Notes under the pieces: model-generated
What the model saw: the letters and a program-made list of their open reading frames with translations, nothing else
Database searches by the model: none
Told to the model about the DNA's origin: nothing
Program-made: the position numbers and the translations under genes
Shown here: piece by piece, positions 1-64,000 of the stretch
Layout: the number at the start of each line of letters is the position of its first letter
Position numbering within the stretch: position 1 is the first letter of the stretch
Assembly (NCBI GenBank): GCA_016875735.1
Contig: VGOW01000011.1
Coordinates: forward strand, 9,288 to 73,287
DNA from: Chloroflexota bacterium
GTDB lineage: Bacteria; Chloroflexota; Anaerolineae; Anaerolineales; VGOW01
Direction of reading: 5' to 3'
DNA: 64,000 nucleotides

Positions 1-2
1 CC

Positions 3-293
3 GTGAAGACGGTGGCGATGGAATATGCTCACGCCGACGAAAGCGAAATGCAGGCCGACACGGTAGCCGAGATCAAAACCATGCTCGCCCGCTATTTGCC
101 GGGCGCCGAGTCGGCGCAAGTGAGTCTCTCGCGCCCGATGTCGCCCATCAACGCCAAAGCCAAAGGCTCGCCCACGCATCGCGTATACACCGTCGCCAAA
201 ACCGTGCGCTCGGCCGCGCACACCCTGCCCGCCTTCGCCCGCATCACCGTGAACAAAGCGGGCAAAGTGGTGAAGGTGGCGGTGTCGAAATAG
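3..293 (+). CDS. small conserved hypothetical protein, possibly 5'-partial at the window edge; paralog of 2950..3189
   Basis: The C-terminus '...RITVNKAGKVVKVAVSK' parallels '...RVTADGKGRVIKISASR' of 2950..3189. Composition is coding-like. Confidence 0.5.
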   Translation: MKTVAMEYAHADESEMQADTVAEIKTMLARYLPGAESAQVSLSRPMSPINAKAKGSPTHRVYTVAKTVRSAAHTLPAFARITVNKAGKVVKVAVSK

Positions 294-409
294 CGGTTAG
301 CAGTTGGCGGTTAGTGAATGACCGCTTCGCGTGGCGAGCGGCGAACATCTGCCGACTACTGATTACCAATCACTGATTACCGGCTTCTAACTTCCGACTT
401 CTGCCTCCT
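293..409. repeat. STRR-like short-word tandem repeat cluster (intergenic)
   Basis: The words GCGGTTAG, CTGATTACC and CTTC(T/C)(A/G)ACTT each occur twice. Confidence 0.6.
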
Positions 410-1765
410 ATGCTCCCCACTCCCGAATTCAACACCGGCCTCGGCTTCCACTACTTCCCCGACGACGCGCACTACCGCGCCGCCGATTTGCAGGCATGGC
501 TGCCCGAACTCAAGGCGCTCGGCGCGTCGTGGCTCACGCTCGTCGGATCGCCCACCCGCGCCATCCCAGAATCATTTCTGCGATCACTGATCGAGGCGGG
601 CATCGAGCCGATCATTCACATCCCCATCGCGCCCGCGCCGTACGATCTCAACGAACTGCGCACGCTGTATTTCACCTATGCCCGTTGGGGCGCGCATTAC
701 GTGGTGCTCTTCGATCAGCCGAATGTCAAATCGCAATGGGCCGCCGAGTCGTGGGCGCAGGAAGGGTTGGTGGGGCGCTTTCTCGATCTTCTGCTCCCCG
801 CCCTCCAAATCGCGCAGAATGCCAGGCTCGTTCCAGTGTTCCCGCCTCTGCGGCAGGGCGGCGACTATTGGGATATATCGTTCCTCGACAACGCCCTCGC
901 CCTCCTCAAACAGCGCAATCAACAACGATTGCTCAAAGAGATGGCCTTTGCCTTTTACGCTTTTGCCGGAAACCGCCCCGCCGATTGGGGCGCGGGCGGC
1001 TCGGCGCGTTGGCCGAAAGCACAGCCCTACAATGTGCCGCCCGACTCTCAGGATCAGCGCGGCTTCCGATCCTTCGAGTGGTATCAAGAAGTGATCACCG
1101 CCCGAACGGGCGCGCCCCGCCCCCTGCTGATGATGGCCGGGGGCGCGCGGCTGGGGGACACCGACGACTCCAACTTCCCGCCGGTGGACAATGGCAGGCA
1201 CGCTTTGTGCAACAACGCGATTCTAACGGCCATGCTCAATCGCGAACTCCCCACTTATGTCACGAACGTGTCCTTCTGGCTTCTGGCCGCCACAGAGGAC
1301 TCTCCGCACGCCAAACAGGCTTGGTATCGCGCCGATGGATCGACTCTGCTGATGGCGGGAGCGATGCGGCAGGCAGTGGCGGCGGCAACGCAGGCAGTGG
1401 CCGCCAACGAAAAACGCACCCCCGCCGGGACTCCGAAAACGGTCGGGCGCGGAGTCAAGCCCATCTTTCATTATCTTCTGTTCCCCACCTTCGAGTGGGG
1501 CGTCTCCGATTGGCATTGGGCGGCGGCGGGCGATTACATCCGCACGTTTCAACCGGCGTGCGGCTTCTCGTCCGAAGAAGCGCAAGCCGCCGAGCGGGTG
1601 ACGATTGTGGGCAACGAGCAGGGCGTGAGCGCGGATATCGAGAGCGCCCTGCGCGCCGCCGGTTGCAAAGTGGAGCGCGTGTGCGGGCGCGACGGCGAAG
1701 AGACTCACCGACACTTGAGCGAAATGGCAAAGGACGGTCGGCGGTTTTTGGAGGAGGCGGCGTGA
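410..1765 (+). CDS. hypothetical protein with a glycoside-hydrolase-like (TIM-barrel-like) N-terminal region
   Basis: A 451-aa ORF. Its stop overlaps the ftsZ GTG start (GTGA at 1762-1765). The N-terminus 'GFHYFPDD...LKALGASWLTLVG...GIEPIIHI' resembles GH-like barrels. I do not recognise a precise family. Confidence 0.6.
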   Translation: MLPTPEFNTGLGFHYFPDDAHYRAADLQAWLPELKALGASWLTLVGSPTRAIPESFLRSLIEAGIEPIIHIPIAPAPYDLNELRTLYFTYARWGAHYVVLFDQPNVKSQWAAESWAQEGLVGRFLDLLLPALQIAQNARLVPVFPPLRQGGDYWDISFLDNALALLKQRNQQRLLKEMAFAFYAFAGNRPADWGAGGSARWPKAQPYNVPPDSQDQRGFRSFEWYQEVITARTGAPRPLLMMAGGARLGDTDDSNFPPVDNGRHALCNNAILTAMLNRELPTYVTNVSFWLLAATEDSPHAKQAWYRADGSTLLMAGAMRQAVAAATQAVAANEKRTPAGTPKTVGRGVKPIFHYLLFPTFEWGVSDWHWAAAGDYIRTFQPACGFSSEEAQAAERVTIVGNEQGVSADIESALRAAGCKVERVCGRDGEETHRHLSEMAKDGRRFLEEAA

Positions 1766-2937
1766 TCAATTTGCAGACGGTCATCAAAGTTCTCGGGCTC
1801 GGCGGCGGCGGATCGAATGCCGTTGATCGCATGATTCAGTTTGGCATCGAGGGTGTGGAGTTCATCGCCGCCAACACCGACGCGCAAGACTTGGCGAAAA
1901 GCGAAGCGCGGAAGAAGCTATTGCTGGGCCGAACGCCGCGCGGGTTGGGCGCGGGCGGCAACCCGGCCAACGGCGAATGCGCCGCCGAGGAAAGCGAGAA
2001 CGCCATCCGCGAGGCCGTGCGCGGAGCCGATGTGGTGTTTTTGGCGGCAGGGATGGGCGGCGGCACGGGCACGGGCTCGATCCCGGTGGCGGCGCGCATC
2101 GCCCGCGAAGAGGGCGCGATCACGGTGGCTGTCGTCAGCACACCCTTTGCCTTCGAGGGCAAGCGCCGCAGTCAGAACGCGCAAGCCGGCATTGCCAAAC
2201 TGCGCGAGCAGTGCCATTCGCTCATCGTCGTGCCCAACGACAAACTGCTCTCCATCGTGGATAGAAGCGTGACGCTCGATCAGTCCCTGCGGGTAGCCAA
2301 CGAAGTTTTGCGGCAGGGCGTGCAGGCCATCGCCGAACTCGTCACCCGCCCCAGCGTGATCAATGTTGATTTCGCCAATGTGTGTTCGCTCATGCAAATG
2401 CCCGGTGGGGCGTTCCTCGCCATCGGCACAGGCAAAGGCGCAAACAAAGCGGTGGATGCCGTGAACGAAACACTGCGCCACAAACTCCTTGAGCCCGACA
2501 CACTGGCGCAGGCCAGCGGCGTGCTGGTTCACTTCACCGGCGGCAACGACCTCGGCTTGTTCGAGATCAATCAGGCCATGGAAATGGTGCGCCGCGCCGT
2601 TCAACCCGAAACCCAAACCGTGTTTGGGGTGATGGTGGATGAAAACATGACCGGGCTGGCGCAAGTGATTCTTGTGGCGACGGGTGTGGGCGCGAATCCG
2701 ATCCCCGCCTCCCGCCCCGAAACGGCCCGAGACGCCGCCGAACCCGACCCTGCGCCCGCGCCCGAACCGGAACCGGCGCTCGCCCGTTCGCTGTTCGCCA
2801 ACGCCGCAGGTCAAGCGCAATCGGTGAAGTGGGTGATGCCCGAAGAGGCCATTGTGGCGGGCGCTCCGGCTCCGGCGATGATCGCCGACGATCTCGATGT
2901 CCCGGCCTTCTTGCGGCGCCGCCGCGCCGGGTTGTAA
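1762..2937 (+). CDS. ftsZ: cell division protein FtsZ
   Basis: Contains 'GLGGGGSNAVDRM', the tubulin signature 'GMGGGTGTGS', and the C-terminal 'DLDVPAFLRRR'. GTG start at 1762 is preceded by GGAGGAGG (1750-1757). The N-terminal 420 aa of track ORF 496..2937 is an off-frame shadow of the upstream gene. Confidence 0.95.
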   Translation: MINLQTVIKVLGLGGGGSNAVDRMIQFGIEGVEFIAANTDAQDLAKSEARKKLLLGRTPRGLGAGGNPANGECAAEESENAIREAVRGADVVFLAAGMGGGTGTGSIPVAARIAREEGAITVAVVSTPFAFEGKRRSQNAQAGIAKLREQCHSLIVVPNDKLLSIVDRSVTLDQSLRVANEVLRQGVQAIAELVTRPSVINVDFANVCSLMQMPGGAFLAIGTGKGANKAVDAVNETLRHKLLEPDTLAQASGVLVHFTGGNDLGLFEINQAMEMVRRAVQPETQTVFGVMVDENMTGLAQVILVATGVGANPIPASRPETARDAAEPDPAPAPEPEPALARSLFANAAGQAQSVKWVMPEEAIVAGAPAPAMIADDLDVPAFLRRRRAGL

Positions 2938-2949
2938 AGGAACACGGTC

Positions 2950-3189
2950 ATGCCTCTCAACTCATCGCAACTCGACACGATCTCTCGGCAGGTCTACCAA
3001 AAGTTCCCCGACCTCAAAGGCACGCCGCCGGTGGTGCAGAGCCAATCAGCCCCCGGCGCAAAATCGCCCGGCGGCTCGGATCAGTACCTCGTGGTCTTCA
3101 AAGGCAAAACGCCGCAGAACATCGTCCGCGTTGTTCGGGTGACGGCGGATGGCAAAGGCCGCGTGATCAAAATCAGCGCTTCGCGATGA
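2950..3189 (+). CDS. small conserved hypothetical protein (paralog of 3..293)
   Basis: A 79-aa ORF starting 13 nt after ftsZ. It shares C-terminal beta-rich motifs with the 3..293 product. Confidence 0.55.
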   Translation: MPLNSSQLDTISRQVYQKFPDLKGTPPVVQSQSAPGAKSPGGSDQYLVVFKGKTPQNIVRVVRVTADGKGRVIKISASR

Positions 3190-3245
3190 GCGACGCTCGC
3201 CCAACCAAAGGCGCATTGACTCCAACGCACAGAAAGGATAAACTC

Positions 3246-3464
3246 ATGCAACGCATAGCATCTCCACAGACTATGGTATTCCATCTCATCCAACGCGCCG
3301 ATATGGCGCTCACCTCTCGCACCGCCGACGCACTACACCACCTGCTCCTGCGTTGGTGGCAAGCCAAACAACTCAAGCGATCAATTATCGAATACGGCAT
3401 CGTCGCCCTCACCGGCCTCTCGGCAGGAGCCTTGTACTCGCTGGTAACGACTTGGTTGATGTAG
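3246..3464 (+). CDS. possible small membrane protein
   Basis: The last 72 codons of track ORF 2829..3464, from an ATG. It has a C-terminal hydrophobic helix 'IVALTGLSAGALYSLVTTWLM' and locally lower GC. No homology recognised. Confidence 0.3.
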   Translation: MQRIASPQTMVFHLIQRADMALTSRTADALHHLLLRWWQAKQLKRSIIEYGIVALTGLSAGALYSLVTTWLM

Positions 3465-3492
3465 GGACTGGTTGCTCGACTCCTCTTTCGAG

Positions 3493-4728
3493 ATGAACGC
3501 ATTGCGTAAACCGCATTGGGGGCTCCTGATCGCCGCTGTGTTGGCTATTCTGGCGGGTCTCATCATCATGCCCCTCGCGCAGGTGACTGCCGCCCCCAAT
3601 TCCATTGCGCCAGGGTTCGGCCTGCGCATGGATCTGACGGTTGGCAACAACAACCCCGCTCTGCTCAACGCCGCGCAGATCACGCGCGCCGACTGGATCG
3701 CCCAGAGTGTGCAGTGGAAAGACATCGAAGCCGAACCGGGCGATTACAATTGGGCGAAACTCGACGCCGCACTGCTCGCCGCCCGCCCCTATGGCTTCCG
3801 GATCATGCTCACCGTGTCGGGCGCGCCCGATTGGGCGCGGCCCGCCGGAAGCAGCCTCAACTTCGACGGCCCGCCCGCCGACTATTCCCAATTCGCTAAC
3901 TTCATGTCGGCGCTCACCGAACGCTACGCGGGAGTGGTGGGCGCTTACGAAATCTGGCCCGAAGCGAATCTACAGTCGCGATGGTCGACAGCCGAAGGCG
4001 TATCGCCCGAACGCTATACCGAACTGCTGAAGCAGGCATCGGTTGCCATCCGCGCCGCCGACCCCATGGTCATCATCGTCGCCGGGAGTCTGGCCCCCAC
4101 CGGATCGAGTGACGGCGTCACCGTGATCGACGACCTCACGTTCTATCAGCGAATGTACGATGCCGGGGCGGCTCACTATTTCGACGTGTTGGGCGCGCGA
4201 GTCGATGGATACAACAATCCGCCGGGTGACACGGTTGAATTTAGCTCCGTCACCACCACCACTTACAAAGGCCACAGCAGTTTTTATTTCCGGCATTACG
4301 AGGCCGTCCGCGAAGTCATGGCGGCGAACGGCGACTCGGCCTCCACCCTGTGGCTCACCTCAGCGGGATGGGCGTCGTCGTCCGACCAACTGCCGGGAAT
4401 GGAATACGCGGCGGACGTGAGCGAAGAGCAACAAGCCAATTGTCTTGCCGAAGCGATGGCGCAGGCTCACAGCCAAGAATACATCGGCGCAATCTTCATC
4501 AACAACTTCAATCTTGCCACGGCAAAAGATGCGCCGCCCGAACTGGCCCCTTACGGCCTCATTCGCGCCGATTGGTCGGCGCGGCCGGCGTTCATTGCAT
4601 TGGCGCAGTTGCGGCAGGGCGATACGCTTTCCGCGCTCGTTCCCGTCACCGGCCCAACCCATCGCAAGCACATCCTTCCCAACTGGCGGCCTCGCCTGCG
4701 CTACGACTTCCACACCGAACAACCATAG
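3493..4728 (+). CDS. secreted or membrane-anchored glycoside hydrolase (GH5/GH39-like cellulase-superfamily fold)
   Basis: Signal-anchor 'WGLLIAAVLAILAGLIIMPLA'. Also 'WKDIEAEPGDYNWAKLD', 'YEIWPEANL' (NE-type catalytic motif context) and 'LWLTSAGW'. I chose the ATG at 3493 over the TTG at 3472. Confidence 0.7.
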   Translation: MNALRKPHWGLLIAAVLAILAGLIIMPLAQVTAAPNSIAPGFGLRMDLTVGNNNPALLNAAQITRADWIAQSVQWKDIEAEPGDYNWAKLDAALLAARPYGFRIMLTVSGAPDWARPAGSSLNFDGPPADYSQFANFMSALTERYAGVVGAYEIWPEANLQSRWSTAEGVSPERYTELLKQASVAIRAADPMVIIVAGSLAPTGSSDGVTVIDDLTFYQRMYDAGAAHYFDVLGARVDGYNNPPGDTVEFSSVTTTTYKGHSSFYFRHYEAVREVMAANGDSASTLWLTSAGWASSSDQLPGMEYAADVSEEQQANCLAEAMAQAHSQEYIGAIFINNFNLATAKDAPPELAPYGLIRADWSARPAFIALAQLRQGDTLSALVPVTGPTHRKHILPNWRPRLRYDFHTEQP

Positions 4729-5454
4729 ATGACGCGGCTCGCGAGCGCAATTCATTCCGGCATGGTCATTGTGTTGGCCGTCTCTGCCGTGGTTGGCGCG
4801 GCGGCCACGCGCCCGCTGTTCGAAAAGTGGCACAAGAATTGGCGAGCGTCCGCGCCCACCTCCGCTCCCCCCGCCGCATCGGTCATCACCCATGAAACCT
4901 TCTTGCTTTTGGGGTTGGATGACTTCCTGAATCCTCAGCCCCAAGTGGAAGCAGTGTGGTTGGCCATCGTGCCATCGGATGGTTCGGCTGTCGAACTCGT
5001 AGGCCTCGACCCCAAACCCTTCGCCGGGCAATACTCCCCCGCGCTCAAAAGCTTGCCGTTGATGATGCTTCAGCCCTATCTTCGCGGCACGTTATCGGGC
5101 ACGGCCATTCTTGATCGCGCTGGCTTGATTGAGTTGGCAGAGCGATTGGGCGGCGGATATTTGATGGGGCGCACAACCAACGGCGCGGGACTGCTCGATT
5201 ACATCGACTCTGCTGACCCGAACCGCCCCGACGATTTGCTGGTGAGGCAAGCGGCAGTGGTGCAAAGTCTGTTGGCGCAGGGCGCAATCGTTGGGGTGAA
5301 CTTCGATCTCCCTGCGCTGGCGCAAACCCCCAGCCACTGCTCCATCAACGAAGAGCGGATCATGGAATTGATCATGCGTTACTATCCGCTGAAAGCCGAG
5401 TTTGTTCGTGTGCGGCTCGCGTCCAACATGACGGCGTCGAACGCCGCGCCGTAA
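4729..5454 (+). CDS. degenerate LytR-CpsA-Psr (LCP)-like protein
   Basis: An N-terminal TM segment, then 'FLLLGLD...AVWLAIV', 'ILDRAGLIELAERLGGGYL' and 'DLLVRQAAVVQSLL', which resemble LCP motifs. The ATG directly abuts the upstream stop. Confidence 0.45.
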   Translation: MTRLASAIHSGMVIVLAVSAVVGAAATRPLFEKWHKNWRASAPTSAPPAASVITHETFLLLGLDDFLNPQPQVEAVWLAIVPSDGSAVELVGLDPKPFAGQYSPALKSLPLMMLQPYLRGTLSGTAILDRAGLIELAERLGGGYLMGRTTNGAGLLDYIDSADPNRPDDLLVRQAAVVQSLLAQGAIVGVNFDLPALAQTPSHCSINEERIMELIMRYYPLKAEFVRVRLASNMTASNAAP

Positions 5455-5457
5455 TCC

Positions 5458-6201
5458 TCATTCGTTGGAGACGGCGTCCCCGCGCGCAGCCCAAATCTTC
5501 ATCGCCGCAAGGGAGGCCGCCAACGATGCCATCCCCCACAACTGCGCGGATCGAATCCCGCCAACGGTGAGCAGGCTGTCGCCGCGAAAGGCCTCAAGAA
5601 AAATGCGCGCCGTCGCCGAGAGGGCGACGACCAGCAAAAAGGCAAAGCCGGGAAACGAAGGCCATCCCCGCAACTGCCGCCACACGCCCAGCACAATCAA
5701 CGCCCCGATCCATTCATAGATTTGCGACGGGTGGCGATAGTCGTCCCACAAGTAAACGCTCCACGGCAAACGCGCTGGCGATCCGAAGGCATCGCCGCTG
5801 GCAATGTGCGCCAGCGCAATGGCGGCCATCATCAACGCGATGGCCGGAGCGAGGGCATCGAGCGTGGGGCGCAGTGGCAGTTTGCGCCGCGCGCCGTAAA
5901 TGGCGGCGGCAATAATGCCGATGAGAAAACCTTCGGCGGCGGCGAGTGTGGCCGGGTTGGGGAGAATGATGCCCAGTGGGTCGGCGGCGTAGGCGCTGAA
6001 GTATCGAGCAACATACACCAACCGCGCGCCGATCACTCCGGCAATGAGTCCGGTGAAGGCAAGGCTGTAAACGGCATCGGGCTTGAGGCGCAGGCGGGCG
6101 GCTTCGCGTTCGGCCAGCGAGAGGCCAACCCACACGCCGGTGAGCAAAACGAGTCCGGGAACTTGAATGGCGAGAGGGCCGAGTTGGAGAATGGGGAACA
6201 T
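5458..6201 (-). CDS. lgt: prolipoprotein diacylglyceryl transferase
   Basis: 'RHPSQIYE', a polytopic TM profile, and an ATG at 6201 ('MFPILQLG'). The upstream part of track ORF 5458..6597 is Arg/Pro-rich shadow. Confidence 0.85.
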   Translation of the reverse strand: MFPILQLGPLAIQVPGLVLLTGVWVGLSLAEREAARLRLKPDAVYSLAFTGLIAGVIGARLVYVARYFSAYAADPLGIILPNPATLAAAEGFLIGIIAAAIYGARRKLPLRPTLDALAPAIALMMAAIALAHIASGDAFGSPARLPWSVYLWDDYRHPSQIYEWIGALIVLGVWRQLRGWPSFPGFAFLLVVALSATARIFLEAFRGDSLLTVGGIRSAQLWGMASLAASLAAMKIWAARGDAVSNE

Positions 6202-6204
6202 GGG

Positions 6205-6243
6205 GATTGCAGATTTGAGATTGAAGGTTGAAGGTTGAGAGAG
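6205..6243. repeat. heptamer array (GATTGCA/GATTTGA/GGTTGAA family), intergenic
   Basis: A 7-nt register: GATTGCA GATTTGA GATTGAA GGTTGAA GGTTGAG. Confidence 0.65.
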
Positions 6244-6260
6244 AGGGCGGAGCGCGCTGA

Positions 6261-6824
6261 TTACGGTGACTCGGCGAGGAGGGGCTCGATTTTGGATTGG
6301 AGCAGAGCATCGCTGGCCGGGCCGCCGATGACGACCGAGCGAATGAGGCCATCCCGATCCACGATGAATGTGCTGGGCAGAGCGCGCAAAAGGTAGCGGC
6401 GGCTCACCGAGCCGTCGCGGTCGAGGACGACGGTGAAGGTCAAATCCATTTCGTCCGCAAACGCGCGGGCGGCGGCCTCCGTATCTTGAATGGTGCTGTT
6501 CACTGCCAGCACCACCAGCCCGCGATCTCGATTGGAGTCGTACAGCCGTTGGAGGGCCGGCATTTCGGCGCGGCACGGCGCGCACCAACTGGCCCACAGA
6601 TTGACGACGACCACCTTTCCGCGCAGTGACGACAGGGCAATCGAGTCTCCGCTGAGCGTATCAAGGGTGAAGTCGGGCGCGGGGAAACCTTCGCGCGGGC
6701 TGGCGACTCGATCGGCGCCCGCCGATTGAACATCGCGGGTGAGCCACGTCCATGCTCCAGCGGCGAGGAGAACGGCGGCAACAAAGGCCCACCAACGGCG
6801 AGGGTCGTTTATCGTAAGTTTCAT
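6261..6824 (-). CDS. TlpA/ResA-like thiol:disulfide oxidoreductase (thioredoxin fold)
   Basis: Contains 'VVVNLWASWCAPCRAEMP' (CxxC) and an N-terminal TM segment. The ATG at 6824 overlaps the upstream stop (ATGA). Confidence 0.85.
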   Translation of the reverse strand: MKLTINDPRRWWAFVAAVLLAAGAWTWLTRDVQSAGADRVASPREGFPAPDFTLDTLSGDSIALSSLRGKVVVVNLWASWCAPCRAEMPALQRLYDSNRDRGLVVLAVNSTIQDTEAAARAFADEMDLTFTVVLDRDGSVSRRYLLRALPSTFIVDRDGLIRSVVIGGPASDALLQSKIEPLLAESP

Positions 6825-7783
6825 GGCGCGGGAGTGACGGCGAGGCTGAAGGCTTCGGCCACGATTTGGCCGTCGGCGTCCGGCGGGAGCGAAAGGCCGA
6901 GAACGTATAACGCAGTGGCGGCGGTGTCGGTAGTCACCACCGGCGACTCGAGTTCGTGATCGACAACGACGTTCGGCCCGGCGATCATCCACGAAATGGT
7001 CATATCTTCGGGGATGTCGGCCCCGTGCCGTATGCCGTGCCCGCCGTGATCGGCAGTGAGGATGATGGTGGTGTCTTCCGGCAGCGCATCGAGGATGCGA
7101 TCCACGGCTTCATCGGTCTGCGCGATGCGGGCGATGTACTTTTCCGACATCCAGCCGGTGGAGTGGCCGAAGAAATCAACGTTGGGGAGGTGGATGAACA
7201 TGAGGTCGAAACCTTTTTCGATTTCGACTATGGCGGAGTCGGCCACGCTTCGGTCGCCCTCGATGGCGAAGGTGTACGAGTCCACTGTGCCGGGCGCGGC
7301 GAACAAATCCATTTTTTGTTTGCCCACAATCATCACGGTGCGCAGCCCGGCTTCGTGCGCAGTGGCGAAGATTGTCGGCGCGAGGGTTGAGCGATTGGGG
7401 CGACGGTCGTTCCACGTGACGCCGTGCCCATCGAGGCCGTAGCCGGTGAGCATGGAGGCATGACTCGGAAGCGTGGCGGGCGGAAAGGTGGTCTGCGCTC
7501 GCCAAGTGTACGCGCCGCGATGGGCGAGGGCGATGATATTCGGCGCATCGGCTTGCAGGAGGGCATCGGGGCGCAGGCCGTCAATGGAGAGGATGACGAG
7601 GTGAGGGGTGGGAGTTGGGGTGGATGTTTGAGTTTGAGTTGGGGTGAGGGTTGGAGTTGGATTTTGAGCTGGGGTTTGGGAAGGTGAGGCGGTGGGCGGC
7701 GGGGGAGAGGCGGTTGGCGAAACGGGGGCGGCGCAACCAGCCAGTACAAGCGCAATGGCAATGAGGCAGAGTCTTCGACTCAC
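6821..7783 (-). CDS. lipoprotein, alkaline-phosphatase superfamily nucleotide pyrophosphatase/phosphodiesterase (NPP-like)
   Basis: Contains 'ILSIDGLRPD', 'TTFPPATLPSHASMLTG' and 'TADHGGHG'. Lipobox 'LVLAGC' is followed by a Pro/Thr linker. The GTG at 7783 overlaps the hlyIII stop (GTGA). Confidence 0.8.
   Translation of the reverse strand: MSRRLCLIAIALVLAGCAAPVSPTASPPPPTASPSQTPAQNPTPTLTPTQTQTSTPTPTPHLVILSIDGLRPDALLQADAPNIIALAHRGAYTWRAQTTFPPATLPSHASMLTGYGLDGHGVTWNDRRPNRSTLAPTIFATAHEAGLRTVMIVGKQKMDLFAAPGTVDSYTFAIEGDRSVADSAIVEIEKGFDLMFIHLPNVDFFGHSTGWMSEKYIARIAQTDEAVDRILDALPEDTTIILTADHGGHGIRHGADIPEDMTISWMIAGPNVVVDHELESPVVTTDTAATALYVLGLSLPPDADGQIVAEAFSLAVTPAP
7601..7680. repeat. heptamer-derived array in frame in the NPP lipoprotein linker
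   Basis: GAGTTTG/GAGTTGG words, as at 35815 and 27385. The array encodes 'PTPTLTPTQTQTSTPTPTP'. Confidence 0.45.
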
Positions 7784-8436
7784 GGCGCGCGCGGATATGG
7801 GGCGACGTACAACAACATCACAAGAAAATGGCACAAGCATCCGGCAATGACAAAGAGGTGCCACACTTCGTGAAAACCGAACACGCCCGGAACGAAGTTC
7901 ATCTTTTTGGTGACGTAGATCACCGCGCCGACGGTGAAGAAGAGTCCGCCTGCCAGCAACAACGCAATTGCGCCCGCCGGGAACAGCCGGAACATTTCAC
8001 CCCCGCCCATCACGCCGAGCCAGCCCATCACGATGTACGGCGCGGCGGAAAGCAGGCGCGGGGTTTTGATGAAGGCGATTTTAAATCCGCTTCCCGCCAG
8101 CGCCATCGCCCAAATGATTGTCAGCAGGCCCCAACGCCAGAAGCCCGTCAGCACGTTATAGCAGATCGGCGTGTACGTTCCGGCGATGAGAAAGTAGATC
8201 GCCGTGTGATCGAGTTTGCGGAGGAATTGAATGCGCGGCGGCGCGCCTTTGATTAAGTGATAGGATGCGCTCGCCATCAACAACAGAATCAGCGAAACAC
8301 CATACACGATCAACGACAGTTGTTTCAGAACGTCATCGCGGCTGATGATCACCAGCGCCGCCAGCCCGGCCACTGCCGCAATAGCGGCGAAGTAGTGGGT
8401 GAGGCCATTGACGGGTTCGCGTAAGTGTTTCCACAC
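7780..8436 (-). CDS. hemolysin III / PAQR family membrane protein
   Basis: A 7-TM profile with 'NGLTHYFAA', 'SASYH', 'LDHTAIYFLIAGTYTP' and 'HEVWHLFV'. Confidence 0.9.
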   Translation of the reverse strand: MWKHLREPVNGLTHYFAAIAAVAGLAALVIISRDDVLKQLSLIVYGVSLILLLMASASYHLIKGAPPRIQFLRKLDHTAIYFLIAGTYTPICYNVLTGFWRWGLLTIIWAMALAGSGFKIAFIKTPRLLSAAPYIVMGWLGVMGGGEMFRLFPAGAIALLLAGGLFFTVGAVIYVTKKMNFVPGVFGFHEVWHLFVIAGCLCHFLVMLLYVAPYPRAP

Positions 8437-8448
8437 GAGTCACCTTCC

Positions 8449-8514
8449 CGAAAAGCGAAGAGCGAAGAACGCCAGACGGATTTTCCGCCCTTCGTCTTTC
8501 GCTCTTCGAAAAGC
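8449..8514. repeat. inverted heptamer arrays forming a hairpin (AGCGAAG family), intergenic
   Basis: AAGCGAAGAGCGAAGAACG ... CTTCGTCTTTCGCTCTTCG. Confidence 0.65.
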
Positions 8515-8547
8515 ACAACAGTAATTGATGGGTGCTATTGTATCACT

Positions 8548-10140
8548 TTACCGCGCCCGCTTCACATCGCTCAAAATTTCGCGCGCGGCGTTTTGGCCGG
8601 GACGCCCGTGAATGCCCGCGCCGGGATGCGCGCCCGCGCCGCACAGATACAGCCCGTCGATGGGCGCGCGATACTGCGCCCAGCCGCCCACAGGCCGCAT
8701 GAAGAAGAGATGCTCCAGCATCATCTCGCCGTGACTCACGTTGCCTTCGCTGAGGCCGTATTCATTTTCGAGATCGACCGGCGTGAGCACTTGCCGGTGG
8801 AGGATCGCGTTCTTGAGATTGGGCGCGTATTCGGCCAGCGTGTTCACCACCGCGTCGCCCAACTGCTCTTTGGCCCCGGCCCAATCGCCGCGCAAGTGAT
8901 ACGGCGCATACTGGGCCCACACCGACATCGTGTGCTTGCCTTCGGGCGCGCGCGACGGATCGGTGAGTGAGGGGATGACGGCTTCGAGGTACGGCTTCTG
9001 CGAGGCCCGGCCATACTTCGCGTCGTCGTGCGCGCGTTCGAGATAGTTGAGATCGGGGCTGATGGAGATCGTGCCGCGAAGGTGCGCGCCACTTCCCGCC
9101 ACGGCGGTGAAGTTCGGCAATTCGGCCAGCGCCAAATTGACCTTCGCCGCTGCGCCGCGCATCTTGATGTTACGAACGCCGCGCACGAAATCGGGGCCGA
9201 GCAGCATCGGATCGAGCAAACCGAAAAATGTGCGCTTCGGATCGAGGCTGGATACGATTCTCTTCGCGGCGATCTCTTCGCCGGTGGACAGCGCCACTCC
9301 CACCGCCCGCTCACCCTTCACGATGATTTGAGCCGCTTCCGCGCCCGTCCGTATTTCTGCGCCGAAACTTTTGGCCGCGCGGGCCAGCGACTCGGCCAAC
9401 TTGCCGATGCCGCCGCGCACGAGGCCGTTGGCGCGGAACACTCCGGCGGGAGCGCTCACGCAGTTGTGCAGGAATAGCAGGCCCGTGCCGGTGGCGCGCG
9501 GCCCTTGCGTGAGTCCGCTAATGCCCATCGCGCCCAGCGTGCCTTTGAGCACGTCGGTCTCGAACCAATCGTTGAGCAACTCGAACACTGAAATGGGGAT
9601 GAAGCGCAGGAACTCCGGGCGATCTTTGCCGTTGAGTTTTTGCAGCTGGCGGCCCAAGCCGGCCAGCGAAAGCAGTTCGGCGGGCGAGGGGTTGGGCACG
9701 CCCGGCATGGTTAGCGACTCGATGTGTTCGAGCACGGCGGCCATGCGCGCCACCAGCGAAACGAAGGCGGGCCATTTCTCCGCATCGCGTTTCGAGAAGC
9801 GTTGGATCGCGTCGATGTTGCGCGCGGTCTCTTGCCACAACAGAAGATGGCCGCCATCCACGAGGGGCGAGAACACGGTCGGGTTCGAGCGAACGATGTC
9901 CAAACCGTGTCGGCCTAAATCCAGATCGCGCATCATCGCGGTGTTGAGCCAGCCGATGCTGTGAGCCACGCTATCGAATTTGAATCCGGGAAAGACTTCT
10001 TCGGTGGCGGCCATGCCGCCGAGCACAGGCCGCCGCTCGAGCACGATCACTTTTTGCCCGGCCTTCGCCAAATAGGCGGCGGTGGTGAGCCCGTTGTGCC
10101 CGCCGCCGATGATGATTGCGTCGTATGTGTTTGCCATCAT
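8548..10140 (-). CDS. NAD(P)/FAD-dependent oxidoreductase, phytoene-desaturase-related (COG1233-like), copy 2
   Basis: 'YDAIIIGGGHNGLTTAAYLAKAG' is a dinucleotide-binding motif. The ATG at 10140 overlaps the stop of the upstream paralog (ATGA). It is colinear with 10137..11726 along the full length. Confidence 0.85.
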   Translation of the reverse strand: MMANTYDAIIIGGGHNGLTTAAYLAKAGQKVIVLERRPVLGGMAATEEVFPGFKFDSVAHSIGWLNTAMMRDLDLGRHGLDIVRSNPTVFSPLVDGGHLLLWQETARNIDAIQRFSKRDAEKWPAFVSLVARMAAVLEHIESLTMPGVPNPSPAELLSLAGLGRQLQKLNGKDRPEFLRFIPISVFELLNDWFETDVLKGTLGAMGISGLTQGPRATGTGLLFLHNCVSAPAGVFRANGLVRGGIGKLAESLARAAKSFGAEIRTGAEAAQIIVKGERAVGVALSTGEEIAAKRIVSSLDPKRTFFGLLDPMLLGPDFVRGVRNIKMRGAAAKVNLALAELPNFTAVAGSGAHLRGTISISPDLNYLERAHDDAKYGRASQKPYLEAVIPSLTDPSRAPEGKHTMSVWAQYAPYHLRGDWAGAKEQLGDAVVNTLAEYAPNLKNAILHRQVLTPVDLENEYGLSEGNVSHGEMMLEHLFFMRPVGGWAQYRAPIDGLYLCGAGAHPGAGIHGRPGQNAAREILSDVKRAR

Positions 10141-11726
10141 TGCCTCCACTCCTTCAACACTTCCAGCGCGGCCAGCCGCCCGTTGGCGCCCATGATGCCG
10201 CCGCCGGGATGCGTGCCCGAGCCGCATTGATAGAAACTGCGGAGGGGTGTGCGGTAGTCGGCCCACGCCGGTGTGGGGCGAAGGAAGAAGAGTTGGTGCA
10301 GTAACAGCTCGCCGTGAAAGATGTTGCCTTCGGTGAGGCCCATCGAGTTTTCGATGTCCCACGGAGAAAGCACTTGCCGATGGAGGATGGCGCGTTTGAT
10401 GTTGGGCGCGAATTGCTCCAGCGTGTTGATCACCGCATCGCCGAAGGCTTCGCGTTTGGCCTCATCCCATCCGCCGTTGAGGTTGTATGGCGCGTACTGC
10501 ACGAAGCACGACATCACGTGTTTGCCGGGCGGGGCCATGTGCGGATCAATGAGCGAGGGGATGATGCAATCAATGTACGGCTGGCGCGAGAACTCGCCGT
10601 ACTTCGCGTCGTCGTAGGCGCGTTCGAGATGATCGAGCGTGGGGCTGATGGACATGGCCCCCCGAAGATGAGGCCCCATGCCGGGCATGGCGGTGAAGTT
10701 CGGCAGCTCGCTCAGCGAAAGATTCACTTTGCCCGACGAGCCTTGAATTTTGAATCGGCGGATGGCGTCGAGAAAATCGTTCGGCAGTTCTTTCGACTCG
10801 ATCAGTTTGAGGAAGGTGCGCTTCGGGTCGAGGCCGGAGAGGATGACTTTGGCGTAAATCTCTTCGCCGCTTTCGAGCGCGACACCGACTGCCTGCCCGT
10901 TTTTGATGATGACCTGCGACACTCCGGCGTTGCACCGAACCTCTGCGCCCAAACTTTTCGCCGCGCTGGCAATCGCCTCGCTGATGCCGCCCGTGCCGCC
11001 TTTGGCAAAACCCCAGGCGCGGAACGCGCCGTCGATCTCGCCCATGTAGTGATGCAGAAGAACGTAGGCCGAGCCGGGCGAGCGCGGCCCCATGAATGTG
11101 CCGATGATTCCGCTGGCCGACTTGGTAGCTTTGAGCGGCTCGCACTCGAACCACTCTTCCAAAAAGTCGGCCGCGCTCATGGTCATCAATTTGTACAGCC
11201 CGCGAAATTTGTCTTCGCCGAGCGAGGCCATATGCCCGCCGAGCGCGGCCAGCCCGCGCAGATCGCCGAAACTCAAGGCGGTGATGTCCGGCGGGATCAT
11301 GCTGAGGATGGGTTTGACAGCGCGGGCCATGTGATACATCGCCCGCCCGTATTCGTCGTACACGTCGGCATCCTTCGGCGAGTGGCGGTAAATCTCGCGC
11401 CGAGTCTTATCGTGATCATCCCAAAAGGCAATGTAGTCGCCGTTGAGCATGGGGGTGAAGGTGCTGGGCAGGGGCAGAATGGTGAGGCCGTGTTTCGCCA
11501 ATTGCAGATCACGAATGATCTCCGGGCGCAGGAGGCTCACTACATACGAGGCCACCGTGTATTTGAAGCCGGGGTTGATCTCTTCGGTGACGGCCGCGCC
11601 GCCGACGAGGTAGCGTTTTTCGAGCACAAGAGCGCTTTTGCCCGCCCGCGCCAAATAGGCCGCGGCCACCAATCCATTGTGCCCGCCGCCGATGATGATT
11701 GCGTCGTAAGTTTTTGCCATAGTCAA
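10137..11726 (-). CDS. NAD(P)/FAD-dependent oxidoreductase, phytoene-desaturase-related (COG1233-like), copy 1
   Basis: Contains 'YDAIIIGGGHNGLVAAAYLARAG'. It is the tandem paralog of 8548..10140. Confidence 0.85.
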   Translation of the reverse strand: MTMAKTYDAIIIGGGHNGLVAAAYLARAGKSALVLEKRYLVGGAAVTEEINPGFKYTVASYVVSLLRPEIIRDLQLAKHGLTILPLPSTFTPMLNGDYIAFWDDHDKTRREIYRHSPKDADVYDEYGRAMYHMARAVKPILSMIPPDITALSFGDLRGLAALGGHMASLGEDKFRGLYKLMTMSAADFLEEWFECEPLKATKSASGIIGTFMGPRSPGSAYVLLHHYMGEIDGAFRAWGFAKGGTGGISEAIASAAKSLGAEVRCNAGVSQVIIKNGQAVGVALESGEEIYAKVILSGLDPKRTFLKLIESKELPNDFLDAIRRFKIQGSSGKVNLSLSELPNFTAMPGMGPHLRGAMSISPTLDHLERAYDDAKYGEFSRQPYIDCIIPSLIDPHMAPPGKHVMSCFVQYAPYNLNGGWDEAKREAFGDAVINTLEQFAPNIKRAILHRQVLSPWDIENSMGLTEGNIFHGELLLHQLFFLRPTPAWADYRTPLRSFYQCGSGTHPGGGIMGANGRLAALEVLKEWRQ

Positions 11727-11730
11727 AGCC

Positions 11731-11793
11731 GTCAGCAGTCAGCGGTCAGCGGTCAGACTCGACACAGGCTGATCGCTGATTGCTGAACGCTGT
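11731..11793. repeat. inverted heptamer arrays forming a hairpin (GTCAGCG / GCTGATC family), intergenic
   Basis: GTCAGCAGTCAGCGGTCAGCGGTCAG ... CTGATCGCTGATTGCTGAACGCTG. Confidence 0.7.
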
Positions 11794-11796
11794 TCG

Positions 11797-12987
11797 CTAT
11801 TTCCGTTTTCGCTCCGGATCGAAGAACGGCAGTTTCGCCACGAAGGCTCGCGCCAGCCGCCGCTTGTGATCGACCGTGATTTCCATGAAGACCTGAGTGC
11901 CCGGCTGAGCGTGCGTCGTTTCGAGGTGCGCCAACACGATGTACTTCTTGAGCAGAGGCGACCACACGCCGCTCGTCGCGTAACCGATCTGCCGCCCGCC
12001 GGAATAAATGGGGACATCGGATCGCCATGCGGTCATCGGCAGATTCACGGGCAGGCCGACTTCGTTGTGCGCCCTCTCCAGCGACTCCCATTCCACTTCC
12101 AACCCAACCATGTGCCACGCCGAGCCGCGCTCCTTTTCGGCCAACAGCGCGCGCTTGCCCACGAAGTCGCCTTTGTCGAAGCTCACCGTCCAGCCCAAGC
12201 CCAACTCGAACGGCGATGACTTCTGCGATTCGATGAGCGCTTTCTTGGCCGAGGTGTAATCCACGTCAAGCATGATCAACCCGGCCTCGATGCGAGCCAC
12301 GTCGAGGGCGAGTATCCCGGCGGGGGTGATGTCATACGGAGTCCCGGCCTCGATCAACGTATCCCACAAGGCCGAGGCGTTGGCGGCGCCCACCCAGATT
12401 TCGTAGCCGAGATCGCCGGTGTATCCGGTTCGGGAAATCGTGGCCGCGATCCCGCCGATGCGCGCCGAAGTTAATCGGAAGTATTGGAGGCCGTCAAGAT
12501 TCGTATCACAGGCTTGATTGAGGATGGCGCGGGAGAGCGGCCCCTGCAATGCCACCGCGGCTGTGGAATCGGACTCGTCTTCGATCGCGAGATTCTTGAG
12601 GCCGAAGGCGTTGGCGTGCAACCAATGGAGATTCGGCTCGGCGGCGGTGAGGCGGAAAGTTTGCTCGTCGAGTCGGGCCAGCGTGCCGTCGTCGATCACT
12701 TTGCCATCTTCGTCGCACCACGTCGTGTACAACATTTGCCCCGCCGCACATTGGGCAACGTTGCGCGTCACCAATCGGTTGAGAAACCGAACGGCGTCGG
12801 GGCCGCGAATGATGTATTTGTGCAGGGGGGTGATGTCGATGAGCGCCGCCGAATTGCGAATGGCAAAGTATTCGCGGTCGTGATTCAATTCGTATGAGCC
12901 GACGACAAAGTAGCCGGCCCATCGCCGCCAGTTTTGCGGCTCGCACAACGGCGCCGTTCGGGGATGAAAAGGTGTGCCTCGCGTCAT
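11797..12987 (-). CDS. aminomethyltransferase-family protein (GcvT/DmdA-like, folate-dependent)
   Basis: Contains 'EYFAIRNSAALIDITPLHKYIIRGPDA', 'TRTGYTGDLGYEIW' and a C-terminal barrel region. These match the GcvT fold. Confidence 0.85.
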   Translation of the reverse strand: MTRGTPFHPRTAPLCEPQNWRRWAGYFVVGSYELNHDREYFAIRNSAALIDITPLHKYIIRGPDAVRFLNRLVTRNVAQCAAGQMLYTTWCDEDGKVIDDGTLARLDEQTFRLTAAEPNLHWLHANAFGLKNLAIEDESDSTAAVALQGPLSRAILNQACDTNLDGLQYFRLTSARIGGIAATISRTGYTGDLGYEIWVGAANASALWDTLIEAGTPYDITPAGILALDVARIEAGLIMLDVDYTSAKKALIESQKSSPFELGLGWTVSFDKGDFVGKRALLAEKERGSAWHMVGLEVEWESLERAHNEVGLPVNLPMTAWRSDVPIYSGGRQIGYATSGVWSPLLKKYIVLAHLETTHAQPGTQVFMEITVDHKRRLARAFVAKLPFFDPERKRK

Positions 12988-12999
12988 AAATGTCTCCGT

Positions 13000-13764
13000 T
13001 TATTTTGAGTATCCCAACGTTTTGGAGATCCGATCCGCCGCTTGAATCGCGCGCGGCGTTAGTTCCGCAATTCGCTCCGGCGTGAGCCGCGCGCTCGGCC
13101 CGCCCACCGAGATGGCCGCCACCACCCGCCCCTCGTGATTTCGCACCGGCGCACCCACCGCCACATGCCCCACTTCGAGTTCTTCGTCGGCAACGGCGTA
13201 GCCCTGCTCGCGCACGCGGTTCAGTTCGCGGCGAAGCGCGGCGGGCGAGGTGACGGAGTTCGCGGTGGGCTTCGCCAGTCGTCCGCTCAAAATGGCGTCG
13301 AACTCTTCGGTGGAGAGGTGAGCCAACAGCACTTTGCCGGTGGAGGTGGTATGCGCCGGCCAGCGCGTGCCAATGGAAGGGGTTGCGCCGACGAAATAGT
13401 GGCTAAGCACTTCATCGAGAATCAGGGTTTCGCCGCCGGTGAGAACTTCGAGCGTCGCCGTCTCGCCGGTCTTCTGCGCCAGGGCTTCGAGCTCGGGGCG
13501 GCTGGCGAGGTAGAGTCGGTTGGCGCGCAGGGCCCGGCCCCCCAGCGCAATGGCTTCGGGGCCGAGTCGGTATGAGTCGGTTTCGTCGTTTTTGGAGATC
13601 AGCCCAGCGCTTTCGAGCGCGGTGAGCATCCGAAAGGCGGTGGTCTTGTTCAGTTTGGCGGCGCGCGCCAGTTCTTTCAGCCCGAGTTCGGGTTGCGAAT
13701 CGGTGAAGGCTTTGAGCAGAGCCACCGCGCGCAATACAGATTGGGTGCCGGGATAGGCTGGCAT
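13000..13764 (-). CDS. IclR-family transcriptional regulator
   Basis: HTH 'LKELARAAKLNKTTAFRMLTALESAGLI' plus an IclR effector domain ('VGAPVRNHEGRVVAAISV'). I preferred the ATG at 13764 over the TTG at 13794. Confidence 0.85.
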   Translation of the reverse strand: MPAYPGTQSVLRAVALLKAFTDSQPELGLKELARAAKLNKTTAFRMLTALESAGLISKNDETDSYRLGPEAIALGGRALRANRLYLASRPELEALAQKTGETATLEVLTGGETLILDEVLSHYFVGATPSIGTRWPAHTTSTGKVLLAHLSTEEFDAILSGRLAKPTANSVTSPAALRRELNRVREQGYAVADEELEVGHVAVGAPVRNHEGRVVAAISVGGPSARLTPERIAELTPRAIQAADRISKTLGYSK

Positions 13765-13778
13765 GAGGAGAAAATTCC

Positions 13779-13807
13779 TTGACAACGCCCGCAAAGCCGA
13801 ATAGACT
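13779..13807 (+). promoter_or_regulatory. sigma70-like promoter in the iclR/yitT divergent region
   Basis: TTGACA (13779-13784), a 17-nt spacer, then TAGACT (13802-13807). The surrounding intergenic region is AT-rich. Confidence 0.4.
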
Positions 13808-13838
13808 ATGTTTCATATTGTAAAATGGTGTTTCAATA

Positions 13839-14705
13839 ATGTCAACGTCCAGATTCCACCAAATCGGCGATTACGCCATCATCATCGTAGGGGCATCACT
13901 GCAAGCGGTGGCCTTCTTTCTGTTTCTCGTCCCGGCGCAGTTTGCGCCCGGCGGACTCAGCGGCGCGGCGCAGATTCTCAACAGTTTCACCGGCTGGCCC
14001 ATCGGCGCGATTGTGCTGATTGCGAATGTGCCGCTCTTCATTCTCGGCTGGCGCTTTTTGGGCGGGCGGCGATTCTTCGCCCGAACGATCTTTGCTTCGG
14101 TCGTGTTCTCGGTGGTGCTCGATGCGCTCGCGCTTTTCTTTCCGCGCGGCGGCGTCACTGCCGATCCGGTGCTGAACGCGCTGTACGGCGCACTGCTGGG
14201 AGGCGTGGGCGGCGGGCTGGTCATCCGCTTTCAGGGCACGAGCGGCGGCACCGAGATTCTGGCGCGGCTCGTGTCGCAACGATACGGCATCCCGCTCTCG
14301 CAAAGCTACATGTACACTGATGCGGTTGTGGTGTTTCTGTCGGGATTGGCTTTCAGTTGGAGTCACGCGCTGTACGGACTCATCGTGCTGTATCTGTGGG
14401 GCGTCGTCACCGATTTCGTCGTCGAGGGGCAAGGCGTGATTCGCGCGGCGATGATCGTCACCGAACAGCCGGAGGCGGTGTCACGTCAGATCATGGCCGA
14501 CCTCGCGCGCGGCGTGACGGCGTGGGCGGGAACGGGAATGTATTCGGGCGAGGGAAAGCAGATCCTGTATTGCGTCGTCACCCGCTCAGAGTTGGCGCAG
14601 CTCAAAGCCATCATTCACGAAGCCGATCCGGATGCGTTTGTGGTGATCGGCGTGGCGCACGAGGCGTTGGGAGAAGGATTCAAACGACTGGGCGGGGAGA
14701 GGTGA
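13839..14705 (+). CDS. YitT-family membrane protein with a C-terminal DUF2179 domain
   Basis: Contains 'FLVPAQFAPGGLSG', 'GGLVIRFQGTSGGTEI' and a C-terminal 'MIVTEQPEAV...VVIGVAHEALGEGF'. Confidence 0.85.
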   Translation: MSTSRFHQIGDYAIIIVGASLQAVAFFLFLVPAQFAPGGLSGAAQILNSFTGWPIGAIVLIANVPLFILGWRFLGGRRFFARTIFASVVFSVVLDALALFFPRGGVTADPVLNALYGALLGGVGGGLVIRFQGTSGGTEILARLVSQRYGIPLSQSYMYTDAVVVFLSGLAFSWSHALYGLIVLYLWGVVTDFVVEGQGVIRAAMIVTEQPEAVSRQIMADLARGVTAWAGTGMYSGEGKQILYCVVTRSELAQLKAIIHEADPDAFVVIGVAHEALGEGFKRLGGER

Positions 14706-14734
14706 GTTATCATTCGCTCAAAGGAGTCCTCACG

Positions 14735-15559
14735 ATGAACACGCCCCTACCCCATTGGCGATACGACCGCCTCACTTGGCCGGAGATGAAAGCGGCTCTG
14801 GCTCGCAAGCCACAGCCCGTTGTGGCCGTGCCCATCGGCGCGGTGGAAGATCACGGCCCGCACACGCCCCTCTCCACCGACAACGACATCCTCGAAGGTG
14901 TGCTGGCCGAGTGCGGCAAACGCGCCGATGGCGATCTGCTCATTCTGCCGACGATCCCCTTTGGGCTTGACGAGCATCACATGGATTTTCCCGGCACGAT
15001 TGCGATTGACATCGAGACGACGCTGGCCTATCTTTCGCAAACGGCCATCTCCGTTGCCCGGCACGGCTTCACCCACATTTTGATCGTGAACGGGCACGGA
15101 TCGAATCAATCGATCTGCGATCTGGCGGCGCGCAAGTGTGTGCTTGCCGCCGGCATCGCCTGCGCCGCCACCACCGTGAACGCCGCCGTGAGTCCGGCGC
15201 TGGTGGCCGACGTGCTCGACACTGAGCGCAGAGGCGGCTGGGGCAGTGTGGGGCACGCCTGCGAATACGAGACGGCGATGATGCTGCATCTGCATCCCGA
15301 ACTTGTGCAGATAGATAAAGCCTACCGCGACATCGGCCAAGCCAAACTGAAATACTTCAATTGGGACTACCCGGAGCCGAGCGCGTATTCGTGGCAGGAT
15401 TGGTGGAGCCGATTTTCAAAGGAAGGGATCTGCGGCGACGCCTCGGCGGCCACCCCCGAGTTTGGCCGCCGGATGTTCGAGGTGACGGTGTCCCGTTTCG
15501 TCGAGCTCGTCCGCGAGTTTCAGGCCATCCCCATCAAGCCGCGAGTCGATCATCACTGA
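14735..15559 (+). CDS. creatininase-family amidohydrolase
   Basis: Contains 'VAVPIGAVEDHGPHTPLSTD', 'ILIVNGHGSN' and 'GHACEYETAMM'. The ATG at 14735 is preceded by AAGGAG. The upstream part of track ORF 14357.. is shadow. Confidence 0.85.
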   Translation: MNTPLPHWRYDRLTWPEMKAALARKPQPVVAVPIGAVEDHGPHTPLSTDNDILEGVLAECGKRADGDLLILPTIPFGLDEHHMDFPGTIAIDIETTLAYLSQTAISVARHGFTHILIVNGHGSNQSICDLAARKCVLAAGIACAATTVNAAVSPALVADVLDTERRGGWGSVGHACEYETAMMLHLHPELVQIDKAYRDIGQAKLKYFNWDYPEPSAYSWQDWWSRFSKEGICGDASAATPEFGRRMFEVTVSRFVELVREFQAIPIKPRVDHH

Positions 15560-15560
15560 G

Positions 15561-15589
15561 TTGCGCCTCTCCTCCTCAGTGCTATAATC
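15561..15589 (+). promoter_or_regulatory. sigma70-like promoter of the amino-acid ABC operon
   Basis: TTGCGC (15561-15566), a 17-nt spacer, then TATAAT (15584-15589). GGAGGAG precedes the ATG at 15620. Confidence 0.5.
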
Positions 15590-15619
15590 CGTCACACTAT
15601 CCTGAAGGAGGAGAGCAAA

Positions 15620-16531
15620 ATGAAAAAACTGAATATCGCCGTTAGCCTGCTGGTCGTCGCCGCGTTCGTGTTGGTTGCCTGCGGCGGCGGCGCCACCGAA
15701 GCGCCCAAGGATCTGCTCGGCCAGATCATGGCGCGCGGAACGCTCGTCGTTTCCACTGATCCGAACTACGCGCCGCAGAGCGTTGCCAAGCCCGATGGCA
15801 AGCGCACCGAGGGCACCAAGTGCGCCAGCGATCAGTTGACCGCCGGAGAACTCGAAGGCTTCGATGTTGACGTGGCCCTCGAACTGGGCAAGCGACTCGG
15901 CGTGGAGACATGCTTCGTCACCCCCGGCTGGGATCTGATCACCGCCGGAAGTTGGGCTGACAAATGGGACATCAGCGTTGGCTCGATGACCATCACCACG
16001 GGCCGCCAGCAAGTTTTGCACTTCACATCGCCGTATTATTACACCCCGGCGCAGTTCGCCGCCGCCGCCGATTCGGGCATCGCCTCGCTGGACGACATCG
16101 CTAACCAGCCGGTGTGCGTCGGTGTAGCCACCACCTATGAGTCGTATCTCAACAAGAAGTTCGACGATCTCGGCCTGCCGGAATCGAGCATCTACGCTCA
16201 GCCGCCGGAAGGCGTTACCGTCATCCCGCTCACGAGCGATCAGGACTGCGCGCAATCCATCGGCGCCGGCCGCACCGACTTTCAGGTGTATCTCACTTCG
16301 GGCACCGTCGTCGATCAGAACATCGCCAGCGGCGTGCCGGTGGTGAAAGTCGGCTCGCCCGTGTACTCGGAAGATTTGTCGGTGGCGATTGACAAGTCGC
16401 ATTCGCTCGACCCGACCTCGCTGGTGAGCAAACTCGATGAGGCGGTCAAAGCCATGCACACCGATGGCACACTAGCCAAACTCTCGAACCAGTGGTTTGG
16501 CATTGACCTGACACAGGCCCCCAACAAATAA
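15620..16531 (+). CDS. amino-acid ABC transporter substrate-binding lipoprotein (family 3 SBP)
   Basis: Lipobox 'LVACGG', plus 'LVVSTDPNYAPQS' and 'GFDVDVALELGKRLG'. Confidence 0.85.
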   Translation: MKKLNIAVSLLVVAAFVLVACGGGATEAPKDLLGQIMARGTLVVSTDPNYAPQSVAKPDGKRTEGTKCASDQLTAGELEGFDVDVALELGKRLGVETCFVTPGWDLITAGSWADKWDISVGSMTITTGRQQVLHFTSPYYYTPAQFAAAADSGIASLDDIANQPVCVGVATTYESYLNKKFDDLGLPESSIYAQPPEGVTVIPLTSDQDCAQSIGAGRTDFQVYLTSGTVVDQNIASGVPVVKVGSPVYSEDLSVAIDKSHSLDPTSLVSKLDEAVKAMHTDGTLAKLSNQWFGIDLTQAPNK

Positions 16532-16546
16532 CCCTCACGTTGACAT

Positions 16547-16580
16547 GTGGAAGCGGCTGGAAAGCCGCTTCCACTTTTTT
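16547..16580 (+). terminator. intra-operon terminator/attenuator hairpin after the SBP gene
   Basis: GTGGAAGCGGCT-GGAA-AGCCGCTTCCAC followed by TTTTTT. Confidence 0.7.
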
Positions 16581-16583
16581 GCT

Positions 16584-17549
16584 ATGGCAACCGTCACCAC
16601 CACCCCTTCGGCCTCCACCCCCGCCCCCAAAAGTCAGGCGCAGTTGATCCTCGAACGGAATCGACGAGCCCGCCGCAACTTCACGCTCAGTGTAGTCGCC
16701 TCGTGGATCGCCATGCTCCTCCTGTTGTTGTTTCTGTTCAGCGGCCTGAAGCTCAAGTCGAGCGCCGCCGGAACGCAAATTGCGATCACAAAATGGGTGG
16801 AGACAACAGGCAACAAACAGAAGCAGGATGAGACGCTGTTCAGTCTGCCCGTTGGAATCCCCAGCGGCGAGTTCGCGTATTCGACCATCACCCTCGACTG
16901 GGGCTTCGTGGGCAAAAACTTTGCCTTCATTCGAGACGGCATTTGGCAGACGATTGGCATCTCGGCCCTCTCGATTGTGACCGCCACCGTTTTGGCGCTG
17001 TTGGCCGCGCTCGGGCGGCTGTCCACCTTCCCGCCCGTGTACGCGCTTTCCACGTTTTACGTTTCGCTCATTCGCGGCACACCGCTCTTTTTGCAGGTCA
17101 TCTTCTTCTTTCTCGCCCTGCCGCAACTGGGCATCGATCTGTCTGGCCTGTGGGCCGGTGTGATCGCGCTCGGACTCAACTACGGCGCGTACATGAGCGA
17201 AATCTTCCGCGCCGGTTTGCTCTCGGTGGGCAAAGGCCAGCGCGAAGCGGCGTTGGCGTTGGGCATGACTCAATCGCAGATGATGCTTCGCATCGTCATC
17301 CCGCAGGCTCTGCGCTTTGCCGTTCCGCCCACGGGCAACGAATTCATTGCCATGCTGAAAGATTCCGCGCTGGTGTCGGCCACCGGCTTCGTGCACGAGA
17401 TTCTGTGGCGGGCCGGGGCCGCCGGAAAGCCGGTGAATCGCAACCTCGAGGCGTTGATGATCGCCGCCGTGTTCTACTGGTTCATGACTATTTCGTTCTC
17501 CGCACTGCAAGACCGGCTGGAAAAATACATGGCCCGCGGAGACCGGTGA
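16584..17549 (+). CDS. amino-acid ABC transporter permease (HisMQ/GlnP type)
   Basis: Contains '[14 protein letters not shown]' and the EAA-like '[23 protein letters not shown]'. I moved the start to the ATG at 16584 because 16547-16580 is a terminator-like hairpin. Confidence 0.8.
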
Positions 17550-17551
17550 CC

Positions 17552-17616
17552 ATTGCAGATTGCAGATTGCAGATTGCAGATTGAAAAATCTGCAATCTAA
17601 CATCTGCGATCTAAAA
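17552..17616. repeat. inverted heptamer arrays forming a hairpin ((ATTGCAG)x4), between the permease and ATPase genes
   Basis: ATTGCAG repeated four times perfectly, then AATCTGCAATCTAACATCTGCGATC. Confidence 0.8.
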
Positions 17617-17622
17617 TCCCCC

Positions 17623-18372
17623 GTGCCCATCGTCAAAGTTTCCAACCTCGACAAATACTTTGGCCGCCTGCATGTGCTGAAAAACATTTCGCTGGAAGTG
17701 GCCGAGCGCGAAGTGGTGGTGATTATTGGCCGCAGCGGCTCCGGCAAAAGCACCCTGCTCCGCTGTATTAACTTCCTCGAAGAGCCGGACAACGGGATGA
17801 TCGAAGTGGACGGCATCTCGGTGCCGGCTACCCACCGCAAGACGCGCGAGCACAATCAGCAAGTGCACGATCTGCGGCTCAAGACCGGCATGGTCTTCCA
17901 AGAGTTCAATCTGTTTCCGCACCTCAACGTGATCGAGAACATCATCGAAGCGCCGGTCACGGTGAAGAAGATGAGCAAAGAGCAGGCGTCGGAGATCGGG
18001 ATGCGCTTTTTGGAGAAGGTGGGGCTGGCGGCCAAGCGCAGTGAGTTTCCGGCGCGGTTGTCGGGCGGGCAGAAACAGCGGGTGGCCATTGCCCGCGCGC
18101 TGGCGATGGAGCCGCGGGTAATGCTCTTCGACGAGCCGACTTCGGCGCTCGACCCGGAATTGATCGGCGAAGTGCTGAACGTGATGAAGCAGCTGGCCAA
18201 AGAGGGCATGACGATGGCCATCGTCACCCACGAAATGTCGTTTGCCCGCGAGGTGGCCGACCGGGTGATTTACATGGACGAGGGCTGTATCATCGAGCAG
18301 GGCGAGCCGGAGAAAATCTTTGCCGCCCCCGCCGACCCGCGCACCAAACAATTCCTCGAACGCATTCGGTGA
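17623..18372 (+). CDS. amino-acid ABC transporter ATP-binding protein
   Basis: Walker A 'GRSGSGKST', signature '[15 protein letters not shown]' and Walker B '[11 protein letters not shown]'. The GTG at 17623 gives the usual '[13 protein letters not shown]' N-terminus. The upstream 21 codons of the track ORF are a heptamer repeat. Confidence 0.85.
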
Positions 18373-18419
18373 GGGAGGGCACGCCCCTTCCATCGCGCGT
18401 CAGCCCGCTGTTTTAGGCA

Positions 18420-19166
18420 GTGAGCACCGGCAAGCCACCCAGAGATCGCAGCTCAAACAACCCTGCAATGCCAAACGACGACTTCGTCTGGACAGTCCGC
18501 ACGTTCATCTACCAGCATTTTGCGGCGACGACGCGCGCGCCGGGGCTCGGCGAGATCGCCCGACACTTTGGCCTGAGCGCCGGGCAAGCGGGCGAAACCC
18601 TCACGGCGCTTCACGAGAAGCACGCGCTCTTTCTCGAACCGGGGACGCTCGACATCCGCATCGCCAATCCCTTTTCGGCCATCCCCACTCCGTTCGAGGT
18701 GGAAGCGGACGGCAAAAGATATTGGGCCAACTGCGCCTGGGATAGTTTCGGCATCCCCGCCGCCCTGCACGCCACCGAGGCCGCCATCCGATCGGTGTGC
18801 GCTCACAGCGGAGCGCCGCTGTCGTTGAGCGTGAAGCAAGGTCGGGCCGTGAGCAGCGGAGAAGTCGTCCATTTTCTCGTGCCGTTCCAACGGTGGTACG
18901 AAGATATGACCTTCACTTGAGCGACGATCCGATTCTTCCGGTCGGAAGAAGACTTACAGCAGTGGCAAAGCGAGCGCGGCAAGGCCGAGGGCGAAACGCT
19001 CCGCCCCGAACAAGTTTGGGAGTTGTCGCGACTGTGGTATCACAACCGCCTCTCGCCGGACTACCGGGGCCGAACGGTAGCGCAAGTGGAAGAGATTTTC
19101 CACGCGCTCAATCTCACCTCGAAGTTTTGGTACATGGACAAGCCGACGGACGAATTGCAGAAGTGA
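18420..19166 (+). CDS. alkylmercury-lyase (MerB)-family protein with in-frame UGA at 18918-18920 (candidate selenocysteine)
   Basis: The track ORF stops at the TGA at 18918. The same frame then stays open for 81 codons with no start codon, and continues the MerB fold ('ATIRFFRSEEDLQQW...'). 'NCAWD' and 'VCAHSGAPLSLSV' match the MerB Cys96/Asp99 and Cys117 regions. A hairpin lies at 18933-18950. An alternative start is the ATG at 18468. Confidence 0.7.
18933..18950 (+). promoter_or_regulatory. SECIS-like hairpin downstream of UGA 18918
   Basis: A perfect 7-bp stem TTCTTCC/GGAAGAA with loop GGTC. It begins 12 nt after the UGA. Confidence 0.6.
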
Positions 19167-20713
19167 CTGTCGGCAACAAGGCTTTTCACCACTGAGTTCA
19201 CAGAGAACACGGAGAAGACCCATAAAAATCTCTGTGAACTCTGTGGCCTCAGTGGTTCAAATGCCAGTTCTTGTGCGGGATTCGGATTCAAGAAGCGCTC
19301 TCTCAGGGCGCCGCGCAGAGCAATTCGTTCGATGCATTCGGCAGTATCGGCGGGCAACAGCGGCGGCTGATGCTGTTCGATGAGCGCGCGAGTCCGGGTG
19401 TTCACCCGACTCTCGAAAGCCAACCGCTCCGAGTCGGCCCACTCTTTATCTCCACCCCGATACAGCAATTGCGAATACCACACATCGCGCATGTGTTCAA
19501 GCGTATAGGGATGGGTGACAAATTCGCCCCTCGTTTCAACTCCGGCAAATAGATTGAGCGACAACGAGTCGGCGTCCACCGCCACCGCGCCGAAGAGGTG
19601 CGAGAGCATCGCGGCAATTTCGTCGGTCGCCGCAATCATCTCCGGCATCACCACCGTCGCGCTTCCCAGCAACCCCACATCGTGAATCAGATTCGCGCCG
19701 ACGAGGCTGGCCATCATGCACGACGAGGCCGCTTCGAGAATCGCTTGCCCGTCGAACGTCTGCGAGTCGCTGGTACCGCCGGTGCCGAAATTTGGCAGTT
19801 CGAAATAATGCGCCATCTCGGCCATCAGCGAATTGCCCAATTGAAACTCCGGCGCCCCGTATGAAAACACGGTGGTCTTCATATCCATCACCGAAGCCAT
19901 GCCGCCGAAGATGAACGGCGCGCCCGGGCGTTTGAGTTGATGCACGACCAACGCGCTGAGCGATTCGGCGCACAGTTGAGCGATGATGGCCGCCTGACTC
20001 TGCGGGGCCGTGCCGCCCATCGCCGCATACGGAACATAGGCGACGGGCAGGCCGTGTTCGGCGCAATACAACAGCTTGCCGATAGACTCATCGGGGTGCA
20101 GCAACGGGGACACCGGCTCCGCGTAAACGATCACGTTCGAGCGCGCGCGCAATGCCGAGTCGCCGCCCACCGCCAATGCGGCCATCTCTCGCATGTCGCG
20201 CAGTGAGTCGAGAGAGATGGGCATGGTCAGCACGGGCTTCGTCGAATGCTGGAGGCACTGCGCCAGCGATACGCGGTCGGCGATCTCCGGCGGGCAATCG
20301 GCAGTCAAGCCGGAGGCGGTGATGAAGTGAATGTTTGGCAGTGAGTCGGCGAGCACGGCATTGCCAATCACATCCTGTTTGAGGCATGGCCGCCGCTCGC
20401 GCGTGAACGGATCGAGCACGTCGGGCGCGTCGGTGTGCGCCCCGTAATAAATGTTGCGGCCCTCCAAGCGCATGGCCTCGCCGCCATGGCGCGCAAAAAT
20501 CGAAATCGCGCTCGGCGCGCACTCCACTGCTTGCACGATCAAGTGCGGCGGAATGAAAACGCGGTCGCCTTCGATGCGCGCGCCCGCGCGCCGCAAAAGT
20601 TCGCGGGCTTCCGGCTCGGTGAGGCGCACGCCGATTCGGTCGAGCAAGTTGTGCGCGGCTTCGGCGATGGCTTCGCGCTCTTCGCCGCTCAAAAGGTGAA
20701 GTGTCGGTTTCAT
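19061..20713 (-). CDS. MttB-superfamily (trimethylamine methyltransferase family) protein, non-pyrrolysine type
   Basis: Full-length similarity to the MttB family ('PVAYVPYAAMGGTAPQS', 'GTGGTSDS'). There is no in-frame TAG. The C-terminal ~85 aa runs through a hairpin repeat and is antisense to the merB-like 3' end, so the native stop appears to be lost. Confidence 0.8.
   Translation of the reverse strand: MKPTLHLLSGEEREAIAEAAHNLLDRIGVRLTEPEARELLRRAGARIEGDRVFIPPHLIVQAVECAPSAISIFARHGGEAMRLEGRNIYYGAHTDAPDVLDPFTRERRPCLKQDVIGNAVLADSLPNIHFITASGLTADCPPEIADRVSLAQCLQHSTKPVLTMPISLDSLRDMREMAALAVGGDSALRARSNVIVYAEPVSPLLHPDESIGKLLYCAEHGLPVAYVPYAAMGGTAPQSQAAIIAQLCAESLSALVVHQLKRPGAPFIFGGMASVMDMKTTVFSYGAPEFQLGNSLMAEMAHYFELPNFGTGGTSDSQTFDGQAILEAASSCMMASLVGANLIHDVGLLGSATVVMPEMIAATDEIAAMLSHLFGAVAVDADSLSLNLFAGVETRGEFVTHPYTLEHMRDVWYSQLLYRGGDKEWADSERLAFESRVNTRTRALIEQHQPPLLPADTAECIERIALRGALRERFLNPNPAQELAFEPLRPQSSQRFLWVFSVFSVNSVVKSLVADSHFCNSSVGLSMYQNFEVRLSAWKISSTCATVRPR
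19187..19258. repeat. imperfect palindromic repeat element between convergent genes
   Basis: CCACTGAG-TTCACAGAG...CTCTGTGAA...CTCAGTGG. Confidence 0.7.
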
Positions 20714-20719
20714 GGGGAC

Positions 20720-21874
20720 TCACAATCCGGCCAACGCGCTCCGCAAGTCGGCGATCAAGTCATCTTTGCTTTCCAGCCCCACCGAGATTCGGATCAACCC
20801 GGCGCTCACTTCGAGCGGCGAGCCTTGCGTGCTGGCGTGAGTCATCGCCGCCGGAATCTCGATGAGCGATTCGATGCCGCCGAGCGACTCGGCCAATGCA
20901 AACAACCGGGTGCGCTCCGCCACCCGCCGCGCCGCGTCGGCGCCGCCGCGCACCACAAACGAGATCATGCCGCCGCCGTTTCGCATCTGCCGCATGGCTA
21001 ACGCGTGCTGAGGATGATCGGGCAGGCCGGGATAGATCACCTCGTCCACTGCCGGGTGGTCGGCAAGAAATTGGGCGACGGCCAGCGCGTTCCCGGCGTG
21101 GCGATCCATGCGCACCGGCAGAGTCTTCACCCCGCGCAGAACGAGCCAGCAATCCATCGGGCCCGGCACCGCGCCGATGGCGTTCTGCAAAAACTTCAGC
21201 CGTTCGTGAATCGCGTCGTCGTCGAGGATGGCCGCGCCGCCGATCACATCGGAGTGCCCACCGAGATATTTGGTGGTGGAGTGCGCAACGATATCCGCGC
21301 CGAGTTCGAGCGGTCGTTGCAGGTAGGGGGTGGCGAAGGTGTTGTCCACGCCCATCAGCGTGCGCGGGCCGTTGGCGTGCGCGAGGTCGGCGATGGCGCG
21401 GATGTCGAAAATTTTGAGGCGCGGGTTGGTGGGTGTCTCCAGCCACACCAGCCGCGTGTTCGGGCGCAGGCCGTCGCGCACAGCGGCGAGATCGGTCATC
21501 TCCACAAACGTGTATTCGATGCCATAGTCTTTGAGAATTTTGTCGAGAAGCCGGAACGTGCCGCCGTACACATCGTTGCCCGCCAGCACGTGTTCGCCCG
21601 CCGCCGCCAGCCGGAACACGGTATCGATGGCGGCCATGCCCGACGCAAAGGCCAGCCCGTGCTTGCCGCCTTCGAGCGCGGCGAGGCAGGCTTCGAGCGC
21701 CGCGCGCGTGGGGTTGCCCGTGCGCGAATACTCGTAGCCTTTGTGTTGGCCCACCCCATCCTGCACGTAGGTTGAGGTTTGATAGATCGGCGTCATCACC
21801 GCGCCGGTGGATGGATCGGGCTGTTGCCCGGCGTGGATAGCGAGGGTTTCGATGCGGTAGTGGTGATCAGTCAT
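20720..21874 (-). CDS. PLP-dependent cystathionine gamma-synthase/gamma-lyase family enzyme
   Basis: Contains 'YSRTGNPT', 'NTFATPYLQRPLELGADIVAHSTTKYLGGHSD' (PLP-Lys) and 'RISVGLE'. The ATG is at 21874. Confidence 0.9.
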   Translation of the reverse strand: MTDHHYRIETLAIHAGQQPDPSTGAVMTPIYQTSTYVQDGVGQHKGYEYSRTGNPTRAALEACLAALEGGKHGLAFASGMAAIDTVFRLAAAGEHVLAGNDVYGGTFRLLDKILKDYGIEYTFVEMTDLAAVRDGLRPNTRLVWLETPTNPRLKIFDIRAIADLAHANGPRTLMGVDNTFATPYLQRPLELGADIVAHSTTKYLGGHSDVIGGAAILDDDAIHERLKFLQNAIGAVPGPMDCWLVLRGVKTLPVRMDRHAGNALAVAQFLADHPAVDEVIYPGLPDHPQHALAMRQMRNGGGMISFVVRGGADAARRVAERTRLFALAESLGGIESLIEIPAAMTHASTQGSPLEVSAGLIRISVGLESKDDLIADLRSALAGL

Positions 21875-22008
21875 TGTGCGCGCAACGGTGGGCGGGGAGT
21901 GGCGGACGACCGTGATCGTCCGCCCCACCATCCACCGTCAAACTGAAATGTTCTCGCAATATGCCTTTGTCGCCCCGACAGGGTGTTTATTGTATAATCG
22001 TTCGGAGC

Positions 22009-22365
22009 ATGGAAGAAATCGAATTCGTGGAGCCGGAGGAGATGCCTCAGCCGCCGGAGAGTGTGACGATTGAGAGCCTGCAAGCGCGAGTATACCCCGA
22101 CGGGCGGCGAGTGCGGCTGGAGGTGAAGATCACGCCATTCTTCCAGCGCCCCAATCTTGAGTTTACCATCACCAACGCCGAAGGGCGCGAAGTGGCCTCG
22201 CTGGCAGTCATCGAGTCGATAGATCACAAATTCGAAATGACCGCTCACCTGCGCGGGCCCCAGCCGGTTGGCCGGCACACCCTGCGCGGCGAACTCTTTT
22301 ACGAACCGGAGTCCCCCCGAAAGGCAGTCGAAGTGACATTCGACGTTGCCCCGACGGGAAATTAA
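22009..22365 (+). CDS. hypothetical protein
   Basis: 118 aa from the ATG at 22009, preceded by GGAG. Coding-like composition. No family recognised. Confidence 0.5.
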   Translation: MEEIEFVEPEEMPQPPESVTIESLQARVYPDGRRVRLEVKITPFFQRPNLEFTITNAEGREVASLAVIESIDHKFEMTAHLRGPQPVGRHTLRGELFYEPESPRKAVEVTFDVAPTGN

Positions 22366-22385
22366 TCTTTATCACAGGCACGCAC

Positions 22386-24455
22386 ATGGATTCTTCTTCG
22401 ATGATCGGCAAAATGGTTGGCCGCTACCAGATTGTGGAACTGCTGGGGCGTGGAGGCATGGCCGAAGTGTACAAGGCTTATCAGCAGAGCCTTGATCGCT
22501 ACGTAGCCATTAAGTTGATGCACACCTTCCTCTCGGAAGACTCCGACTTCTTCGAGCGCTTCAACCGCGAGGCCAAGAACGTGGCCGCCCTCCGCCACCC
22601 CAACATCATCCAGATCCATGACTTCGACCACGAAGGCGAAACGTATTACATGGTCATGGAGTTCGTGGACGGCGGCACGCTAAAAGATCGGCTGGAGCAA
22701 CTCGCCCGGCAGGGGCAGCGCATCCCGCTCAACGAAGCCGTGGGCATCATCAAAGATGTCGGCTCCGCGCTTTCCTATTCGCACAAGCGCGGCATGATCC
22801 ATCGCGACATCAAACCGGCCAACGTGATGATCGACTCGAATGGCCGGGTGATCCTCACCGACTTCGGCATCGCCAAAATGCTTTCCGGCGCGAAGTTCAC
22901 CGCCTCCGGGTCGATCCTCGGCACGCCGTCGTATATGGCCCCCGAACAGGGTCTCGGCCAACCCGGCGACGCCCGCGCCGACATCTACTCGCTCGGCGTG
23001 CTGCTCTATCAACTCTCCACGGGCCGCCTGCCCTACGACGCCGACACGCCCGTGGCCGTCATCCTCAAACACGTCAACGAGCAGTTGCCGCCGCCGCGCA
23101 CGATCAACCCCAACACCCCGCAGAGTGTCGAGAACATCATCGTTAGGGCGCTGGCAAAAGACCCGGCGCATCGTTATCAAACTGTGGAAGAGATGCTGGC
23201 CGATCTCAACAACATTGATTCGGCGGCGCACCTCGAACTGCCTCCCGACAGCACCATTGCCAACCGGCCCGGCGAGCGCACCATGCGCACCGTGCCCGAT
23301 GCTCACGTCGGGGCAACGGTCGTGAGCAGTGAGCATACAAAACACATGGTCGCTGGCGGCCCGGCCAGCGCCCTCTCCGAACCGGCGCTCAAGCCCACCC
23401 CAGCTGCGGGGCCGAACCTCACGCCCTTCATCATCGGCGGGGTCGCGTTGGTGGTCATCGCCATCATTGTCGGCGTGGTCATCGTCGGCGGCGGACTGTT
23501 CGCCGCCTCACAGCAGCCCACCGCCACTGCGGTGGCGGCCATCACCCACACATCCGCCCCCACCGACACCGCCAAACCCGGCGGCTCGCCCACCATCGAT
23601 CCGGTCATCATGGCCATCACCGAGCAAGCCGGAACCGCCGCCGCCCAGCAAGCCACCATCGCCGCCCTGCAAGCCACCGACACCCCCGTGCCCACGCCTA
23701 ACCTCACCGCAACGTTCGAGGCCTGCACGTTCGACGCAAAGATCGTCAGCCAAGATCCGAAAGACGGATCGAGTCTGACCATCAATAAAGAAACGAAGGT
23801 CAACATTGAAATTCAGAACACCGGCACGTGCGCGTGGGAAGACACCACTCAACTGACCTTTGACAGCGGCGACTCGATTCACACCGCCGCCAGCGTGCCA
23901 GCCCCCGCCGCCAAATCGGGCGACACTGTTGTTGTCGCCGTGGCCCTCAAGCCCGCCGAATCCCGAACGTACACCGCAAAGTGGATCGTACGACTGGCTT
24001 CCGGCCGAGACGTGGGCGCGCCGTTCACGCTGACGTATAAAGGCATCGTGGCCGCCACCGCCGCGCCGAGGCCCACACTCGTTCCCACCCCCGTTCCACC
24101 CACGCCCACCTCGGCAGTCATCGGCGGCGGCCCGATCACCGGCGCAAATCCCACATTCTTCTCATGCTCGTACGTCCCCAACACCACCGACTATCAATGC
24201 CTCACCAGCATCGGAGTCGGCGGCGGCACGGCGCCCTACACCATCACCATTGATGGCGACTCCAGCACCACTAAGACCGGGAGCACCGCGCAGAATCCGT
24301 ACTTCATTCAACTGCGCGGGCGGCGCTGTATCGACCGCATCTTCACTTTCCAAGTGATCGACGCTACCGGCCAAGTGTTCAATGGCTCCGGCGCTTTCTA
24401 TCCGAAGGAGTCCAAACTCTTCAACAACAACACCGAAGTCTGCGGCGATGGGTGA
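22386..24455 (+). CDS. Hanks-type Ser/Thr protein kinase with a TM segment and a C-terminal extracytoplasmic NBR1-like/Ig-like region
   Basis: Contains 'LGRGGMAEVYKA', 'HRDIKPANVM', 'DFGIAK' and 'GTPSYMAPE'. TM segment 'FIIGGVALVVIAIIVGVVIVGGGLF'. Confidence 0.9.
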   Translation: MDSSSMIGKMVGRYQIVELLGRGGMAEVYKAYQQSLDRYVAIKLMHTFLSEDSDFFERFNREAKNVAALRHPNIIQIHDFDHEGETYYMVMEFVDGGTLKDRLEQLARQGQRIPLNEAVGIIKDVGSALSYSHKRGMIHRDIKPANVMIDSNGRVILTDFGIAKMLSGAKFTASGSILGTPSYMAPEQGLGQPGDARADIYSLGVLLYQLSTGRLPYDADTPVAVILKHVNEQLPPPRTINPNTPQSVENIIVRALAKDPAHRYQTVEEMLADLNNIDSAAHLELPPDSTIANRPGERTMRTVPDAHVGATVVSSEHTKHMVAGGPASALSEPALKPTPAAGPNLTPFIIGGVALVVIAIIVGVVIVGGGLFAASQQPTATAVAAITHTSAPTDTAKPGGSPTIDPVIMAITEQAGTAAAQQATIAALQATDTPVPTPNLTATFEACTFDAKIVSQDPKDGSSLTINKETKVNIEIQNTGTCAWEDTTQLTFDSGDSIHTAASVPAPAAKSGDTVVVAVALKPAESRTYTAKWIVRLASGRDVGAPFTLTYKGIVAATAAPRPTLVPTPVPPTPTSAVIGGGPITGANPTFFSCSYVPNTTDYQCLTSIGVGGGTAPYTITIDGDSSTTKTGSTAQNPYFIQLRGRRCIDRIFTFQVIDATGQVFNGSGAFYPKESKLFNNNTEVCGDG

Positions 24456-24503
24456 TAAGACGATGCTCCGATCCTGAGCAAAGTGGATGTGCTCAGGGCA
24501 TGA

Positions 24504-24752
24504 ATGGGTCAGCGCATGAGCGTCGACGTTTTGGGCGTCATTGGCGATATTGAAATCATTGCCGTCGGCAGTTCCATTCAAGAGATCGCGCGCTTGCGAA
24601 AAGTCTACGGCAAAGGCCGTTGGCGAAAGATGAAAGGCATTGCACTCGTTCGTTTGCCAGATGGCGCGATTTGTCGGGCCGAGATCCACTGGTACGAAGC
24701 GCATGGACTCGGCAAGAAGGAAATCAAAGTCAAGCGAATCTTGGCGGAGTAA
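24504..24752 (+). CDS. small hypothetical protein (low-GC cassette, gene 1)
   Basis: 82 aa with '...[40 protein letters not shown]'. I have seen this motif in small conserved bacterial proteins but cannot name the family. Confidence 0.5.
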
Positions 24753-24754
24753 AC

Positions 24755-25012
24755 ATGGCAACAAAACCGACGGCAACCGCCTCACGAAAGGCCCTCAAAT
24801 CCCGTTTTGTGATCTGCGTGAAAAACGAGGGCTATCTTGCATCGTTGGAGAAGCGAAAAATCTATCAAGTGTTGCCGGATGCCAAAGCCAGCGCTCATAA
24901 ACTTATTCGGGTAATCGACGAGTCCGGGGCCGACTACCTCTACCCGGCAGACTTTTTCGTTTCGGTTCGATTGTCGCAAAGGATAGCTGCAACGCTTGCG
25001 TTGGCTGCCTAA
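24755..25012 (+). CDS. small hypothetical protein (low-GC cassette, gene 2)
   Basis: The ATG lies 2 nt after the gene 1 stop. Contains '[25 protein letters not shown]...[19 protein letters not shown]'. A terminator follows at 25022-25046. Confidence 0.5.
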
Positions 25013-25021
25013 ATCGTGCGC

Positions 25022-25046
25022 GCGGGCCGCTCCTCAGGGCGGCCTT
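25022..25046 (+). terminator. rho-independent terminator after the low-GC cassette
   Basis: GGCCGC-8 nt-GCGGCC followed by TTTT. Confidence 0.55.
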
Positions 25047-25080
25047 TTCGTTTATTCGTCGCCCATTCGTTGACACGCTT

Positions 25081-27822
25081 GTGGATCTCTCTGCCACCAT
25101 TCGCCTGCTCGGCGACCTGCTCGGCGAGGTGATCGCCGAACAAGAGTCCCCCGCCATCTTCGAAGCCGAAGAGCAAATCCGCGCCCTGGCCAAAGCCCGC
25201 CGCGGCGGCGACCCCTCCGCCGCCCTCCGCCTTCCCACCGAAGTCGCCTCCCTCTCGCCCGAATCATCGCGCGCCATTGCCTCGGCCTTTGCCCTCTATT
25301 TCGATCTCATCAACCTCGCCGAAGAATCTCAGCGCGTCAGCGCCCTCCGCCAGCGCGAACGCGACCGCCACCCCGAGCCCACTGGCGAGTCCGTTGCCGA
25401 AACCATCGCCGCGCTCAAACAACGCGGCCTCACCGCCGAGCAGGCGCGAGCGCTCCTCGAAAACCTCAGCATCGAACTCGTCCTCACCGCTCACCCCACC
25501 GAAGCCAAACGCCGCACCGTCCTCTCCAAACTCGAACGCATTGCCCGCCATCTTCACTTTCTGCGCGAGAATGACCCCCTGCCCCGCGAGCACGCCGACT
25601 CCATCGCCGCGCTCCGCGCCGAGATCACCGCCCTGTGGCTCACCGACCGCGCCCGCACTGCCCGTCCCGCCGTCACCGACGAAGTGCGCACTGGCCTCTA
25701 TTTCGTTGACGACATTTTTTGGGACGCGCTCCCGCGCATTTACGCCGACCTCGACTCCGCGCTCGCCGAACACTATCCCGATCTGACCGCCCCCTCTCGC
25801 TGGCTCACCCTCGCCTCGTGGGTTGGCGGCGACCGCGACGGCAACCCCAACGTCACCGCCCCCGTCACCGCCGAAACCCTGCGCCTCCATCGCGGCCTCG
25901 CCGTCGAAAAGCATCGCCGCGCATTGCAAGACCTCGCCCGCCGCCTCAGCATCAGCGACCGCCGCATCCCCATGCCGCCCGATCTGCGCGAGTGGCTCGA
26001 CGCCCGTCGGCCTCTCCCGCCGCACGTGGCCTACCTCGAAACCCGTTACGTCCACGAACCGTTCCGCCTCGCCATCGCCCTCCTCGCCGCCGATCTCGAA
26101 TCCGCATCGAAAGAGGACATGACCGCGCGGCTGCTCGACGCCGCGCCGCACACCGCCCGCGTCCGCGCCGACGACTTCACCGCTCTGCTCGATCTCATCA
26201 CCCACGCCCTCCCCCGCTCAATTACGCATAACCAATTACTCACCCTCCACCGCCAGTTCGAAATCTTCGGCCTCCACGCCGCCCGCCTCGATCTCCGCGA
26301 AGACTCGTCTCGCCTCAACGCCACCCTCGCCGAAACATTGCGCGCCCTCAAAATCGATTTGCAATTCGACTCGAAAGATGATCGCGCCCGCGCCGAACTT
26401 TTGAGTCGGCTGCTCGACACTACGGGCGGGTCAGAGGCCCGCCCCTACGGCCCCGACAATTTGGCCGCCCTGCCCGCCGCCACCGCCGACTCCGCCGAAA
26501 CGTGGGCGCTCTTCCGATTGCTCGCTCGTGTTCACGCCGTGTATGGGCGCGACCTGCTCGGCCCGTTCATCGTCTCCATGACTCGCGGCCCCGCCGACCT
26601 CCTCGCCGTTCTGCTCATGGCCCGCTGGAGCCATTGCGCCGACGGCCTCAGCATCGTGCCGCTGTTCGAGACTCTCGACGACCTCGCCGCCGCGCCGCGC
26701 ATCCTCGCCGATCTCTTTTCGCTCGACTCATACCGCGCGCACCTCGCCGCGCTCGGCAACGAGCAAATCGTGATGATCGGCTACTCCGACAGCAACAAAG
26801 ACGGCGGATACCTCGCCGCAAACTGGGCGCTGTATCAAGCGCAAGAGCACATCGCTCGCGTGTGCCGCGAACACGGAGTCCGCCTCACCCTGTTTCACGG
26901 GCGGGGCGGCACGGTGGCCCGGGGCGGCGGTCCCGCGAATCGGGCTATTCGAGCCCAGCCGCCCGCCACGGTCAATGGCCGCTTCCGCCTCACCGAGCAG
27001 GGGGAGACCGTCGCCTCTCGATACTCTGATCCCGTTCTCGCCCATCGCCACCTCGAACAGATCGTCAGCGCCGTCCTCCTCGCCTCCGCGCCTATCGCCA
27101 ATTACCAATCACCAATTACCAATGAGTGGCGACACGCCTTGTCAGCCATGTCCGCCGCCGCCCACGCCGCCTATCGCGCGCTCGTCTTCGAGACTCCCGG
27201 CTTCATCGAGTTCTGGCAAACCGCCACACCCATCGACGAGATCAGCCGCATGAGAATCGGATCGCGCCCCACCGCCCGCCGCGCCGGGAAACTCGAAGTG
27301 CACAACATCCGCGCCATCCCGTGGGTCTTTTCGTGGATGCAGAGCCGCTTCAACCTGCCCGGCTGGCTTGGGTTGGGAACGGCAATCTCAAATCTCAAAT
27401 CTCAAACTCCAAACTTCAAAGAGATGTACGAGGGTTGGCCCTTCTTCCGCGCATTGCTTGACAATGCCGAAATGTCGTTGCTCAAAGCCGATCTCGGCAT
27501 CGCCGCCCTCTACGCCGATCTTGTGCCCGACCGCGAACTGGCCGGCCGAATCTTCGCCCTCATCCGCGATGAATACGAACGCACCTGCGAGGCCGTGCTG
27601 GCCGCCTCCGGCCACACCGAACTGATGGACGCCGACCCCGTGATCCAACGATCCGTTCAGCTCCGCAACCCTTACGTCGATCCATTGAACTACCTGCAAG
27701 TGGAAACGCTCCGCCGCCTGCGCGCCTTGCCCGAAGAACAGCGAGAGGGGGCCGAAGCCCTCCACGATGTCATGATCCTCACCATCAACGGCATTGCCGC
27801 CGGGTTGAGGAACACGGGCTAA
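25081..27822 (+). CDS. ppc: phosphoenolpyruvate carboxylase
   Basis: Contains 'VLTAHPTE', 'VMIGYSDSNKDGG', 'LFHGRGGTVARGGGP', 'FSWMQSRFNLPGW' and the C-terminal 'NGIAAGLRNTG'. GTG start. Confidence 0.95.
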   Translation: MDLSATIRLLGDLLGEVIAEQESPAIFEAEEQIRALAKARRGGDPSAALRLPTEVASLSPESSRAIASAFALYFDLINLAEESQRVSALRQRERDRHPEPTGESVAETIAALKQRGLTAEQARALLENLSIELVLTAHPTEAKRRTVLSKLERIARHLHFLRENDPLPREHADSIAALRAEITALWLTDRARTARPAVTDEVRTGLYFVDDIFWDALPRIYADLDSALAEHYPDLTAPSRWLTLASWVGGDRDGNPNVTAPVTAETLRLHRGLAVEKHRRALQDLARRLSISDRRIPMPPDLREWLDARRPLPPHVAYLETRYVHEPFRLAIALLAADLESASKEDMTARLLDAAPHTARVRADDFTALLDLITHALPRSITHNQLLTLHRQFEIFGLHAARLDLREDSSRLNATLAETLRALKIDLQFDSKDDRARAELLSRLLDTTGGSEARPYGPDNLAALPAATADSAETWALFRLLARVHAVYGRDLLGPFIVSMTRGPADLLAVLLMARWSHCADGLSIVPLFETLDDLAAAPRILADLFSLDSYRAHLAALGNEQIVMIGYSDSNKDGGYLAANWALYQAQEHIARVCREHGVRLTLFHGRGGTVARGGGPANRAIRAQPPATVNGRFRLTEQGETVASRYSDPVLAHRHLEQIVSAVLLASAPIANYQSPITNEWRHALSAMSAAAHAAYRALVFETPGFIEFWQTATPIDEISRMRIGSRPTARRAGKLEVHNIRAIPWVFSWMQSRFNLPGWLGLGTAISNLKSQTPNFKEMYEGWPFFRALLDNAEMSLLKADLGIAALYADLVPDRELAGRIFALIRDEYERTCEAVLAASGHTELMDADPVIQRSVQLRNPYVDPLNYLQVETLRRLRALPEEQREGAEALHDVMILTINGIAAGLRNTG
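27098..27125. repeat. heptamer array (CCAATTA/CCAATCA) in frame in ppc
   Basis: CCAATTA CCAATCA CCAATTA CCAATGA, encoding 'ANYQSPITNE'. Confidence 0.7.
27385..27421. repeat. heptamer array (CTCAAAT/CTCAAAC) in frame in ppc
   Basis: ATCTCAA ATCTCAA ATCTCAA ACTCCAA ACTTCAA, encoding 'ISNLKSQTPNFK'. Confidence 0.7.
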
Positions 27823-27830
27823 CCCCCTCG

Positions 27831-30146
27831 TTATTTCACTGTTACCGTTGCCAATTCGATAGCGCGGTCGGGCCACTCACTGCCATCGGCGCGGAAAGCG
27901 ATGAGCGGAATGACGGTCGCCGGATCGTACAGCCCGACGAAAAGGCGATAGTCGCCCGCAGAGGGGATGATGAGCGTGTGCGTATCCACAACGGGATGCG
28001 CCGGGCGCCACAAACTGGTGGGCCAGTTTCCGTTCGCCGGGGGGCCGTCGGCCTGCGCGATCAGCGCCCCGCCCCCATCCCGGTCGCGCACATGCACGAA
28101 CACGGTGAGATCGGCGGCGAGGGATTCTGAGGCAAGCCAATAGAGAGTGAGCGAGATCGGTTGATTGGCGATGAGGGGTTGCGGAAGATCGTAGCCCAGC
28201 AGTGAGAGGCCGCCTTCGAGAGTCGAGTCGGCGGGGTGAGTGGGATTGACGGTGATCGGTTGGGATGAGTCGAGCGTGCCGACGCCCACAAGCGCCGAAG
28301 GGATGGGGCCGCCGTCGAGGGTGGTGATCGGAAACGGTCGAGCGGGGTCGGAGTTCCACATAGCAATATCGAGCCACAACGCGGTGGGAGTGGTTGAATC
28401 AGAATCAATTTCGATGACGTAGGAATCGGGGTAAAGGTCGCCGGGCTTCCAAAACGAAGTGGGGCGGAGGCCGCCGCCGGGCCACGAATCGACACTGCCG
28501 ACGAGCGCGCGGTCGCGTCCGAGCAGATGGAGGAAGAGGTTGTAGTCTTCGGCTATTGGCGCGAGGGAGCGCCAGTAAAGGGTAATTAGTAATTGGTTAT
28601 TGGGGGTGAGGCGGTCGGGCGAGTCGAGAGTGTAGCCGATGAGTTCAACGCCGGGCGCGATGATGGCGCGCACGGGTTTGAGGTTAGGCGGGAGTTGAGA
28701 GTCGGCGATGGGCGACGGAGGAATGTATGCGGCGGCAACGCTGTTGGCGGCGGTGAAGGCGGCGATGAAACCAAACGCGCCGATGAGCACGCCGACGACT
28801 CGCATCGTGTGCTGTCGCGGAATCCATGCCAGCAATGCAACGGAAAGATAGGCGCACAACGGGGCAAGGGTGGTGAACATGAGCCGCCCTTGCGCCGAAT
28901 AGCTGAGGAGATTCCAGCGCAAGAGGCTGGCGGCGGTGGTGATGATGAACACGACGAGAAGCGCGTGTGTGAGCCATTGCCAGCGCGAGAGGCGGCGCAG
29001 TGATTCGCGGCGGGCAATGAGAGCCAGCGCTCCGCTGGCAATGCCGATGAGGGTGAGCGCAGTATAAAAGTTGTACATCCAGCGCGGGGCCATAATGTTG
29101 AACGAGCCGAACATGCCCCAAAACGAAAGCCAGAAACTCGGCCACTCGGAGAGGAAGGTTTGCAGGGTGTATGGTTCGAGGCGAGTGGCGGTGATTTGCG
29201 AATGGATTTTGATGGCGAGCAGTTCGCCGTAGAGGGCGATGTTGCGAACGTACCACCAGCCGGAGAGGAGGGCGACGATGACGACGATGATTGTGCCGTT
29301 GACGAAGAAGCGTTTCCATTGGCCGGTGCGGGCGGCTTGCAGAAGCAGAGCGAGTCCGACGATGGGGATGAGGATGAGCGCGGAGACTTTGGAGAGCGCG
29401 CCGATTCCCAAAAGGAGGCCGACAGCGGGAACATCCCATCGGCGTTCGCCGATCTCGCGAGAGAGGATTTGCGACGGGCCGAGGGCGAGGTGAACGGCAA
29501 CGAGCAGAGAGAGCGCGGCGATGAGCCAGGTGAGGCTGTCGTTGTTCACCGAAGCGGTGATGAAGATGAAGGTGGGGTTGAAGGCGAGGAGGGCGGTGGC
29601 GAGGATGGACACCCCTGCCCCCACCCTGACCCTCCCCCGTTCAGCAGTTCTCTGAACGGGGGAGGGGAAAAGAGCGACAACAAAAAGATAGGTGGCTGCT
29701 ACCGTGCCCGCGCCCATGAGGAGAGAGAAAGTGCGAATGATGTAGATCGCCAGCGCCGAGCCACGCAGGGCAAACGGCTCGACGACGGCGCGGCCCACGG
29801 CGCGAGTGTAGTTAACGTTTTGCGGAGCGCCGGGGATGCCAATGCGGGCGAACGGATTGGGGGCGCGCAGTGAGTCGAAATCGCTGGTGTCGATCCAAAA
29901 AGTGAGCGCCGCGCTGAGGTAATAATAGGCTGGAGGGTGAAAGCCCACTTGCTCCCACGGTTGTTTGACGTCAAGCCGTTGAACGGGAAGACCGCGGCCG
30001 AGTGCGACGTGGCGAACGAATGGATAATGGAACACTTCATCGGAGGCCTCGAAGGGCGGCGTGGCGAGGGTATAGAGGAGGCCGAGCGAGAGGTAGGCGA
30101 GGAGGATGAAGAATAAAGGGTAAACGCGAAATACCAAGGAGCGCAT
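27831..30146 (-). CDS. GT-C fold glycosyltransferase family 39 (ArnT/PMT-like) membrane protein with a duplicated C-terminal extracytoplasmic domain
   Basis: Contains 'PPFEASDEVFHYPF', a polytopic N-terminal half, and two C-terminal repeats of the 'L.L.GY...L.LYW....Y..F.H...'-type module. Confidence 0.8.
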   Translation of the reverse strand: MRSLVFRVYPLFFILLAYLSLGLLYTLATPPFEASDEVFHYPFVRHVALGRGLPVQRLDVKQPWEQVGFHPPAYYYLSAALTFWIDTSDFDSLRAPNPFARIGIPGAPQNVNYTRAVGRAVVEPFALRGSALAIYIIRTFSLLMGAGTVAATYLFVVALFPSPVQRTAERGRVRVGAGVSILATALLAFNPTFIFITASVNNDSLTWLIAALSLLVAVHLALGPSQILSREIGERRWDVPAVGLLLGIGALSKVSALILIPIVGLALLLQAARTGQWKRFFVNGTIIVVIVALLSGWWYVRNIALYGELLAIKIHSQITATRLEPYTLQTFLSEWPSFWLSFWGMFGSFNIMAPRWMYNFYTALTLIGIASGALALIARRESLRRLSRWQWLTHALLVVFIITTAASLLRWNLLSYSAQGRLMFTTLAPLCAYLSVALLAWIPRQHTMRVVGVLIGAFGFIAAFTAANSVAAAYIPPSPIADSQLPPNLKPVRAIIAPGVELIGYTLDSPDRLTPNNQLLITLYWRSLAPIAEDYNLFLHLLGRDRALVGSVDSWPGGGLRPTSFWKPGDLYPDSYVIEIDSDSTTPTALWLDIAMWNSDPARPFPITTLDGGPIPSALVGVGTLDSSQPITVNPTHPADSTLEGGLSLLGYDLPQPLIANQPISLTLYWLASESLAADLTVFVHVRDRDGGGALIAQADGPPANGNWPTSLWRPAHPVVDTHTLIIPSAGDYRLFVGLYDPATVIPLIAFRADGSEWPDRAIELATVTVK

Positions 30147-30150
30147 GGAA

Positions 30151-30190
30151 GAGCAATTGGTGATTAGCGATTGGTGATTGGCGATGGGCG
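30151..30190. repeat. heptamer array (GATTGGT/GATTAGC) spanning the YfhO stop and the intergenic region
   Basis: GGTGATTAGCGATTGGTGATTGGCGATGGGCGG. It encodes the YfhO C-terminus 'PSPITNR'. Confidence 0.65.
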
Positions 30191-32257
30191 GCTAGCGACG
30201 AACAATGCGATGTAAATCGTGAGGGCGATGATGGAGATAATCGCGCCAACGATGAATGCCACAGGGCGATAGTTCAGTTCAATAGTCGCCGGGCCAGCGG
30301 GGACGGGAATAGCGATTAGAAACGCGTCGGCTTCGAGGGCAGGCGCGGGTTGGCCGTTGACGGTGGCAACCCAGCCGGGATAGTAGGCTTCGCTGACGAC
30401 GAGGAGCGCGGGTGAATCAGCAGTGACGGTGAAGGCGAGGCGGCCCGGAGAATCTTCGAGGGTAGAAGGGGCAGGCGCAGCGGCGAATGGCCGCTCCGCG
30501 TTGCGAATGGCGAATTGTGGATCGCGGATGATAGCAGTGGTGAAGGGATCGAAGGCGGGGGTTTGCAGGGCAGCGAACACCGAGTTGCGGTCGGCGGCGA
30601 TTTGAGCTTGATGCACGAGCCACGCGCGGCGCGGAATCTCGAACATGCGATAGACTTTCGCATCGCCTTTGGGGGCCGCGCCCTCGGCCACGCGCTCAGC
30701 GGGCGGCAGTTCGTTTTCGCGAGTGAGCGCTCCGTTCTTCCACGTGATCAAATACTTCATGCCGATCACTTTCCAGCGCAAACTTTCTGGCGCGCGTTCG
30801 TCGAACTCGGCCCACGCCGCCGGACGAATGGGCGAGATGCCGCCCCACTCTTTGAAGCCGTAGCCGCAGGCAAAGTGGCCCTGCATTCGGGCATCATCCT
30901 GCACCCGAAAGAAAGGGGCGGGATCGGCGCGGATGGGATCGAGGATGGAAAAAGGAGGATACGGGTCGAAAGGCGCGACGAGGTTCGACGCAGTTCGGTT
31001 GGAATAGAGATCGATGACGGTGGCGGCCGCCACCGCGAGGGCGACGATCACTGCGGGGAGCCGGGTCCGCGCGCTGATCGATCTCAGTAGTTGATCGAAT
31101 CCCAATGCGGCGAGGATCGCTATCGAAAACGAAACGAGCGCGGCAATGCGCTCTTGCCCGCGAAAGAGGCGATAGCCGGGCAATAACCAGTAGGCGATAG
31201 AGTACACAGGCGTGTTGCCGCCGAACGAAAGAAGGAGGCCGACGACGGCGACGGCGAGCCAGAAGGCGGCCCTCACCCCCCGAAACGCAATAGCCAGCAT
31301 TGCCAACGCCAGCGGCGCGAGGCCAATGTACAACGGGCTCCACATCGGATCGGTGAAGAGGAATTGTTTGACGATGCCGAGAGGGAAGCCGCGAGAAAGT
31401 TCCTCGAAGGAGAGCGAGGCGCGAGTGGAGAGGGAGAGGTATTGCGCCTGCGGCAAAAGCTGCACGAGCGAAAGGCCGAAGAGCAAGCCGAAGATCGCGG
31501 CGAGGCGAGTCAGAGTCCAGCGCCACGGGCGGCCATCGAGCGCGGCGCGATGGATGAAATACGCAATGGAAAGGTAGGCGACGAAGAGAAAGGTTTGAGG
31601 GTGCCCGGCGAAGAAGGCGAGGGCGAGCGTGAGAGCAGGCCAGATTGTGGAGCGAAGAGCGTGGGGCGTGGGGCGTGAAGCGGAGAGGCGGCGAAGGGAG
31701 AGGAGGAGGAGCGGAAGCCAAACAATGGTTTCGAGGATGGCTGTTTGCAATGGCGGGTAGCCGATGAGGTAGCCGCCGTAGGTGAAGACGATGGCGCCGA
31801 GGAGGGGAGGGAGATCGCAGATTGCGGATGGCTGATTGCTGATTGCCGCTGGCTGATCGCTGAGTTCGGCGCGGAGGAAGAGGAAGGTGAAGAGGCTGGC
31901 GAGGAGGTAGTGAGAGGCCGCTTCGAGGGTGAGGGCGAAGAGGGGGAAGTGGCCGTAGCCTAACAGTTTCAGAATCGCATAACTGATCCAGATTGGCGGG
32001 TAGAACAGTTGCGATTGCGGATCGGCGTGAAAGGGATAACCGGCAAAGAAGCAGTCGGCCCACAGCGGCAGGCGCCCCGCGGCGAGGGCGCGATAGGCGA
32101 TGTTGCGGAAAACAAAGAACTGCTGGGTGAAGTCGCCGTCGGGGAAGGAGGCTTGCCCGGCGAGGTAGCGCCAGAAGAAGAGCAGCCAAAGGGCGAGGAG
32201 AAGGATGAAGGATGAACCCCCTGGCGAGGGCAGGTGATGAAGGATGAAACGGCGCAT
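30164..32257 (-). CDS. YfhO-family membrane protein (putative glycosyl/glycopolymer transferase)
   Basis: Contains 'FPDGDFTQQFFVFRNIAYRALAAGRLPLWADCFFAGYPFHADPQSQLFYPP' and has a polytopic profile. I moved the start to the ATG at 32257 because the first 12 track codons are repeat-derived. Confidence 0.7.
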   Translation of the reverse strand: MRRFILHHLPSPGGSSFILLLALWLLFFWRYLAGQASFPDGDFTQQFFVFRNIAYRALAAGRLPLWADCFFAGYPFHADPQSQLFYPPIWISYAILKLLGYGHFPLFALTLEAASHYLLASLFTFLFLRAELSDQPAAISNQPSAICDLPPLLGAIVFTYGGYLIGYPPLQTAILETIVWLPLLLLSLRRLSASRPTPHALRSTIWPALTLALAFFAGHPQTFLFVAYLSIAYFIHRAALDGRPWRWTLTRLAAIFGLLFGLSLVQLLPQAQYLSLSTRASLSFEELSRGFPLGIVKQFLFTDPMWSPLYIGLAPLALAMLAIAFRGVRAAFWLAVAVVGLLLSFGGNTPVYSIAYWLLPGYRLFRGQERIAALVSFSIAILAALGFDQLLRSISARTRLPAVIVALAVAAATVIDLYSNRTASNLVAPFDPYPPFSILDPIRADPAPFFRVQDDARMQGHFACGYGFKEWGGISPIRPAAWAEFDERAPESLRWKVIGMKYLITWKNGALTRENELPPAERVAEGAAPKGDAKVYRMFEIPRRAWLVHQAQIAADRNSVFAALQTPAFDPFTTAIIRDPQFAIRNAERPFAAAPAPSTLEDSPGRLAFTVTADSPALLVVSEAYYPGWVATVNGQPAPALEADAFLIAIPVPAGPATIELNYRPVAFIVGAIISIIALTIYIALFVASRPSPITNR
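31813..31865. repeat. heptamer array in frame in YfhO
   Basis: GATCGCAGATTGCGGATGGCTGATTGCTGATTGCCGCTGGCTGATCGCTGAG, encoding 'SDQPAAISNQPSAICDL'. Confidence 0.65.
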
Positions 32258-32261
32258 GGGG

Positions 32262-32326
32262 TTTGACAAGATGAGTGGATGAGGGGGTGACAAGATGAGT
32301 CATGCACTCATCGTGTCATCGTGTCA
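32262..32326. repeat. direct plus inverted word repeat hairpin at the YfhO 5' end
   Basis: TGACAAGATGAGT occurs twice, followed by the inverted ACTCATCGTGTCATCGTGTCA. Confidence 0.65.
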
Positions 32327-32328
32327 AA

Positions 32329-34659
32329 TCAGGGAAGGACTCTGATCTTCGATAGATACACAAAATTGTCGGTGAGGCGGCCATCGGGCAGGAGGAGCTG
32401 CAGGCGAACGCCGCGCTCATCGTAAAGCCCTACTTCCACATCATACACGCCGGGCGGAGTGTCAAACTTGAGGGGGAGCACACGAATATCGGCCACGATT
32501 TGATTCGGCGCCCATGCCGCAGTGGGGGCCGCGCCGTCGAGCGGCCACGAATCGGATTGCCCCCACAACGTCTCGCCCGCGCCGCGCACGTGCGCAAACA
32601 CTGAATAATTTTTCGCCATCGGTTTCAACCCGCGCCAGTGCAGTGTGAGCGTGAGCGACTCACCGGGCGAGAGCGCGCGGCGATCCATGTCGTAGCCGAT
32701 CAATTCGATCTGCCCGCCGAAGTTGAACGATTGGGGATTGGGGGCACTGCCGGGGTTGGCGGCGATGGCGAGGGGCGAGAGCGTGAGCGCGTCGCGTCCG
32801 GCATCCGGGCCGCCTTCGGTGGCGACGAGCAGTCGGTCGCCCGTCGCGTAATCATAGAGGCCGATCTCGATGGCCGCCTCGCTCGGCGCATATGTTGTCG
32901 GCGGAATGGTGGTCACATATGTGTCAGCCAGCGTTCGCCCCACCTCCCATTTGCGCGTGGGCATGAGGCCGAGTCCGGGAAACGTGTCGCGCTGGGCGAC
33001 GACGATTTGATTCTCGTCGATGACGTGAACGAACACGCTCCAATCTCTGTCCATGGCAACGAGCGATTGCCAATAGAGGATGAGGGTGAGTTGTGAGCCG
33101 GGAGTGGCGAAGGCGGAGTCGAGAGAATAGCCGAGCAGGCGCATCTCGGCGGGGAAGCCCGGCGCGCCGAAGTCCACATTGGCGCGGTGAGGGATGGCGG
33201 CGATTTGATCGGGCGTGAGCGCGGGGGGGTCGGCGTAGGCAGGGGCGATGAAGGCAAACGGCGCAACAACGGTGACGGCGGCCATGAAGAGAATGATGGC
33301 GGCGAGGGCGAGGGGGCGAATGCGAGTCGGCAGGATGGTTCGCAACCCGAGGGCGATCAGCACACCGATGGCCGAGAGGCCGGAGAAGATGAGTCGGCCT
33401 TGCGATGACCACGTGATCGTTGCCCACTGAATGAGGCCGTAGCCGATGAGGGCGAGGTGGCCGAAGAGCAACAGATAGCGGGCGGCAAATGGCGAATGGC
33501 GGGTAGCCGATGGCAAATGACGAAACAGCGTGATGGCGCTTTGGACAATGAAGAGGGCGAGGCCGATGAGGGCAACGAGGGCGATAGTGTTGAGGGCGGT
33601 GTAAATCCAATCGCTCATGGGAATGTTGACGCCGCCGAAGAGGCCCCAAAAGGAGCGAGTGAAACTTTCGCGCTCGCCCCACAATTGGAGGAGTGAGGCG
33701 GGCGCGGCGCGCTTGCCCAGCACGGCGATGAAGGCATTCCAGCCGAGCAGGTCGCCGTAGAGAGTGAGGTTGCGGTAATACCACCAGGAGGGGAGGAGGA
33801 GGGCGGGAATGAAGATCAATGAACAATGAACAATGAAAGAATGAACAATGGCAGAATGAGCGCTGATCGCTGACGGCTGAAGGCTGATGGCTATGAGGGT
33901 GAGGCCGGTGAGGGCGAAGAGGCCGAGGGCCGATTGTTTGGTGAGGGCGGCGAGGCCGAGCAGGAGGCCGAGGGCAAAGGACTGTTGATTGGTAATTGGT
34001 AATTGGTAGTTGGCAACCGCTGATGGCTGACTGCTGACCGCTAACCGCTGACCGCTGATGCGAACGAGAATGAAAAGGATGGCGGCGGAGAGGAGCGAGG
34101 CGAGGTTGTCATTGTTCACGGCGCCGGAGATGAAGGCAAACATGGGAATGAAAGCGACGAGCCCGGCGGCGGCGAGGCGCGAAGGCTCGTCGTCGAAAAA
34201 CTCGCGGGCGGTGAGATAGGTGAACAGCACTGTGCCTGCGCTCATCAACACCGAGAGGAGGCGGATGAGGCGCACGGCCAACACTGCGCCTCGCCATGGG
34301 AAGTTTTCGGCGGAGGTGTGAACAACGAGATTGGTGTTGCCATCGGGTGTGATCACGCCGTTGTCAACGTGCGGGTTGAGCCAGCGCACTTGCGGCATGT
34401 CGCTCGTGTCGATCCACGCCGTGGCCCAGCCCATGAGGTAATAATAGAGCGGCGGCTGGCTGGCTTCTTGCCGCCACGGGCCCACGTTGGCCGGGTCTTG
34501 CACCGGCAGCGCCCCACCCCGCGAAAGATGCTGAACCATCGGGTAATGCCAGAGTTCGTCGGAGGCTTCGAAGAGGGGCGTGGCGACAGCGTAGACCGCG
34601 CCGGTGATGAGAAAAGCGAGGAGAAGCCAGATGACGGGCTGGCGCTTCACAATTTGCAT
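32329..34659 (-). CDS. GT-C fold glycosyltransferase family 39 (ArnT/PMT-like) membrane protein, second copy
   Basis: Contains 'PLFEASDELWHYPMVQHL' and the same duplicated C-terminal module as 27831..30146. I chose the ATG at 34659 because the longer track ORF overlaps the upstream gene. Confidence 0.8.
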   Translation of the reverse strand: MQIVKRQPVIWLLLAFLITGAVYAVATPLFEASDELWHYPMVQHLSRGGALPVQDPANVGPWRQEASQPPLYYYLMGWATAWIDTSDMPQVRWLNPHVDNGVITPDGNTNLVVHTSAENFPWRGAVLAVRLIRLLSVLMSAGTVLFTYLTAREFFDDEPSRLAAAGLVAFIPMFAFISGAVNNDNLASLLSAAILFILVRISGQRLAVSSQPSAVANYQLPITNQQSFALGLLLGLAALTKQSALGLFALTGLTLIAISLQPSAISAHSAIVHSFIVHCSLIFIPALLLPSWWYYRNLTLYGDLLGWNAFIAVLGKRAAPASLLQLWGERESFTRSFWGLFGGVNIPMSDWIYTALNTIALVALIGLALFIVQSAITLFRHLPSATRHSPFAARYLLLFGHLALIGYGLIQWATITWSSQGRLIFSGLSAIGVLIALGLRTILPTRIRPLALAAIILFMAAVTVVAPFAFIAPAYADPPALTPDQIAAIPHRANVDFGAPGFPAEMRLLGYSLDSAFATPGSQLTLILYWQSLVAMDRDWSVFVHVIDENQIVVAQRDTFPGLGLMPTRKWEVGRTLADTYVTTIPPTTYAPSEAAIEIGLYDYATGDRLLVATEGGPDAGRDALTLSPLAIAANPGSAPNPQSFNFGGQIELIGYDMDRRALSPGESLTLTLHWRGLKPMAKNYSVFAHVRGAGETLWGQSDSWPLDGAAPTAAWAPNQIVADIRVLPLKFDTPPGVYDVEVGLYDERGVRLQLLLPDGRLTDNFVYLSKIRVLP
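33815..33895. repeat. heptamer arrays (TGAACAA; GCTGATC/GCTGACG) in frame in GT39 copy 2
   Basis: AATGAACAATGAACAATGAAAGAATGAACAATGG...GCTGATCGCTGACGGCTGAAGGCTGATGGC. Confidence 0.7.
33985..34062. repeat. heptamer arrays (GGTAATT; GCTGACC) in frame in GT39 copy 2
   Basis: TTGGTAATTGGTAATTGGTAGTTGG...CGCTGATGGCTGACTGCTGACCGCTAACCGCTGACCGCTGATG, encoding 'ISGQRLAVSSQPSAVANYQLPITNQ'. Confidence 0.7.
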
Positions 34660-34670
34660 GAGAGGCCGAG

Positions 34671-35204
34671 TCACCGCCCGTGTTTGGGGAGTCGCTCCGG
34701 GTGGTCTGCCGGAATGTATGGAATCAAACCCTGACGATAGGCTTCTTCCTGAGCGCCGCGCGGCATATATCGAATATCCACTATCATGCCATTCACGTTG
34801 AGTATCCAAACCAGCGGATTGCTGTCCACGAGGCTCGGCAGTGTCCAACGGGGATCGAGCTGGAACATGTCGAACATATCACGGATGATCTTGGCTTTGG
34901 CCGAGCCACTGCTCGGGCTGACGCCGAAGGCGGCGCACAATTCATCAGCCCTCATGTATGGAGGATTGGACTTATCGAAGAGGAAGTTGACTGTGCCGAG
35001 TGCATACACGATGGCGCAGGCCCACATCTCCGGCTTGCCACGATCAATGGGAGATGGTCTTTTGCGAGCCAGCGCCGCCGCCAGTTCATGGCCCAGAGTC
35101 GCGTACTCATCATTGAGATGCGTTTTGCAAACCGAGTCTATCAGAGCCACAATGGCATCGTAACGGGGCCGCATTGCTTTGGGGATGCTTGAGTCAGCGC
35201 TCAT
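34671..35204 (-). CDS. conserved hypothetical protein (soluble), embedded in the glycosyltransferase operon
   Basis: A 177-aa ORF with visibly lower GC. Its start overlaps the GT4 stop (ATGA). No family confidently recognised. Confidence 0.55.
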   Translation of the reverse strand: MSADSSIPKAMRPRYDAIVALIDSVCKTHLNDEYATLGHELAAALARKRPSPIDRGKPEMWACAIVYALGTVNFLFDKSNPPYMRADELCAAFGVSPSSGSAKAKIIRDMFDMFQLDPRWTLPSLVDSNPLVWILNVNGMIVDIRYMPRGAQEEAYRQGLIPYIPADHPERLPKHGR

Positions 35205-36355
35205 GGCGTTTTTCCTTTCTTGAGCAGTATCACCATTGACAAGAAGTCAACAGTCCGCGCCGCAATTTTATCCCATGTGAAGTTATCGGCGAGGGCGAGG
35301 GCGCCCGCAGAGAGCCGCGCCCGCAGAGCAGGGTCGGCGGTCAGTTCGCGGATGGCGGCGGCCAACGCGGCGGGGTCTTCGGGCGGGACGAGTCGAATGT
35401 TCTCGCCGTCGCGCAGTTCGGGCAGTGGAGTCGCCGGGCGGGTGGTGATCGTCGGCATCCCGTGAGCGAGGCAGGCCATGAACGTTCCGCGCCGAAACGA
35501 CACGCCATCCACATACGGCATCGCCATTACATCACAAGACCAAAAGGCTTCGGTCGTTTCGCGCGGCGGCAAAAAGCCGGTGCGGGTGATCCGATCGGCA
35601 ACGCCAAGACTGGCGGCGAGCGACTCAATTTCGTCGGCGAAGGCCGCGTTTGTTTTGTCACTGCTCCCGGTGCGCCCGCCGATGAGGAGCAGTTTGCAAT
35701 CGGGGAGCGCGGCCAACGCGCGAAGCAGTGTGCCGCCGCCTTTGCTGGCGTTGAGAAAACCGAAGTAGCCGACGACGGGATTGCGGATTGCGGATTGCAG
35801 ATTGCGGATTGCAGATTTGGGAGTTTGGAGTTGGAAGTTTGGAGTTACATTGCTTCCAATGGGGATTTCGATCACTCGTTTGATTCGGGGATCGCGCTGA
35901 AGCGCGGACAGATCGTCGGGATTGGTGACGATGACTCCTGTCGCCGACCGGGCGAGGAAGTTCACCGCTGTGCGCCGTAGGGCTCCGGCTTTCGGAAACA
36001 GGTAGGGGACACGGAGATCGTGAAAGGTGACGACCGACGGCGCCCCGATGATCAACGGCAGACAATGAATCGGCGGCGTCATCCCATAGGCGGCGGCTTG
36101 ATATTGGATGTTGACGATGTCGAGCGAAAGCGATCGCGCGAGCCGCCGAATCAAAAAAAGCGAGGGGAGATTCCACGAGCGGATGATCGGGTGAATCGTT
36201 GGGGCAGGCCTTGCGTCTGCCCCCGCCCCGGCGTGGGTGATGATGTGAACGCGGTGGCCGAGCGCGGCCAATGCCAACGACACCTCGCGCGAGAAATCGC
36301 CCACGCCGCCCTGCATGGGAGGGTATTCGCCGGTGACCAGACCGATTTTGAGCAT
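35201..36355 (-). CDS. GT4-family (GT-B fold) glycosyltransferase
   Basis: Contains 'KIGLVTGEYPPMQGGVGDF' and a C-terminal 'E..G....EA.A.G.P'-like region ('TFMACLAHGMPTITT'). It carries an in-frame heptamer-repeat insert. Confidence 0.8.
   Translation of the reverse strand: MLKIGLVTGEYPPMQGGVGDFSREVSLALAALGHRVHIITHAGAGADARPAPTIHPIIRSWNLPSLFLIRRLARSLSLDIVNIQYQAAAYGMTPPIHCLPLIIGAPSVVTFHDLRVPYLFPKAGALRRTAVNFLARSATGVIVTNPDDLSALQRDPRIKRVIEIPIGSNVTPNFQLQTPKSAIRNLQSAIRNPVVGYFGFLNASKGGGTLLRALAALPDCKLLLIGGRTGSSDKTNAAFADEIESLAASLGVADRITRTGFLPPRETTEAFWSCDVMAMPYVDGVSFRRGTFMACLAHGMPTITTRPATPLPELRDGENIRLVPPEDPAALAAAIRELTADPALRARLSAGALALADNFTWDKIAARTVDFLSMVILLKKGKTP
35778..35847. repeat. heptamer arrays (GATTGCG x5; GAGTTTG) in frame in GT4
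   Basis: GATTGCG GATTGCG GATTGCA GATTGCG GATTGCA, then GATTTGG GAGTTTG GAGTTGG AAGTTTG. Together these encode 'NFQLQTPKSAIRNLQSAIRNP'. Confidence 0.75.
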
Positions 36356-36361
36356 GGCCGA

Positions 36362-37108
36362 TCAGCCGAAGCGGCCGGTGATGTATCGCTCGGTAGTTTC
36401 GCGCTGGGGGCGGGTGAAGAGGTTGGGGGTGAGATCGAACTCCACGAGTTCGCCGAGCCAGAAGAGGCCGGTGCGGTCGGAGACGCGCGCGGCTTGCTGC
36501 ATGTTGTGGGTGACGATGACGATGGTGTATTGCTTTTTGAGTTCGGCGATGAGCTCTTCGATTCTGGCCGTGGCCACCGGGTCGAGCGCCGAGCACGGCT
36601 CGTCCATCAGGATCACTTCCGGCTCCACCGCCAACACGCGAGCCATGCACAGGCGCTGCTGCTGCCCCAACGAAAGGCCGAGCGCCGACTCGCCCAGATG
36701 ATCTTTCACCTCGTCCCACAGCGCGGCGGCGCGAAGCGACTGCTCCACCAGTTCATCGTGATCGCGTTGAATGCCCAGCACGCGCGGGCCAAAGGCCACG
36801 TTGTCGCGCACCGATTGCGGGAACGGATTCGGTTTCTGAAACACCAGTCCCACCCGCTGGCGCAGGTGAGCCACGTCGAGGCCGGGCGCGTAAATGTTCT
36901 GCCCGTCGAGCAAAATCTGCCCGGCCACTCGCGTGTTGGGGATGGTGTCGTTCATTCGATTGAGGCATCGAAGAAAGGTGGACTTGCCGCAACCCGACGG
37001 CCCGATGAGCGCAGTCACTTCGCGCTCGGCGATCTCCATCGAAACGTCGGCGAGGGTTTTCTTGGGGCCGTAGTAAAAATCTAAATGCGTGACGCTGAAT
37101 TTGCCCAT
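36362..37108 (-). CDS. pstB: phosphate ABC transporter ATP-binding protein PstB (divergent copy)
   Basis: Contains '[19 protein letters not shown]', '[13 protein letters not shown]' and the C-terminal 'YITGRFG'. The signature motif reads 'LSLGQQQRL' rather than LSGGQ. The ATG is at 37108. Confidence 0.9.
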
Positions 37109-37166
37109 ACGGGGAATCATTCTACCTGAGAATCCGCCGAGTGCGAGACTCTCATGGGCGCCGCCG

Positions 37167-37208
37167 TTAAATAAAATTAACGAGCGCGGGGCCGATGGCG
37201 GATATAAT
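37167..37208 (+). promoter_or_regulatory. putative pst promoter with a Pho-box-like direct repeat
   Basis: TTAAATAAAATTAAC (TTAA repeated at 11-bp spacing) sits where a -35 would be. TATAAT lies at 37203-37208, 12 nt upstream of the pstS ATG. Confidence 0.3.
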
Positions 37209-37219
37209 CGACTCGGATC

Positions 37220-38095
37220 ATGCGCACATTCTTCCTCCGTTGTTTGGCAATCATCATCGTTGTTGCGCTGACGGCTTGTCGCCGCCCCAGCGATCTGGGG
37301 GAGGCCGCCGCTGCATCGGCTATCGAAAACAAAGGCTCCGATACGATGGTGAACCTCGCGCTGGCGTGGGCCGAGTCGTATCAAACCGAGCGGCCCGATG
37401 TGCGCCTCTCGGTCACCGGCGGCGGATCGGGCACGGGCATTGCCGCGCTGATCAACGGCACGGTGGACATCGCCAACGCCTCGCGGGCGATCAAAAGCGA
37501 GGAACGAGAAAAGGCGCGAGCCAATGGAATCGAGCCGGTGGAATTTGTGGTGGCGCGGGATGCGATTGCCATCATCGTCCACCCGGCCAACCCGGTGAAT
37601 CAAATCAGCCTCACACAACTTTCGGCCATCTATCGCGGCGAGATCACCAACTGGCGCAGCGTGGGCGGAGAGGATCGCCCCATTGTATTGCTCTCGCGCG
37701 AAACCAATTCGGGCACGCATGTTTTCTTCCTCGAGCACGTTTTGCGGCTGGGGAAGAAAGACGACAAATCGTTGTTCTCGCCCGATACATTGCTCATGCC
37801 CAGTTCCGAGGGCATCTCTGCCGAGGTGCGGCAGAACCCCAATGCCCTCGGTTACGACGGACTCGGTTACGTGACGCCGGACATGAAAACGTTGGCGGTG
37901 GCCCAAGCCGATGGCGAGCCGTTTGTGCTGCCCACTATTGCCACCGTCAACGACCAGTCGTATCCCATCGCCCGCGAGCTGTATATGTACACGCTCGGCC
38001 AGCCGTCCGGGCAAGTGAAAGAGTATATGGATTGGGTGCTCGGCCCCGAGGCGCAGAAAATTGTGGCCGAGTTGGGATTTGTGCCGGTGAGGTAA
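37220..38095 (+). CDS. pstS: phosphate ABC transporter substrate-binding lipoprotein PstS
   Basis: Lipobox 'ALTAC', plus 'GSDTMVNLA', '[23 protein letters not shown]' and 'RETNSGTH'. Confidence 0.9.
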
Positions 38096-38101
38096 TTTCA
38101 G

Positions 38102-38158
38102 ATGCCAGAGGTCAGTAGTCAGAAGTCAGTGGTCAGAGGCCAGAGGCCGGAGGTCAGA
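38102..38158. repeat. heptamer array (GTCAGNN) at the pstC 5' end
   Basis: GTCAGTA GTCAGAA GTCAGTG GTCAGAG GCCAGAG GCCGGAG GTCAG. Confidence 0.7.
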
Positions 38159-39046
38159 TATGGCAGTGGGGCGGAGTTTGTTATCGAGGCGCTCATCCGC
38201 GCGTCGGGGTACTCGGCGATTCTTTTTGTCGGGCTGATTCTGATCTTTCTATTGAAAGAGAGTCTGCCCGCGTTTGCAGAAGTGAAGCCCGAAGCGCTCT
38301 TCGGCCAACGGTGGTATCCCATCGAGGGGCACTTTGGTTTGTTGCCGCTCATCGGCGGATCGCTCATCGTCACGTTGGGCGCGACGGCCATCGCCGTGCC
38401 CTTCGGGCTGGCCGCCGCCATCTTCATTGCCGAGGTCGCCCCGCGCTGGGCGCGCGAAGTTCTCAAGCCGCTCATCGAAATCCTCGGCGGCCTCCCCTCG
38501 GTGGTGTTGGGCTTCATGGGCATGTTGGTGCTCGCCCCTTTCATTCGCGTCACGCTCGATACGCCCACCGGACTCACCGCGTTCACCGGATCGGTGTTGC
38601 TGGCTGGAATGGCCCTGCCCACACTCGTCTCGGTGGCCGAAGACGCGCTCGACGCCGTGCCGAAGAGTTACCGCGATGCGGCGCTCGCGCTCGGCGCGAC
38701 TCAGTGGCAAACCATTTGGCGGGTGACGCTTCCGGCGGCGCGCACCGGCGTGCTCACGGCGGTGATGCTCGGCATTGGCCGGGCCATCGGCGAGACGATG
38801 ACGGTGATGATGGTGACGGGCAACGCGGCGCGGATGCCCACCGCGCTCAACGCCCTCTTCCTTCCGGCGCGGACGATGACGGCCACCATCGCCGCCGAGA
38901 TGGGGGAAGTCGCCAACGGGAGCGCGCACTATCATGTGCTGTTCACCATCGGCATCGCGCTGTTTGTCATTTCGTTCGCCGTCAACCTCGTCGCCAGCGC
39001 CGTCGTCTTCCAACAGCAGAAACGATCGCAACGCTTGCTTTCATGA
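38102..39046 (+). CDS. pstC: phosphate ABC transporter permease PstC
   Basis: Contains '[34 protein letters not shown]'. The first ~19 codons are a heptamer array, so the start is uncertain. Confidence 0.85.
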
Positions 39047-39071
39047 CTCACGCGAAAGTTCTTGGGAACGC

Positions 39072-39160
39072 GGATGAACGCTGATTGGGGCTGATGAACG
39101 CTGATATTTTTGATCAAGATGATCAGCGTTCATCAGATTTTTCAGCGTTTATCTGCGTTT
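39072..39160. repeat. hairpin repeat element (GATGAACGCT words), copy 1, between pstC and pstA
   Basis: CTGATGAACGCTGAT (39091-39105) and ATCAGCGTTCATCAG (39122-39136) form a perfect 15-bp inverted repeat around a TGATCA-containing loop. Confidence 0.8.
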
Positions 39161-39191
39161 CGCTCGACCTGCGAGTAGACACGAATCGCCT

Positions 39192-40037
39192 ATGTCTCGC
39201 CAGCTCACCCAACGCCTCGCCTTCACCCTGCTCACCGCCGCCGTTGCCCTCACCATTCTGCCCATCGTGATCGTCGTGGGCTACATTGCAGTGGCGGGCG
39301 CTCCGGCCCTCTCGGCCGAGTTCCTCACCGCCATGCCGCGCAATGGAATGCGCTCCGGCGGCATTTGGCCGGCCATCGTCGGCACGCTGTATCTCACCTT
39401 GGGCACCGGGCTGGTGGCCGTGCCGCTCGGCATCGCCGCCGCCATCTATCTGGCCGAATACGCGAAAGACAATCAAATCACTCGCGCCATCCGAGTCGCT
39501 ATCATCAACCTCGCCGGCATCCCCTCGGTGGTGTATGGGTTGTTCGGACTCGGGCTGTTCGTGCTCTTCCTGCAATTCGGCGCCTCCATCGTTGCCGGAT
39601 GCCTCACCCTTTCGATCATGACTCTGCCGGTGATCATCTCCACCGCCGAAGAGGCCATTCGCGCCGTGCCGCAAAGTTTTCGAGTCGTCAGCGTCAGCCT
39701 CGGCGGAACGAAATGGCAAACCATCCGCCGCGTGGTGTTGCCGCAGGCGCTGCCGGGCATCCTCACCGGAGTCATTCTCGGCCTCGAACGCGCCGCCGGA
39801 GAGACGGCGCCCATTCTGTTCACCGCCGCCGCCTTCTTTCTGCCGCGCCTTCCCGCTTCAATCTTCGACGCGACCATGGCCCTGCCCTATCACCTCTTCG
39901 TCATCTCCACTCAAGTGCCGGGAATGCCATTGGAGATTCAATACGGCACCGCGCTGGTATTGCTTGTGTTCGTTCTTTCGATGAATGGGATCGCCACCGT
40001 GATACGCGCCCGCGCCCGCGCCCGGAGGCAGTGGTGA
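39192..40037 (+). CDS. pstA: phosphate ABC transporter permease PstA
   Basis: Contains 'EEAIRAVPQSFRVVSVSLGGTKWQTIRRVVLPQALPGI'. Confidence 0.9.
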   Translation: MSRQLTQRLAFTLLTAAVALTILPIVIVVGYIAVAGAPALSAEFLTAMPRNGMRSGGIWPAIVGTLYLTLGTGLVAVPLGIAAAIYLAEYAKDNQITRAIRVAIINLAGIPSVVYGLFGLGLFVLFLQFGASIVAGCLTLSIMTLPVIISTAEEAIRAVPQSFRVVSVSLGGTKWQTIRRVVLPQALPGILTGVILGLERAAGETAPILFTAAAFFLPRLPASIFDATMALPYHLFVISTQVPGMPLEIQYGTALVLLVFVLSMNGIATVIRARARARRQW

Positions 40038-40807
40038 CCGACTCCGCGCCCCAACCCAAAATCGTCGTCGAGCGCCTCTCGATCCAATACGACGACGGCG
40101 CCGAATCATTGCGCGAGGTGTCGCTCGCCATTCCGGCAAATCAGATCACGGTGCTGTTCGGCCCGGCCGGCGGCGGCAAAAGCACCCTGCTCCGCGCCAT
40201 CAACCGGCTCAACGATCTGGTGGACGGAGTCCGCACCACCGGAAAGATTCTGCTCGACGGAAAAGAGATCAGCGGCTCCGGTGTGGACACCACCGCCTTG
40301 CGCCGCCGAGTCGGAATGGTGTTCGCCCAACCCGTGCCACTACCCATGAGCATCCGCGAAAACGTAACTTACGGACTCGAGTTGGCCGGAATGCGCGACG
40401 CAAAGAGAAAAGAGGGCGCGGTCGAAAAATCTTTGCGCGCCGCCGCGCTGTGGGAGGAAGTGCGCGACCGCCTCGACGCGCCCGCCGTGGCGTTATCCGG
40501 CGGCCAGCAACAGCGGTTGTGCCTCGCCCGCGCTCTGGCCCTCGAGCCCGAAGTCGTTCTGCTCGACGAGCCGACCTCCGGCCTCGATCCCATTTCGACT
40601 GCAAAAGTGGAAGAGTCTCTGCAAGAGATCAAGCGCGAGTACACCATCGTCATCGTCCCGCACTCGGTGCAGCAGGGCGCGCGCATCGCCGATTACGCCG
40701 CCTTCTTTTTGCAGGGTGAATTGGTGGAGCACGGCCCGGGTCCACAAATCTTCCTCGCCCCCAAAGACAAACGCACGCACGATTACGTGACGGGGAGATT
40801 CGGGTAA
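40034..40807 (+). CDS. pstB: PstB-like phosphate ABC transporter ATP-binding protein, divergent second copy
   Basis: The GTG at 40034 overlaps the pstA stop (GTGA), with GGAGG upstream. Contains 'GPAGGGKST', 'LSGGQQQRL', 'LLDEPTSGLD', 'VPHSVQQ' and the C-terminal 'YVTGRFG'. Confidence 0.85.
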   Translation: MTDSAPQPKIVVERLSIQYDDGAESLREVSLAIPANQITVLFGPAGGGKSTLLRAINRLNDLVDGVRTTGKILLDGKEISGSGVDTTALRRRVGMVFAQPVPLPMSIRENVTYGLELAGMRDAKRKEGAVEKSLRAAALWEEVRDRLDAPAVALSGGQQQRLCLARALALEPEVVLLDEPTSGLDPISTAKVEESLQEIKREYTIVIVPHSVQQGARIADYAAFFLQGELVEHGPGPQIFLAPKDKRTHDYVTGRFG

Positions 40808-40830
40808 GGCAGATGTAACCACAAGGGGAA

Positions 40831-40922
40831 CGCAGATAACGCTGATGAATCGGATGAACGCTGATTCTTTTTGATCAAGATCATCAGCGTTTATCGAGCC
40901 CAATCTGCGTTTATCAGCGTTG
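40831..40922. repeat. hairpin repeat element (GATGAACGCT words), copy 2, after pstB2
   Basis: GGATGAACGCTGATTCTTTTTGATCAAGATCATCAGCGTTTATC. This ~45-bp core is nearly identical to copy 1. Confidence 0.8.
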
Positions 40923-40943
40923 CCAGTAACGTTGGGGGAGCGA

Positions 40944-41942
40944 TCAAAGATCGCGGTTCACGACATACCCGGCGATGGCGCGCAGGTTTTCCACGTGCGG
41001 CCCGGCGGGCAGAACATCCAGCGCGGCAATGCCCCGATTGACGAACTCGCGCGCTTCGTTAAGCGATGCCTGTATCGCCGCCGAATGGCGAATGGCCTCC
41101 ACCACTTTCGTCGAGAGCGCGGCATCGCCCATTCTGCCGTTGAGCAATGAGGTGAGGTCGGGATCGTTGGGGCGCATGTCGAGATAGCACAGCGCCGGAA
41201 GAGTCACCAACCCCTGCCGCAAGTCGCCGCCCACTGGCTTGCCAATGTGATGCGGATCGCCGGTGAAATCGAGAATGTCGTCGATGATCTGAAACGCGGA
41301 GCCGACTTCACGCCCGAAGGTGGCCAGAGCGGCGATCTCCCGCTCGGTGGTGTCGCCCAGCACCGCCGCCGATTCGCATGCGGCCTCGAACACCGACGCT
41401 GTCTTCGAATAGATTCTCCTGAAATAATCCTCGCGGCTGGCAACCCCGCGGCTGGTGAACATCTGATTGATCTCGCCGTTGACGAGCACGCTGAGGGTGC
41501 GGGCGAAGATACGCATCACGCGCACGTTGTCGGCCTGGGCGGCGAAGTCGGCGGCGCGGGCGAACACGTAATCGCCGGTGAGCACCGTGGCGCCGGGACT
41601 CCATTGCGCGTTGAGGGTGGGGATGCCGCGCCGCAGGAGCGCCCCATCAACAAGATCATCGTGAACGAGGGTGGCCGTGTGCAGCATCTCGATGGCCGCC
41701 GACACCGACACGAGCCGGTCGAACTCGGCGTTGAAAATGCCGCCGGAGAGGAGGGCAATGGCCGGGCGGATTCGTTTGCCGCCCGAGGCCAGCAAATGTT
41801 CAATGACCGCTGTCAACGCCTCGTGCTGGCCGGCCATGCCTTCGCGCATACGATCTTCCACCGCGTTCAACCCGTCGCGCACAGGCGCGAAGAGTTGGGT
41901 GATGGAAGGCTGGGTCATCGTCGTCAAATCAATCAACTCCAA
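40944..41942 (-). CDS. polyprenyl diphosphate synthase (trans-IPPS; IspB/HepT-like)
   Basis: Contains 'GGKRIRP', the first DDxxD 'LVHDDLVD' and the second 'QIIDDILD'. Confidence 0.9.
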   Translation of the reverse strand: MELIDLTTMTQPSITQLFAPVRDGLNAVEDRMREGMAGQHEALTAVIEHLLASGGKRIRPAIALLSGGIFNAEFDRLVSVSAAIEMLHTATLVHDDLVDGALLRRGIPTLNAQWSPGATVLTGDYVFARAADFAAQADNVRVMRIFARTLSVLVNGEINQMFTSRGVASREDYFRRIYSKTASVFEAACESAAVLGDTTEREIAALATFGREVGSAFQIIDDILDFTGDPHHIGKPVGGDLRQGLVTLPALCYLDMRPNDPDLTSLLNGRMGDAALSTKVVEAIRHSAAIQASLNEAREFVNRGIAALDVLPAGPHVENLRAIAGYVVNRDL

Positions 41943-42727
41943 TCAAAAAGCGCGGCGGCGTTGGCGCTCGTCTGCGCGGCCACGTCACTCAGCGGCAGTC
42001 CGCGCACTTCGGCAATTTTTTCGGCCACGCGCCGCACGTGAGCCGGTTCGTTTCTTCGCCCCCGATCGGGCATCGGCGCCAAATACGGCGCGTCGGTTTC
42101 AATCAAAAGATGCGCGAGCGGCGCTTCTTGCGCCACCGCCCGCAGTTCGTCGGCCTTCGGAAAAGTGATCGGCCCGGAGATGCCGATGGCAAACCCGATG
42201 CTGATCGCCTTCTGCATCCCGGCGCGATCACTGCTGAATGAATGTAACACGCCGCGCCGCCCCCCGTTGCGCTCGGCGGCCCACTCGCTCAACATTGCCA
42301 TCACATCGTCGTGCGCTTCGCGGCTGTGAATGACCACCGGCAAACCGAGTTCGCCCGCCAATTCTAATTGCTGGCGAAAGACTCGCCGCTGAATATCGCG
42401 CGGCGATAAGTCACGATAATAATCGAGTCCGATCTCGCCGATGGCTTTGACCTTGGGGTGCTTCGCCAGTTCTCTCAATTCATTCAATTGCGCCGCGCCC
42501 ATCGCCGCCGCATCGTGCGGATGAAAGCCCACCGCCGCATACAGTTCGGGGTACGATTCGGCGAGGGCCACCGCGCGTCGGCTCGATTCGAGATCGATGC
42601 CCGGATTCAGAATCCGAGTCACTCCGGCGGCGCGGGCGTGTTCAATCACCGCGCCCCGATCCGAATCGAATTGTGAAAGATCAAGATGGCAATGCGTGTC
42701 CGTCAGCACTTGTGATAATTGTATCAA
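41933..42727 (-). CDS. tatD: TatD-family metal-dependent hydrolase
   Basis: Contains 'DTHCHLD', 'VGFHPH', 'IGEIGLDY', 'PVVIHSREA' and 'ETDAPYL'. The start is either the TTG at 42727 or the GTG at 42709. Confidence 0.85.
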   Translation of the reverse strand: MIQLSQVLTDTHCHLDLSQFDSDRGAVIEHARAAGVTRILNPGIDLESSRRAVALAESYPELYAAVGFHPHDAAAMGAAQLNELRELAKHPKVKAIGEIGLDYYRDLSPRDIQRRVFRQQLELAGELGLPVVIHSREAHDDVMAMLSEWAAERNGGRRGVLHSFSSDRAGMQKAISIGFAIGISGPITFPKADELRAVAQEAPLAHLLIETDAPYLAPMPDRGRRNEPAHVRRVAEKIAEVRGLPLSDVAAQTSANAAALFDWS

Positions 42728-42790
42728 TGCTATCTGCTTTTTGGCTACCCCCCAACTTTATCGCTTGCCTTGCCTGCTTGGAGTGGTTCT

Positions 42791-42866
42791 CACCACCAAG
42801 ACACAAAGGCGCAAGGACTCACAAAGATTCTCTTGTGCTTCTGCATGTCTCTGCGGCTTCGTGGTG
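42791..42866. repeat. imperfect palindromic repeat element, intergenic (tatD/deoB)
   Basis: CACCACCAAGACACAAAGGCGCAAGGAC ... CTTGTGCTTCTGCATGTCTCTGCGGCTTCGTGGTG. Confidence 0.6.
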
Positions 42867-42899
42867 AATCGCTCCAAGCCATTACGCAAGATGATCTCA

Positions 42900-44078
42900 T
42901 CATCGCAACACGATGGATGCGAATTCTTCTCCCTCGCCCGCGCCGGGCACGCCGAGCATTGCGGCGATGGTGGCGGCCACATCGGCAAAGGTCTTTCGCG
43001 TGCCAATGGCCGCGCCGGATCGAATCATCTGCCCGGCGATCAAAAACGGCACGCGCTCGCGCGAATGATCGGTGGAAGGAGTCGTCGGATCGTTGCCGTG
43101 GTCGGCGGTGATCATCAGCACGTCATTATCGCCGAGCGCGTTCAGTATTTCGGGCAGGCGCCAATCGAACTCTTCGAGCGCACGCGCATAGCCGGGCACG
43201 TCGTTGCGGTGGCCGTACAACGCATCGAAGTCAACAAGATTGGCGAAGACAAGTCCGCGCCGCCGCGCGCGAGTGAATTCGAGGATCGCATCCACTCCGG
43301 CATTGTTGTTGCCGGTGTGATTCGAATCGGTGAGGCCGCGGTGGGCAAAGATGTCTTCGATTTTCCCGACGCCCGCGCACATCAAGCCCGCCGCTTTCAC
43401 CGTGTCCAGAATCGTGTCGTGCGGCGGATAGAGCGAAAAGTCGCGGCGGTGTTCGGTGCGCTTGAACGCGCCGGGCTGGCCGATGAATGGCCGGGCGATC
43501 ACCCGCCCCACCGCGAGATCGCCGGTGAGCATCTCGCGCGCGATCTCGCACATCTCGTACAATTTTTCGAGGGGGATGATCCCTTCGTGCGCGGCGATCT
43601 GGAAGACACTGTCGGCAGAAGTGTAAATGATGGCTTTGCCGGTGGCGAGGTGCTCCGCGCCCAACCGTTCGATGATGACCGTGCCCGACTCTGGATAGTT
43701 GCCGATCGTTCCACGCCCGATGCGTTTCTCGAACGCCCGAACGAACTCTGCCGGGAAGCCGTTCGGAAACACAGGGAACGGTTTGGAGAGCGACGCGCCC
43801 GCCAACTCCCAATGGCCGGTGGTCGTGTCTTTGCCCGCCGACACTTCGGTGAGCCGCCCGAATGCGCCCGATGGATTCTCAACCGCAGGCACGCCGGCAA
43901 GATCGCCCAAGTGTCCGAGTCCGAGCGCGGCCATGTTCGGAAGTTTGAGACCGCCCATGGCCCGCGCAATGTTGCCGAGCGTGTTCGAGCCGGAGTCGCC
44001 GTAGGCTTCGGCGTCCGGCGCATCGCCGATGCCCACGCTATCGAGCACAATGAGGATCACTTGATTCACGTCGCCCAT
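42900..44078 (-). CDS. deoB: phosphopentomutase
   Basis: Contains '[24 protein letters not shown]', 'TGHWE' and 'TADHGNDPT'. The ATG at 44078 overlaps the glmM stop by 1 nt. Confidence 0.9.
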
Positions 44079-45541
44079 CAATGCGGCCTCATCAAACCGC
44101 CCCGCGTGCAGTTCTGAATTTCCACTTCCGCGCGGTCGGCTCCGGCGGCGCTCTGCGCGAGGCGGCAGATCCGCAGAGCCATTGCGGCCAATGCCTCTTC
44201 CGATTGTTGGCCGTCGGATTCGAGCATGGCGCGGAACTTCGGTTCGGTGCCGGAGTAGCGCAAGTTGATGCGCGTGAGGCCGGGCGTGGAATCGAGCGCC
44301 TGCTTTTCCATGCCGTCGAGCGATGCGCGATCCAATCGCGGCCCGCGCCCCACATCCGCCGACGCGATCACTTGCGGCGTTTTGCCGATTCCGGCGGCGA
44401 ATTCGGACATCGATCCGGCGCGGCTTTCGACGAAGGCGCGAATGACGAACAGCGCGGTGCGCATTCCGTCGCCGGTCGAGTGTTCGCTGTCCAACAGCAC
44501 CACGTGCCCCGACTGTTCGCCGCCGAGTCCGATCATCGCCTTCGGCGTCACCGCCGTTTGTAGGCTCATCAATTTTTCCACAACGTATTTATCGCCCACC
44601 GGAGTCTCGTGAAATTTCAATCCCGCTTTTTCTACGAACGCTTTCAATCCGCTGTTGCGCATCGTCGTCGTCACCACCGCATGAGCCATGAGCATTCGCC
44701 GCCCTTCGAAGTAACGCGCCAGCATCCCCAGCATGTGATCGCCGTCCACCACCCCGCCCTGCTCGTCCAAAAAAATCACGCGGTCGGCGTCGCCGTCGAA
44801 AGCGATCCCGAACTTGGCTTCATAGCTTCGCACCAGCCCGCCAATCTTCTCCGGCCTCTGCCGCACGAATTCTGATCCGGCCTCCGCGTTGATATTGAGT
44901 CCGCTGGGCGAGGCATGCACGGCGGTGACTTGCGCGCCCAGCCGGGAAAACAGGTCGGGCGCGAAACGGGAGGCGGCCCCGTTGGCGCAATCCACCACCA
45001 GCGTAACGCCGTCGAGCCGCAGATCGGGATGCTCGGCCAAAAGCGACTCGATGTATCGCTCGTGCATCCCGCGCGAATCCATCACCCGCCCCAAACGCTT
45101 GGCCGCCGAAAACGTCGGCGGCGGATCGCCGGGCTGAGGGTCGGCCAACGTTTCGATCTCTTCCTCAACCGCCTCCGGCAATTTGATCCCCGATGCGCCG
45201 AAGAACTTGATTCCGTTTTGCTCCACCGGGTTGTGCGAGGCGGAGATGACCGCGCCGGCATCGGCGTTGAGGCGGCGCACCATCCACGACACGCCGGGCG
45301 TGGTGATCACGTCGGCGTCGAGCACATCGACTCCGGCAGACAACAAACCGGCCGTCAACGCGCTCTGCAGCATCGGCCCCGATTGGCGCGTGTCGCGGCC
45401 CACAATGACCGACGGGCGTTTGCTGGCGCGACTCGCCAGCACGGCTCCGGCAGCCTGCCCCAATCGCAGAGCAAACTCGGGCACGAGCGGCCACTCGCCC
45501 ACCGTTCCCCGAATTCCATCCGTGCCAAAAAGACGCGGCAT
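44078..45541 (-). CDS. glmM: phosphoglucosamine mutase
   Basis: Contains 'LFGTDGIRG', '[15 protein letters not shown]' and 'FDGDADR'. Confidence 0.9.
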
Positions 45542-45547
45542 AGCGAC

Positions 45548-47481
<1,934 letters not shown>

Positions 47482-47556
47482 TCTTCGATGAAATAGTCTG
47501 AATCCAAGATTAGCCCCGCAAGGAAAATGTCTGCGGCATTATACCGTGATAATTGT

Positions 47557-47586
47557 TTGACAGTTGATCGGGGTCACGGTTATAAT
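47557..47586 (+). promoter_or_regulatory. sigma70-like promoter of the S1-domain gene
   Basis: TTGACA (47557-47562), an 18-nt spacer, then TATAAT (47581-47586). Confidence 0.55.
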
Positions 47587-47610
47587 CGGCGGCGTTGTCG
47601 CTGAAAACTC

Positions 47611-47637
47611 AGCCGCCTCTTCGGGCGGCTTCATTTT
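47611..47637 (+). promoter_or_regulatory. leader hairpin (terminator-like) in the 5' UTR of the S1-domain gene
   Basis: AGCCGCC-TCTTCG-GGCGGCT followed by TCATTTT. It lies between the predicted -10 and the GTG start at 47673. Confidence 0.4.
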
Positions 47638-47672
47638 GCAGTCACCCCCTGAGAACTTGGAGGAAGAATAGT

Positions 47673-48389
47673 GTGACCACTCAAACTGCTGGCGAGGCCA
47701 CGCCACTCAAACTGACCGACTTGCGGCCCAAAATGCAGCTGCAAGGCAAGATCAAAAAAATCGAATTGTTCGGCGCGTTCGTGGATGTGGGCGCGGAGCG
47801 CGACGGCCTGTTGCACATCTCGCAGCTGCGCCGCGAGCGCACCAACCGCGTGGAAGACGTTGTAACACTCGGGCAAGAGGTGACCGTGTGGGTGCGCAAA
47901 GTGGATGTGGGCACGGGCCGCATCGACTTGACGATGGTCGAGCCGCTGAAACTGGATTGGGATGAGCTCAAGACCGGCATGGTGGTAAAAGGCAAAGTGA
48001 CCAAACTGGAGCGCTTCGGGGTGTCGGTGGACATCGGCGCGGAGCGGCCGGCCTTCATTCACGTGCGCGAGCTATCCACCGACCGCGTGTCCGAGCCGGG
48101 CGAAGTGGTGAAGCCCGCGCAGGAAGTGGAAGCCAAAGTGATCCTTGTGGATCGCAAGAAGCGCAAGATCGATCTAAGCCTGAAGGCGATGGAAGATTTT
48201 ACGCCGGAGGACGACGAGCCCGATGTGAAACCGATGAGCGCCATGGAAGCGGCTCTACGGAGCGCCATGTCCACGAGCCGGGATGCGGTCGGCGACCGGG
48301 AACGGTCGAAAAAGAGCAAAGCCGCCCGCTCCGAATTGGAAGACGCATTCGAGCGCACACGGCAGCAGCACATCGCCAAAAAGAATTGA
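47673..48389 (+). CDS. RNA-binding protein with two S1 domains
   Basis: Contains 'GKIKKIELFGAFVDVGAERDGLLHISQL' and 'GKVTKLERFGVSVDIGAERPAFIHVREL'. The GTG at 47673 lies 8 nt after GGAGGA. Confidence 0.8.
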   Translation: MTTQTAGEATPLKLTDLRPKMQLQGKIKKIELFGAFVDVGAERDGLLHISQLRRERTNRVEDVVTLGQEVTVWVRKVDVGTGRIDLTMVEPLKLDWDELKTGMVVKGKVTKLERFGVSVDIGAERPAFIHVRELSTDRVSEPGEVVKPAQEVEAKVILVDRKKRKIDLSLKAMEDFTPEDDEPDVKPMSAMEAALRSAMSTSRDAVGDRERSKKSKAARSELEDAFERTRQQHIAKKN

Positions 48390-48401
48390 GGCAGCCGACT
48401 C

Positions 48402-48438
48402 AAAAGGCCGACAGCATTTCGATGCTGTCGGCCTTTTT
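48402..48438. terminator. bidirectional rho-independent terminator between convergent genes
   Basis: AAAAGGCCGACAGCAT-TTCG-ATGCTGTCGGCCTTTT, a perfect 16-bp stem flanked by A and T tracts. Confidence 0.8.
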
Positions 48439-48474
48439 GTTTTGCGAAATCGCCGCCCAATTCAGCGCAAGCAA

Positions 48475-48723
48475 TCACTCATATTCGTCGTCGTCATCCT
48501 CGTCCCAATCTTCCTCTTCGTCTTCATCCTCGTAGAGATCATCTTCCTCCTCTTCGGCGTCCGCCAACTCCTCCTCCCACTCTTCGGCCTCCACCGCCTC
48601 GGCCTCATCCACTTGCGAATATGTCAGACATCCAGAGTCGGGGTCGATTTCGACTGCGGCGGCGCCACAATACTTCTCTTCTAAAAATACGCAATCTTCG
48701 TAATGGCATCGTATGCGAGGCAT
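48475..48723 (-). CDS. small DUF1540-like Cys-motif protein with an extremely acidic C-terminal tail
   Basis: 'IRCHYEDCVFLEEKYCGAAAVEI' fits the C..C......C.A..I pattern. The last ~45 residues are almost all Asp/Glu. Confidence 0.6.
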   Translation of the reverse strand: MPRIRCHYEDCVFLEEKYCGAAAVEIDPDSGCLTYSQVDEAEAVEAEEWEEELADAEEEEDDLYEDEDEEEDWDEDDDDEYE

Positions 48724-48747
48724 AGGCTCCCTCCAGTGTTATGAGTG

Positions 48748-49224
48748 TTATGAGTCTGTGTCGGGCCGCCACAAACGGACGACCGAGATCACAAGAATAA
48801 GCGTGATGGCGATGGCTGAGACAACGCAATACGGGCACACGGCGTGGAGCACGGCCAATTCGATGTAAGTGAGATAAGCCGAGTAGAGTGTTCCAAAGAG
48901 GGCCAGGCCGAACACACCCACCGGCGACCACTGCCGCCAAAATTGACCGCGCCCCTCCATGAAATGCAAAGCAAGCATGGCCGCATACGCGCCCGCGCCC
49001 AACAATGCAATGGGTATGCCGCCGATGACGGAAAAGCGGCTGGCGTTCACCGACTCGCAATCGCCGACGCCTCCGCAGAACGCAGAGGTGTTCGCAAGTT
49101 TGACCCATGTGAGATACAGCGAAACCAACAACCCCAACCCGGCCAGCGCCGCGCTCGCCCGGCGCAACCACACGGCGGGCGCAATCTGCCGTTTCTCTTT
49201 TTCTTCCATTGCTTTTACAGTCAT
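48748..49224 (-). CDS. vitamin K epoxide reductase (VKOR)-family membrane protein
   Basis: A 4-TM profile with loop cysteines 'FCGGVGDCESV' and the active-site 'CPYC'. The ATG at 49224 overlaps the moeA stop (ATGA). Confidence 0.85.
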   Translation of the reverse strand: MTVKAMEEKEKRQIAPAVWLRRASAALAGLGLLVSLYLTWVKLANTSAFCGGVGDCESVNASRFSVIGGIPIALLGAGAYAAMLALHFMEGRGQFWRQWSPVGVFGLALFGTLYSAYLTYIELAVLHAVCPYCVVSAIAITLILVISVVRLWRPDTDS

Positions 49225-50474
49225 TGCCAATCAACCTCTTCAGGTCCGTCCAGCATCCAAGCCTTCACCATGCTGCCCGACGGGATTTCGACGACTCCTT
49301 CGGGAATGATCACCAGCGCATTGGCGTTGACCAGCGCGGAGAGGATGTTCGATCCCTGCCCGCCCGCGCTGTGGGCCGCCAATTCATTTCCAACTTTCCG
49401 AACCACTGCCCGCAAATACGTTTCGCGCCCATCGGAGTGCAGTGGCTCGCTCACCTTCACATCAACGGCGGGCTTCTCCAAATTTCGCCGCCCACCCAGT
49501 TTGAGCAGCACGGGCCGCACGAAAATCTCGAAACTTACAATGGCCGACACGGGGTTGCCCGGCAACCCAAAAAACGGGATGCCGCGATACTGCCCAAAGG
49601 CCACCGGCTTGCCGGGTCGCATCCGCACTTTCCAAAAGTCCAACGCGCCATCGCGCTCCACTGCGGCCTTCACCACATCGTATGCGCCCACCGACACTCC
49701 GGCAGAGGAAACGATGAGGTCGGGGTGAAGATCGGCGGCGGCCTGCAATTTGGCGGTGACGGCCTCCACGCGGTCGCGGGCGACCCCCAGCATCAAAGGT
49801 TCACCGCCGTATTTGTGAGTGAGCGCGGCGAGGCTGTAACTGTTGGAGTCGCGGATCTGTCCGGGCCGCAAGGGCTGATCGATCTCCACCAACTCATCGC
49901 CGGTGGAAATGACGGCCACGCGGGGGCGCCGAATCACGTTGACGCGAGTGAGGCCGAAGGAGGCCAACAGGCCGATGTCGTACACTCGCAGTACCCGACC
50001 GGCCTCCATCACCGTGTCGCCGGAACGAACGTCTTCTCCCTTCGGGCGAATGTATGCGCCGGACTCAATGGGCTGATGCAGAGCGATGGCGGTGGGCGGG
50101 GGCGCATCGACGACCGAGCGATCTGCGCCGGTGGCTTCGATGGGCACGACGGAGTCTGCGCCGTCGGGAACGTGCGCGCCGGTCATAATGCGGGCGGCGG
50201 TTCCGCGCTCGAGGGAAACGGCGGGCGCGGCGCCTGCCGGAATATCGCCAATGACTGTGAGGGTGGTGGGTCTGTGGGCCGAGGCAGTGCGCAAATCTTC
50301 GGCGCGCACCGCGTAACCGTCCATGCTTGAGTTGGGAAAGGGCGGAAGGTCGAGAGTGGCTCGAATGGGCTCGGCTAGCACCCGCCCCACAGCGCTTTCA
50401 GAACGGATCGACTCTGCTTCGAGTGTGCGGAAACTGCTGAGGACTTTCGCCAGCGCTTCAGAGACGGTGAGCAT
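49221..50474 (-). CDS. moeA: molybdopterin molybdenumtransferase MoeA
   Basis: Contains 'PPFPNSSMDGYAV', 'ISTGDEL', 'DSNSYSL', 'SAGVSVGAYD' and 'GLPGNPVSA'. Confidence 0.9.
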   Translation of the reverse strand: MLTVSEALAKVLSSFRTLEAESIRSESAVGRVLAEPIRATLDLPPFPNSSMDGYAVRAEDLRTASAHRPTTLTVIGDIPAGAAPAVSLERGTAARIMTGAHVPDGADSVVPIEATGADRSVVDAPPPTAIALHQPIESGAYIRPKGEDVRSGDTVMEAGRVLRVYDIGLLASFGLTRVNVIRRPRVAVISTGDELVEIDQPLRPGQIRDSNSYSLAALTHKYGGEPLMLGVARDRVEAVTAKLQAAADLHPDLIVSSAGVSVGAYDVVKAAVERDGALDFWKVRMRPGKPVAFGQYRGIPFFGLPGNPVSAIVSFEIFVRPVLLKLGGRRNLEKPAVDVKVSEPLHSDGRETYLRAVVRKVGNELAAHSAGGQGSNILSALVNANALVIIPEGVVEIPSGSMVKAWMLDGPEEVDWQ

Positions 50475-50559
50475 TGGCTGCAGTAATCATTCGAGGCGTT
50501 TTGTGTATCTCAACCCTTGTTCGCTGGCATTATACCATGCGTGTCAACCGCCTTTTCGC

Positions 50560-50769
50560 ATGCGCGAGGACGACGAACACAAAAGCATCCCGGTGATCAT
50601 CGTTTCGATCCGCGCCGATCCGGCATTCCGCCTCCGCGCCCAAGAATTGGGCGTGTTCCGGTATTTGCTCAAGCCCTTCTCGCCCACCGTCCTCCGGCAG
50701 GAGATCGAACTTGCGCTCGGAGTCAACTGGGAGAAATACTGGTCGGGCACATTGGCGCGGAAATCGTAG
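50560..50769 (+). pseudogene. C-terminal fragment of a response-regulator receiver (REC) domain
   Basis: 'SIPVIIVSIRADPAFRLRAQELGVFRYLLKPFSPTVLRQEIELAL' corresponds to REC beta4-alpha5. The phospho-acceptor Asp half is absent, because the upstream sequence is the moeA 5' end on the other strand. Confidence 0.6.
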
Positions 50770-50778
50770 CCGCCGCCC

Positions 50779-53004
50779 TTACCCCGGCTTCCACCGCCTC
50801 ACGTCCAACACATTCGGCAGCTGCTCGATGCGATTCAGAATCCGCCCCAACTGAGTCAGGTCGGACACTTGCAGGGTGAGCAGAATGTTGGCCATGTTCT
50901 TCTTCACATCCGGCACATTCACCCGGCTCATGCTCACCTTTTCGTCGGCCACAATCGTCGAAACGTCGCGCAACAGCCCTTCGCGGTCGAGCGCCTGAAT
51001 TCGGATGGGCACAGCGTAGGTTTGCTCCACCGCCCCGCCCCAGTTCACTTGAATGAGTCGCTCTGTCTCGAGGATGCGGACGGCGTTGGGACAATCTTGC
51101 CGATGAATGGTGATGCCGCGCCCGCGGGTGGTGAAGCCGATGATCGGATCGCCCTTCACCGGGTTACAGCATTTTGCCAAATGAGTGAGCAACCCTGCCG
51201 TGCCCTGAATAGTGACATCTTCCGGCCCGGTTTTGGGCGGCCGGCGTTCGGGAACAGGAGGCGGCAACGTTTCGTGCTCGGCTTCGCTCTGCTCGCGCAC
51301 GAAGGCGACGATGCGGTTGACCACCGTTTGGGTATGGATGTCGCCGCACCCCAGCGCGGCCATGAAATCGTTGACTTTCTCGAATGAAAAGAATTCGGCG
51401 ATCTTTTCGTAAGTGAGCTTGTCGATCCCCAACCGATTCAGTTCGCGCTCCAACAGCGCGCGACCGGTGGACACATTCTGTTCGTAATCCTGCTTCTTGA
51501 ACCAATTGCGAATCTTCTCGCGCGCCCGCGCCGATTTGACGAAGCCGAGATCGGGGTTAAGCCAGTCGCGGCTGGGGCCGCCGCGTTTGGCGGTGATGAT
51601 CTCCACTTGATCGCCGGTGCGGAGGGCCGTGTTGAGCGACACGAGTTTGCCGTTCACTTTTGCGCCCCGGCAGCGCTCGCCTACCGCCGTATGCACGTGA
51701 TAGGCAAAGTCGATCGGCGTCGCGCCCATCGGCAAATCCACAATGTCGCCGCGCGGGGTGAAGGCATACACGCGATCCTGAAAGACATCCGTCTTCAGCG
51801 CCTCGACAAAATCGCGGCCTTCGGTGAGATCGCTTTGCCATTCCATCAACTGCCGCAGATAAGCCACGCGGCGCTCGAACGCCTCATCACGCTTCTTCGT
51901 TCCCTCTTTGTATCGCCAGTGCGCGGCAATGCCGAACTCGGCGTTCTCGTGCATCTCCGGCGTGCGTATCTGCACTTCGAGCGGTTTGCCGTCGTCGTAC
52001 ACCACTGCCGTGTGCAATGATTGATAGAAGTTTTCCTTCGGCGTGGCAATGTAATCGTCGAACTCGCCCGGCTGGGGCCGCCACAGGCTGTGGATCACAC
52101 CCAACACCACGTAGCAGGCCGGAATATCTTTGACGATGACTCGCACGGCGCGCACATCGTAGATCCGATCAAAGTCCGTCTGCTTGCGATTCATCTTCTT
52201 CCAGATCGAATAGATGTGCTTGGGCCGGCCGCTGATCTCGATCGGCTCGAGGTGGTGCTCGGCCAGCGTCGTCCGGATTTTCTGAATGATGGCCGCCATC
52301 GTGCGCTCGCGGTCGCCGCGCCGCTCGTCGAGCATTCCGGCAATCTTCTTGTATTGATCGGGGTCGACGTACCGAAAGCCGAGGTCTTCTAATTCCCATT
52401 TCATGCGCCAAATGCCGAGCCGGTTGGCCAGCGGCGCGAATATCTCCAGCGTCTCTCGGGCAATGCGCCGCTGTTTGTCGGGCTTGAGGTGTTTGAGCGT
52501 GCGCATGTTGTGCAGTCGGTCGGCCAGTTTGATCAGCACCACGCGCACATCCTCGCCCATCGCCAAAAACGTCTTGCGAATGGTTTCGGCTTCGCGGTCG
52601 TGTGTGCGCTGATCGGCGCGCTCTTCGGGCACGTGCTCCGCCGGAGCCACTCCGCCGGTCAGAGGCCGATCCAATCGCGACACGCGCGGCAGGTTGGTGA
52701 GTTTGGTCACCCCGTCCACCAGCTGCGTCACTTCGTCGCCGAAATCGCGGCGCACGTCATCAAGCGTCACCGGCGTGTCTTCGACAATGTCGTGCAGCAG
52801 CCCGGCGGCAATGACCGGGCCCGGCAAATTCATCTCGTTGAGGATTTTGGCGACGGCCACGCAGTGCGTCACATACGGATCGCCTGAGGCGCGGGTTTGC
52901 CCGGCGTGATACTTCACGGCCACTTCATAGGCGCGTTTGATGTCGTCGCGATCTTGGGGGGAGAGGTTCGGCGAGAGTTCGCCGAGAAAATCATCGAACT
53001 TCAT
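50779..53004 (-). CDS. bifunctional (p)ppGpp synthetase/hydrolase (RelA/SpoT homolog)
   Basis: HD domain 'LLHDIVEDT', synthetase motifs 'RPKHIYSIWKKM' and 'YQSLHT', plus TGS and ACT regions. Confidence 0.95.
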   Translation of the reverse strand: MKFDDFLGELSPNLSPQDRDDIKRAYEVAVKYHAGQTRASGDPYVTHCVAVAKILNEMNLPGPVIAAGLLHDIVEDTPVTLDDVRRDFGDEVTQLVDGVTKLTNLPRVSRLDRPLTGGVAPAEHVPEERADQRTHDREAETIRKTFLAMGEDVRVVLIKLADRLHNMRTLKHLKPDKQRRIARETLEIFAPLANRLGIWRMKWELEDLGFRYVDPDQYKKIAGMLDERRGDRERTMAAIIQKIRTTLAEHHLEPIEISGRPKHIYSIWKKMNRKQTDFDRIYDVRAVRVIVKDIPACYVVLGVIHSLWRPQPGEFDDYIATPKENFYQSLHTAVVYDDGKPLEVQIRTPEMHENAEFGIAAHWRYKEGTKKRDEAFERRVAYLRQLMEWQSDLTEGRDFVEALKTDVFQDRVYAFTPRGDIVDLPMGATPIDFAYHVHTAVGERCRGAKVNGKLVSLNTALRTGDQVEIITAKRGGPSRDWLNPDLGFVKSARAREKIRNWFKKQDYEQNVSTGRALLERELNRLGIDKLTYEKIAEFFSFEKVNDFMAALGCGDIHTQTVVNRIVAFVREQSEAEHETLPPPVPERRPPKTGPEDVTIQGTAGLLTHLAKCCNPVKGDPIIGFTTRGRGITIHRQDCPNAVRILETERLIQVNWGGAVEQTYAVPIRIQALDREGLLRDVSTIVADEKVSMSRVNVPDVKKNMANILLTLQVSDLTQLGRILNRIEQLPNVLDVRRWKPG

Positions 53005-53072
53005 AAGGCAAAAGTATAACCGCGCGAGCGCGTGTTGTCTATCTTAATGACGTGTGCTATAAACCGAGTAAT

Positions 53073-53190
53073 AGTCGAGTAGTCGAGTGGTCTGCGGGTC
53101 TCTTAGTCGGCGGCACGACCCACAGACCACCCGGCTACTCGACTACAAGACCACCCGACCATAAGACCACCCGACCATAAGACCACGAGG
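53073..53190. repeat. octamer-register inverted arrays plus a 16-nt tandem repeat, intergenic
   Basis: GTCGAGTAGTCGAGTGGTCTGCGGGTC ... GACCCACAGACCACCCGGCTACTCGAC, followed by (GACCACCCGACCATAA)x2. Confidence 0.7.
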
Positions 53191-53195
53191 CGTCC

Positions 53196-54314
53196 ATGTC
53201 CCTTCAAGGCAAAGGTTTCTATATTTGGCAGATCAAAAACTGTGAGGGCGGCAACCCGGAGTCCATTGCCGCCAAAGCGCAGGCGGCCGGCCTCACACAC
53301 GTCCTGCTCAAAATCGCCGACACTACTTTCGCCTTCGGCTTCGACCGCAACAACAACGACATCACCGCGCCGGTCGCCAACGCGCTCCGCAATCGGGGCA
53401 TCCAAGTGTGGGGGTGGCATTACGTGAAAGGCAACGACCCGGCAGGGGAGGCGCGCATCGCCGCGCAGCGCACGCGCCAACTGCGGCTCGACGGTTACGT
53501 GATCGACGCCGAGATCGAATACAAAGCGGCAGGCAAGGCCGCCGCCGCGCGCGCTTTCATGAACGAGTTGCGCGCCGGCCTGCCCAATCTTCCGATCGCT
53601 CTCAGTTCATTCCGCTACCCCTCGTATCACAAAGAATTACCGTGGCGCGAATTCCTCGAACAATGCGATCTCAACATGCCGCAAGTGTATTGGGAGCAAG
53701 CGCACAACGCCGACGTTCAACTGGCGCGCAGTGTGACCGAGTTCGGCAACAGCGCATTGGTTGGCTTCGTGCGCCCGGTCGTCCCCACTGGCGCGGCCTA
53801 CGGCGCCAGCGGCTGGCGAGCCACGCCCGATGACTTGCGAGCGTTCTTCTCGAAAGCGCAGGAGTTGGGATTGGAAGCGGCCAACGCCTATTCGTGGGAT
53901 TGGGCCACCTCGCCCGGCAACACCGATCTGTGGGATGCAGTGGCTCAAGTGAACTGGGCGACCGAGACCCCGCCCCTTCCCTCGCGTGACATCGCCACCG
54001 ATTACTTCACCGCGCTCAATCAGCGCGATCTCGATTCCCTCCTCGCCCTCTATCAGCCCAACGCCGCGCACGTCACCGCCAAACGCACCATCGTCGGGGC
54101 CGAAGCCATCCGCGACTATTACACCGATCTCCTCTTCAACATTCTCCCCGATGCGGCCTTCACCCTGCTCGACTCAACCGGGCAGGACCCATCGCGCCTG
54201 TTCACTTGGTCGGCGACGAGCGCACGCGGAAATGTGATTGACGGCAACGATACGCTGGGCTTGCGTGACGGGCTGATCCAGTATCACTACACGCGCTTCA
54301 GCCTCAGCGGATAG
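53196..54314 (+). CDS. hypothetical fusion protein: GH-like TIM-barrel N-domain plus SnoaL/NTF2-like C-domain
   Basis: N-terminal 'GFYIWQIKNCEGG...THVLLKIADTT...WGWHYV'. C-terminal 'YFTALNQRDLDSLLALYQPNAAH...' is typical of the SnoaL-like fold. Confidence 0.6.
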   Translation: MSLQGKGFYIWQIKNCEGGNPESIAAKAQAAGLTHVLLKIADTTFAFGFDRNNNDITAPVANALRNRGIQVWGWHYVKGNDPAGEARIAAQRTRQLRLDGYVIDAEIEYKAAGKAAAARAFMNELRAGLPNLPIALSSFRYPSYHKELPWREFLEQCDLNMPQVYWEQAHNADVQLARSVTEFGNSALVGFVRPVVPTGAAYGASGWRATPDDLRAFFSKAQELGLEAANAYSWDWATSPGNTDLWDAVAQVNWATETPPLPSRDIATDYFTALNQRDLDSLLALYQPNAAHVTAKRTIVGAEAIRDYYTDLLFNILPDAAFTLLDSTGQDPSRLFTWSATSARGNVIDGNDTLGLRDGLIQYHYTRFSLSG

Positions 54315-54353
54315 CAAATAGCGGATGGCGAATCGCTAACCGCTGATCGCTAT
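54308..54353. repeat. heptamer words (GCGGATA/GCTGATC), intergenic
   Basis: GCGGATAGCAAATAGCGGATGGCGAATCGCTAACCGCTGATCGCTATC. Confidence 0.55.
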
Positions 54354-54952
54354 CACCCTCTCTGCCTCAACAGCGCCACCACTCCGGCGAACACGCCGAC
54401 GACGAACAAGCCAATGATGATCAACGCCGGAGGGAATCCGCCGCCGCCCAAATCCGGCGACTCGAACGTGGGCTGAACAATGGGCGGCCCGGCAGTGAAC
54501 GTGGGCAAGCGAGTCGGAACGGGGGTGCCGGCCTCGAACGTTCCGGGCAGCAGAGTCGGCGTGGGCGGCAGAGTCGCCGTGGGCGGCGCATCCACCACCG
54601 GCAGAACGTCAATCGTTCCGGCGCGCAATGCAACGAGCAACGCATACACCCACGCCTTGCCGCCCGGCGCACCCGGATACTCGATCTGAATCCACTCCGA
54701 CGCTACCGACCGGCCAATGGCCGGAGCCGTTTGCCCGGCAATGAGCACGCCGACCTGATCGTAATTCGTGCCCGGCCCGGAGCGCGCGTTCACTTGCTCC
54801 GCCGCAAACACCGTCGGCCCGCCGAACGTCGCCGTGGGTTGAAGCGTTTCGGTGGGCAGCTGCGCCGCGCGCAACATGCCAGCGTTCAGCGCCGTCATCG
54901 CCAGCGCGGCCATCACAATCACGCAAACAGAAAGCAACTTGAATTGACGCAT
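54353..54952 (-). CDS. secreted SH3b-domain protein with a C-terminal membrane anchor
   Basis: Has a signal peptide, 'VNARSGPGTNYDQVGVLIAGQTAPAIGRS....WIQIEY' (bacterial SH3), a Pro/Thr linker and a terminal TM segment. The ATG is at 54952. Confidence 0.7.
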   Translation of the reverse strand: MRQFKLLSVCVIVMAALAMTALNAGMLRAAQLPTETLQPTATFGGPTVFAAEQVNARSGPGTNYDQVGVLIAGQTAPAIGRSVASEWIQIEYPGAPGGKAWVYALLVALRAGTIDVLPVVDAPPTATLPPTPTLLPGTFEAGTPVPTRLPTFTAGPPIVQPTFESPDLGGGGFPPALIIIGLFVVGVFAGVVALLRQRG

Positions 54953-54960
54953 GGCCGCGA

Positions 54961-55701
54961 TTATACCAACTTGGTCAGCCTCACTTTGCGCAGCAACTGC
55001 GCCTGTATTCCTTGCCGGATGAACGGCGCCGCCCCGCGCCCCGCGCGCGACAGCGCCTCCACCAATCGCAGTGACGTTTCCTCGCCGACGCTCCGATGCT
55101 CCCACTCCTCGCTGACACACTCGATCAGATCATCCGCGTCGTCGAACACATCCACCCATTCGAACCGGCGGGGCGCCGGGGCCGCGAACCAACCCTCATT
55201 CAGAATTTGATCCACCGCTGCGCTGGCCTGCGCGTGACCCACCGGGCCGTCGCCAACCCAGGTGAGGCCGCCGCACCGAGTCTCGCCTCCACTGCGATCT
55301 CGCACCCACACTTCCGGCTCATCCGCCACCGGGCGAATGTCGAGCACAAACCAGCGCGCCACTCGCCATGCTTCTCGGAGGGCATGAACCATGCCCGACG
55401 GCTGCACTCATCAAAGCGACCAGCCGAACACCGCCAGATCGAAACTCGACTCGGAGAAAGGCAATCGCTCGGCCTGCCCGTGCGCGAGGCGCGCGTTCGT
55501 GTCTTTGAGCGACTCGGCGCGCGCGGCGATCAACTCATCCCAATCCGAGTCGAGCGCAACCGTCAACGCCGTCTCCCGTAGATAATGGCGAATCATGCGC
55601 CCATCGCCCGCGCCGATCTCCAACACCCGCGCGCCGCGAAAGTCGGCCAGCGCGTGAAGGACATCATGCTCAAGTTGTTCGGGATTCGGGAAGTCTGTCA
55701 T
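54961..55701 (-). CDS. class I SAM-dependent methyltransferase interrupted by two consecutive in-frame UGA codons (recoded gene or pseudogene)
   Basis: Track ORFs 55411..55701 and 54961..55407 are in the same frame, separated only by TGATGA (55413-55408). Motif I is 'VLEIGAGDG'. '...FDLAVFGWSL-**-VQPSGMVHALREAWRV' is colinear with the usual MTase core, with no gap. A hairpin lies at 55380-55396. Confidence 0.55.
55380..55396 (-). promoter_or_regulatory. SECIS-like hairpin downstream of the UGA-UGA doublet
   Basis: On the coding strand this reads GGGCATG-GTT-CATGCCC, a perfect 7-bp stem. It starts 11 nt after the second UGA and 14 nt after the first. Confidence 0.45.
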
Positions 55702-55762
55702 TTTACGGAGAGCGCGATTTGATCTATGATTAGCGCAGTTATATCACAGCATAGAGGCCAAC

Positions 55763-56359
55763 ATGACTCAGCGCATCTTTCACGGCGACATCACCCCCGA
55801 CGATCTGGCGACTGCCCTTGAGGGCGAATTCAATCGCGGCGATCTGCGCGTCACCCGTTCCGGCGGCGGCGATGAGGCCGTCGTCAACATTCACACACCC
55901 TCACGCCGCTCTTCCGGCGGCTCCACGGCCCTCAGCATGACCATCCAAAAACACGAAGACGGAGTCCTCGTTGCTTTGGGCGATCAGGAATGGCTGGGAG
56001 TAGCGGCATCGCTGGGGCAGACCGCGCTCTCGGTGTTCCAAAATCCAATGAACATCCTTGGCCGGCTCGACGATGTGGCCGCCGATGTGGATTCACTCAA
56101 ACTGCCGGAGAAGGTGTGGGAGGCCATCGAGCGGTTCGTCAAAAGCAAAGGCGCATCGAAACAGATTTCGGAGCGGCTCCGAACGACTGCCTGCCCGTAT
56201 TGCAAGGCCGCCAACGCAGTGGGCGCGACCTCCTGCGTGCAGTGCGGCGCTCCGCTCGGCAGTGTGCAACCCGGCTCGTGCGCCAACTGCGGTTTCGTGA
56301 ATGTGAAAGAGGCCAAGTTCTGCGCCAACTGCGGAAACAAACTGAAGGATGAAGGATGA
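55763..56359 (+). CDS. double zinc-ribbon domain protein
   Basis: C-terminal 'CPYCKAANAVGATSCVQCGAPL...CANCGFVNVKEAKFCANCG'. Confidence 0.7.
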   Translation: MTQRIFHGDITPDDLATALEGEFNRGDLRVTRSGGGDEAVVNIHTPSRRSSGGSTALSMTIQKHEDGVLVALGDQEWLGVAASLGQTALSVFQNPMNILGRLDDVAADVDSLKLPEKVWEAIERFVKSKGASKQISERLRTTACPYCKAANAVGATSCVQCGAPLGSVQPGSCANCGFVNVKEAKFCANCGNKLKDEG

Positions 56360-56376
56360 AGGCAGAAGGATGAATG
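56345..56376. repeat. heptamer array (GAAGGAT), left arm flanking the four-helix-bundle pseudogene
   Basis: GAAGGAT GAAGGAT GAAGGCA GAAGGAT GAATG. It overlaps the zinc-ribbon gene stop. Confidence 0.7.
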
Positions 56377-56623
56377 TCAGACCTTTCTGCTTTTCACTTT
56401 CTTGATAATTGTGACGAAGATGGCGATGAGTTGATCCGTTTCATCCTGCAATAGCGTCACGATAATTGGCTCCAACGGCAGTGCTTGAGCGCAAAACCTG
56501 CTTGCCCAACACCTGCGCCACCGTCGTCTTTGGCAACGCCGAATACATCTTGATGATCCGCAATGCGAAAGTCTTCGTTCGCGTCCTCAGATCCTCCGGC
56601 TTGCCTCCTGTTTCATCCTTCAT
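56377..56623 (-). pseudogene. four-helix-bundle (23S rRNA IVS-type) protein gene with an internal deletion and frameshift
   Basis: The N-terminal part 'TFALRIIKMYSALPKTTVAQVLGKQVLRSSTAVGANYRDA' stops at a TGA. The typical family C-terminus 'DQLIAIFVTIIKKVKSRK' follows in another frame. About 50 central residues are missing. Confidence 0.65.
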
Positions 56624-56643
56624 TCCTCCTCCTTCATCCTTCC
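56613..56643. repeat. heptamer array (ATCCTTC), the inverted right arm flanking the four-helix-bundle pseudogene
   Basis: TCATCCTTCATTCCTCCTCCTTCATCCTTCC is the inverted complement of the GAAGGAT family. It overlaps the M20 stop. Confidence 0.7.
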
Positions 56644-57984
56644 AACAATCCTCGCCGTGTGTTTCGTCCCCGTCACAAAATGATCGATTACCATATTCTC
56701 GTTCGGCGCGTGCGCCTGTGAGCCCGGGTAGCCCACGCCCGCCGTCACGATGGGCACATTGAGCGCCTGCAGAAAAACGTGGTTCGGCCCCGAGCCGCCG
56801 ATCATCGGATGCACCACCGGCTCCACCCTATAGGCCTCGCGCGCGGAATCCAAAACAAGTTTGACAAACGGGTGGTCGGGGTCGGTGCGGCCCGGCGCTT
56901 CCCCGCCGAGATAGTTCACCTCCACATCCGAGAATCCTTCGGCCTCCAAATGCGCGCGCAACTTCCGTAGAATGTCGAGCGGCTCTTGATCGGGCACGAG
57001 CCGGAAGTCCACCTTGGCGCTGGCTTGCGCGGGCAGCGCCGTTTTTGATCCCGGCCCCTGATACCCCGACGTGAGTCCGCAAATGGTGCAGGTCGGCACG
57101 AACACTTCCTCGCGCCGCAGTTCCGGCCCGCCCGGCATCCCCTTCAAGAATCCTTTGAGGCCGTAGCGTTTCAGCAAATCATCCGAGTTGTCGGGCAGTG
57201 CGGCCAGCAGTTCGAGGTCGCGCGCCGAAGGCGGCTTCACCGCATCGTAGAAGCCGGGGATGCGAATGCGCTCGTTTCCATCTTTCAGCGTGTTCAGCGC
57301 CCACACCAATCGCCAGGCCGCGTTCGGGAAAATCGATCCGCCGAGTCCCGAATGAGCGTCGAGCGTTCCGGTCTTCACGCTCAGTTCAACATAGCAAATA
57401 CCGCGCAGGCCAAGATATTGAGTCGGCCTCCCCTCATGATCGACGCCGCCGAACTCCCACACGCACCCATCGGCCTTGAGTTTGGCCGCGTGATCTTTGA
57501 CGAACGCTTCGAGATTGAGGCTGCTGGTTTCCTCTTCGCCTTCGATCACGAATTTGATCCGGCACGGATACGATCCGGTTACTGCCTTCACCGCATCCAA
57601 CGCCGAGAGGCGGCACTGGATGTGGCCTTTGTCGTCGGACACCCCGCGCGCAAAAAGTTTGCCGTCGCGAAGCGTCGGTTGAAACGGCGGCGAGTCCCAC
57701 AGTTCGAGCGGCTCCGGCGGCTGCACGTCGTAATGGTTGTAAAAGAGGAGGGCGCGATCGCTGTCGCCCGCCGCTTCTCCGTACACCACCGGGTGCCCGT
57801 TCGTGGCGATGATCTCCACCGCGAACCCGCGCCGCTTCAGCATCTCGGCCACCAATTCGGAGCATTCGCGAATTCCGAGTCCCTGCGCCGACACGCTCGG
57901 CTGGGCGCACAACCGCGACAACTCGGCCATCGAGTCGTCGAGGTGATCCACGATGTATTTGTCAATTGCGGCGAAGTCAGTCAT
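56620..57984 (-). CDS. M20-family metallopeptidase (dipeptidase/ArgE-like)
   Basis: Contains 'LLFYNHYDVQP', 'LFARGVSDDKG', 'IEGEEETSS' and 'HAPNENM'. The ATG is at 57984. The upstream 300 codons of the track ORF are shadow. Confidence 0.85.
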   Translation of the reverse strand: MTDFAAIDKYIVDHLDDSMAELSRLCAQPSVSAQGLGIRECSELVAEMLKRRGFAVEIIATNGHPVVYGEAAGDSDRALLFYNHYDVQPPEPLELWDSPPFQPTLRDGKLFARGVSDDKGHIQCRLSALDAVKAVTGSYPCRIKFVIEGEEETSSLNLEAFVKDHAAKLKADGCVWEFGGVDHEGRPTQYLGLRGICYVELSVKTGTLDAHSGLGGSIFPNAAWRLVWALNTLKDGNERIRIPGFYDAVKPPSARDLELLAALPDNSDDLLKRYGLKGFLKGMPGGPELRREEVFVPTCTICGLTSGYQGPGSKTALPAQASAKVDFRLVPDQEPLDILRKLRAHLEAEGFSDVEVNYLGGEAPGRTDPDHPFVKLVLDSAREAYRVEPVVHPMIGGSGPNHVFLQALNVPIVTAGVGYPGSQAHAPNENMVIDHFVTGTKHTARIVGRMKEEE

Positions 57985-58050
57985 CGTCAAATTCCTTTCG
58001 CGCAAGATTATAGACCGGAATATAATTGGCGCACTGGAGATCGAACGCGC

Positions 58051-59037
58051 ATGGAGTATCGCAACCTCGGCCCCACCGGCCTCGACGTTTCGGCGATCTG
58101 TCTCGGCACAATGCAGTTCAAGTGGACAGCCGATGAGTCGGCTTCGTATGCCGTGCTCGATTCGTTTTACGAGTCGGGCGGCAACTTCATCGACACCGCC
58201 GACATTTACTCGAACTGGGCGCCGGGCCTCTCCGGCGGCGAAGCCGAAACCGTCATCGGCGAATGGATGAAACGCAAAGGCAACCGCAGCAAAATCATCC
58301 TCGCCACCAAAGTGCGCGGCAAAATGTGGGATGGCCCCGACGGCGAAGGCCTCAGCCGCGCTCACATCATGCGCGCCGTCGAAGACTCTCTGCGCCGACT
58401 GCAAACCGACACCATTGACCTCTATCAATCGCACTGGCCCGATACCGACACTCGAATTGAAGAAACCATGCGCGCCTTCGATGATTTGGTGAAGCAGGGC
58501 AAAGCGCGGTTCGTCGGCTGTTCGAACTACAGCGGCGATCAATTGGCCGAAGCCCTGCAAGCCTCCAAGCGCGACGGGCTGATCGAATACACCACCATTC
58601 AACCCCACTGGTCGCTCGTCGAGCGGCAGAAGTTCGAACTCGAAACTTATCCCACCGTCAAAATCTACGGACTCGGCATCATTCCCTACAGCCCGCTCGG
58701 CCGCGGCTTCCTCACCGGTAAATACCGCGCCAACAAACCTCTGCCCAAGAGTCTGCGCATCGAAAGCGTGAGACCCCTGCTCAACAACAAGAACTTCATC
58801 CTCCTCGACAAACTCGAAGCCATCGGCAAAGCGCGCGGCAAGAGCATCGCCCAAATCGCGCTCGGCTGGCTGCTTGCCCGCGATCAAGTGGTGTCGGTCA
58901 TCATCGGCGCGAACACCCCCGAGCAGCTCGCCGACAGTCTCGGCGCATCGGGCCTGCGCCTCACCGACGACGAGATGTACGAACTCAACCGACTCACCTC
59001 GTGGGCCACGGGCATCCTCAGCACGCCGGTATCGTGA
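58051..59037 (+). CDS. aldo/keto reductase
   Basis: Contains 'LGTMQFKW', 'FIDTADIYS', 'LATKV', 'IDLYQSHWPD' and 'IPYSPLGRGFLTGKY'. The ATG is at 58051. Confidence 0.9.
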   Translation: MEYRNLGPTGLDVSAICLGTMQFKWTADESASYAVLDSFYESGGNFIDTADIYSNWAPGLSGGEAETVIGEWMKRKGNRSKIILATKVRGKMWDGPDGEGLSRAHIMRAVEDSLRRLQTDTIDLYQSHWPDTDTRIEETMRAFDDLVKQGKARFVGCSNYSGDQLAEALQASKRDGLIEYTTIQPHWSLVERQKFELETYPTVKIYGLGIIPYSPLGRGFLTGKYRANKPLPKSLRIESVRPLLNNKNFILLDKLEAIGKARGKSIAQIALGWLLARDQVVSVIIGANTPEQLADSLGASGLRLTDDEMYELNRLTSWATGILSTPVS

Positions 59038-60458
59038 ACCTCCTCCTCGCCTGCTACGAACTCGGCCACCAACCGCTCAGCCTCGCCTGGCCGCTGGCCT
59101 TCCTCAAACGCGCCGGGGCCGAAGCCATCGCGCTCGATCTCGCAGCCCAACCCTTCTCGGACGAACTTGCCGCGCAGGCCCGCTTCGTCGGCATCGCCGC
59201 GCCCATGCACACCGCCCTGCGCATCGGCGTGGAAGCCGCCGCCCGCGTGCGCGCCCTCAACCCCCGCGCGCACATCTGCTTCTTCGGTTTGTATGCCTCG
59301 CTCAACGAGGATTATTTGCTCGAGGGCATCGCCGATTCGGTGATCTCAGGCGAATACGAAGAAGCGCTCACGCAGTTGATCATCGCCATCCGGTCGGGGA
59401 ACCGCCACCCCGCTCAAGTGCCCGGCGTATCCACTCCCGACTCCCGCGCCCACCCCGCCCTCAACCGTCTCCCCTTCCCTCTCCCCGAACGATCATCATT
59501 GCCCGCGCTCGATCATTACACTCGCTATCGAAACAACGGCCACATCCAACTTGCCGGATACACCGAAGCCAGCCGGGGTTGTTTGCACACTTGCGCTCAT
59601 TGCCCCATCGCGCCGGTGTACGGCGGTCGCTTTTTCGTCGCGCCAATCGAAACCGTCCTCGCCGACATTCGCCAGCAAATCGACTCGGGCGCGCAGCACA
59701 TCACCTTCGGCGACCCCGATTTTCTCAACGGCCCGCGCCACGCCCTCGACATCGCCCGCGCCCTGCGCGCCGAGTTTCCTCAAGTCACTTTCGACTTCAC
59801 GGCCAAAGTCGAACACATCATCAAACACCACTCGCTGTTCCCCCAATTCGCCGAACTTGGCTGCGCGTTCATCACTTCGGCCATCGAATCGCTCAGTGAT
59901 GTTGTTCTGCAGAGGCTCGCCAAAAGCCACACCGCGGCCGACATCGAAACTGCGCTGGGCATCCTCGACTCGGCGGGCATCGCCCTGCACCCCACGCTCG
60001 TCGCCTTCACCCCCTGGACGACGCTCGACGATTACCTCGCGCAGATCGAATGGATTCACGCGCGCGGACTCGCTCATCACATCGCGCCCGTGCAGCTGTC
60101 CATTCGACTCCTCGTCCCGCCGCGCTCCGCCCTCCTCAATCTGCCCGACACCCCGCATTGGCTCGGCCCATTGGACTCCGCCAACTTCACCTACCGTTGG
60201 TCGCACCCCGATCCGCGAATGGATAAACTCCACTCTCAAATTTCCGCTCTCGTTGAAGAGGCCGAACTCGCCGACGAGCCTGCTCCACTCGCCCACAACC
60301 GAATCCGCGAAGCGGCCTTCACCGCCGCCGGGCTTTTCGCCCCCCCGCCCTCTCCGTCTCACATCCCCCGCCCCGCCCCTCCGCGCCTCACCGAAAACTG
60401 GTTCTGTTGAGCAGAGCCGACACGAGATCAGGTTGGTCTTTTAGCGAATGGCGGATAG
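59034..60458 (+). CDS. radical SAM enzyme with a C-U-A-E-P tail (in-frame UGA at 60408-60410; CUAEP/CCAEP-tail radical SAM selenoprotein family)
   Basis: Cluster motif 'SRGCLHTCAHCP' (CX3CX2C), plus an N-terminal B12-binding-like domain. The track ORF ends '...TENWFC' at a TGA, and the next codons read A-E-P. The frame continues 15 codons to the TAG at 60456. The GTG at 59034 overlaps the AKR stop (GTGA). Confidence 0.75.
60424..60440 (+). promoter_or_regulatory. SECIS-like hairpin downstream of UGA 60408
   Basis: GAGATCA-GGT-TGGTCTT, a 7-bp stem that includes two G-U wobble pairs. It starts 13 nt after the UGA. Confidence 0.5.
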
Positions 60459-60519
60459 CGGATAGCAGGTAGCAGGTAGCAAGTAGCATTGTTCATTGTT
60501 CATTGTTCATTGTTCATTC
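60446..60519. repeat. consecutive heptamer arrays (GCGGATA x2, GCAGGTA x3, CATTGTT x4)
   Basis: GGCGGATAGCGGATAGCAGGTAGCAGGTAGCAAGTAGCATTGTTCATTGTTCATTGTTCATTGTTCATTC. Confidence 0.8.
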
Positions 60520-60725
60520 AAAAACACTTGCAGCGGCTCGCCGCCGAACCGCGGCCCCGGCGTGAAGTAACTCACGCCGAACGAGGCCGTGCGATAGCCC
60601 GTGAGTCTCAGATACGGAACGGCGGGATGCCCCAGCGCGCGCAGAATGATCTACCACCGCCCGGTGAAACTCAACAGCGTGAGCAGTCCGTCATATCCGC
60701 GTAATCCGCGTTCCCACTTTTCCAT
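60507..60725 (-). pseudogene. remnant of a UPF0104/lysyl-PG-synthase-TM-domain-family membrane protein gene
   Basis: '...LLSFTGRW*IILRALGHPAVPYLRLTGYRTASFGVSYFTPGPRFGGEPLQVF' has an in-frame TAG at 60651-60653. It is only ~72 codons long and is truncated at a (CATTGTT)n array. Confidence 0.4.
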
Positions 60726-60810
60726 CGGCCAAAGCTGCGAATGAATGGAACGATTAAACCAAAACGCCCCGAATACAAAACCTTCGGGGCGCTGGTGAAA
60801 ACGATGCAAA

Positions 60811-61344
60811 TCACAACGCCGGTTGCGCCAGCGACTCCTTCAGCCGCTCGATGCGCCGCTGGATGTATGGAGAGAAGTGCCCGGCATATTTTTCCTGCAA
60901 TTCGGGAAGCATCCAATCGTTGCCGGTGATTCGGCCCCGGCAAGTCGGCATCCCACAGCCGCACTCGAATTCGTCATAGGGGCTGGCATCCGTCATCGCG
61001 TAATCGAAACACACTTCCTCGCCCGGCTTAATGTCGCGCAGAGCCACCAGCGCAATCTGCCCCACCAGTCCGGCGTTCGGCTCGCAACTATGGTTGATGT
61101 GATCCGCCGGATCCTCCGGCGAGTTCGAGACGAGGTAACGATCCTCTTCCACTTGCACGCTTCGGCTTTGCAGCTCCATGGGCAAGGTCACGAAAGTCTG
61201 ATGATCCACCACACTGCCGCCCCACACCACCACCAGTTCTCCGGCGCTCACCCGGTGTCGAGCGTACACGCCAAAACCGCCTTTGGCCGGGTTCAGCCGC
61301 CCTTCCAATTGGGGCGAGAGATACCCATCGCGACGTTGCGCCAT
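60811..61344 (-). CDS. SET-domain protein (putative protein-lysine methyltransferase)
   Basis: Contains 'GFGVYA', 'INHSCEPN', 'GEEVCFDY' and a post-SET Cys cluster 'FECGCGMPTCRG'. Confidence 0.8.
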   Translation of the reverse strand: MAQRRDGYLSPQLEGRLNPAKGGFGVYARHRVSAGELVVVWGGSVVDHQTFVTLPMELQSRSVQVEEDRYLVSNSPEDPADHINHSCEPNAGLVGQIALVALRDIKPGEEVCFDYAMTDASPYDEFECGCGMPTCRGRITGNDWMLPELQEKYAGHFSPYIQRRIERLKESLAQPAL

Positions 61345-61508
61345 CTTCTTTCGTTCTTTGCATCCTCCGGTTAAAAGATTTCAGCGCCCCACAGTTCGCG
61401 CCGCAAAGCGCGAGTGCAGTTCGCTGATACCGCCGAGTTGGGAGTATAGCCCCCAAACACCCGGCGTCAAGCCCCGCCAGAAATTTTAAGCCGCGATACA
61501 ATCACCCC

Positions 61509-61805
61509 ATGCGCCTCTCCCGCAATCTCGCCATCCTCACCGCGTCATCGCTCATCCTCTCGCTTGGGCAAGAAATGTGGTTCGGCTTCGCGCCCGAATT
61601 TCTGCGCGCGCTCGGCGCGGGGGTCATCGCCGTCGGCTTCTTCAGCAGTCTGCAAGATTTGTTCGAAGCCCTCTATCACTACCCGGGCGGATGGCTCACG
61701 GATCGTTACGGCGTGCGCCGCTCGTTGATCATCGCTAACCTCGCCGCCGGACTCGGATACTTCATCTACCTCATCAGCCCGCATTTCGCCGTAAAGTTTG
61801 AGTGA
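61509..61805 (+). pseudogene. N-terminal fragment of an MFS transporter
   Basis: 98 aa covering about 2-3 TM segments, with 'GGWLTDRYGVRRSLI' (the MFS motif A region). It ends at a 15-bp direct repeat. An intact MFS protein has 12 TM segments. Confidence 0.55.
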
Positions 61806-61829
61806 GCGCGGGGTGAACCATGCATAAAT

Positions 61830-61857
61830 AGTCCAGCCGCCTGAGGGCGGCTGGACT
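61830..61857. terminator. hairpin (bidirectional terminator-like) between the MFS fragment and the MCP gene
   Basis: AGTCCAGCCGCC-TGAG-GGCGGCTGGACT, a perfect 12-bp stem. Confidence 0.6.
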
Positions 61858-61888
61858 CGTTGAATGCAGTGAGTGAGCGCGGGGCGCG

Positions 61889-64000
61889 CTATCGCGCGGA
61901 AACGGCGCCGGCGGCTCGCTTCGAATGCTCGGGGGATGGCACAGTCCATTGCACATCGTACTCACAGAAGGCGTCGCCACTGTGAGCGCAGTGCGTCTTC
62001 TCCACCGTGCCCTCGCCGCCCGCGGCTCTGATCGCCCCCTCCATCCAGCCCGGCAAATTATAGTGGCACATGTCGCTCGTCAACCCATCCGCCTCCCTCA
62101 CCTGCACTCGGAGGTGGCCCTCGCTTTCAACTTGCACCTTCACCGGCGCCTCCCCCCAATAATGGCGAATGATGAGATCCATTCGGCGGAGGGTGTGGCC
62201 CGGATCGCCCTTCTTGAAGTAGTGCGAGAGTCCCCGATGCAAATCGTCTTCCGCCAAATACGCCGCCATCTCGCGCAGCACGTCCAAACGCCCGCCAGCC
62301 AGCTCTTTGAGAATGGCCGCCATGAGCGTCTTGAGATATTCGCGGGGGAATTCGGCGTTGTCGAGCAGCTCGCCGCGAAGGATGTTTGCCAGCTCGGGCG
62401 GCAGCCGTTTGAGCAAACGATCCAGCGCCCCGCCGCCGTATCGCTCGGCCACAAAATTGAGGCGCGCGCGCAAGGCCGAGCCGCGCGTGACCTGCCCGGC
62501 GCTGGCCGACACCATGAATTGAGCGATGGCTTGCTGAAGGGTCACCGCCATTTCACTCAACGACTGCGCCGATGCGCTCACCTCTTCAACCTGCGCGCTC
62601 ATCTCTTCCGTTTCTGCGCTCACTTCTTCTACCGCCGCGCCGTTTTCCTCACTCACGCTGGCAATGTTTTCCATTGACTGCACAACCACTTCCGATCCCG
62701 CCGCCATCTTTGCCGTCGCCGCCATCGTCTCTTTCACCACCCCGCTCACCACATCGGTCGCCGCAACCAAGTCACCCGAAAGCGTCATCATGTGCTGGGT
62801 GGCCGCCAGCGCCGACTGGGCTTGCTTTTGCACCGCCTCGGCCGCTTTGAGGATGTTCGCCAGCGCATCCCCCGCCTGATTCGCCCGCGCCACGCCCGTC
62901 TCCACTTCCTTCGCGCCCGCGTCCATTGCCGACATCGCCTCGCCCATCGTCTGCTGGATGCCGCGAATCAACCCGCCGATCTCCTTCGTCGCCCCGCTCG
63001 CCCGCTCCGCCAACTTGCGAACCTCGTCGGCCACCACCGCAAAACCCCTGCCGTGCTCCCCGGCGCGCGCCGCCTCAATCGCCGCGTTCAGCGCCAGCAG
63101 ATTCGTCTGCGAGGCAATTTCTTCAATCGTCTCCACGATCACCCCAATCTGATCCGACCTCCGCCCCATCTCTCTCACCTTCTCCGCCGACAGGCCAACT
63201 TTGACTTTGATCGTCGCCATCCCGCGAATCGTTTCGTCCACCGTCTTGGCTCCGGCTCGCGCCGCCGTGGCCGTCTCCGCCGAATCAGCCGTCACCGCCT
63301 GCGCATTGCCCGACACTTGCCTCACCGCCGATGTGAGTTGCGAAGTCACATCGGACACTTTTCCAACAGCCTGCGCCTGTTCCTGCGCGCCGTGCGCCAG
63401 CCCCTCTATTGCCCGGCGCAGTTGTTCCATCGTCGTTGCTGTCGTCGTCACGCTTTCAGATTGTTGGGCGGTGCCCTTGGCGACCTGCTGAATGATGGAA
63501 GAAATTTGCGATGTCGCCCGCCCGGCCTGATTGGCCGCCGAAGCCAATTGCCCGGAAGCGGCGGCGAGGTTGTTGGCGCTGGCGGCAACATCCGAGACAG
63601 TTTGCCGGAGGGTCACGATCATTTTGGCGAAGGCCGCGCCCAGCGCGTCCCGATCCGACTTGGGCGTAACATCCTTTGTCAGATCGTTGCGAGCCATTCT
63701 CGCGGCCACCTCGGCCATCTCCTTGAGGTAGGCCACCATGTCCCGGAATGTCCCGGCCATGACGCCAATCTCGTCCCGACTGGCAATGTCTATTTGTTGG
63801 TCGACATCGCCCCCGGCGATGGCTTGGGCCGCTGTTGCCAGGCGCTTGACCGGGCGGGTAATGGCCCGCGCGCTGAACACACCCAGGCCCAAACCGATCC
63901 CCAACGCCACCCCAACCAGAATCAACGAAGTCGTGATCACTGCCTGGACACGAGCGTTAGCGGCCGCCTGGGCCTCGTTCAGACGGGTAGCTTCCAGATC
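61889..64000 (-). CDS. methyl-accepting chemotaxis protein, 5'-partial (continues beyond the window), with an extra C-terminal V4R/DUF2378-like domain
   Basis: Has a TM segment, a HAMP domain ('[17 protein letters not shown]...') and an MA signalling domain ('[39 protein letters not shown]'). The frame stays open to position 64000. The C-terminus ends '[18 protein letters not shown]'. Confidence 0.85.

Follow-up and report, generated by a model that had tools for sequence, protein, structure and literature searches.

A single gene interrupted by an in-frame UGA

Analysis of a 64-kb stretch of DNA (hereafter the window) points to a gene at positions 18468-19166 of the forward strand that very probably encodes one 232-residue MerB-family protein, with the UGA at 18918-18920 read as selenocysteine (Sec) and a hairpin downstream of it serving as a bacterial SECIS element. 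Codon and profile comparisons identify it, at the level of sequence, as a selenoprotein gene, and we infer that the inserted residue is most likely Sec. The coordinates of the proposed features are listed in Table 1.

Table 1. Features of the proposed selenoprotein gene in the window.
Feature	Positions	Strand	Description or basis
Codons 1-150 of the MerB-like gene	18468-18917	+	N-terminal winged-helix-like region and first two thirds of the MerB catalytic domain
Cys89 (TGC, motif NCAWD), equivalent to MerB catalytic Cys96	18732-18734	+	Alignment to MerB/MerB2 chains; invariant in 32 aligned orthologues
Asp92 (GAT), equivalent to MerB proton donor Asp99	18741-18743	+	Alignment; invariant in the Sec clade
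Proposed selenocysteine 151	18918-18920	+	In-frame UGA on the MerB Cys159 column
Last 81 codons and true stop TGA 19164-19166	18921-19166	+	End of the MerB domain and conserved C-terminal helical extension
SECIS-like mRNA hairpin	18933-18950	+	Stem UUCUUCC/GGAAGAA, apical loop GGUC at 18940-18943; conserved core 18934-18948

The ORF at 18468-18917 is closed by the TGA after the residues ...WYEDMTFT, and the same frame then remains open for 81 codons up to the next TGA, as the initial annotation had described. That annotation had placed the gene start at GTG 18420; the start is ATG 18468 (MPNDDF...), which is fixed by the N-termini of all orthologues and by the deposited protein (P0001). Behind the UGA, the first canonical in-frame start is TTG 19023, but the tail ORF in GenBank opens earlier, at the Ile codon ATC. 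The gene is deposited as two entries, FJ030_05250 (a hypothetical protein of 150 aa) and FJ030_05255 (a separate ORF of 79 aa that starts at this ATC). Many related genomes show the same arrangement, with a 150-aa "organomercurial lyase" or "hypothetical protein" and a separate ORF of approximately 70 aa. Tails called as separate ORFs in the databases amount to 74 clusters, and an identical protein is found on 11 contigs of independent assemblies.

Conservation of the UGA and of the downstream frame

We then compared the site across orthologous gene copies. All 83 copies, which come from 82 sources and almost exclusively from Chloroflexota, have TGA as this codon; TAA, TAG or a Cys codon occurs in none of them. 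The copies are diverged (median identity around the site, 55%), and their true stops are mixed: 32 TGA, 27 TAA, and 22 TAG. An in-frame TGA in every copy, set against such mixed true stops, is far beyond chance. A Thr codon (ACN) precedes the UGA in all 83 without exception. The tail is open for 66-81 codons in all complete copies but one, and its peptide is conserved; the single exception, L068, carries an extra in-frame TAG in the tail. The initial annotation had raised the possibility that orthologues end here with a different stop and lack a conserved frame behind it; no non-UGA stop was found at the site and the downstream frame is conserved, which establishes the continuity of the gene across the UGA. 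The loci are labelled as Chloroflexota lineages including Caldilineaceae, Anaerolineales, Villigracilaceae, and Thermomicrobiales, among others. Caldilineaceae, Thermomicrobiales, and Villigracilaceae include aerobes. In a neighbour-joining tree, which is too crude for counting Sec/Cys switches, most copies fall into one pure Sec clade of 73 members, accompanied by small ones.

If pseudogenization, or an assembly or sequencing error, had put a premature stop into an otherwise normal MerB-like gene of the Cys type, a single-base change from TGC or TGT to TGA would have sufficed, and the additional TAG of L068 could be taken as a sign of such decay. However, the same TGA recurs in all diverged orthologues with the downstream frame intact and conserved, and the identical protein recurs on the 11 contigs of independent assemblies. 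The probability of this explanation is close to nil, and the comparison has effectively refuted it.

The deposited annotation itself implies two genes, in which translation stops at the UGA and the tail is re-initiated a few codons further on, yielding a split MerB-like protein without the Cys159 residue. The public treatment of the tail as an ORF of its own, in 74 clusters, agrees with this, as does the codon at +10 to +12, which is ATG in 52 of the 83 orthologues. The same codon is, however, ATC, ATT or ATA in the other 31 copies, including that of the window, where the deposited tail protein had to begin at ATC. This mixture of Met and Ile is no start-codon pattern and is typical of a buried residue. 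The two codons between the UGA and +10 are kept as amino acids while their third positions are free. Moreover, the stop is always TGA although true stops vary, the chain of the relatives runs on unbroken with a Cys at precisely this column, and the split would remove a catalytic residue. We consider two separate genes very unlikely.

The UGA occupies the catalytic Cys159 column of MerB

The read-through product matches the Pfam MerB profile (PF03243) with 107.6 bits over profile positions 1-125 of 126 (cut-off 27 bits), compared with 60.8 bits and positions 1-77 only for the ORF truncated at the UGA. As expected from the proposal that the MerB fold continues past the UGA, the tail alone aligns to positions 87-125 with 28.9 bits, above the cut-off. 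The UGA falls on the Cys159 column of MerB in the profile alignment, in phmmer matches to PDB chains, and in a MAFFT alignment of 130 sequences. The initial annotation had put it there by ungapped alignment, and the column also corresponds to the active-site Cys of MerB2 (5c17). Because the UGA aligns to Cys159, the third member of the MerB triad would be Sec and not Cys. The earlier pairing of NCAWD with WCALD (Cys96/Asp99) agrees with the alignment, and VCAHSGAPLSLSV aligns with HCAATGAPVSLTV, which contains MerB Cys117.

For the fold, a close orthologue (P0004) was modelled in place of the window protein. The AlphaFold2 model has a pLDDT of 97.1 and a pTM of 0.93, and the top 11 Foldseek matches in the PDB are all MerB or MerB2 (E 1e-9 to 3e-6), bearing out the MerB fold that had been proposed. 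Compared with MerB (plasmid R831b; PDB 3F0P, 1S6L) and MerB2 (PDB 5C17), the protein has the same fold (Foldseek E 1e-9, TM about 0.6), the Cys96 and Asp99 positions, the Cys159 column, and the structural Cys117, but shares only 15-20% identity with them. It differs from MerB in having Sec, as proposed here, for Cys159, in lacking Cys160, a mer operon, and a MerA partner, and in carrying a conserved C-terminal extension of approximately 40 residues. Its scores against the canonical MerB models of NCBIfam lie far below their cut-offs (NF033555, 43.5 bits against 200; NF009710, 42.2 bits against 193), and none of the curated NCBIfam models covers it.

More distant full-length relatives provide the Cys counterpart of the family. 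The UGA column holds a Cys in 38 of 46 such proteins (28-50% identity), which establishes the Sec/Cys pairing at this position. Examples are P0121, P0123/HET9796281.1 from Thermoanaerobaculia, and the fungal homologue KAK0660336.1. The Cys forms resemble the window protein over the full length, C-terminal extension included, and share the motifs PFS..PT, NCAW, and T-C-x-T-[IM]-L-L-F. They differ in having Cys (TGC) instead of UGA at the column and in lacking the GGUC hairpin; the position equivalent to Asp99 is D or C, often Cys, and fusions to GerE or other domains occur in some. A genuine TGG stands at the column in two metagenomic relatives.

A conserved SECIS-like hairpin follows the UGA

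The window contains a perfect 7-bp stem (18933-18939/18944-18950) separated from the UGA by 12 nt, and the sequence given earlier for this element, TTCTTCC-GGTC-GGAAGAA, was confirmed. The conserved core CUUCC-GGUC-GGAAG is located 19 nt after the UGA and places its loop at +23 to +26. By the bSECISearch criteria, the apical loop of a bacterial SECIS contains G/U and is found at a distance of about 16-37 nt from the UGA, a range that includes the GGUC loop. The proposed likeness to a SECIS with a G-G-U loop at the right distance was thereby borne out: the SECIS of E. coli fdhF, the paradigm of these elements, also lies directly downstream of its UGA inside the coding sequence and presents a GGUC loop, at +22 to +25, so that the spacing is canonical. 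The Chloroflexota stem differs from it in being shorter (5-7 bp), without a bulged U and without a conserved lower stem.

Pairs 18-22/27-31 are intact in 82-83 of the 83 copies. The entropy at the synonymous sites +18, +21, +24, and +27 is 0-0.16 bits, compared with 1.3-1.95 bits at flanking third positions. Codon choice within the hairpin departs strongly from the background of the same genes: TTC is used in 108/108 cases (background 63%), CTC in 55/55 (29%), CGG in 68/70 (20%), and TCG in 81/81 (22%). The loop base G24, which is synonymous and lies outside the palindrome, is fixed in 81/83 copies. In contrast, the GGUC hairpin is absent from all four Cys-form genes, examined as four individual contigs, which use CGC. 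The folding energy of the region is no better than that of shuffled sequence (z = +1.5), and the significance of the hairpin therefore comes from the comparison across genomes and not from folding energy alone. The short conserved stem (5-6 bp) is almost invariant, with covariation limited to a U-A to C-G change at pair 19/30 in the two L075 copies; the case for the hairpin lies in the conservation of synonymous sites. This conservation indicates that the hairpin is under selection.

The covariance-model check that had been suggested for this region gave no match: Rfam returned no SECIS or other relevant family either for the whole window at the gathering threshold or for 18800-19100 at a permissive one. 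A search for the core motif CUUCC-GGUC-GGAAG elsewhere likewise gave nothing meaningful. The conserved inverted repeat CTTCCGGTCGGAAG is a near-perfect palindrome, and this, together with the fact that no covariance model recognises it, would suit a DNA operator or some other RNA signal. Such a role is hard to reconcile with the distribution of the repeat, which tracks the TGA and is absent from the four Cys forms and from one TGG form, the derivative L094, in which the hairpin has been lost. In addition, the AT-rich relative L093 has a TGA at the same column and, over the same codons, a hairpin of different sequence; it appears to be an independent lineage supporting the pairing of UGA and hairpin. 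The near-complete fixation of G24 would be needed in a SECIS loop but not in a DNA palindrome. We regard an operator or unrelated signal as exceedingly improbable, and a SECIS function remains our reading of the repeat.

Recoding and the selenocysteine machinery

Chloroflexi are known users of Sec (PMC1794560, PMC5389517, PMC13326102), and among the unusual tRNAs reported from them are tRNA-Sec variants of 8/4 structure (PMC5389517). Neither the window nor 1.3 Mb of orthologous loci gave selA, selB or selD in tblastn searches with E. coli SelA, SelB, and SelD; the sole weak SelB match was LepA and was discarded. ARAGORN detected no tRNA at all in the window, and the 7 tRNAs that it detected in the 1.3 Mb of loci did not include tRNA-Sec. 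Among the true stops of the window UGA is the commonest, and it also terminates the gene itself, indicating that the genetic code is not globally altered. The window yielded no convincing coding-like ORF pair joined by TGA that would represent a second selenoprotein, and when all loci were scanned de novo for U/C pairing, a clean U-U signal came from the MerB-like family only.

These results bear on the possibility that the UGA is recoded to Cys, Trp or Gly without selenium, through a suppressor or tRNA-Sec-like tRNA or through read-through stimulated by the hairpin. The unusual tRNAs of Chloroflexi, the failure to find Sec machinery in the window and the 1.3 Mb of loci, and the two relatives with TGG at the column are compatible with it. 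On the other hand, the loop sequence and spacing of the hairpin are those of SelB-dependent SECIS elements, and the column is that of a metal-binding catalytic Cys, a classic position of Sec/Cys exchange at which SaoL also has Sec. A plain TGY codon would encode Cys without any recoding, yet it is used in 0/83 copies, and the genome often uses UGA as an ordinary stop. Insertion of a standard amino acid is weighed against by several features and seems very unlikely; Sec is the most likely residue at codon 151.

Genome context and relationship to SaoL

The absence of a mer operon noted in the initial annotation extends to the whole 64-kb window, in which no mer-family Pfam match was obtained; merA, merR, merT, and merP are also missing from the recurrent neighbours in 80 orthologous loci. 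In the window, the neighbours include an ordinary amino-acid-type ABC importer, MTTB, creatininase, and GCV_T, among others. They were rejected as a functional clue, as they are not adjacent to the gene elsewhere; neighbours are not conserved across the orthologous loci, and the gene stands alone. Synteny with mevalonate genes (20-26 loci) was set aside as well, as it looks lineage-specific.

Haft & Gwadz have described SaoL, the organometallic lyase of the SAO system, which is a MerB-like selenoprotein whose Sec aligns to Cys159 (NCBIfam NF040728; bioRxiv 10.1101/2022.07.06.499078; reviews PMC9312934 and PMC13188914). It is typically truncated in databases, with homology resuming after the UGA, and has been reported only from anaerobes among Firmicutes, Spirochaetes, and Deltaproteobacteria (10.1101/2022.07.06.499078). 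As SaoL has been published, the idea of a Sec-form MerB is not new, although the clade described here is not covered by the SaoL model. Both are PF03243 proteins with equivalents of Cys96 and Asp99 and an in-frame UGA on the Cys159 column. The window protein, however, scores 41.3 bits against the SaoL cut-off of 140, in a partial match to model positions 38-136 of 159, and has the motif T-U-[A/G] where SaoL has C-U. Its gene also lacks the nine-gene SAO locus (a Sec-containing ABC importer, SaoE, SaoC, and others), as judged by the identities of its neighbours, and the loci found here are labelled Chloroflexota. Together, scores and motifs indicate that the gene is not SaoL and that it belongs to a clade separate from both SaoL and the MerB of mer operons.

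Proposed mechanism and implications

In the proposed mechanism, the hairpin, which is built into the codons of the conserved peptide F-F-R-S-E-E, would serve as a bacterial SECIS whose G/U-containing apical loop is bound by SelB with its Sec-tRNA(Sec). Sec would thereby be brought to the UGA, for which RF2 competes. The active-site triad, which in MerB is Cys96, Asp99, and Cys159, would then be formed by Cys89, Asp92, and Sec151. If the enzyme works like MerB, an organometallic substrate could be held by its soft metal or metalloid centre between the thiolate and the selenolate, and the carbon-metal bond could be cleaved by protonolysis via the aspartate.

With no conserved neighbourhood, no mer genes, and no SAO locus, homology alone guides the assignment of substrate and chemistry. 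By that analogy the product is presumably a lyase, whose substrate could be an organomercurial or something else. A Hg-Se bond would be very strong, and no MerA partner that could release the product is evident; both points count against the proposed enzyme. One possible, though doubtful, extension of our reading is that this is an unrecognised Chloroflexota selenoenzyme family, independent of SaoL and stand-alone, with a minimal 5-bp SECIS in the FRSEE codons, and that it acts not on organomercurials but on a different substrate with a carbon-metal(loid) or carbon-chalcogen bond, for example an organo-arsenic, -tin, -lead or -selenium species.

The sequence comparisons place this previously unrecognised clade in many Chloroflexota genomes. 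Because the gene is deposited as two pieces, Chloroflexota inventories of mercury resistance and of the selenoproteome would both be wrong at this locus. The MerB relative with Sec for Cys159 would be extended from a single published case, the operon-borne SaoL of anaerobes, to a large clade of stand-alone genes in another phylum, which suggests that the MerB metal site has turned to selenolate chemistry repeatedly. CUUCC-GGUC-GGAAG offers a very compact, sequence-defined SECIS candidate for work on SelB recognition in Chloroflexota. Should the extended reading hold, many "organomercurial lyase" fragments annotated in environmental genomes would stand for a branch of organometal biochemistry that is both new and dependent on selenium.

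A single MerB-family gene is interrupted by UGA

The MerB-like gene and the other features discussed are located in the table below. Its first ORF ends with '...WYEDMTFT' at a TGA, beyond which this frame continues through 81 further codons (ATIRFFRSEEDLQQW...) up to a second TGA, as the initial annotation had described. The start that it had proposed, GTG 18420, is wrong; the deposited protein and all orthologues begin at ATG 18468 (MPNDDF...).

Features of the window discussed in the text
Feature	Position (nt)	Strand	Remark
MerB-like gene, read-through frame	18468-19166	+	
In-frame UGA	18918-18920	+	
Terminal TGA	19164-19166	+	
SECIS-like hairpin UUCUUCC-GGUC-GGAAGAA	18933-18950	+	perfect 7 bp, 12 nt past the UGA
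Cluster surrounding the MerB-like gene	~8548-21931		
MTTB-family ORF	19061-20713	-	550 aa
Inverted repeat	19183-19261		33-nt arms
Protein with FtsZ GTPase domain	496-2934	+	813 residues

With a Cys placeholder at the UGA, the read-through product scored 107.6 bits against Pfam MerB (PF03243) and covered profile positions 1-125 of 126, compared with 60.8 bits and a furthest position of 77 for the truncated ORF. The 81-residue tail by itself scored 28.9 bits (positions 87-125), above the cut-off of 27 bits, confirming that the downstream peptide continues the MerB domain. In phmmer alignments to PDB chains, the UGA fell opposite the first SFCC cysteine of R831b MerB and opposite the lone active-site Cys of MerB2 (5c17). 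Residue counting and a MAFFT alignment of 130 sequences agree that this residue is Cys159, as had been proposed. The other MerB residues claimed for the protein were also recovered by phmmer, NCAWD pairing with WCALD (Cys96/Asp99) and VCAHSGAPLSLSV with HCAATGAPVSLTV (Cys117). An AlphaFold2 model of the full-length orthologue P0004, which shares 47% identity with the window protein, reached a pLDDT of 97.1 and a pTM of 0.93; its best eleven PDB matches were all MerB or MerB2 (E 1e-9 to 3e-6, TM ~0.6). The ORF and its tail are a single MerB-family gene.

The UGA is invariant among orthologues

Searching 5.8 billion proteins through a word index gave 892 relatives; of the best 120, nearly all had 148-155 residues and stopped at one and the same invariant Thr. 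Querying with the tail retrieved 74 separately called 'hypothetical proteins' of 70-79 residues. The gene is thus annotated as two ORFs in public databases, including the window's own record from a Chloroflexi MAG (FJ030_05250, with the tail as FJ030_05255 and an annotated start of ATC). No full-length Sec-containing version was found among close relatives in the protein database search. The one 'full-length' database protein, P0004, has 'W' at the Cys159 column; the underlying DNA is TGA, so the gene caller had applied genetic code 4.

Scanning one genome per species gave at least 588 relatives, and DNA was taken for the best 80. These loci were nearly all from Chloroflexota (labels Anaerolineales, Villigracilaceae, Caldilineaceae, Thermomicrobiales, Ardenticatenaceae, Phototrophicaceae). 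Three lie in MAGs labelled Acidobacteriota, NC10, and Gemmatimonadota (L019, L071, and L077), explained either by horizontal transfer or by Chloroflexota contigs that contaminate those bins. The codon following the invariant Thr was TGA in 83/83 gene copies, and TAA, TAG, TGC, and TGT did not occur there; the true stops of these genes are mixed, with TGA in 32, TAA in 27, and TAG in 22. Downstream, the frame was open for 66-81 codons in all complete copies except L068, with the shared peptide [AG]-T-[MI]-L-[LF]-F-R-S-E-E..W..RGE..QVWELS.LWYHNRLS, so that the conserved downstream frame is borne out. The exception, L068 (10442), has an extra in-frame TAG 19 codons into the tail, which marks it as a pseudogene or else reflects an error in long-read assembly. 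One Chloroflexia MAG, L075, carries two tandem Sec-type copies (9703 and 10439), the upstream one with a deletion within its tail.

A pseudogene or sequence error at the window gene is excluded by these 83 orthologues with the same TGA and by an identical protein on 11 independent contigs. A global change of genetic code is likewise excluded, since genes of the window, this one among them, end with UGA more often than with any other stop. A further rival is termination at the UGA followed by re-initiation of the tail. Against it, codon +10 is ATG in only 52/83 copies and ATC, ATT, or ATA in the others, the window included, and the two codons preceding it evolve as codons.

A conserved hairpin follows the UGA

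The perfect 7-bp hairpin reported shortly after the UGA was found in the window. In the 83 copies, entropy at third-codon positions +18, +21, +24, and +27 (numbered so that 18940-18943 are +23 to +26) was 0-0.16 bits, compared with 1.3-1.95 bits at flanking third positions. Codon choice in the hairpin departed from that in the remainder of the same genes: Phe was TTC in 108/108 cases (background 63%), Leu CTC in 55/55 (29%), Arg CGG in 68/70 (20%, with CGC at 50%), and Ser TCG in 81/81 (22%). The pairs C18-G31, U19-A/G30, U20-A29, C21-G28, and C22-G27 were kept in 82-83 of the 83 copies and U17-A32 in 73, and the RNAalifold consensus was exactly a 5-bp stem with a 4-nt loop. Compensatory covariation is scarce because the core is nearly invariant; the sole double change seen in the stem is C19-G30, in both L075 copies. 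The loop consensus is (G/A)GUC, with the synonymous base G24 fixed in 81/83. The folding energy of the region was unremarkable. By this conservation, the hairpin is under selection at the RNA level.

A GGU-type bacterial SECIS (selenocysteine insertion) loop at about the right distance had been proposed, and the fdhF SECIS of E. coli K-12 has the same GGUC loop one nucleotide nearer the UGA (+22 to +25, compared with +23 to +26). The suggested covariance-model check yielded no matching Rfam model for the window or the hairpin region. A distant relative on an AT-rich 917-bp JGI contig (L093) also has TGA at the column, followed by a hairpin of different sequence, AUUUUCUU-CUG-AAGAAAAU, over the same F-S-S-E-E-N codons and one codon farther from the UGA.

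Most relatives carry Cys at the UGA column

When 1.84 billion cluster representatives were searched exhaustively with HMMER, 1604 related clusters emerged, and 46 full-length relatives (28-50% identity) were compared at the column. Cys occupied it in 38, another residue in 4, and 'W' in 4. The 'W' was TGA translated with code 4 in P0004 and P0228 and a genuine TGG in P0129 and P0159. Among loci with TGG, L095 retains the hairpin intact; in L094 the hairpin is gone and Ser stands at the Cys96 position. No such hairpin forms in four Cys-form genes, which encode the same F-R-S/T-E peptide with CGC. Among Cys-form relatives the Asp99 equivalent is Cys in 18 of the 46 (motif CAWC; P0124, P0132, P0136, and others), so that their site would contain three Cys. 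Some Cys forms have a C-terminal GerE/LuxR HTH fusion or extra N-terminal domains, and one is fungal (Lasiodiplodia); P0206/L091, P0140, P0192, P0194, and P0137 are among these further cases.

The SECIS-like element, together with Cys as the only alternative at a metal-binding catalytic position, makes it unlikely that the UGA is recoded to a standard amino acid. The window and 1.3 Mb of sequence flanking the orthologues contained no tRNA-Sec, selA, selB, or selD and no detectable second selenoprotein gene. Sec use is documented for the phylum: three selenoprotein families have been described in Chloroflexi (PMC1794560), as has tRNA-Sec of the 8/4 type (PMC5389517), and Dehalococcoidia have 46-49 selenoproteins (PMC13326102). 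We consider it highly probable that this is a real, strongly supported selenoprotein gene in which the UGA is recoded as Sec.

Genomic neighbourhood and predicted function

In the window, genes for an ABC importer of amino-acid type (SBP_bac_3, permease, ATPase) precede the MerB-like gene, and the genes convergent with it encode a methyltransferase of the MTTB family and a PLP enzyme of Cys/Met metabolism. Upstream are IclR, YitT, creatininase, GCV_T, and two FAD amine oxidases. The surrounding cluster, whose MTTB gene has no in-frame UAG, looks like one that breaks down methylated amines or creatinine. These neighbours flank the gene in none of the other 80 genomes. In 20-26 Anaerolineales/Villigracilis loci (L012, L016, L023, L026, L027, L038, L039, L041, L044, L048, L052, and others) it lies between HMG-CoA reductase and HMG-CoA synthase(-like)/thiolase genes on the same strand, these mevalonate-pathway genes lying about -1.8 kb to +4 kb from it, with DnaA and a GAF histidine kinase farther upstream. 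The 64-kb window has no mer genes, as stated initially, and no sel genes. With no conserved neighbours and no mer or sel genes, the gene is stand-alone, and its role has to come from homology, by which the product would be a protonolytic carbon-metal lyase of MerB type, with a predicted Cys/Asp/Sec site and organomercurials as one possible substrate.

Two further ORFs were noted in the window. The Pfam MTTB domain of the MTTB-family ORF is limited to residues 3-461, its last ~85 codons cross the inverted repeat, and 106 nt of this end overlap the MerB-like tail. The same product occurs in independent assemblies, and its long end may be a 3' untranslated region that by chance has no stop. In the FtsZ-domain protein, the GTPase and C-terminal domains are confined to residues 430-731, and no Pfam family matches the 430 residues at the N-terminus.

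The Chloroflexota clade is distinct from SaoL

The central idea of a Sec-containing MerB-like lyase is already published, since SaoL was described earlier as a MerB-like selenoprotein whose Sec aligns to MerB Cys159 (Haft & Gwadz, bioRxiv 10.1101/2022.07.06.499078); it is also listed in reviews (PMC9312934, PMC13188914). SaoL has a C-U motif, belongs to the nine-gene SAO locus, and is reported only from anaerobes (10.1101/2022.07.06.499078). In contrast, the window protein has T-U-[A/G] and its gene lacks an SAO neighbourhood. It matched the SaoL model NF040728 partially, at 41.3 bits against a cut-off of 140, and fell far below the cut-offs of both NCBIfam MerB models. By these comparisons, the window protein is not SaoL. 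It is a member of a large clade in Chloroflexota that has its own Cys-type relatives, and our literature search found no paper describing this clade. The window gene is misannotated as two ORFs, and, with SaoL as precedent, its Chloroflexota clade stands as a separate one among Sec-containing MerB-like lyases.

Follow-up and report, generated by a model that had tools for sequence, protein, structure and literature searches.

The closest described counterpart of the recoding sites analyzed here lies in the fdhF gene of Escherichia coli, in which the helix that follows the in-frame UGA begins 11 nt past this codon and the GGUC apical loop lies 18 nt after it; a check of 5,426 E. coli genomes confirmed this sequence of fdhF in 5,419. 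Motifs with two closely spaced selenocysteines (UxxU) occur in Group 4 [NiFeSe] hydrogenases, Prx-like proteins, the FmdB family and a putative mercuric reductase, and a single downstream SECIS has been proposed to decode both of their UGAs (PMC13582414). Among the encoded proteins with described relatives, SaoL has a MerB fold in which Sec takes the place of the catalytic Cys159, is found in about 50 anaerobes and sits in a nine-gene SAO neighborhood (Haft & Gwadz), and Sec-containing arsenite methyltransferases have been catalogued (PMC13188914).

An earlier note on a stretch of DNA from a Chloroflexi bacterium (64 kb, referred to as the window) had pointed to three places where an in-frame UGA precedes a short hairpin. 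Our analysis indicates, with a probability of roughly 0.8, that all three are true recoding sites of the SelB/SECIS type, each in a selenoprotein gene unrelated to the other two.

Three in-frame UGA sites and their hairpins

The genes, codons and hairpins are located as follows.

18468-19166, plus strand: gene for a predicted selenoprotein with a MerB fold (alkylmercury lyase family), read through TGA 18918; the PF03243 match spans the UGA
18918-18920, plus strand: in-frame UGA of site 1, predicted Sec where MerB has Cys159 in the alignment; TGA is kept in relatives
18933-18950, plus strand: putative SECIS hairpin of site 1, TTCTTCC (18933-18939), GGTC, GGAAGAA (18944-18950), 12-nt spacer
59034-60458, plus strand: gene for a CUAEP/CCAEP-tail radical SAM (seleno)protein, read through TGA 60408; matches NF040546
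60408-60410, plus strand: in-frame UGA of site 2, predicted Sec of the CU tail motif; homologues are truncated or read CCAEP
60424-60440, plus strand: putative SECIS hairpin of site 2, GAGATCA (60424-60430), GGT, TGGTCTT (60434-60440), 13-nt spacer
54961-55701, minus strand: gene for a class I SAM-dependent methyltransferase, read through TGA-TGA; Methyltransf_25 and Methyltransf_11 matches
55408-55413, minus strand: tandem in-frame UGA-UGA of site 3 (TGA 55413-55411, TGA 55410-55408), predicted Sec-Sec, aligned with Cys-Cys
55380-55396, minus strand: putative SECIS hairpin of site 3, GGGCATG (55396-55390), GTT, CATGCCC (55386-55380)

The coordinates, spacers, stems and loops given in the earlier note are exact at every position, and its claim that frame and homology continue past the UGA is borne out at all three sites by profile matches and homologue alignments. 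The shared 'grammar' that it described, a stem-loop some 11 nt past the UGA with G or GU in the apical loop, is indeed present at each site, but it is no peculiarity of this genome. What it describes is the canonical bacterial SECIS known from fdhF, a textbook mechanism that adds nothing new on how Sec is encoded. As in fdhF, an in-frame UGA is followed by a short helix inside the coding sequence with GU in its apical loop. This GU lies 19-22 nt after the UGA, compared with 20-21 nt in fdhF, and the GGUC loop of site 1 is the fdhF loop itself. Unlike the fdhF helix, those of sites 1-3 are shorter and simpler, having a conserved core of 5-7 bp and neither a bulged U nor a long lower stem, and their spacers measure 12-14 nt rather than 11 nt.

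Both strands of the window were scanned for a strict pattern, defined as TGA, 11-14 nt, a 7-bp stem and a 3-4-nt loop with an initial G. It follows 6 of 2,011 TGA trinucleotides, and four of the six are sites 1-3, with the tandem site counting twice; when the loop is narrowed to G[GT]T just 4 matches are left, all in the three candidate sites. The counter-evidence named in the earlier note, an equal frequency of the motif after terminal TGA stops, is not what the window holds: the pattern lies downstream of all three candidate sites, of none of the 31 remaining terminal TGA stops and of 2 among the approximately 2,007 remaining TGA trinucleotides (Fisher's test gives p = 1.7e-4 for the comparison with terminal stops and 7e-9 for that with all TGA, values that are optimistic because the pattern was defined after the sites had been seen). 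A relaxed pattern, applied to 554 kb of related loci as independent data, gave 73 matches, 66 of them inside the three gene families, and the background there was 7 in 17,646 TGA (4e-4). Thermodynamically the hairpins are unexceptional, their folding energies relative to shuffles giving z = +0.29, +0.23 and -1.29; at site 2 the proposed hairpin is missing from the MFE fold.

Comparison of homologues yields evidence at the protein and the RNA level. Cys and Sec alternate at site 2 (CCAEP) and site 3 (CC, UC and UU), and at site 1 through distant homologues only (MerB Cys159, SaoL Sec162). The RNA hairpin is marked by covariation at site 2, by frozen codons at site 1 and by invariance in the U-containing forms at site 3; the unvarying stems at sites 1 and 3 provide no covariation, and the hairpins share sequence with conserved peptides (FRSE, GMVHAL), so that constraint on the RNA is partly mixed with constraint on the protein.

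By analogy to E. coli, a UGA in the ribosomal A site would leave the short G+C-rich hairpin, which starts 11-14 nt downstream, just outside the mRNA entry channel. There, with the GU of its apical loop at the 19-22 nt mentioned above, it could tether a SelB-GTP-Sec-tRNA(Sec) complex, and this complex might outcompete release factor 2 so that Sec is inserted. The 64-kb window contains no selA, selB, selC or selD, and no selA, selB, selD or tRNA-Sec was seen in any fetched related locus; the selenoprotein-rich organism that the earlier note expected would therefore be a conjecture.

A MerB-fold family and a radical SAM family

The site 1 protein matches Pfam MerB (PF03243) with 107.6 bits (threshold 27) over residues 85-207, across the UGA, and the equivalents of MerB Cys96, Asp99 and Cys159 are C, D and U, the last within a local T-U-A motif. 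Judged by its sequence, the gene product would be a MerB-fold lyase with Sec in place of the catalytic Cys159. Two more specific assignments were rejected. The MerB equivalog models NF033555 and NF009710 give 43 and 42 bits, compared with cut-offs of 200 and 193, and no mer genes were found among the neighbors of 49 site 1 loci or in the window. With SaoL the protein has in common the MerB fold, Sec at the Cys159 position and the retained Cys96 and Asp99 equivalents, but it reaches only 41 bits with the SaoL model (NF040728, cut-off 140), its motif is T-U-A rather than C-U, it carries an extra conserved C-terminal extension, and its gene lies in an unrelated neighborhood, with neither SAO nor mer genes. 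The distributions differ as well, since relatives of the site 1 protein occur in at least 587 species genomes and, among the 80 retrieved, nearly all are from Chloroflexota.

Public gene calls end the site 1 gene at 18920 and so yield a 150-aa protein, which matches P0022, 'FJ030_05250 [Chloroflexi bacterium]', at 100% identity. Nevertheless, tblastn homology crosses the TGA in 80/80 loci, reaching residues 196-232. Among the retrieved species genomes, 72/72 examined sites have TGA as the homologous codon and neither TGC nor TGT occurs; a further locus (L098) has TGA as well. All 72 sites combine this TGA with a frozen CUUCC-GGUC-GGAAG hairpin (CTTCC-GGTC-GGAAG, 18935-18948, in the window); in the family, conservation is confined to a 5-6-bp core, the seventh pair being a C-A mismatch in 17/71 sequences. 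Within the hairpin, synonymous codon choice is frozen (p = 1e-8 to 3e-18): Arg is encoded by CGG in 36/36 sequences compared with 4/43 at a control Arg, and Ser by TCG in 43/43 compared with 21/43 at a control. No Cys-containing close homologue was found, and the sole 'full-length' database entry for the family, P0025 (a JGI gene call), has the TGA translated as W.

The arsinothricin radical SAM enzyme ArsL binds As(III) through a C-terminal Cys-rich tail. The site 2 product is predicted to be a sister of ArsL with Sec in a C-terminal Cys-Sec motif. It scores 300 bits with the ArsL model NF040542, below the cut-off of 450, and 683 bits with NF040546 (cut-off 500), covering profile positions 2-467 of 468. 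It is a member of the latter, known family, from which it shows no substantive difference. The CxxxCxxC motif reads CLHTCAHC and the tail C-U-AEPTRDQVGLLANGG, the CUAEP tail. The gene starts at a GTGA that overlaps the stop of an upstream aldo-keto reductase gene. Public gene calls end the product at 458 aa; of the 120 homologues nearest to it, 76 terminate at ...WFC and 43 have CCAEP. Across seven orthologues the spacer is 13 nt throughout, 93.9% of the cells in the hairpin are paired and 4/7 pairs show compensatory changes, a covariation score reached by 0/500 shuffles; the stem in the window includes two G.U pairs. This covariation, which supports the SECIS, is what is new for NF040546. The CUAEP family has been mentioned as an uncharacterized CU-motif selenoprotein (Haft & Gwadz, bioRxiv 10.1101/2022.07.06.499078), and the CUAEP/CCAEP-tail radical SAM family is missing from the 119-family table of a 2026 review (PMC13188914).

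The tandem UGA of the methyltransferase gene

On the protein encoded at site 3, Methyltransf_25 and Methyltransf_11 exceed the Pfam gathering scores, and the SAM-binding GxGxG motif of class I methyltransferases is found as EIGAGDG. The full-length homologues P0001-P0004 share 52-59% identity over 97-100% of the query; in these the Cys-Cys is invariant, and WSL-UU-V aligns with WSL-CC-V. An AlphaFold2 model of the Cys-Cys homologue P0001 forms one continuous fold across the site (pLDDT 92.7), its best PDB matches being AtmM, TleD and RebM. The site 3 product is probably a small-molecule methyltransferase whose predicted Sec-Sec lies next to the SAM site, in the loop that follows strand beta4.

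The family is rare, with 11 cluster representatives among 1.84 billion proteins, and no NCBIfam model covers it (best score 39 bits, cut-off 155). The protein is not the double selenoprotein methyltransferase MduS (NF045649, 17 bits, cut-off 380), the motif of which is listed as CxxU (PMC13188914), whereas that of site 3 is UU. With ArsM it has in common that it is a SAM methyltransferase, here with vicinal thiol/selenol groups close to where SAM binds, and ArsM models gave no match to it. In another phylum, L097 has a methyltransferase gene beside the radical SAM gene, but the encoded protein is no homologue of the site 3 protein; a functional pairing of the site 2 and site 3 proteins is speculation.

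Three forms of the dipeptide occur among the homologues: Cys-Cys, predicted Sec-Cys and predicted Sec-Sec. The codons are TGATGA in L001-3, L005-7 and L094, TGATGC in L004 and L092, and TGCTGC in L093. In all U-containing orthologues the hairpin is present and invariant except for its loop (GTT or GTC), and it is absent from L093, the single Cys-form DNA compared. The hairpin encodes GMVHAL, a segment that varies in the Cys forms. Between the UGAs and the next ATG, the orthologues keep the five codons V-x-P-S/L-G with synonymous changes.

Spacers of 14 nt and 11 nt separate the hairpin from the first and the second UGA, respectively. Most likely, one hairpin would serve both codons: the first UGA would be read at 14 nt, much as at sites 1 and 2, and after one translocation the second would stand at 11 nt, as in fdhF, where a single UGA is served. 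The UxxU systems likewise have two near UGAs and Cys/Sec alternation at each position, but their UGAs are spaced, while those of site 3 are directly adjacent. To our knowledge, efficient decoding of two adjacent UGAs by one bacterial SECIS has no demonstration. Table 1 of the 2026 review, with 119 prokaryotic selenoprotein families, contains no adjacent UU motif (PMC13188914). We rate it at somewhat better than even odds that the tandem encodes two consecutive Sec under one SECIS, that they form a vicinal pair at the active site, probably binding a soft metalloid substrate, and that the family evolved from CC through UC to UU. All three Sec positions in the window look like soft-metal or metalloid ligands.

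Alternative readings and biological meaning

It is possible, though unlikely, that the SECIS-dependent UGAs are decoded as Cys by SelB together with a SelC*-type tRNA (tRNA-ReC, charged by CysRS), with one or both codons of the tandem read in this way. Citing Vargas-Rodriguez et al. 2018, PMC13582414 reports that a UGA with a SECIS after it is read as Cys by tRNA-ReC, and that genomes with closely spaced UxxU motifs are enriched in tRNA-ReC (PMC13582414). Sec and Cys at a SECIS-dependent UGA are indistinguishable by sequence alone, and the existence of UC and CC forms means that Cys is functionally acceptable at site 3. On the other hand, tRNA-ReC accompanies tRNA-Sec and does not replace it (PMC13582414), and the complete retention of UGA among the site 1 relatives would be hard to explain for a plain Cys product. 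In the window and the related loci no tRNA-ReC was seen, nor was tRNA-Sec.

That the UGAs are real stops, leaving truncated genes, pseudogenes or, at site 3, a split gene with a restart at the ATG of MVHAL, and that the hairpins are unrelated structures such as terminators, is very improbable. This is how public gene callers treat them (150 aa at site 1, 458 aa at site 2, ORFs of 96 and 133 aa at site 3); moreover, TGATGA is a strong double stop, and 18 nt past the first UGA there is an ATG. However, a stop would cut both the MerB domain and the Rossmann fold of the methyltransferase mid-way, and in every orthologue, from many independent assemblies, the downstream part remains conserved and in the same frame. 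At site 3, the amino acids encoded between UGA-UGA and the ATG are conserved, the ATG is buried in the hairpin stem, and UC forms carry a single UGA at the same place. The hairpins themselves lie inside coding sequence, without a trailing U-run.

A ribosome that bypasses UGA-UGA and the hairpin of site 3 by hopping from CUU to CUC, as in phage T4 gene 60, is scarcely credible. The Leu codon CUU before the stops, the hairpin after them and a CUC just 3' of it give a superficial likeness to take-off and landing sites, but the hop would remove the conserved CC and the VxPSG(M/K)xxA segment, which align gaplessly in the Cys forms; UC variants encode Cys at the second codon, and the layout matches the SECIS layout of sites 1 and 2. 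Finally, global reassignment of TGA (genetic code 4 or 25; Trp or Gly), over which the earlier note rightly preferred site-specific recoding, is already refuted by stop-codon usage in the window, where TGA is the commonest stop (34/56 crudely called genes, six of the 34 with an NTGA overlap onto the next start, in line with that note) and would as a sense codon fuse unrelated neighboring genes; the hairpin is restricted to the three sites, the G+C content of 61.5% also counts against reassignment, and the W in P0025, its one apparent support, is only a translation-table artefact.

The site 1 family has UGA at the Cys159 position in every site examined, is almost always truncated to about 150 aa in public data and has no curated model. 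Correct gene calls would alter the picture of the selenoproteome of a major environmental phylum, and the family would point to organometal chemistry outside mer operons. The combination of UGA-UGA with one hairpin offers a naturally occurring test of how much variation in spacing SelB and SECIS tolerate, and whether one SECIS fires twice in succession matters for the engineering of proteins with multiple Sec. If the tandem reading is true, a bacterial SECIS is able to act twice in successive elongation cycles, and a natural bacterial UU motif arose stepwise, from CC through UC, within a rare family. Taken with the MerB active site and the ArsL-like tail, the vicinal pair of the methyltransferase is a hint that selenium may assist organometal or organometalloid chemistry in this bacterium.

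In-frame UGA codons and the hairpins behind them

Strong comparative evidence, obtained for each site, supports the site-specific, SECIS-directed insertion of selenocysteine (Sec, U) that an earlier note had predicted for three genes of the window; the recoding mechanism itself is already known. The note had described a shared pattern of UGA, 11-14 nt, a 7-bp stem and a G(G)U loop, and the coordinates at which it placed the sites match the sequence exactly. Read from the sequence, the sites are:

Site 1, + strand: TGA 18918-18920, 12-nt spacer, TTCTTCC / GGTC / GGAAGAA at 18933-18950; in a MerB-like gene (18468..19166)
Site 2, + strand: TGA 60408-60410, 13-nt spacer, GAGATCA / GGT / TGGTCTT at 60424-60440, with two G.U pairs; in a radical SAM gene (59034..60458)
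Site 3, - strand: TGA 55413-55411 and TGA 55410-55408, then 11 nt, GGGCATG / GTT / CATGCCC at 55396-55380; in a methyltransferase gene (54961..55701)

A global reassignment of TGA, against which the earlier note had also argued, is excluded because the codon serves as an ordinary stop in the window (G+C 61.5%), where it ends 34 of the 56 called genes. Six of the 34 sit in NTGA junctions with the next start codon (59034-59037, 1762-1765, 14702-14705, 6821-6824, 46516-46519 and 44078-44081). A codon-usage scan of the window yielded no further in-frame TGA site, all candidates being antisense frames or neighbouring genes in the same frame that belong to different Pfam families.

The pattern is highly selective for the three sites. 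On both strands of the window it matches 6 of 2,011 TGA trinucleotides, four of which are the three sites, and restricting the loop to G[GT]T leaves exactly these four. The earlier note had named an equal frequency of the motif behind terminal stops as one refuting outcome; none of the 31 other gene-ending TGA codons in the window matches (genes crudely called). The corresponding Fisher p values, 1.7e-4 against terminal stops and 7e-9 against all TGA, are generous since the pattern was fitted to the sites. For this reason we loosened the pattern to a 6-bp stem and repeated the scan on independent DNA, 554 kb from related loci: of the 73 matches, 66 lie at the corresponding UGA in members of the three gene families, and the background rate is 7 in 17,646 TGA. 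Folding energies did not differ significantly from those of shuffled sequences (z = +0.29, +0.23 and -1.29 for sites 1, 2 and 3), and the minimum-energy fold at site 2 lacks the proposed hairpin. Because thermodynamics alone cannot support such hairpins, position-specific and comparative tests were used. The common element spans only 17-18 nt and 5-7 pairs, and its spacer and loop vary in length, which is not enough information for useful covariance-model E-values in 128 kb; the explicit pattern scans of the window and of the 554 kb stand in for such a model and address the same question. Rfam returned no family at the three sites, at the gathering threshold or at E values up to 5, and none in the window.

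The geometry can be compared with the SECIS of E. coli fdhF, a sequence present in 5,419 of 5,426 E. coli genomes. Its layout is UGA, 11 nt, an upper helix and a GGUC loop beginning 19 nt past the UGA.

Position after the UGA of the first nucleotide of the loop GU
fdhF: +20
Site 1: +21
Site 2: +22 (+21 in orthologues with a GUU loop)
Site 3: +22 from the first UGA, +19 from the second

Given these positions, what the sites share is a compact version of the canonical bacterial SECIS, and this 'grammar' is not peculiar to this genome.

The window holds no tRNA genes and, by Pfam assignment, no selA, selB or selD; tRNA-Sec and sel genes are likewise absent from every retrieved locus. BSepDB records Dehalococcoidia with 46-49 selenoprotein genes, so that a selenoprotein-rich member of the Chloroflexota, as suggested by the earlier note, is not unprecedented; three genes in a single window are not enough to establish one.

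A widespread MerB-fold family

At site 1 the Pfam MerB alignment spans the UGA (107.6 bits), and in an alignment to solved MerB structures the UGA falls on Cys159, with Cys96 and Asp99 kept. The predicted exchange of Cys159 for Sec is that of SaoL, whose Sec162 corresponds to MerB Cys159 (Haft and Gwadz, bioRxiv 10.1101/2022.07.06.499078). The site 1 protein is nevertheless not SaoL, an assignment that we rejected at 41 bits against a cut-off of 140: its motif is T-U-A, whereas that of SaoL is CU, and the gene neighbourhoods are unrelated.

The 150-aa product upstream of the UGA is 100% identical to GenBank FJ030_05250 from a "Chloroflexi bacterium" MAG, and contigs identical to that of the window are present in JGI sample 3300020221. 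Nearly all of the 892 database matches to the family are about 150 aa long and end at an invariant ...FT. A scan restricted to one genome per species detected relatives in at least 587 genomes. Complete Chloroflexota genomes with the gene include OZ243936.1 and JAWKOU010000001.1. The best 80 of these are nearly all Chloroflexota (Anaerolineae, Caldilineaceae, Thermomicrobiales and Ardenticatenaceae), and among them the codon is TGA in all 72 loci where the site could be placed. The single 'full-length' database entry, P0025 (L098:43-732), shows Trp at the site; as a Trp-containing homologue it is an artefact, since its DNA has TGA. This entry is a JGI gene call for which an alternative genetic code was apparently applied to a 1-kb contig.

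The hairpin core CUUCC-GGUC-GGAAG is invariant and a sixth pair occurs in 58 of 71 sequences. The seventh pair of the stem proposed in the earlier note is present in the window and is not conserved among the 71. There is no covariation to be seen, as the stem never varies; its synonymous positions, however, are frozen when compared with another invariant residue of the same genes.

Codon use in the site 1 hairpin and at the control residue
Arg, CGG: hairpin 36/36, control 4/43, p = 3e-18
Ser, TCG: hairpin 43/43, control 21/43, p = 1e-8
Phe, TTC: hairpin 43/43, control 31/43, p = 2e-4

Site 1 marks a very widespread clade, so far uncatalogued, within a known selenoprotein superfamily.

Gene context gave no clue to what the MerB-like protein does, with neither a recurrent neighbour nor mer genes to draw on. 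Of its neighbours in the window, 13 were tested, the adjacent MttB-family gene among them, and each occurs in at most one of 80 loci; Pfam profiling of 97 flanking ORFs found no mer gene, the sole recurrent item being a lineage-specific HMG-CoA reductase (9 ORFs). The flanks in 49 loci are a mix of housekeeping families. Within the window, the gene lies inside an apparent methylated-amine catabolism cluster (8548-21931), a context not conserved in other genomes. The cluster comprises two amine oxidases, GCV_T, an IclR regulator, a creatininase, an amino-acid ABC transporter, a Cys/Met PLP enzyme and a non-Pyl methyltransferase of the MttB family, whose 292 bits fall short of the 525 required by the trimethylamine equivalog. 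One Chloroflexia MAG carries tandem MerB-like selenoprotein paralogues (L085:2702 and L085:3439), both of which contain an in-frame TGA together with a (C/U)CUCC-GGUC-GGAGG hairpin. The gene also appears in loci binned as Gemmatimonadota (L087) and Acidobacteriota (L029), which suggests transfer or mis-binning.

The radical SAM gene and other features of the window

Read through its UGA, the site 2 protein scores 683 bits against NCBIfam NF040546, named "CUAEP/CCAEP-tail radical SAM (seleno)protein" (cut-off 500), and covers the whole profile; with 300 bits, the model of the arsinothricin radical SAM enzyme ArsL comes second. Its tail reads ...NWFC-U-AEPTRDQVGLLANGG. Among the 120 nearest database homologues, 43 read CCAEP and 76 end in ...WFC, and are therefore truncated at a UGA. 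Our hairpin alignment includes six further Sec-type orthologues for which DNA was available (L002, L095-L097, L099 and L100), in all of which the spacer is 13 nt long and the helix, of 6-7 bp, carries a GGU or GUU loop. In this alignment 93.9% of cells are paired, both sides have changed in 4 of 7 pairs, the covariation score was reached by 0 of 500 shuffles, and pairing falls to 22-55% when the partner column is slid. Together these controls provide direct evidence of a hairpin selected as RNA. Site 2 belongs to a known selenoprotein family.

At 59034-59037 the radical SAM selenoprotein gene is coupled through a GTGA junction to the aldo-keto reductase gene upstream, a pairing found again in L001-L004 and L099. 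The order linking sites 2 and 3 (radical SAM, AKR, M20, zinc ribbon, methyltransferase) is kept in the related lineages L001-L005 and L099. We rejected a functional link between the two sites: in L097, the radical SAM gene has an unrelated methyltransferase as its neighbour.

Short tandem arrays of 7-nt repeats with varied units (ATTGCAG, CATTGTT, TAGCAGG, GGATTGC and TCAGAGG, among others) are numerous, several of them between genes or at gene ends, and one double array lies directly 3' of the site 2 gene. We take them to be reminiscent of the heptameric STRR repeats of filamentous cyanobacteria.

Arrays of 7-nt repeats in the window
11727-11798, 17552-17618, 27098-27123, 27384-27406, 30152-30190, 31813-31863
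33817-34058, 35778-35846, 38098-38158, 56343-56374, 56612-56642, 60456-60518

An insert of about 260 nt between the zinc-ribbon and M20 peptidase genes, flanked by such arrays and missing in the syntenic L001, contains a 60-aa ORF (56441-56623, - strand) resembling, by eye only, the N-terminal half of a four-helix-bundle protein. A 98-aa MFS transporter fragment (61509-61805, + strand), directly next to a convergent chemoreceptor gene, has a terminal TGA with neither hairpin nor in-frame continuation; it is probably a gene remnant. The response-regulator gene beside relA (50560-50769, + strand) encodes 69 aa, against 142 aa in the syntenic L001 and L002, a difference that may reflect truncation or another start site.

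A methyltransferase family with tandem UGA codons

The two ORFs flanking the TGA-TGA of site 3 together make up one class I SAM methyltransferase. Full-length homologues with 52-59% identity read WSL-CC-V where the window has WSL-UGA-UGA-V, and more distant homologues have CC too. The TGATGA form occurs in three lineages (the window; L001-3; L005-7 with L094), TGATGC in two (L004, L092) and TGCTGC in one (L093). The hairpin GGGCAUG-GU(U/C)-CAUGCCC is in register in every U-containing form and missing from the CC form. Its codons spell GMVHAL, where CC forms differ from one another (GKIPAL, GKRPAL, GVKQAL and others). From the UGAs to the next ATG, five in-frame codons show synonymous changes while V-x-P-S/L-G is conserved. 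When the C-terminal half was used as the query of an exhaustive HMMER search, just 11 cluster representatives were found in 1.84 billion proteins; 8 of them start at M[VG][HD]AL, the mark left when a gene caller restarts immediately 3' of the UGA. A metagenome scan for the family returned only 4 loci, and none of the NCBIfam models covers it.

The AlphaFold2 model of the CC form P0001 (pLDDT 92.7) is one continuous methyltransferase fold, with the CC at residues 99-100 in the loop between strand beta4 (89-95) and the following helix (103-116). In class I methyltransferases the loop after beta4 lines the substrate side of the SAM pocket. The nearest solved structures to the model are the small-molecule methyltransferases AtmM, TleD and RebM.

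Both UGAs could be served by the same element. The single hairpin would stand 14 nt from the first UGA, much as at sites 1 and 2, and one translocation would place it 11 nt from the second, the spacing of fdhF; reuse at the second UGA is therefore geometrically plausible. A shared SECIS has been proposed for the UxxU pairs of Group 4 [NiFeSe] hydrogenases (PMC13582414, September 2026), whose UGAs may, according to the same paper, be decoded as Cys by tRNA-ReC, a caveat that applies to the UGAs of the window as well. A 2026 review (PMC13188914) tabulates 119 prokaryotic selenoprotein families, including SaoL (CU), MduS (CxxU), several UxxU motifs and one UxxxxU motif; its table contains no UU motif, no methyltransferase family like that of site 3 and no CUAEP radical SAM family. 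Site 3 represents a rare, uncatalogued family, and its adjacent UGA-UGA is the one really unusual feature.

Follow-up and report, generated by a model that had tools for sequence, protein, structure and literature searches.

In bacteria, insertion of selenocysteine (Sec) is considered to depend on a SECIS element whose distance from a single UGA codon is kept within narrow limits. The minimal element of E. coli is reportedly a 17-nt upper stem-loop that needs to be placed 11 nt from the UGA, and each SelB-dependent insertion event in E. coli is slow and of low efficiency. Several UGAs of one mRNA are decoded processively as Sec in eukaryotic selenoprotein P, with two 3'-UTR SECIS elements at a distance and the eukaryotic machinery; to our knowledge, the human protein contains no adjacent Sec pair. 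A vicinal chalcogen pair made of adjacent residues is present in mammalian thioredoxin reductase, a eukaryotic flavoenzyme with a 3'-UTR SECIS, whose single Sec is located in a flexible C-terminal tail (Gly-Cys-Sec-Gly) and takes part in an eight-membered selenenylsulfide ring. Among class I SAM methyltransferases, Sec is found in ArsM, where it takes the place of a substrate-binding Cys; this Cys belongs to the motif 'ISNCV' of the loop that follows β-strand 4 directly, and binds As(III). A list of 119 selenoprotein families from 2026 (PMC13188914, Table 1) marks the Sec-containing ArsM (NF008823, motif UxxG) as experimentally verified. The same list, referring to Haft & Tolstoy 2025, has two entries for methyltransferase-domain proteins with two Sec residues, MduS (NF045649, CxxU) and methyltransferase/UXPK-star (NF047649, UxxG); as far as the listed motifs go, neither has an adjacent Sec pair.

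Here we analyze a gene from a 64-kb stretch of Chloroflexota DNA (the window, by which we mean this whole stretch) whose reading frame is interrupted by UGA-UGA. Very probably, both UGAs are read as Sec, and the product is a full-length class I SAM methyltransferase of ~27 kDa with a predicted vicinal Sec-Sec pair. The list of 119 families (PMC13188914) has no entry for a UGA-UGA methyltransferase, and literature searches with phrases for adjacent Sec or tandem UGA returned irrelevant matches only. As a predicted class I SAM methyltransferase selenoprotein the product resembles ArsM, including a fold match to 5evj, but ArsM has a single Sec located, in our motif alignment, ~3 residues upstream of the pair columns, has no adjacent pair, and carries a C-terminal domain unlike that of the family described here. 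With MduS and UXPK-star the protein would share a methyltransferase domain with two Sec residues, and with thioredoxin reductase a vicinal pair of adjacent chalcogen residues, of which the Sec-Cys variants of the family would be the mirror image.

A methyltransferase frame interrupted by two UGA codons

The recoded coding sequence occupies positions 55701..54961 on the minus strand, from an ATG at 55701 to a TAA at 54963-54961, and comprises 246 codons (96 + 2 + 148). In the preliminary description it was presented as two open reading frames that share one frame and are separated only by TGATGA (55413-55408). The translation, MTDF...FGWSL-stop-stop-VQPSGMVHAL...KLV-stop, bears this out, the TGATGA being the sole interruption. 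That the joined frames make up a class I SAM methyltransferase of 246 codons is likewise confirmed by Pfam, since the joined protein scores 44.1 against Methyltransf_25 (gathering threshold 27) and 39.5 against Methyltransf_11 (gathering threshold 21.2), and both matches span the junction. Motif I (GxGxG) reads VLEIGAGDG. The full-length homologs with Cys-Cys are 52-58% identical to the window protein over 97-100% of the length, and in GenBank the window gene is entered as two proteins, MBM4422816.1 (96 aa) and MBM4422815.1 (143 aa).

No NCBIfam model covers this protein. The best scores reached by the family were 47.7 bits against the arsenite methyltransferase model NF008823 (cutoff 263) and, against the two ArsM fusion selenoprotein models, 42 bits for NF041536 (cutoff 575) and 50.5 bits for NF041537 (cutoff 510). 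Against MduS NF045649 (cutoff 380) the window protein scores 17.0 bits and ten diverse family members 43.3 bits at most; against UXPK-star NF047649 (cutoff 460) the respective values are 14.6 bits and at most 56 bits. The best-scoring named family is CpaM NF043040, which at 31.6-68.7 bits also stays below its cutoff (180) and matches the N-terminal Rossmann half only.

The codon pair, the hairpin and the selenocysteine context

The tandem in-frame UGAs (55413-55411 and 55410-55408, minus strand) would encode Sec97 and Sec98 within the motif FGWSL-U-U-V, right after β-strand 4. All close full-length homologs have WSLCC[VILM] at these columns, i.e., each UGA is aligned with a conserved Cys. Among 170 homologs, Cys-Cys is present in 49 of the 84 that cover both columns, 59 are N-terminal fragments that stop exactly at ...WSL, 6 stop at ...WSLC, and 23 are C-terminal fragments that begin at the Met inside the hairpin described below. 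The syntenic orthologs, which share the DZR zinc-ribbon and SH3_3 neighbours, have TGA-TGA, TGA-TGC or TGA-TGT followed by an identical hairpin at an identical distance. In the Cys-Cys ortholog L132 the codons are TGC-TGC, there is no hairpin, and the peptide SGKSPSL is found where the others have SGMVHAL. A Cys-Sec subfamily (L136) has a different hairpin with a spacing of 11-12 nt, which is below the published range of 16-37 nt. All four chalcogen states, CC, UC, CU and UU, thus occur among extant relatives. The preliminary description had proposed inspection of the ortholog columns as a check, and the Cys-Cys, UGA-Cys, Cys-UGA and UGA-UGA found there in orthologs and paralogs favour recoding; His-His, which it had named as an example of evidence against, occurs in distant generic methyltransferases only.

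The second UGA (minus strand throughout) is followed by an 11-nt spacer, GTGCAGCCGTC (GUGCAGCCGUC), at 55397..55407, which encodes V-Q-P-S(G), and then by a 17-nt SECIS-like hairpin, GGGCAUG-GUU-CAUGCCC, at 55396-55380, which also encodes (x)G-M-V-H-A-(L). The perfect 7-bp hairpin 11 nt past the second UGA and 14 nt past the first is therefore present as the preliminary description had it. Its estimate that such a hairpin should arise by chance in under 1% of cases agrees with the 0.43% that we obtained for a hairpin placed within a 7-nt interval downstream of a specified codon; perfect 7-bp hairpins with loops of 3-6 nt occur in the window at 6.1e-4 per position, and the full UGA-hairpin pattern had no match in 100 shuffles of the window. 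With a z-score of -0.58, folding of the 54-nt context is not significant; the 25-nt core (-11.3 kcal/mol) reaches -2.3, in DNA of 61.5% GC. At this GC content the fold energy alone is unremarkable, and the significance of the hairpin comes from its conservation, not from thermodynamics.

This conservation was followed in relatives collected by protein homology and in loci collected with the DNA pattern TGATG-N12-GGGCATGGTNCATGCCC. Over the resulting 130 loci the second codon is TGA in 112, TGC in 11, TGT in 7 and TGG in none, and the spacer is 11 nt long in all 130 while its sequence varies. Since the scan pattern imposed TGA as the first codon, TG at the start of the second, the spacer length and the stem, the invariance in the scanned loci (L010-L129) is partly circular, and it is the smaller protein-homology set, in which the 11-nt spacing was not imposed, that provides unbiased support for conservation of the codons and the stem. 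In this set, TGA, TGC and TGT are the only codons that follow the first UGA, and all UGA relatives (L001-L009, L130, L131, L133 and L138) have an identical stem, the loop being GUU, GUC or GGU. Overall, GUC, GUG or GGU loops were seen among the relatives of the window gene. The stem being invariant, there is no compensatory covariation among the UGA relatives. The hairpin goes together with the UGA forms and is missing both in the Cys-Cys ortholog L132 and in the paralog L134.

Like the fdhF SECIS of E. coli and the bSECISearch model, the window element is a stem-loop that lies within the coding sequence a short way past the UGA and has a small G-G/U loop, and, as in the minimal E. coli element, a 17-nt hairpin stands 11 nt from a UGA, here the second one. 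It differs from the fdhF SECIS in that one element would serve two consecutive UGAs, in that the stem is perfect, with no bulged U, and in that the hairpin sequence is invariant in a family diverged to 25% identity. In the published bSECIS description (PMC13188914, Fig. 2A), an upper stem of 4-16 bp carries an apical loop of 3-9 nt, one of the first two loop bases is a G, as a rule with G or U next to it on the 3' side, the UGA-to-loop distance is 16-37 nt, and the minimum free energy does not exceed -7.5 kcal/mol. The window element has a 7-bp stem with a 3-nt loop, G-U-U, which lies 21 nt from the first UGA and 18 nt from the second (the same in 130 loci), and its 25-nt core folds at the energy given above, in agreement with the published description in all four respects for both UGAs. 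A scan of the 64-kb window with Rfam at gathering thresholds returned nothing and hence no SECIS call.

Two other genes of the window contain an in-frame UGA, and the claim that they show the same geometry is supported by hairpins located 12 and 14 nt past the UGA. In the MerB-like frame, the TGA at 18918-18920 is followed, after 12 nt, by UUCUUCC-GGUC-GGAAGAA, and in the radical SAM gene, the TGA at 60408-60410 is followed, after 14 nt, by AGAUCA-GGU-UGGUCU, a stem read by eye in a stretch that the minimum-free-energy fold pairs otherwise. The apical loops of all three genes start with G, then G or U, and all three UGAs are at Cys positions with a hairpin after each. In DNA this rich in GC, spurious ORFs overwhelmed a search for read-through genes by ORF length and hairpin energy; a GC3-based gene map of the window left three real UGA read-through candidates. 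Two more ORF pairs in one frame with a TGA between them, MetB-like/MttB-like and GDP-mannose dehydratase/GlmM, turned out to be merely adjacent genes. A link of the methyltransferase to the MerB-like or radical SAM gene, as suggested in the preliminary description, finds no support in the gene neighbourhoods: all-against-all clustering of the neighbouring ORFs of 127 loci gave no conserved gene partner. A B12/radical SAM gene near L138 is without the CUAEP tail.

The radical SAM gene of the contig belongs to NF040546, 'CUAEP/CCAEP-tail radical SAM (seleno)protein', with 683 bits (cutoff 500), and has its UGA at the curated CU position. The presence of this curated selenoprotein on the contig gives indirect support for Sec machinery in the host genome. 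Among those genes of the window that were looked at, none of selA, selB, selC and selD was identified. No tRNA was found in the window, and ARAGORN found no tRNA-Sec in 120 loci; the Sec machinery need not be nearby. That the machinery is not seen directly, and that Cys occupies both columns in the non-UGA forms, would suit a decoding of the UGAs as Cys or another residue, for instance through a tRNA(Cys)-like decoder that works with a factor resembling SelB, or an arrangement in which Sec is inserted at the first UGA alone and near-cognate suppression accounts for the second. For some anaerobes, SelB paralogs acting with tRNASec-like tRNA(Cys) species have reportedly been proposed. The hairpin, however, fits the SelB-type bSECIS model, G-U loop included, the contig encodes a curated selenoprotein with UGA at the curated Sec position, and UGA-UGA prevails (112/130) although a UGA for Cys would have no evident advantage. 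We consider such decoding unlikely, although of the alternatives to the Sec-Sec reading it survives best.

Distribution of the family and selection on both sides of the codon pair

The DNA pattern matched at least 120 GTDB species genomes, most of them Chloroflexota and all in the context of this methyltransferase, where we estimate from the specificity of the pattern and the size of the collection that ~0.3 matches would be expected by chance. The metagenome scan gave 4 loci only; the interruption with the same hairpin is also present on many metagenome contigs. A scan of genome contigs with back-translated peptide patterns had no matches, because the patterns were derived from the subfamily-specific C-terminus. 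The family is mostly found in Chloroflexota (Anaerolineae) as stand-alone genes, and members also occur in MAGs labelled Dormibacterota, Acidobacteriota, Eisenbacteria, Armatimonadota, Krumholzibacteriia and Gemmatimonadaceae.

The region between the UGAs and the hairpin behaves as a coding one. The three-base periodicity of variation runs on through the pair and the spacer, and in the first spacer codon (codon +2) the second base is T in 127 of 127 sequences, specifying I, V, M, L or F, just as CC is followed by V, I, L or M in the Cys forms. This bears on the idea of a split gene, in which translation would stop at the tandem UGAs and re-initiate at the AUG of the hairpin, and two polypeptides, one of 96 aa that binds SAM and a C-terminal one of 143 aa, would associate. 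An in-frame AUG does stand 12 nt after the second UGA and is the start chosen by gene callers, tandem stops favour efficient termination, and purifying selection on both halves would be equally compatible with two polypeptides. A coding-like spacer is not what a split gene predicts, though; a Cys codon (TGC/TGT) after the first UGA would have no reason to persist in an untranslated gap, and the variation of the spacer sequence means that no conserved Shine-Dalgarno motif is possible there. Moreover, the homologs with Cys-Cys are single chains, and the break would cut one Rossmann domain between β4 and αD. A split gene therefore appears very improbable, somewhat more so than decoding of the UGAs as another residue.

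The preliminary description had left open whether this was a di-selenocysteine site or a freshly killed gene. Its first half is upheld by the Cys/UGA columns and the hairpin, while its second half is contradicted by the occurrence in at least 120 genomes and by equal purifying selection on both sides: before the pair as well as after it, median dN/dS is 0.20, at dS values of up to ~2. A freshly inactivated pseudogene would have received two nonsense mutations, e.g., from TGC-TGC or TGG-TGG, with the hairpin a coincidence. Adjacent stop codons do resemble a strong termination signal, GenBank has two separate ORFs, and the single-sequence fold z-score is weak, but the same interruption and hairpin recur in all these species and on the metagenome contigs, most of the 117 complete loci keep the downstream frame open, for a normal length of ~232-330 aa, and the scanned proteins have a median identity of 35% (minimum 25%), so the relatives are not assembly artefacts of one sequence. 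We regard inactivation as hardly credible, and the sequence comparisons indicate that 55701..54961 is a live gene, not a dead one. A genome-wide code change with UGA as a sense codon (codes 4 or 25), to which in-frame UGAs in three genes of the window might point, can practically be dismissed as well, as TGA ends most coding-like ORFs of the window, the remaining ORF pairs that share a frame across a TGA are just neighbouring genes, and the three in-frame UGAs stand at Cys positions, each with a hairpin after it.

Taken with the Sec-Sec reading of the window gene, these data suggest that we probably deal with a widespread, uncatalogued family of bacterial selenoproteins that has a Sec-Sec dipeptide in the active site and uses one SECIS (17 nt, at 11/14 nt) for two consecutive SelB insertions, which by the 119-family inventory of 2026 would make it the first prokaryotic 'UU' case.

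Proposed decoding and function of the pair

From the geometry and established SelB biology, the following scheme of decoding can be proposed. The single 17-nt hairpin with its G-U loop would bring both UGAs, at 14 nt and 11 nt, within the bacterial SECIS range. The ribosome would insert Sec at the first UGA, translocate by 3 nt and insert a second Sec at the second UGA, for which the same hairpin, still folded, would recruit another SelB-GTP-Sec-tRNA complex. The fixed 11-nt spacing fits the need to hold two codons in range. If per-event efficiency is as low as in E. coli, two consecutive SelB-dependent insertions would be inefficient.

The AlphaFold model of a Cys-Cys ortholog (P0001) that is 58% identical to the window protein has a pLDDT of 92.9 and places the Cys-Cys pair just after β4. 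Foldseek matches this model with probability 1.0 and TM-scores of 0.55-0.62 to many solved methyltransferases; the matches are small-molecule enzymes such as RebM, AtmM, TleD and ArsM. The sugar O-methyltransferases RebM and AtmM (PDB 3bus, 6uv6) have the same fold and are among the best matches in both sequence and structure, and the profile alignment places CC over the HH of 'ESLHHMPD' in these two proteins. They differ from the family in having His-His in the pair columns, their identity to it is 17-22%, and their substrates are probably unrelated. The His-His dyad of RebM (His140, His141) presumably represents the proposed catalytic residues, and in class I methyltransferases the residues of the post-β4 dyad point towards the methyl group of SAM and the acceptor atom. 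Aligned with this dyad, the Sec-Sec, Sec-Cys or Cys-Cys pair most likely belongs to the active site as a chalcogen pair. It could bind a soft substrate, e.g., a metal(loid) or chalcogen species, in the way the post-β4 Cys or Sec of ArsM binds As(III), or could serve as a methyl-relay or redox element.

We know of no characterized enzyme with a genetically encoded vicinal diselenol/diselenide beside the SAM methyl group; a vicinal diselenol at this position would point to soft metal(loid) or chalcogen compounds as substrates to be methylated or bound, and the lineage that carries the UGA-UGA family is abundant in soils, sediments and groundwater. A family that decodes UGA-UGA on one hairpin tests the spacing tolerance of SelB as well as the reloading of a second ternary complex on the same element within one translocation step. 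The UGA-UGA genes are systematically split in public databases, 59 of the top 150 cluster representatives being N-terminal stubs, and a curated family model would mend many annotations and enlarge the Chloroflexota selenoproteome. The coexistence of CC, UC, CU and UU forms in close relatives offers a comparative system for asking why Sec replaces Cys and, if the Sec-Sec reading is true, would constitute a natural series for Cys-to-Sec exchange and vicinal diselenide chemistry.

An interrupted methyltransferase frame and its relatives

The methyltransferase coding sequence runs on the minus strand from an ATG at 55701 to a TAA at 54963-54961, and its translated frame of 96 + 2 + 148 codons is interrupted by a tandem TGA-TGA at 55413-55408. 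The joined protein reads, by frame translation, MTDFPNPEQ...SSFDLAVFGWSL-TGA-TGA-VQPSGMVHALREAW...TKLV. With X at both positions, it matches Methyltransf_25 (44.1 against a Pfam gathering threshold of 27) and Methyltransf_11 (39.5 against 21.2), and both matches cross the junction. On the same strand follow an 11-nt spacer (55407-55397) and a perfect hairpin, GGGCATG-GTT-CATGCCC (55396-55380). The preliminary description of a single methyltransferase frame split by TGATGA, with a hairpin 11 nt further on, is thus borne out, and its estimate that such a hairpin would arise by chance in under about 1% of cases agrees with the 0.43% computed for one placed within a 7-nt interval behind any one codon (the window background for perfect 7-bp hairpins with 3-6 nt loops is 6.1e-4 per position). 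The folding energy by itself is unexceptional in sequence of 61.5% GC: z is -0.58 for the 54 nt around the hairpin, and the 25-nt core folds at -11.3 kcal/mol (z = -2.3). GenBank, where the source is a Chloroflexota MAG, splits the gene into MBM4422816.1 (96 aa, "methyltransferase domain-containing protein") and MBM4422815.1 (143 aa, "hypothetical protein"). The meaning of the tandem UGA and the hairpin is beyond what one sequence could settle.

Searched against about 5.8 billion proteins, the window protein retrieved relatives of two kinds: full-length proteins of 240-259 aa, and 138-158 aa fragments restricted to the C-terminal 56% of the query. When aligned, the full-length relatives all carry WSLCC[VIL] at the two columns, and all fragments start at the Met in GMVHAL. 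On the contigs that encode the fragments, the gene is split in the same way and has the same neighbours as in the window, with a DZR zinc-ribbon gene upstream and SH3_3 genes, then SnoaL_2 and RelA, downstream. Orthologs inspected at the two columns thus show Cys-Cys in the full-length proteins and UGA-UGA or UGA followed by a Cys codon in the syntenic loci: TGA-TGA in L001/2, L004-7, L130 and L133, TGA-TGC in L003, L009, L131 and L138, and TGA-TGT in L008. The spacer after these junctions is variable in sequence and constantly 11 nt long, and the hairpin GGGCATG-GTY/GGT-CATGCCC comes next in each. No hairpin is present in L132, the one syntenic Cys-Cys ortholog whose DNA could be compared, with TGC-TGC and SGKSPSL in place of SGMVHAL, and it is likewise absent from L134, a more distant Cys-Cys paralog. 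The codon preceding G-M-V-H-A varies (TCG, GAG, TTG, CCG, TGG, GTG); its last base, the first base of the stem, is always G. Because the junction loci were found by protein homology and not by the hairpin, they constitute unbiased evidence that both columns would hold Sec or Cys, that the hairpin goes together with UGA across relatives, and that the peptide G-M-V-H-A is dictated by the RNA. In L138, a Sec-Cys ortholog of the DZR/SH3 synteny group, the same stem (region 1480-1520) carries the loop GGU instead of GUY.

All four states of the pair (CC, UC, CU and UU) exist, since a Cys-Sec subfamily is represented by L136, a locus of the ...WSLC type (junction WSL-TGT-TGA-IPPGEMALAVAEA, L136:209-250; L137 is identical). 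The hairpin of L136 is wholly different: its 8-bp stem, CCGCCAGG-(9 nt)-CCUGGCGG, begins just 3 nt past the UGA, placing the loop 11-12 nt from the UGA, outside the published range of 16-37 nt. About nine protein cluster representatives starting with M[AGTL]xAVAEA are probably of this type.

Evidence for translation across the UGA pair

In 127 distinct sequences, nucleotide entropy shows a three-base periodicity that continues unbroken from the upstream region through the spacer into the downstream region, where the strand xLxPGGxLIDxRP is conserved. The first spacer codon has T as its second base in 127 of 127, so that it encodes I, V, M, L or F, as the corresponding codon does in the Cys forms (CC[VILM]). 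A split gene, in which translation stops at the tandem UGA and restarts at the AUG of the hairpin, is argued against by this coding-like spacer and by the Cys codon conserved behind the first UGA. The freshly killed gene that had been offered as the alternative to recoding is refuted: in 63 sequence pairs with dS reaching about 2, the median dN/dS equals 0.20 both for the 80 codons upstream of the pair and for the 110 codons that follow the hairpin. A change of genetic code is excluded because most genes in the window end normally with TGA and the other same-frame ORF pairs with TGA between them are merely neighbouring genes. Recoding of UGA-UGA is supported by the Cys-Cys columns, the linkage of the hairpin to UGA and the coding signal through the spacer.

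Two more genes on the contig contain in-frame TGA. A MerB-like ORF (18468..19166, plus strand) has TGA at 18918-18920 within ...EDMTFT-U-ATIRFFRS..., presumably at or beside the two Cys of the "FCC" motif of MerB. With 41-44 bits it stays under the cutoffs of the MerB and SaoL models (140-200), and is therefore probably a divergent Sec-containing relative of organometallic lyases. A B12-binding radical SAM protein (59034..60458, plus strand) reaches 683 bits against a cutoff of 500 for NF040546 of NCBIfam, the "CUAEP/CCAEP-tail radical SAM (seleno)protein", and its TGA (60408-60410, plus strand) lies within ...WFC-U-AEPTRD. Its second-best match is ArsL (301 bits against 450), the enzyme that forms the C-As bond of arsinothricin; this hints at metalloid chemistry on the contig. 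The claim that both genes share the geometry of the methyltransferase holds. In the MerB-like ORF, UUCUUCC-GGUC-GGAAGAA follows the TGA after 12 nt. In the radical SAM gene AGAUCA-GGU-UGGUCU is visible by eye 14 nt past the TGA, and the minimum-free-energy fold pairs this stretch differently. Given two more contig genes with such a geometry, it is very probable that the host reads UGA as Sec. No tRNA-Sec was found in the window or in 120 loci. A short run of heptamers (60452-60490, plus strand), GGATAGC GGATAGC AGGTAGC AGGTAGC AAGTAGC, lies around and just behind the extended radical SAM stop. The L138 contig has another B12-binding radical SAM gene, 1.3 kb from its methyltransferase (L138:3256-3489), that ends in ...ALAKA and so is without a CUAEP tail.

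The hairpin as a probable SECIS element

The consensus model of the bacterial SECIS in a 2026 review has four requirements: a loop of 3-9 nt on a stem of 4-16 bp, a G at loop position 1 or 2, after which G or U is usual, a UGA-to-loop distance of 16-37 nt, and a minimum free energy of -7.5 kcal/mol or lower (PMC13188914). The window hairpin has a 3-nt loop on a 7-bp stem, the loop sequence G-U-N (G-G-U in L138), 21 nt from the first UGA and 18 nt from the second, and -11.3 kcal/mol; as it agrees with the model on all four counts and both spacings are in range, one element satisfies it for both UGAs. Comparison across relatives establishes a conserved, translated UGA-UGA at Cys-Cys columns and a SECIS-type hairpin that is obligatorily linked to it at a fixed spacing. 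For E. coli fdhF, Liu et al. (1998) reportedly found the minimal element to be a 17-nt upper stem-loop whose distance from the UGA must be 11 nt; the window hairpin, similarly, is 17 nt long and lies 11 nt from the second UGA.

We propose that hairpin-bound SelB-GTP-Sec-tRNA would deliver Sec to the first UGA, 14 nt from the stem. One translocation later the A site would hold the second UGA, now at 11 nt from the stem, with the hairpin still outside the mRNA entry channel and able to recruit a second ternary complex. At a third consecutive codon the stem would be at 8 nt, where the ribosome is expected to begin unwinding it; this would explain the invariant spacing and the occurrence of pairs rather than longer runs.

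Role of the pair and spread of the family

In the AlphaFold model of P0001, a Cys-Cys ortholog (pLDDT 92.9), the pair (residues 98-99) directly follows beta4 (E89-95) and precedes alphaD. Foldseek matched this model only to generic small-molecule methyltransferases at TM-scores of 0.5-0.6 (AtmM, RebM, TleD, YcgJ, TTHA0223, BioC, the thiol methyltransferases GtmA and TmtA, and CrArsM). Residues after beta4 line the methyl-transfer site of class I methyltransferases. RebM and AtmM contain "ESLHHMPD", and a profile-to-PDB alignment places the pair on its HH; His140 and His141 of RebM presumably have a catalytic role. The same loop of ArsM holds its As(III)-binding Cys, some three residues further upstream by our own motif alignment. 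This Cys is Sec in some bacteria, and the selenoprotein form is listed as experimentally verified (PMC13188914). It is possible, and we propose it tentatively, that the pair is an active-site chalcogen pair at which a soft substrate, either metal(loid) or chalcogen, is bound for methylation; a methyl-relay nucleophile and a redox switch are the alternatives. No conserved neighbouring gene was found around family members, which are stand-alone genes.

Scanning one genome per GTDB species with the DNA pattern TGATG-N12-GGGCATGGTNCATGCCC gave at least 120 matching stretches, against about 0.3 expected by chance by our own estimate (21 specified bases against 596 Gb); shuffled versions of the window gave none. 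The protein context is identical in all matches listed (...FD-x5-(W/L/S)S(L/F)-UGA-UGN-[IVMLF]-x3-GMVHAL...). The 80 listed with titles are mostly Chloroflexota MAGs (Anaerolineae, Thermoflexales, Phototrophicaceae), with others labelled Dormibacterota, Acidobacteriota, Eisenbacteria, Armatimonadota, Krumholzibacteriia and Gemmatimonadaceae. Among the 130 loci listed, the second codon is TGA in 112, TGC in 11, TGT in 7 and TGG in 0; their reconstructed proteins, mainly 232-330 aa, share a median identity of 35% (minimum 25%) and fall into 27 clusters at 50% identity. Several copies occur in some genomes (L013 and L073 on contig CAYGBX010000007.1; L010 and L041 in one MAG). Since such paralogs are divergent UGA-UGA forms, the family has expanded within genomes, each copy keeping the identical hairpin. 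Near-identical copies, ...VVILSWTL-U-U/C-IARKGMVHALREVHRVLAPGG..., occur in L077 (a MAG labelled Nitrosotalea sp.), L083 (Gemmatimonadaceae) and L076 (Chloroflexi CF_20), assigned to an archaeon, Gemmatimonadota and Chloroflexota, respectively, a pattern suggestive of contaminated bins or of a recent horizontal transfer.

A separate profile search, run against 1.84 billion cluster representatives, yielded 31,221 hits at E < 1e-3, of which 1,075 were at E < 1e-10. The best 150 of these, taken with the earlier protein-search hits, include 59 N-terminal stubs of about 98 aa stopping precisely at ...WSL/WSF, 6 ending in ...WSLC, 23 C-terminal fragments, 49 full-length Cys-Cys proteins and 10 His-His proteins, each a distant generic methyltransferase. 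Public gene calls thus split this family systematically (clusters P0038-P0170), the 59 stubs falling among the 150 best representatives of clusters at 50% identity.

The methyltransferase selenoprotein models of NCBIfam (June 2026) include ArsM, ArsM/AhpD, ArsM/DUF2284, MduS and MTase/UXPK-star, and neither the window protein nor any of ten diverse family members reached a curated cutoff. The 2026 inventory of 119 prokaryotic selenoprotein families lists motifs such as UxxC, CxxU, CU, UxxU and UxxxxU, and 2-3 Sec residues in a small subset of families; it contains no adjacent UU motif and no family like this one (PMC13188914). An earlier mention elsewhere is possible. Bacterial selenoproteins that have a SECIS in the coding region are already known; the predicted protein would be one of them and is distinguished by a tandem UGA-UGA apparently served by a single hairpin, by a predicted vicinal Sec-Sec at a methyltransferase active site and by its membership of a large, systematically mis-annotated family. 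That Sec-Sec is commoner than Sec-Cys in this family suggests that two successive insertions may be tolerated or advantageous.
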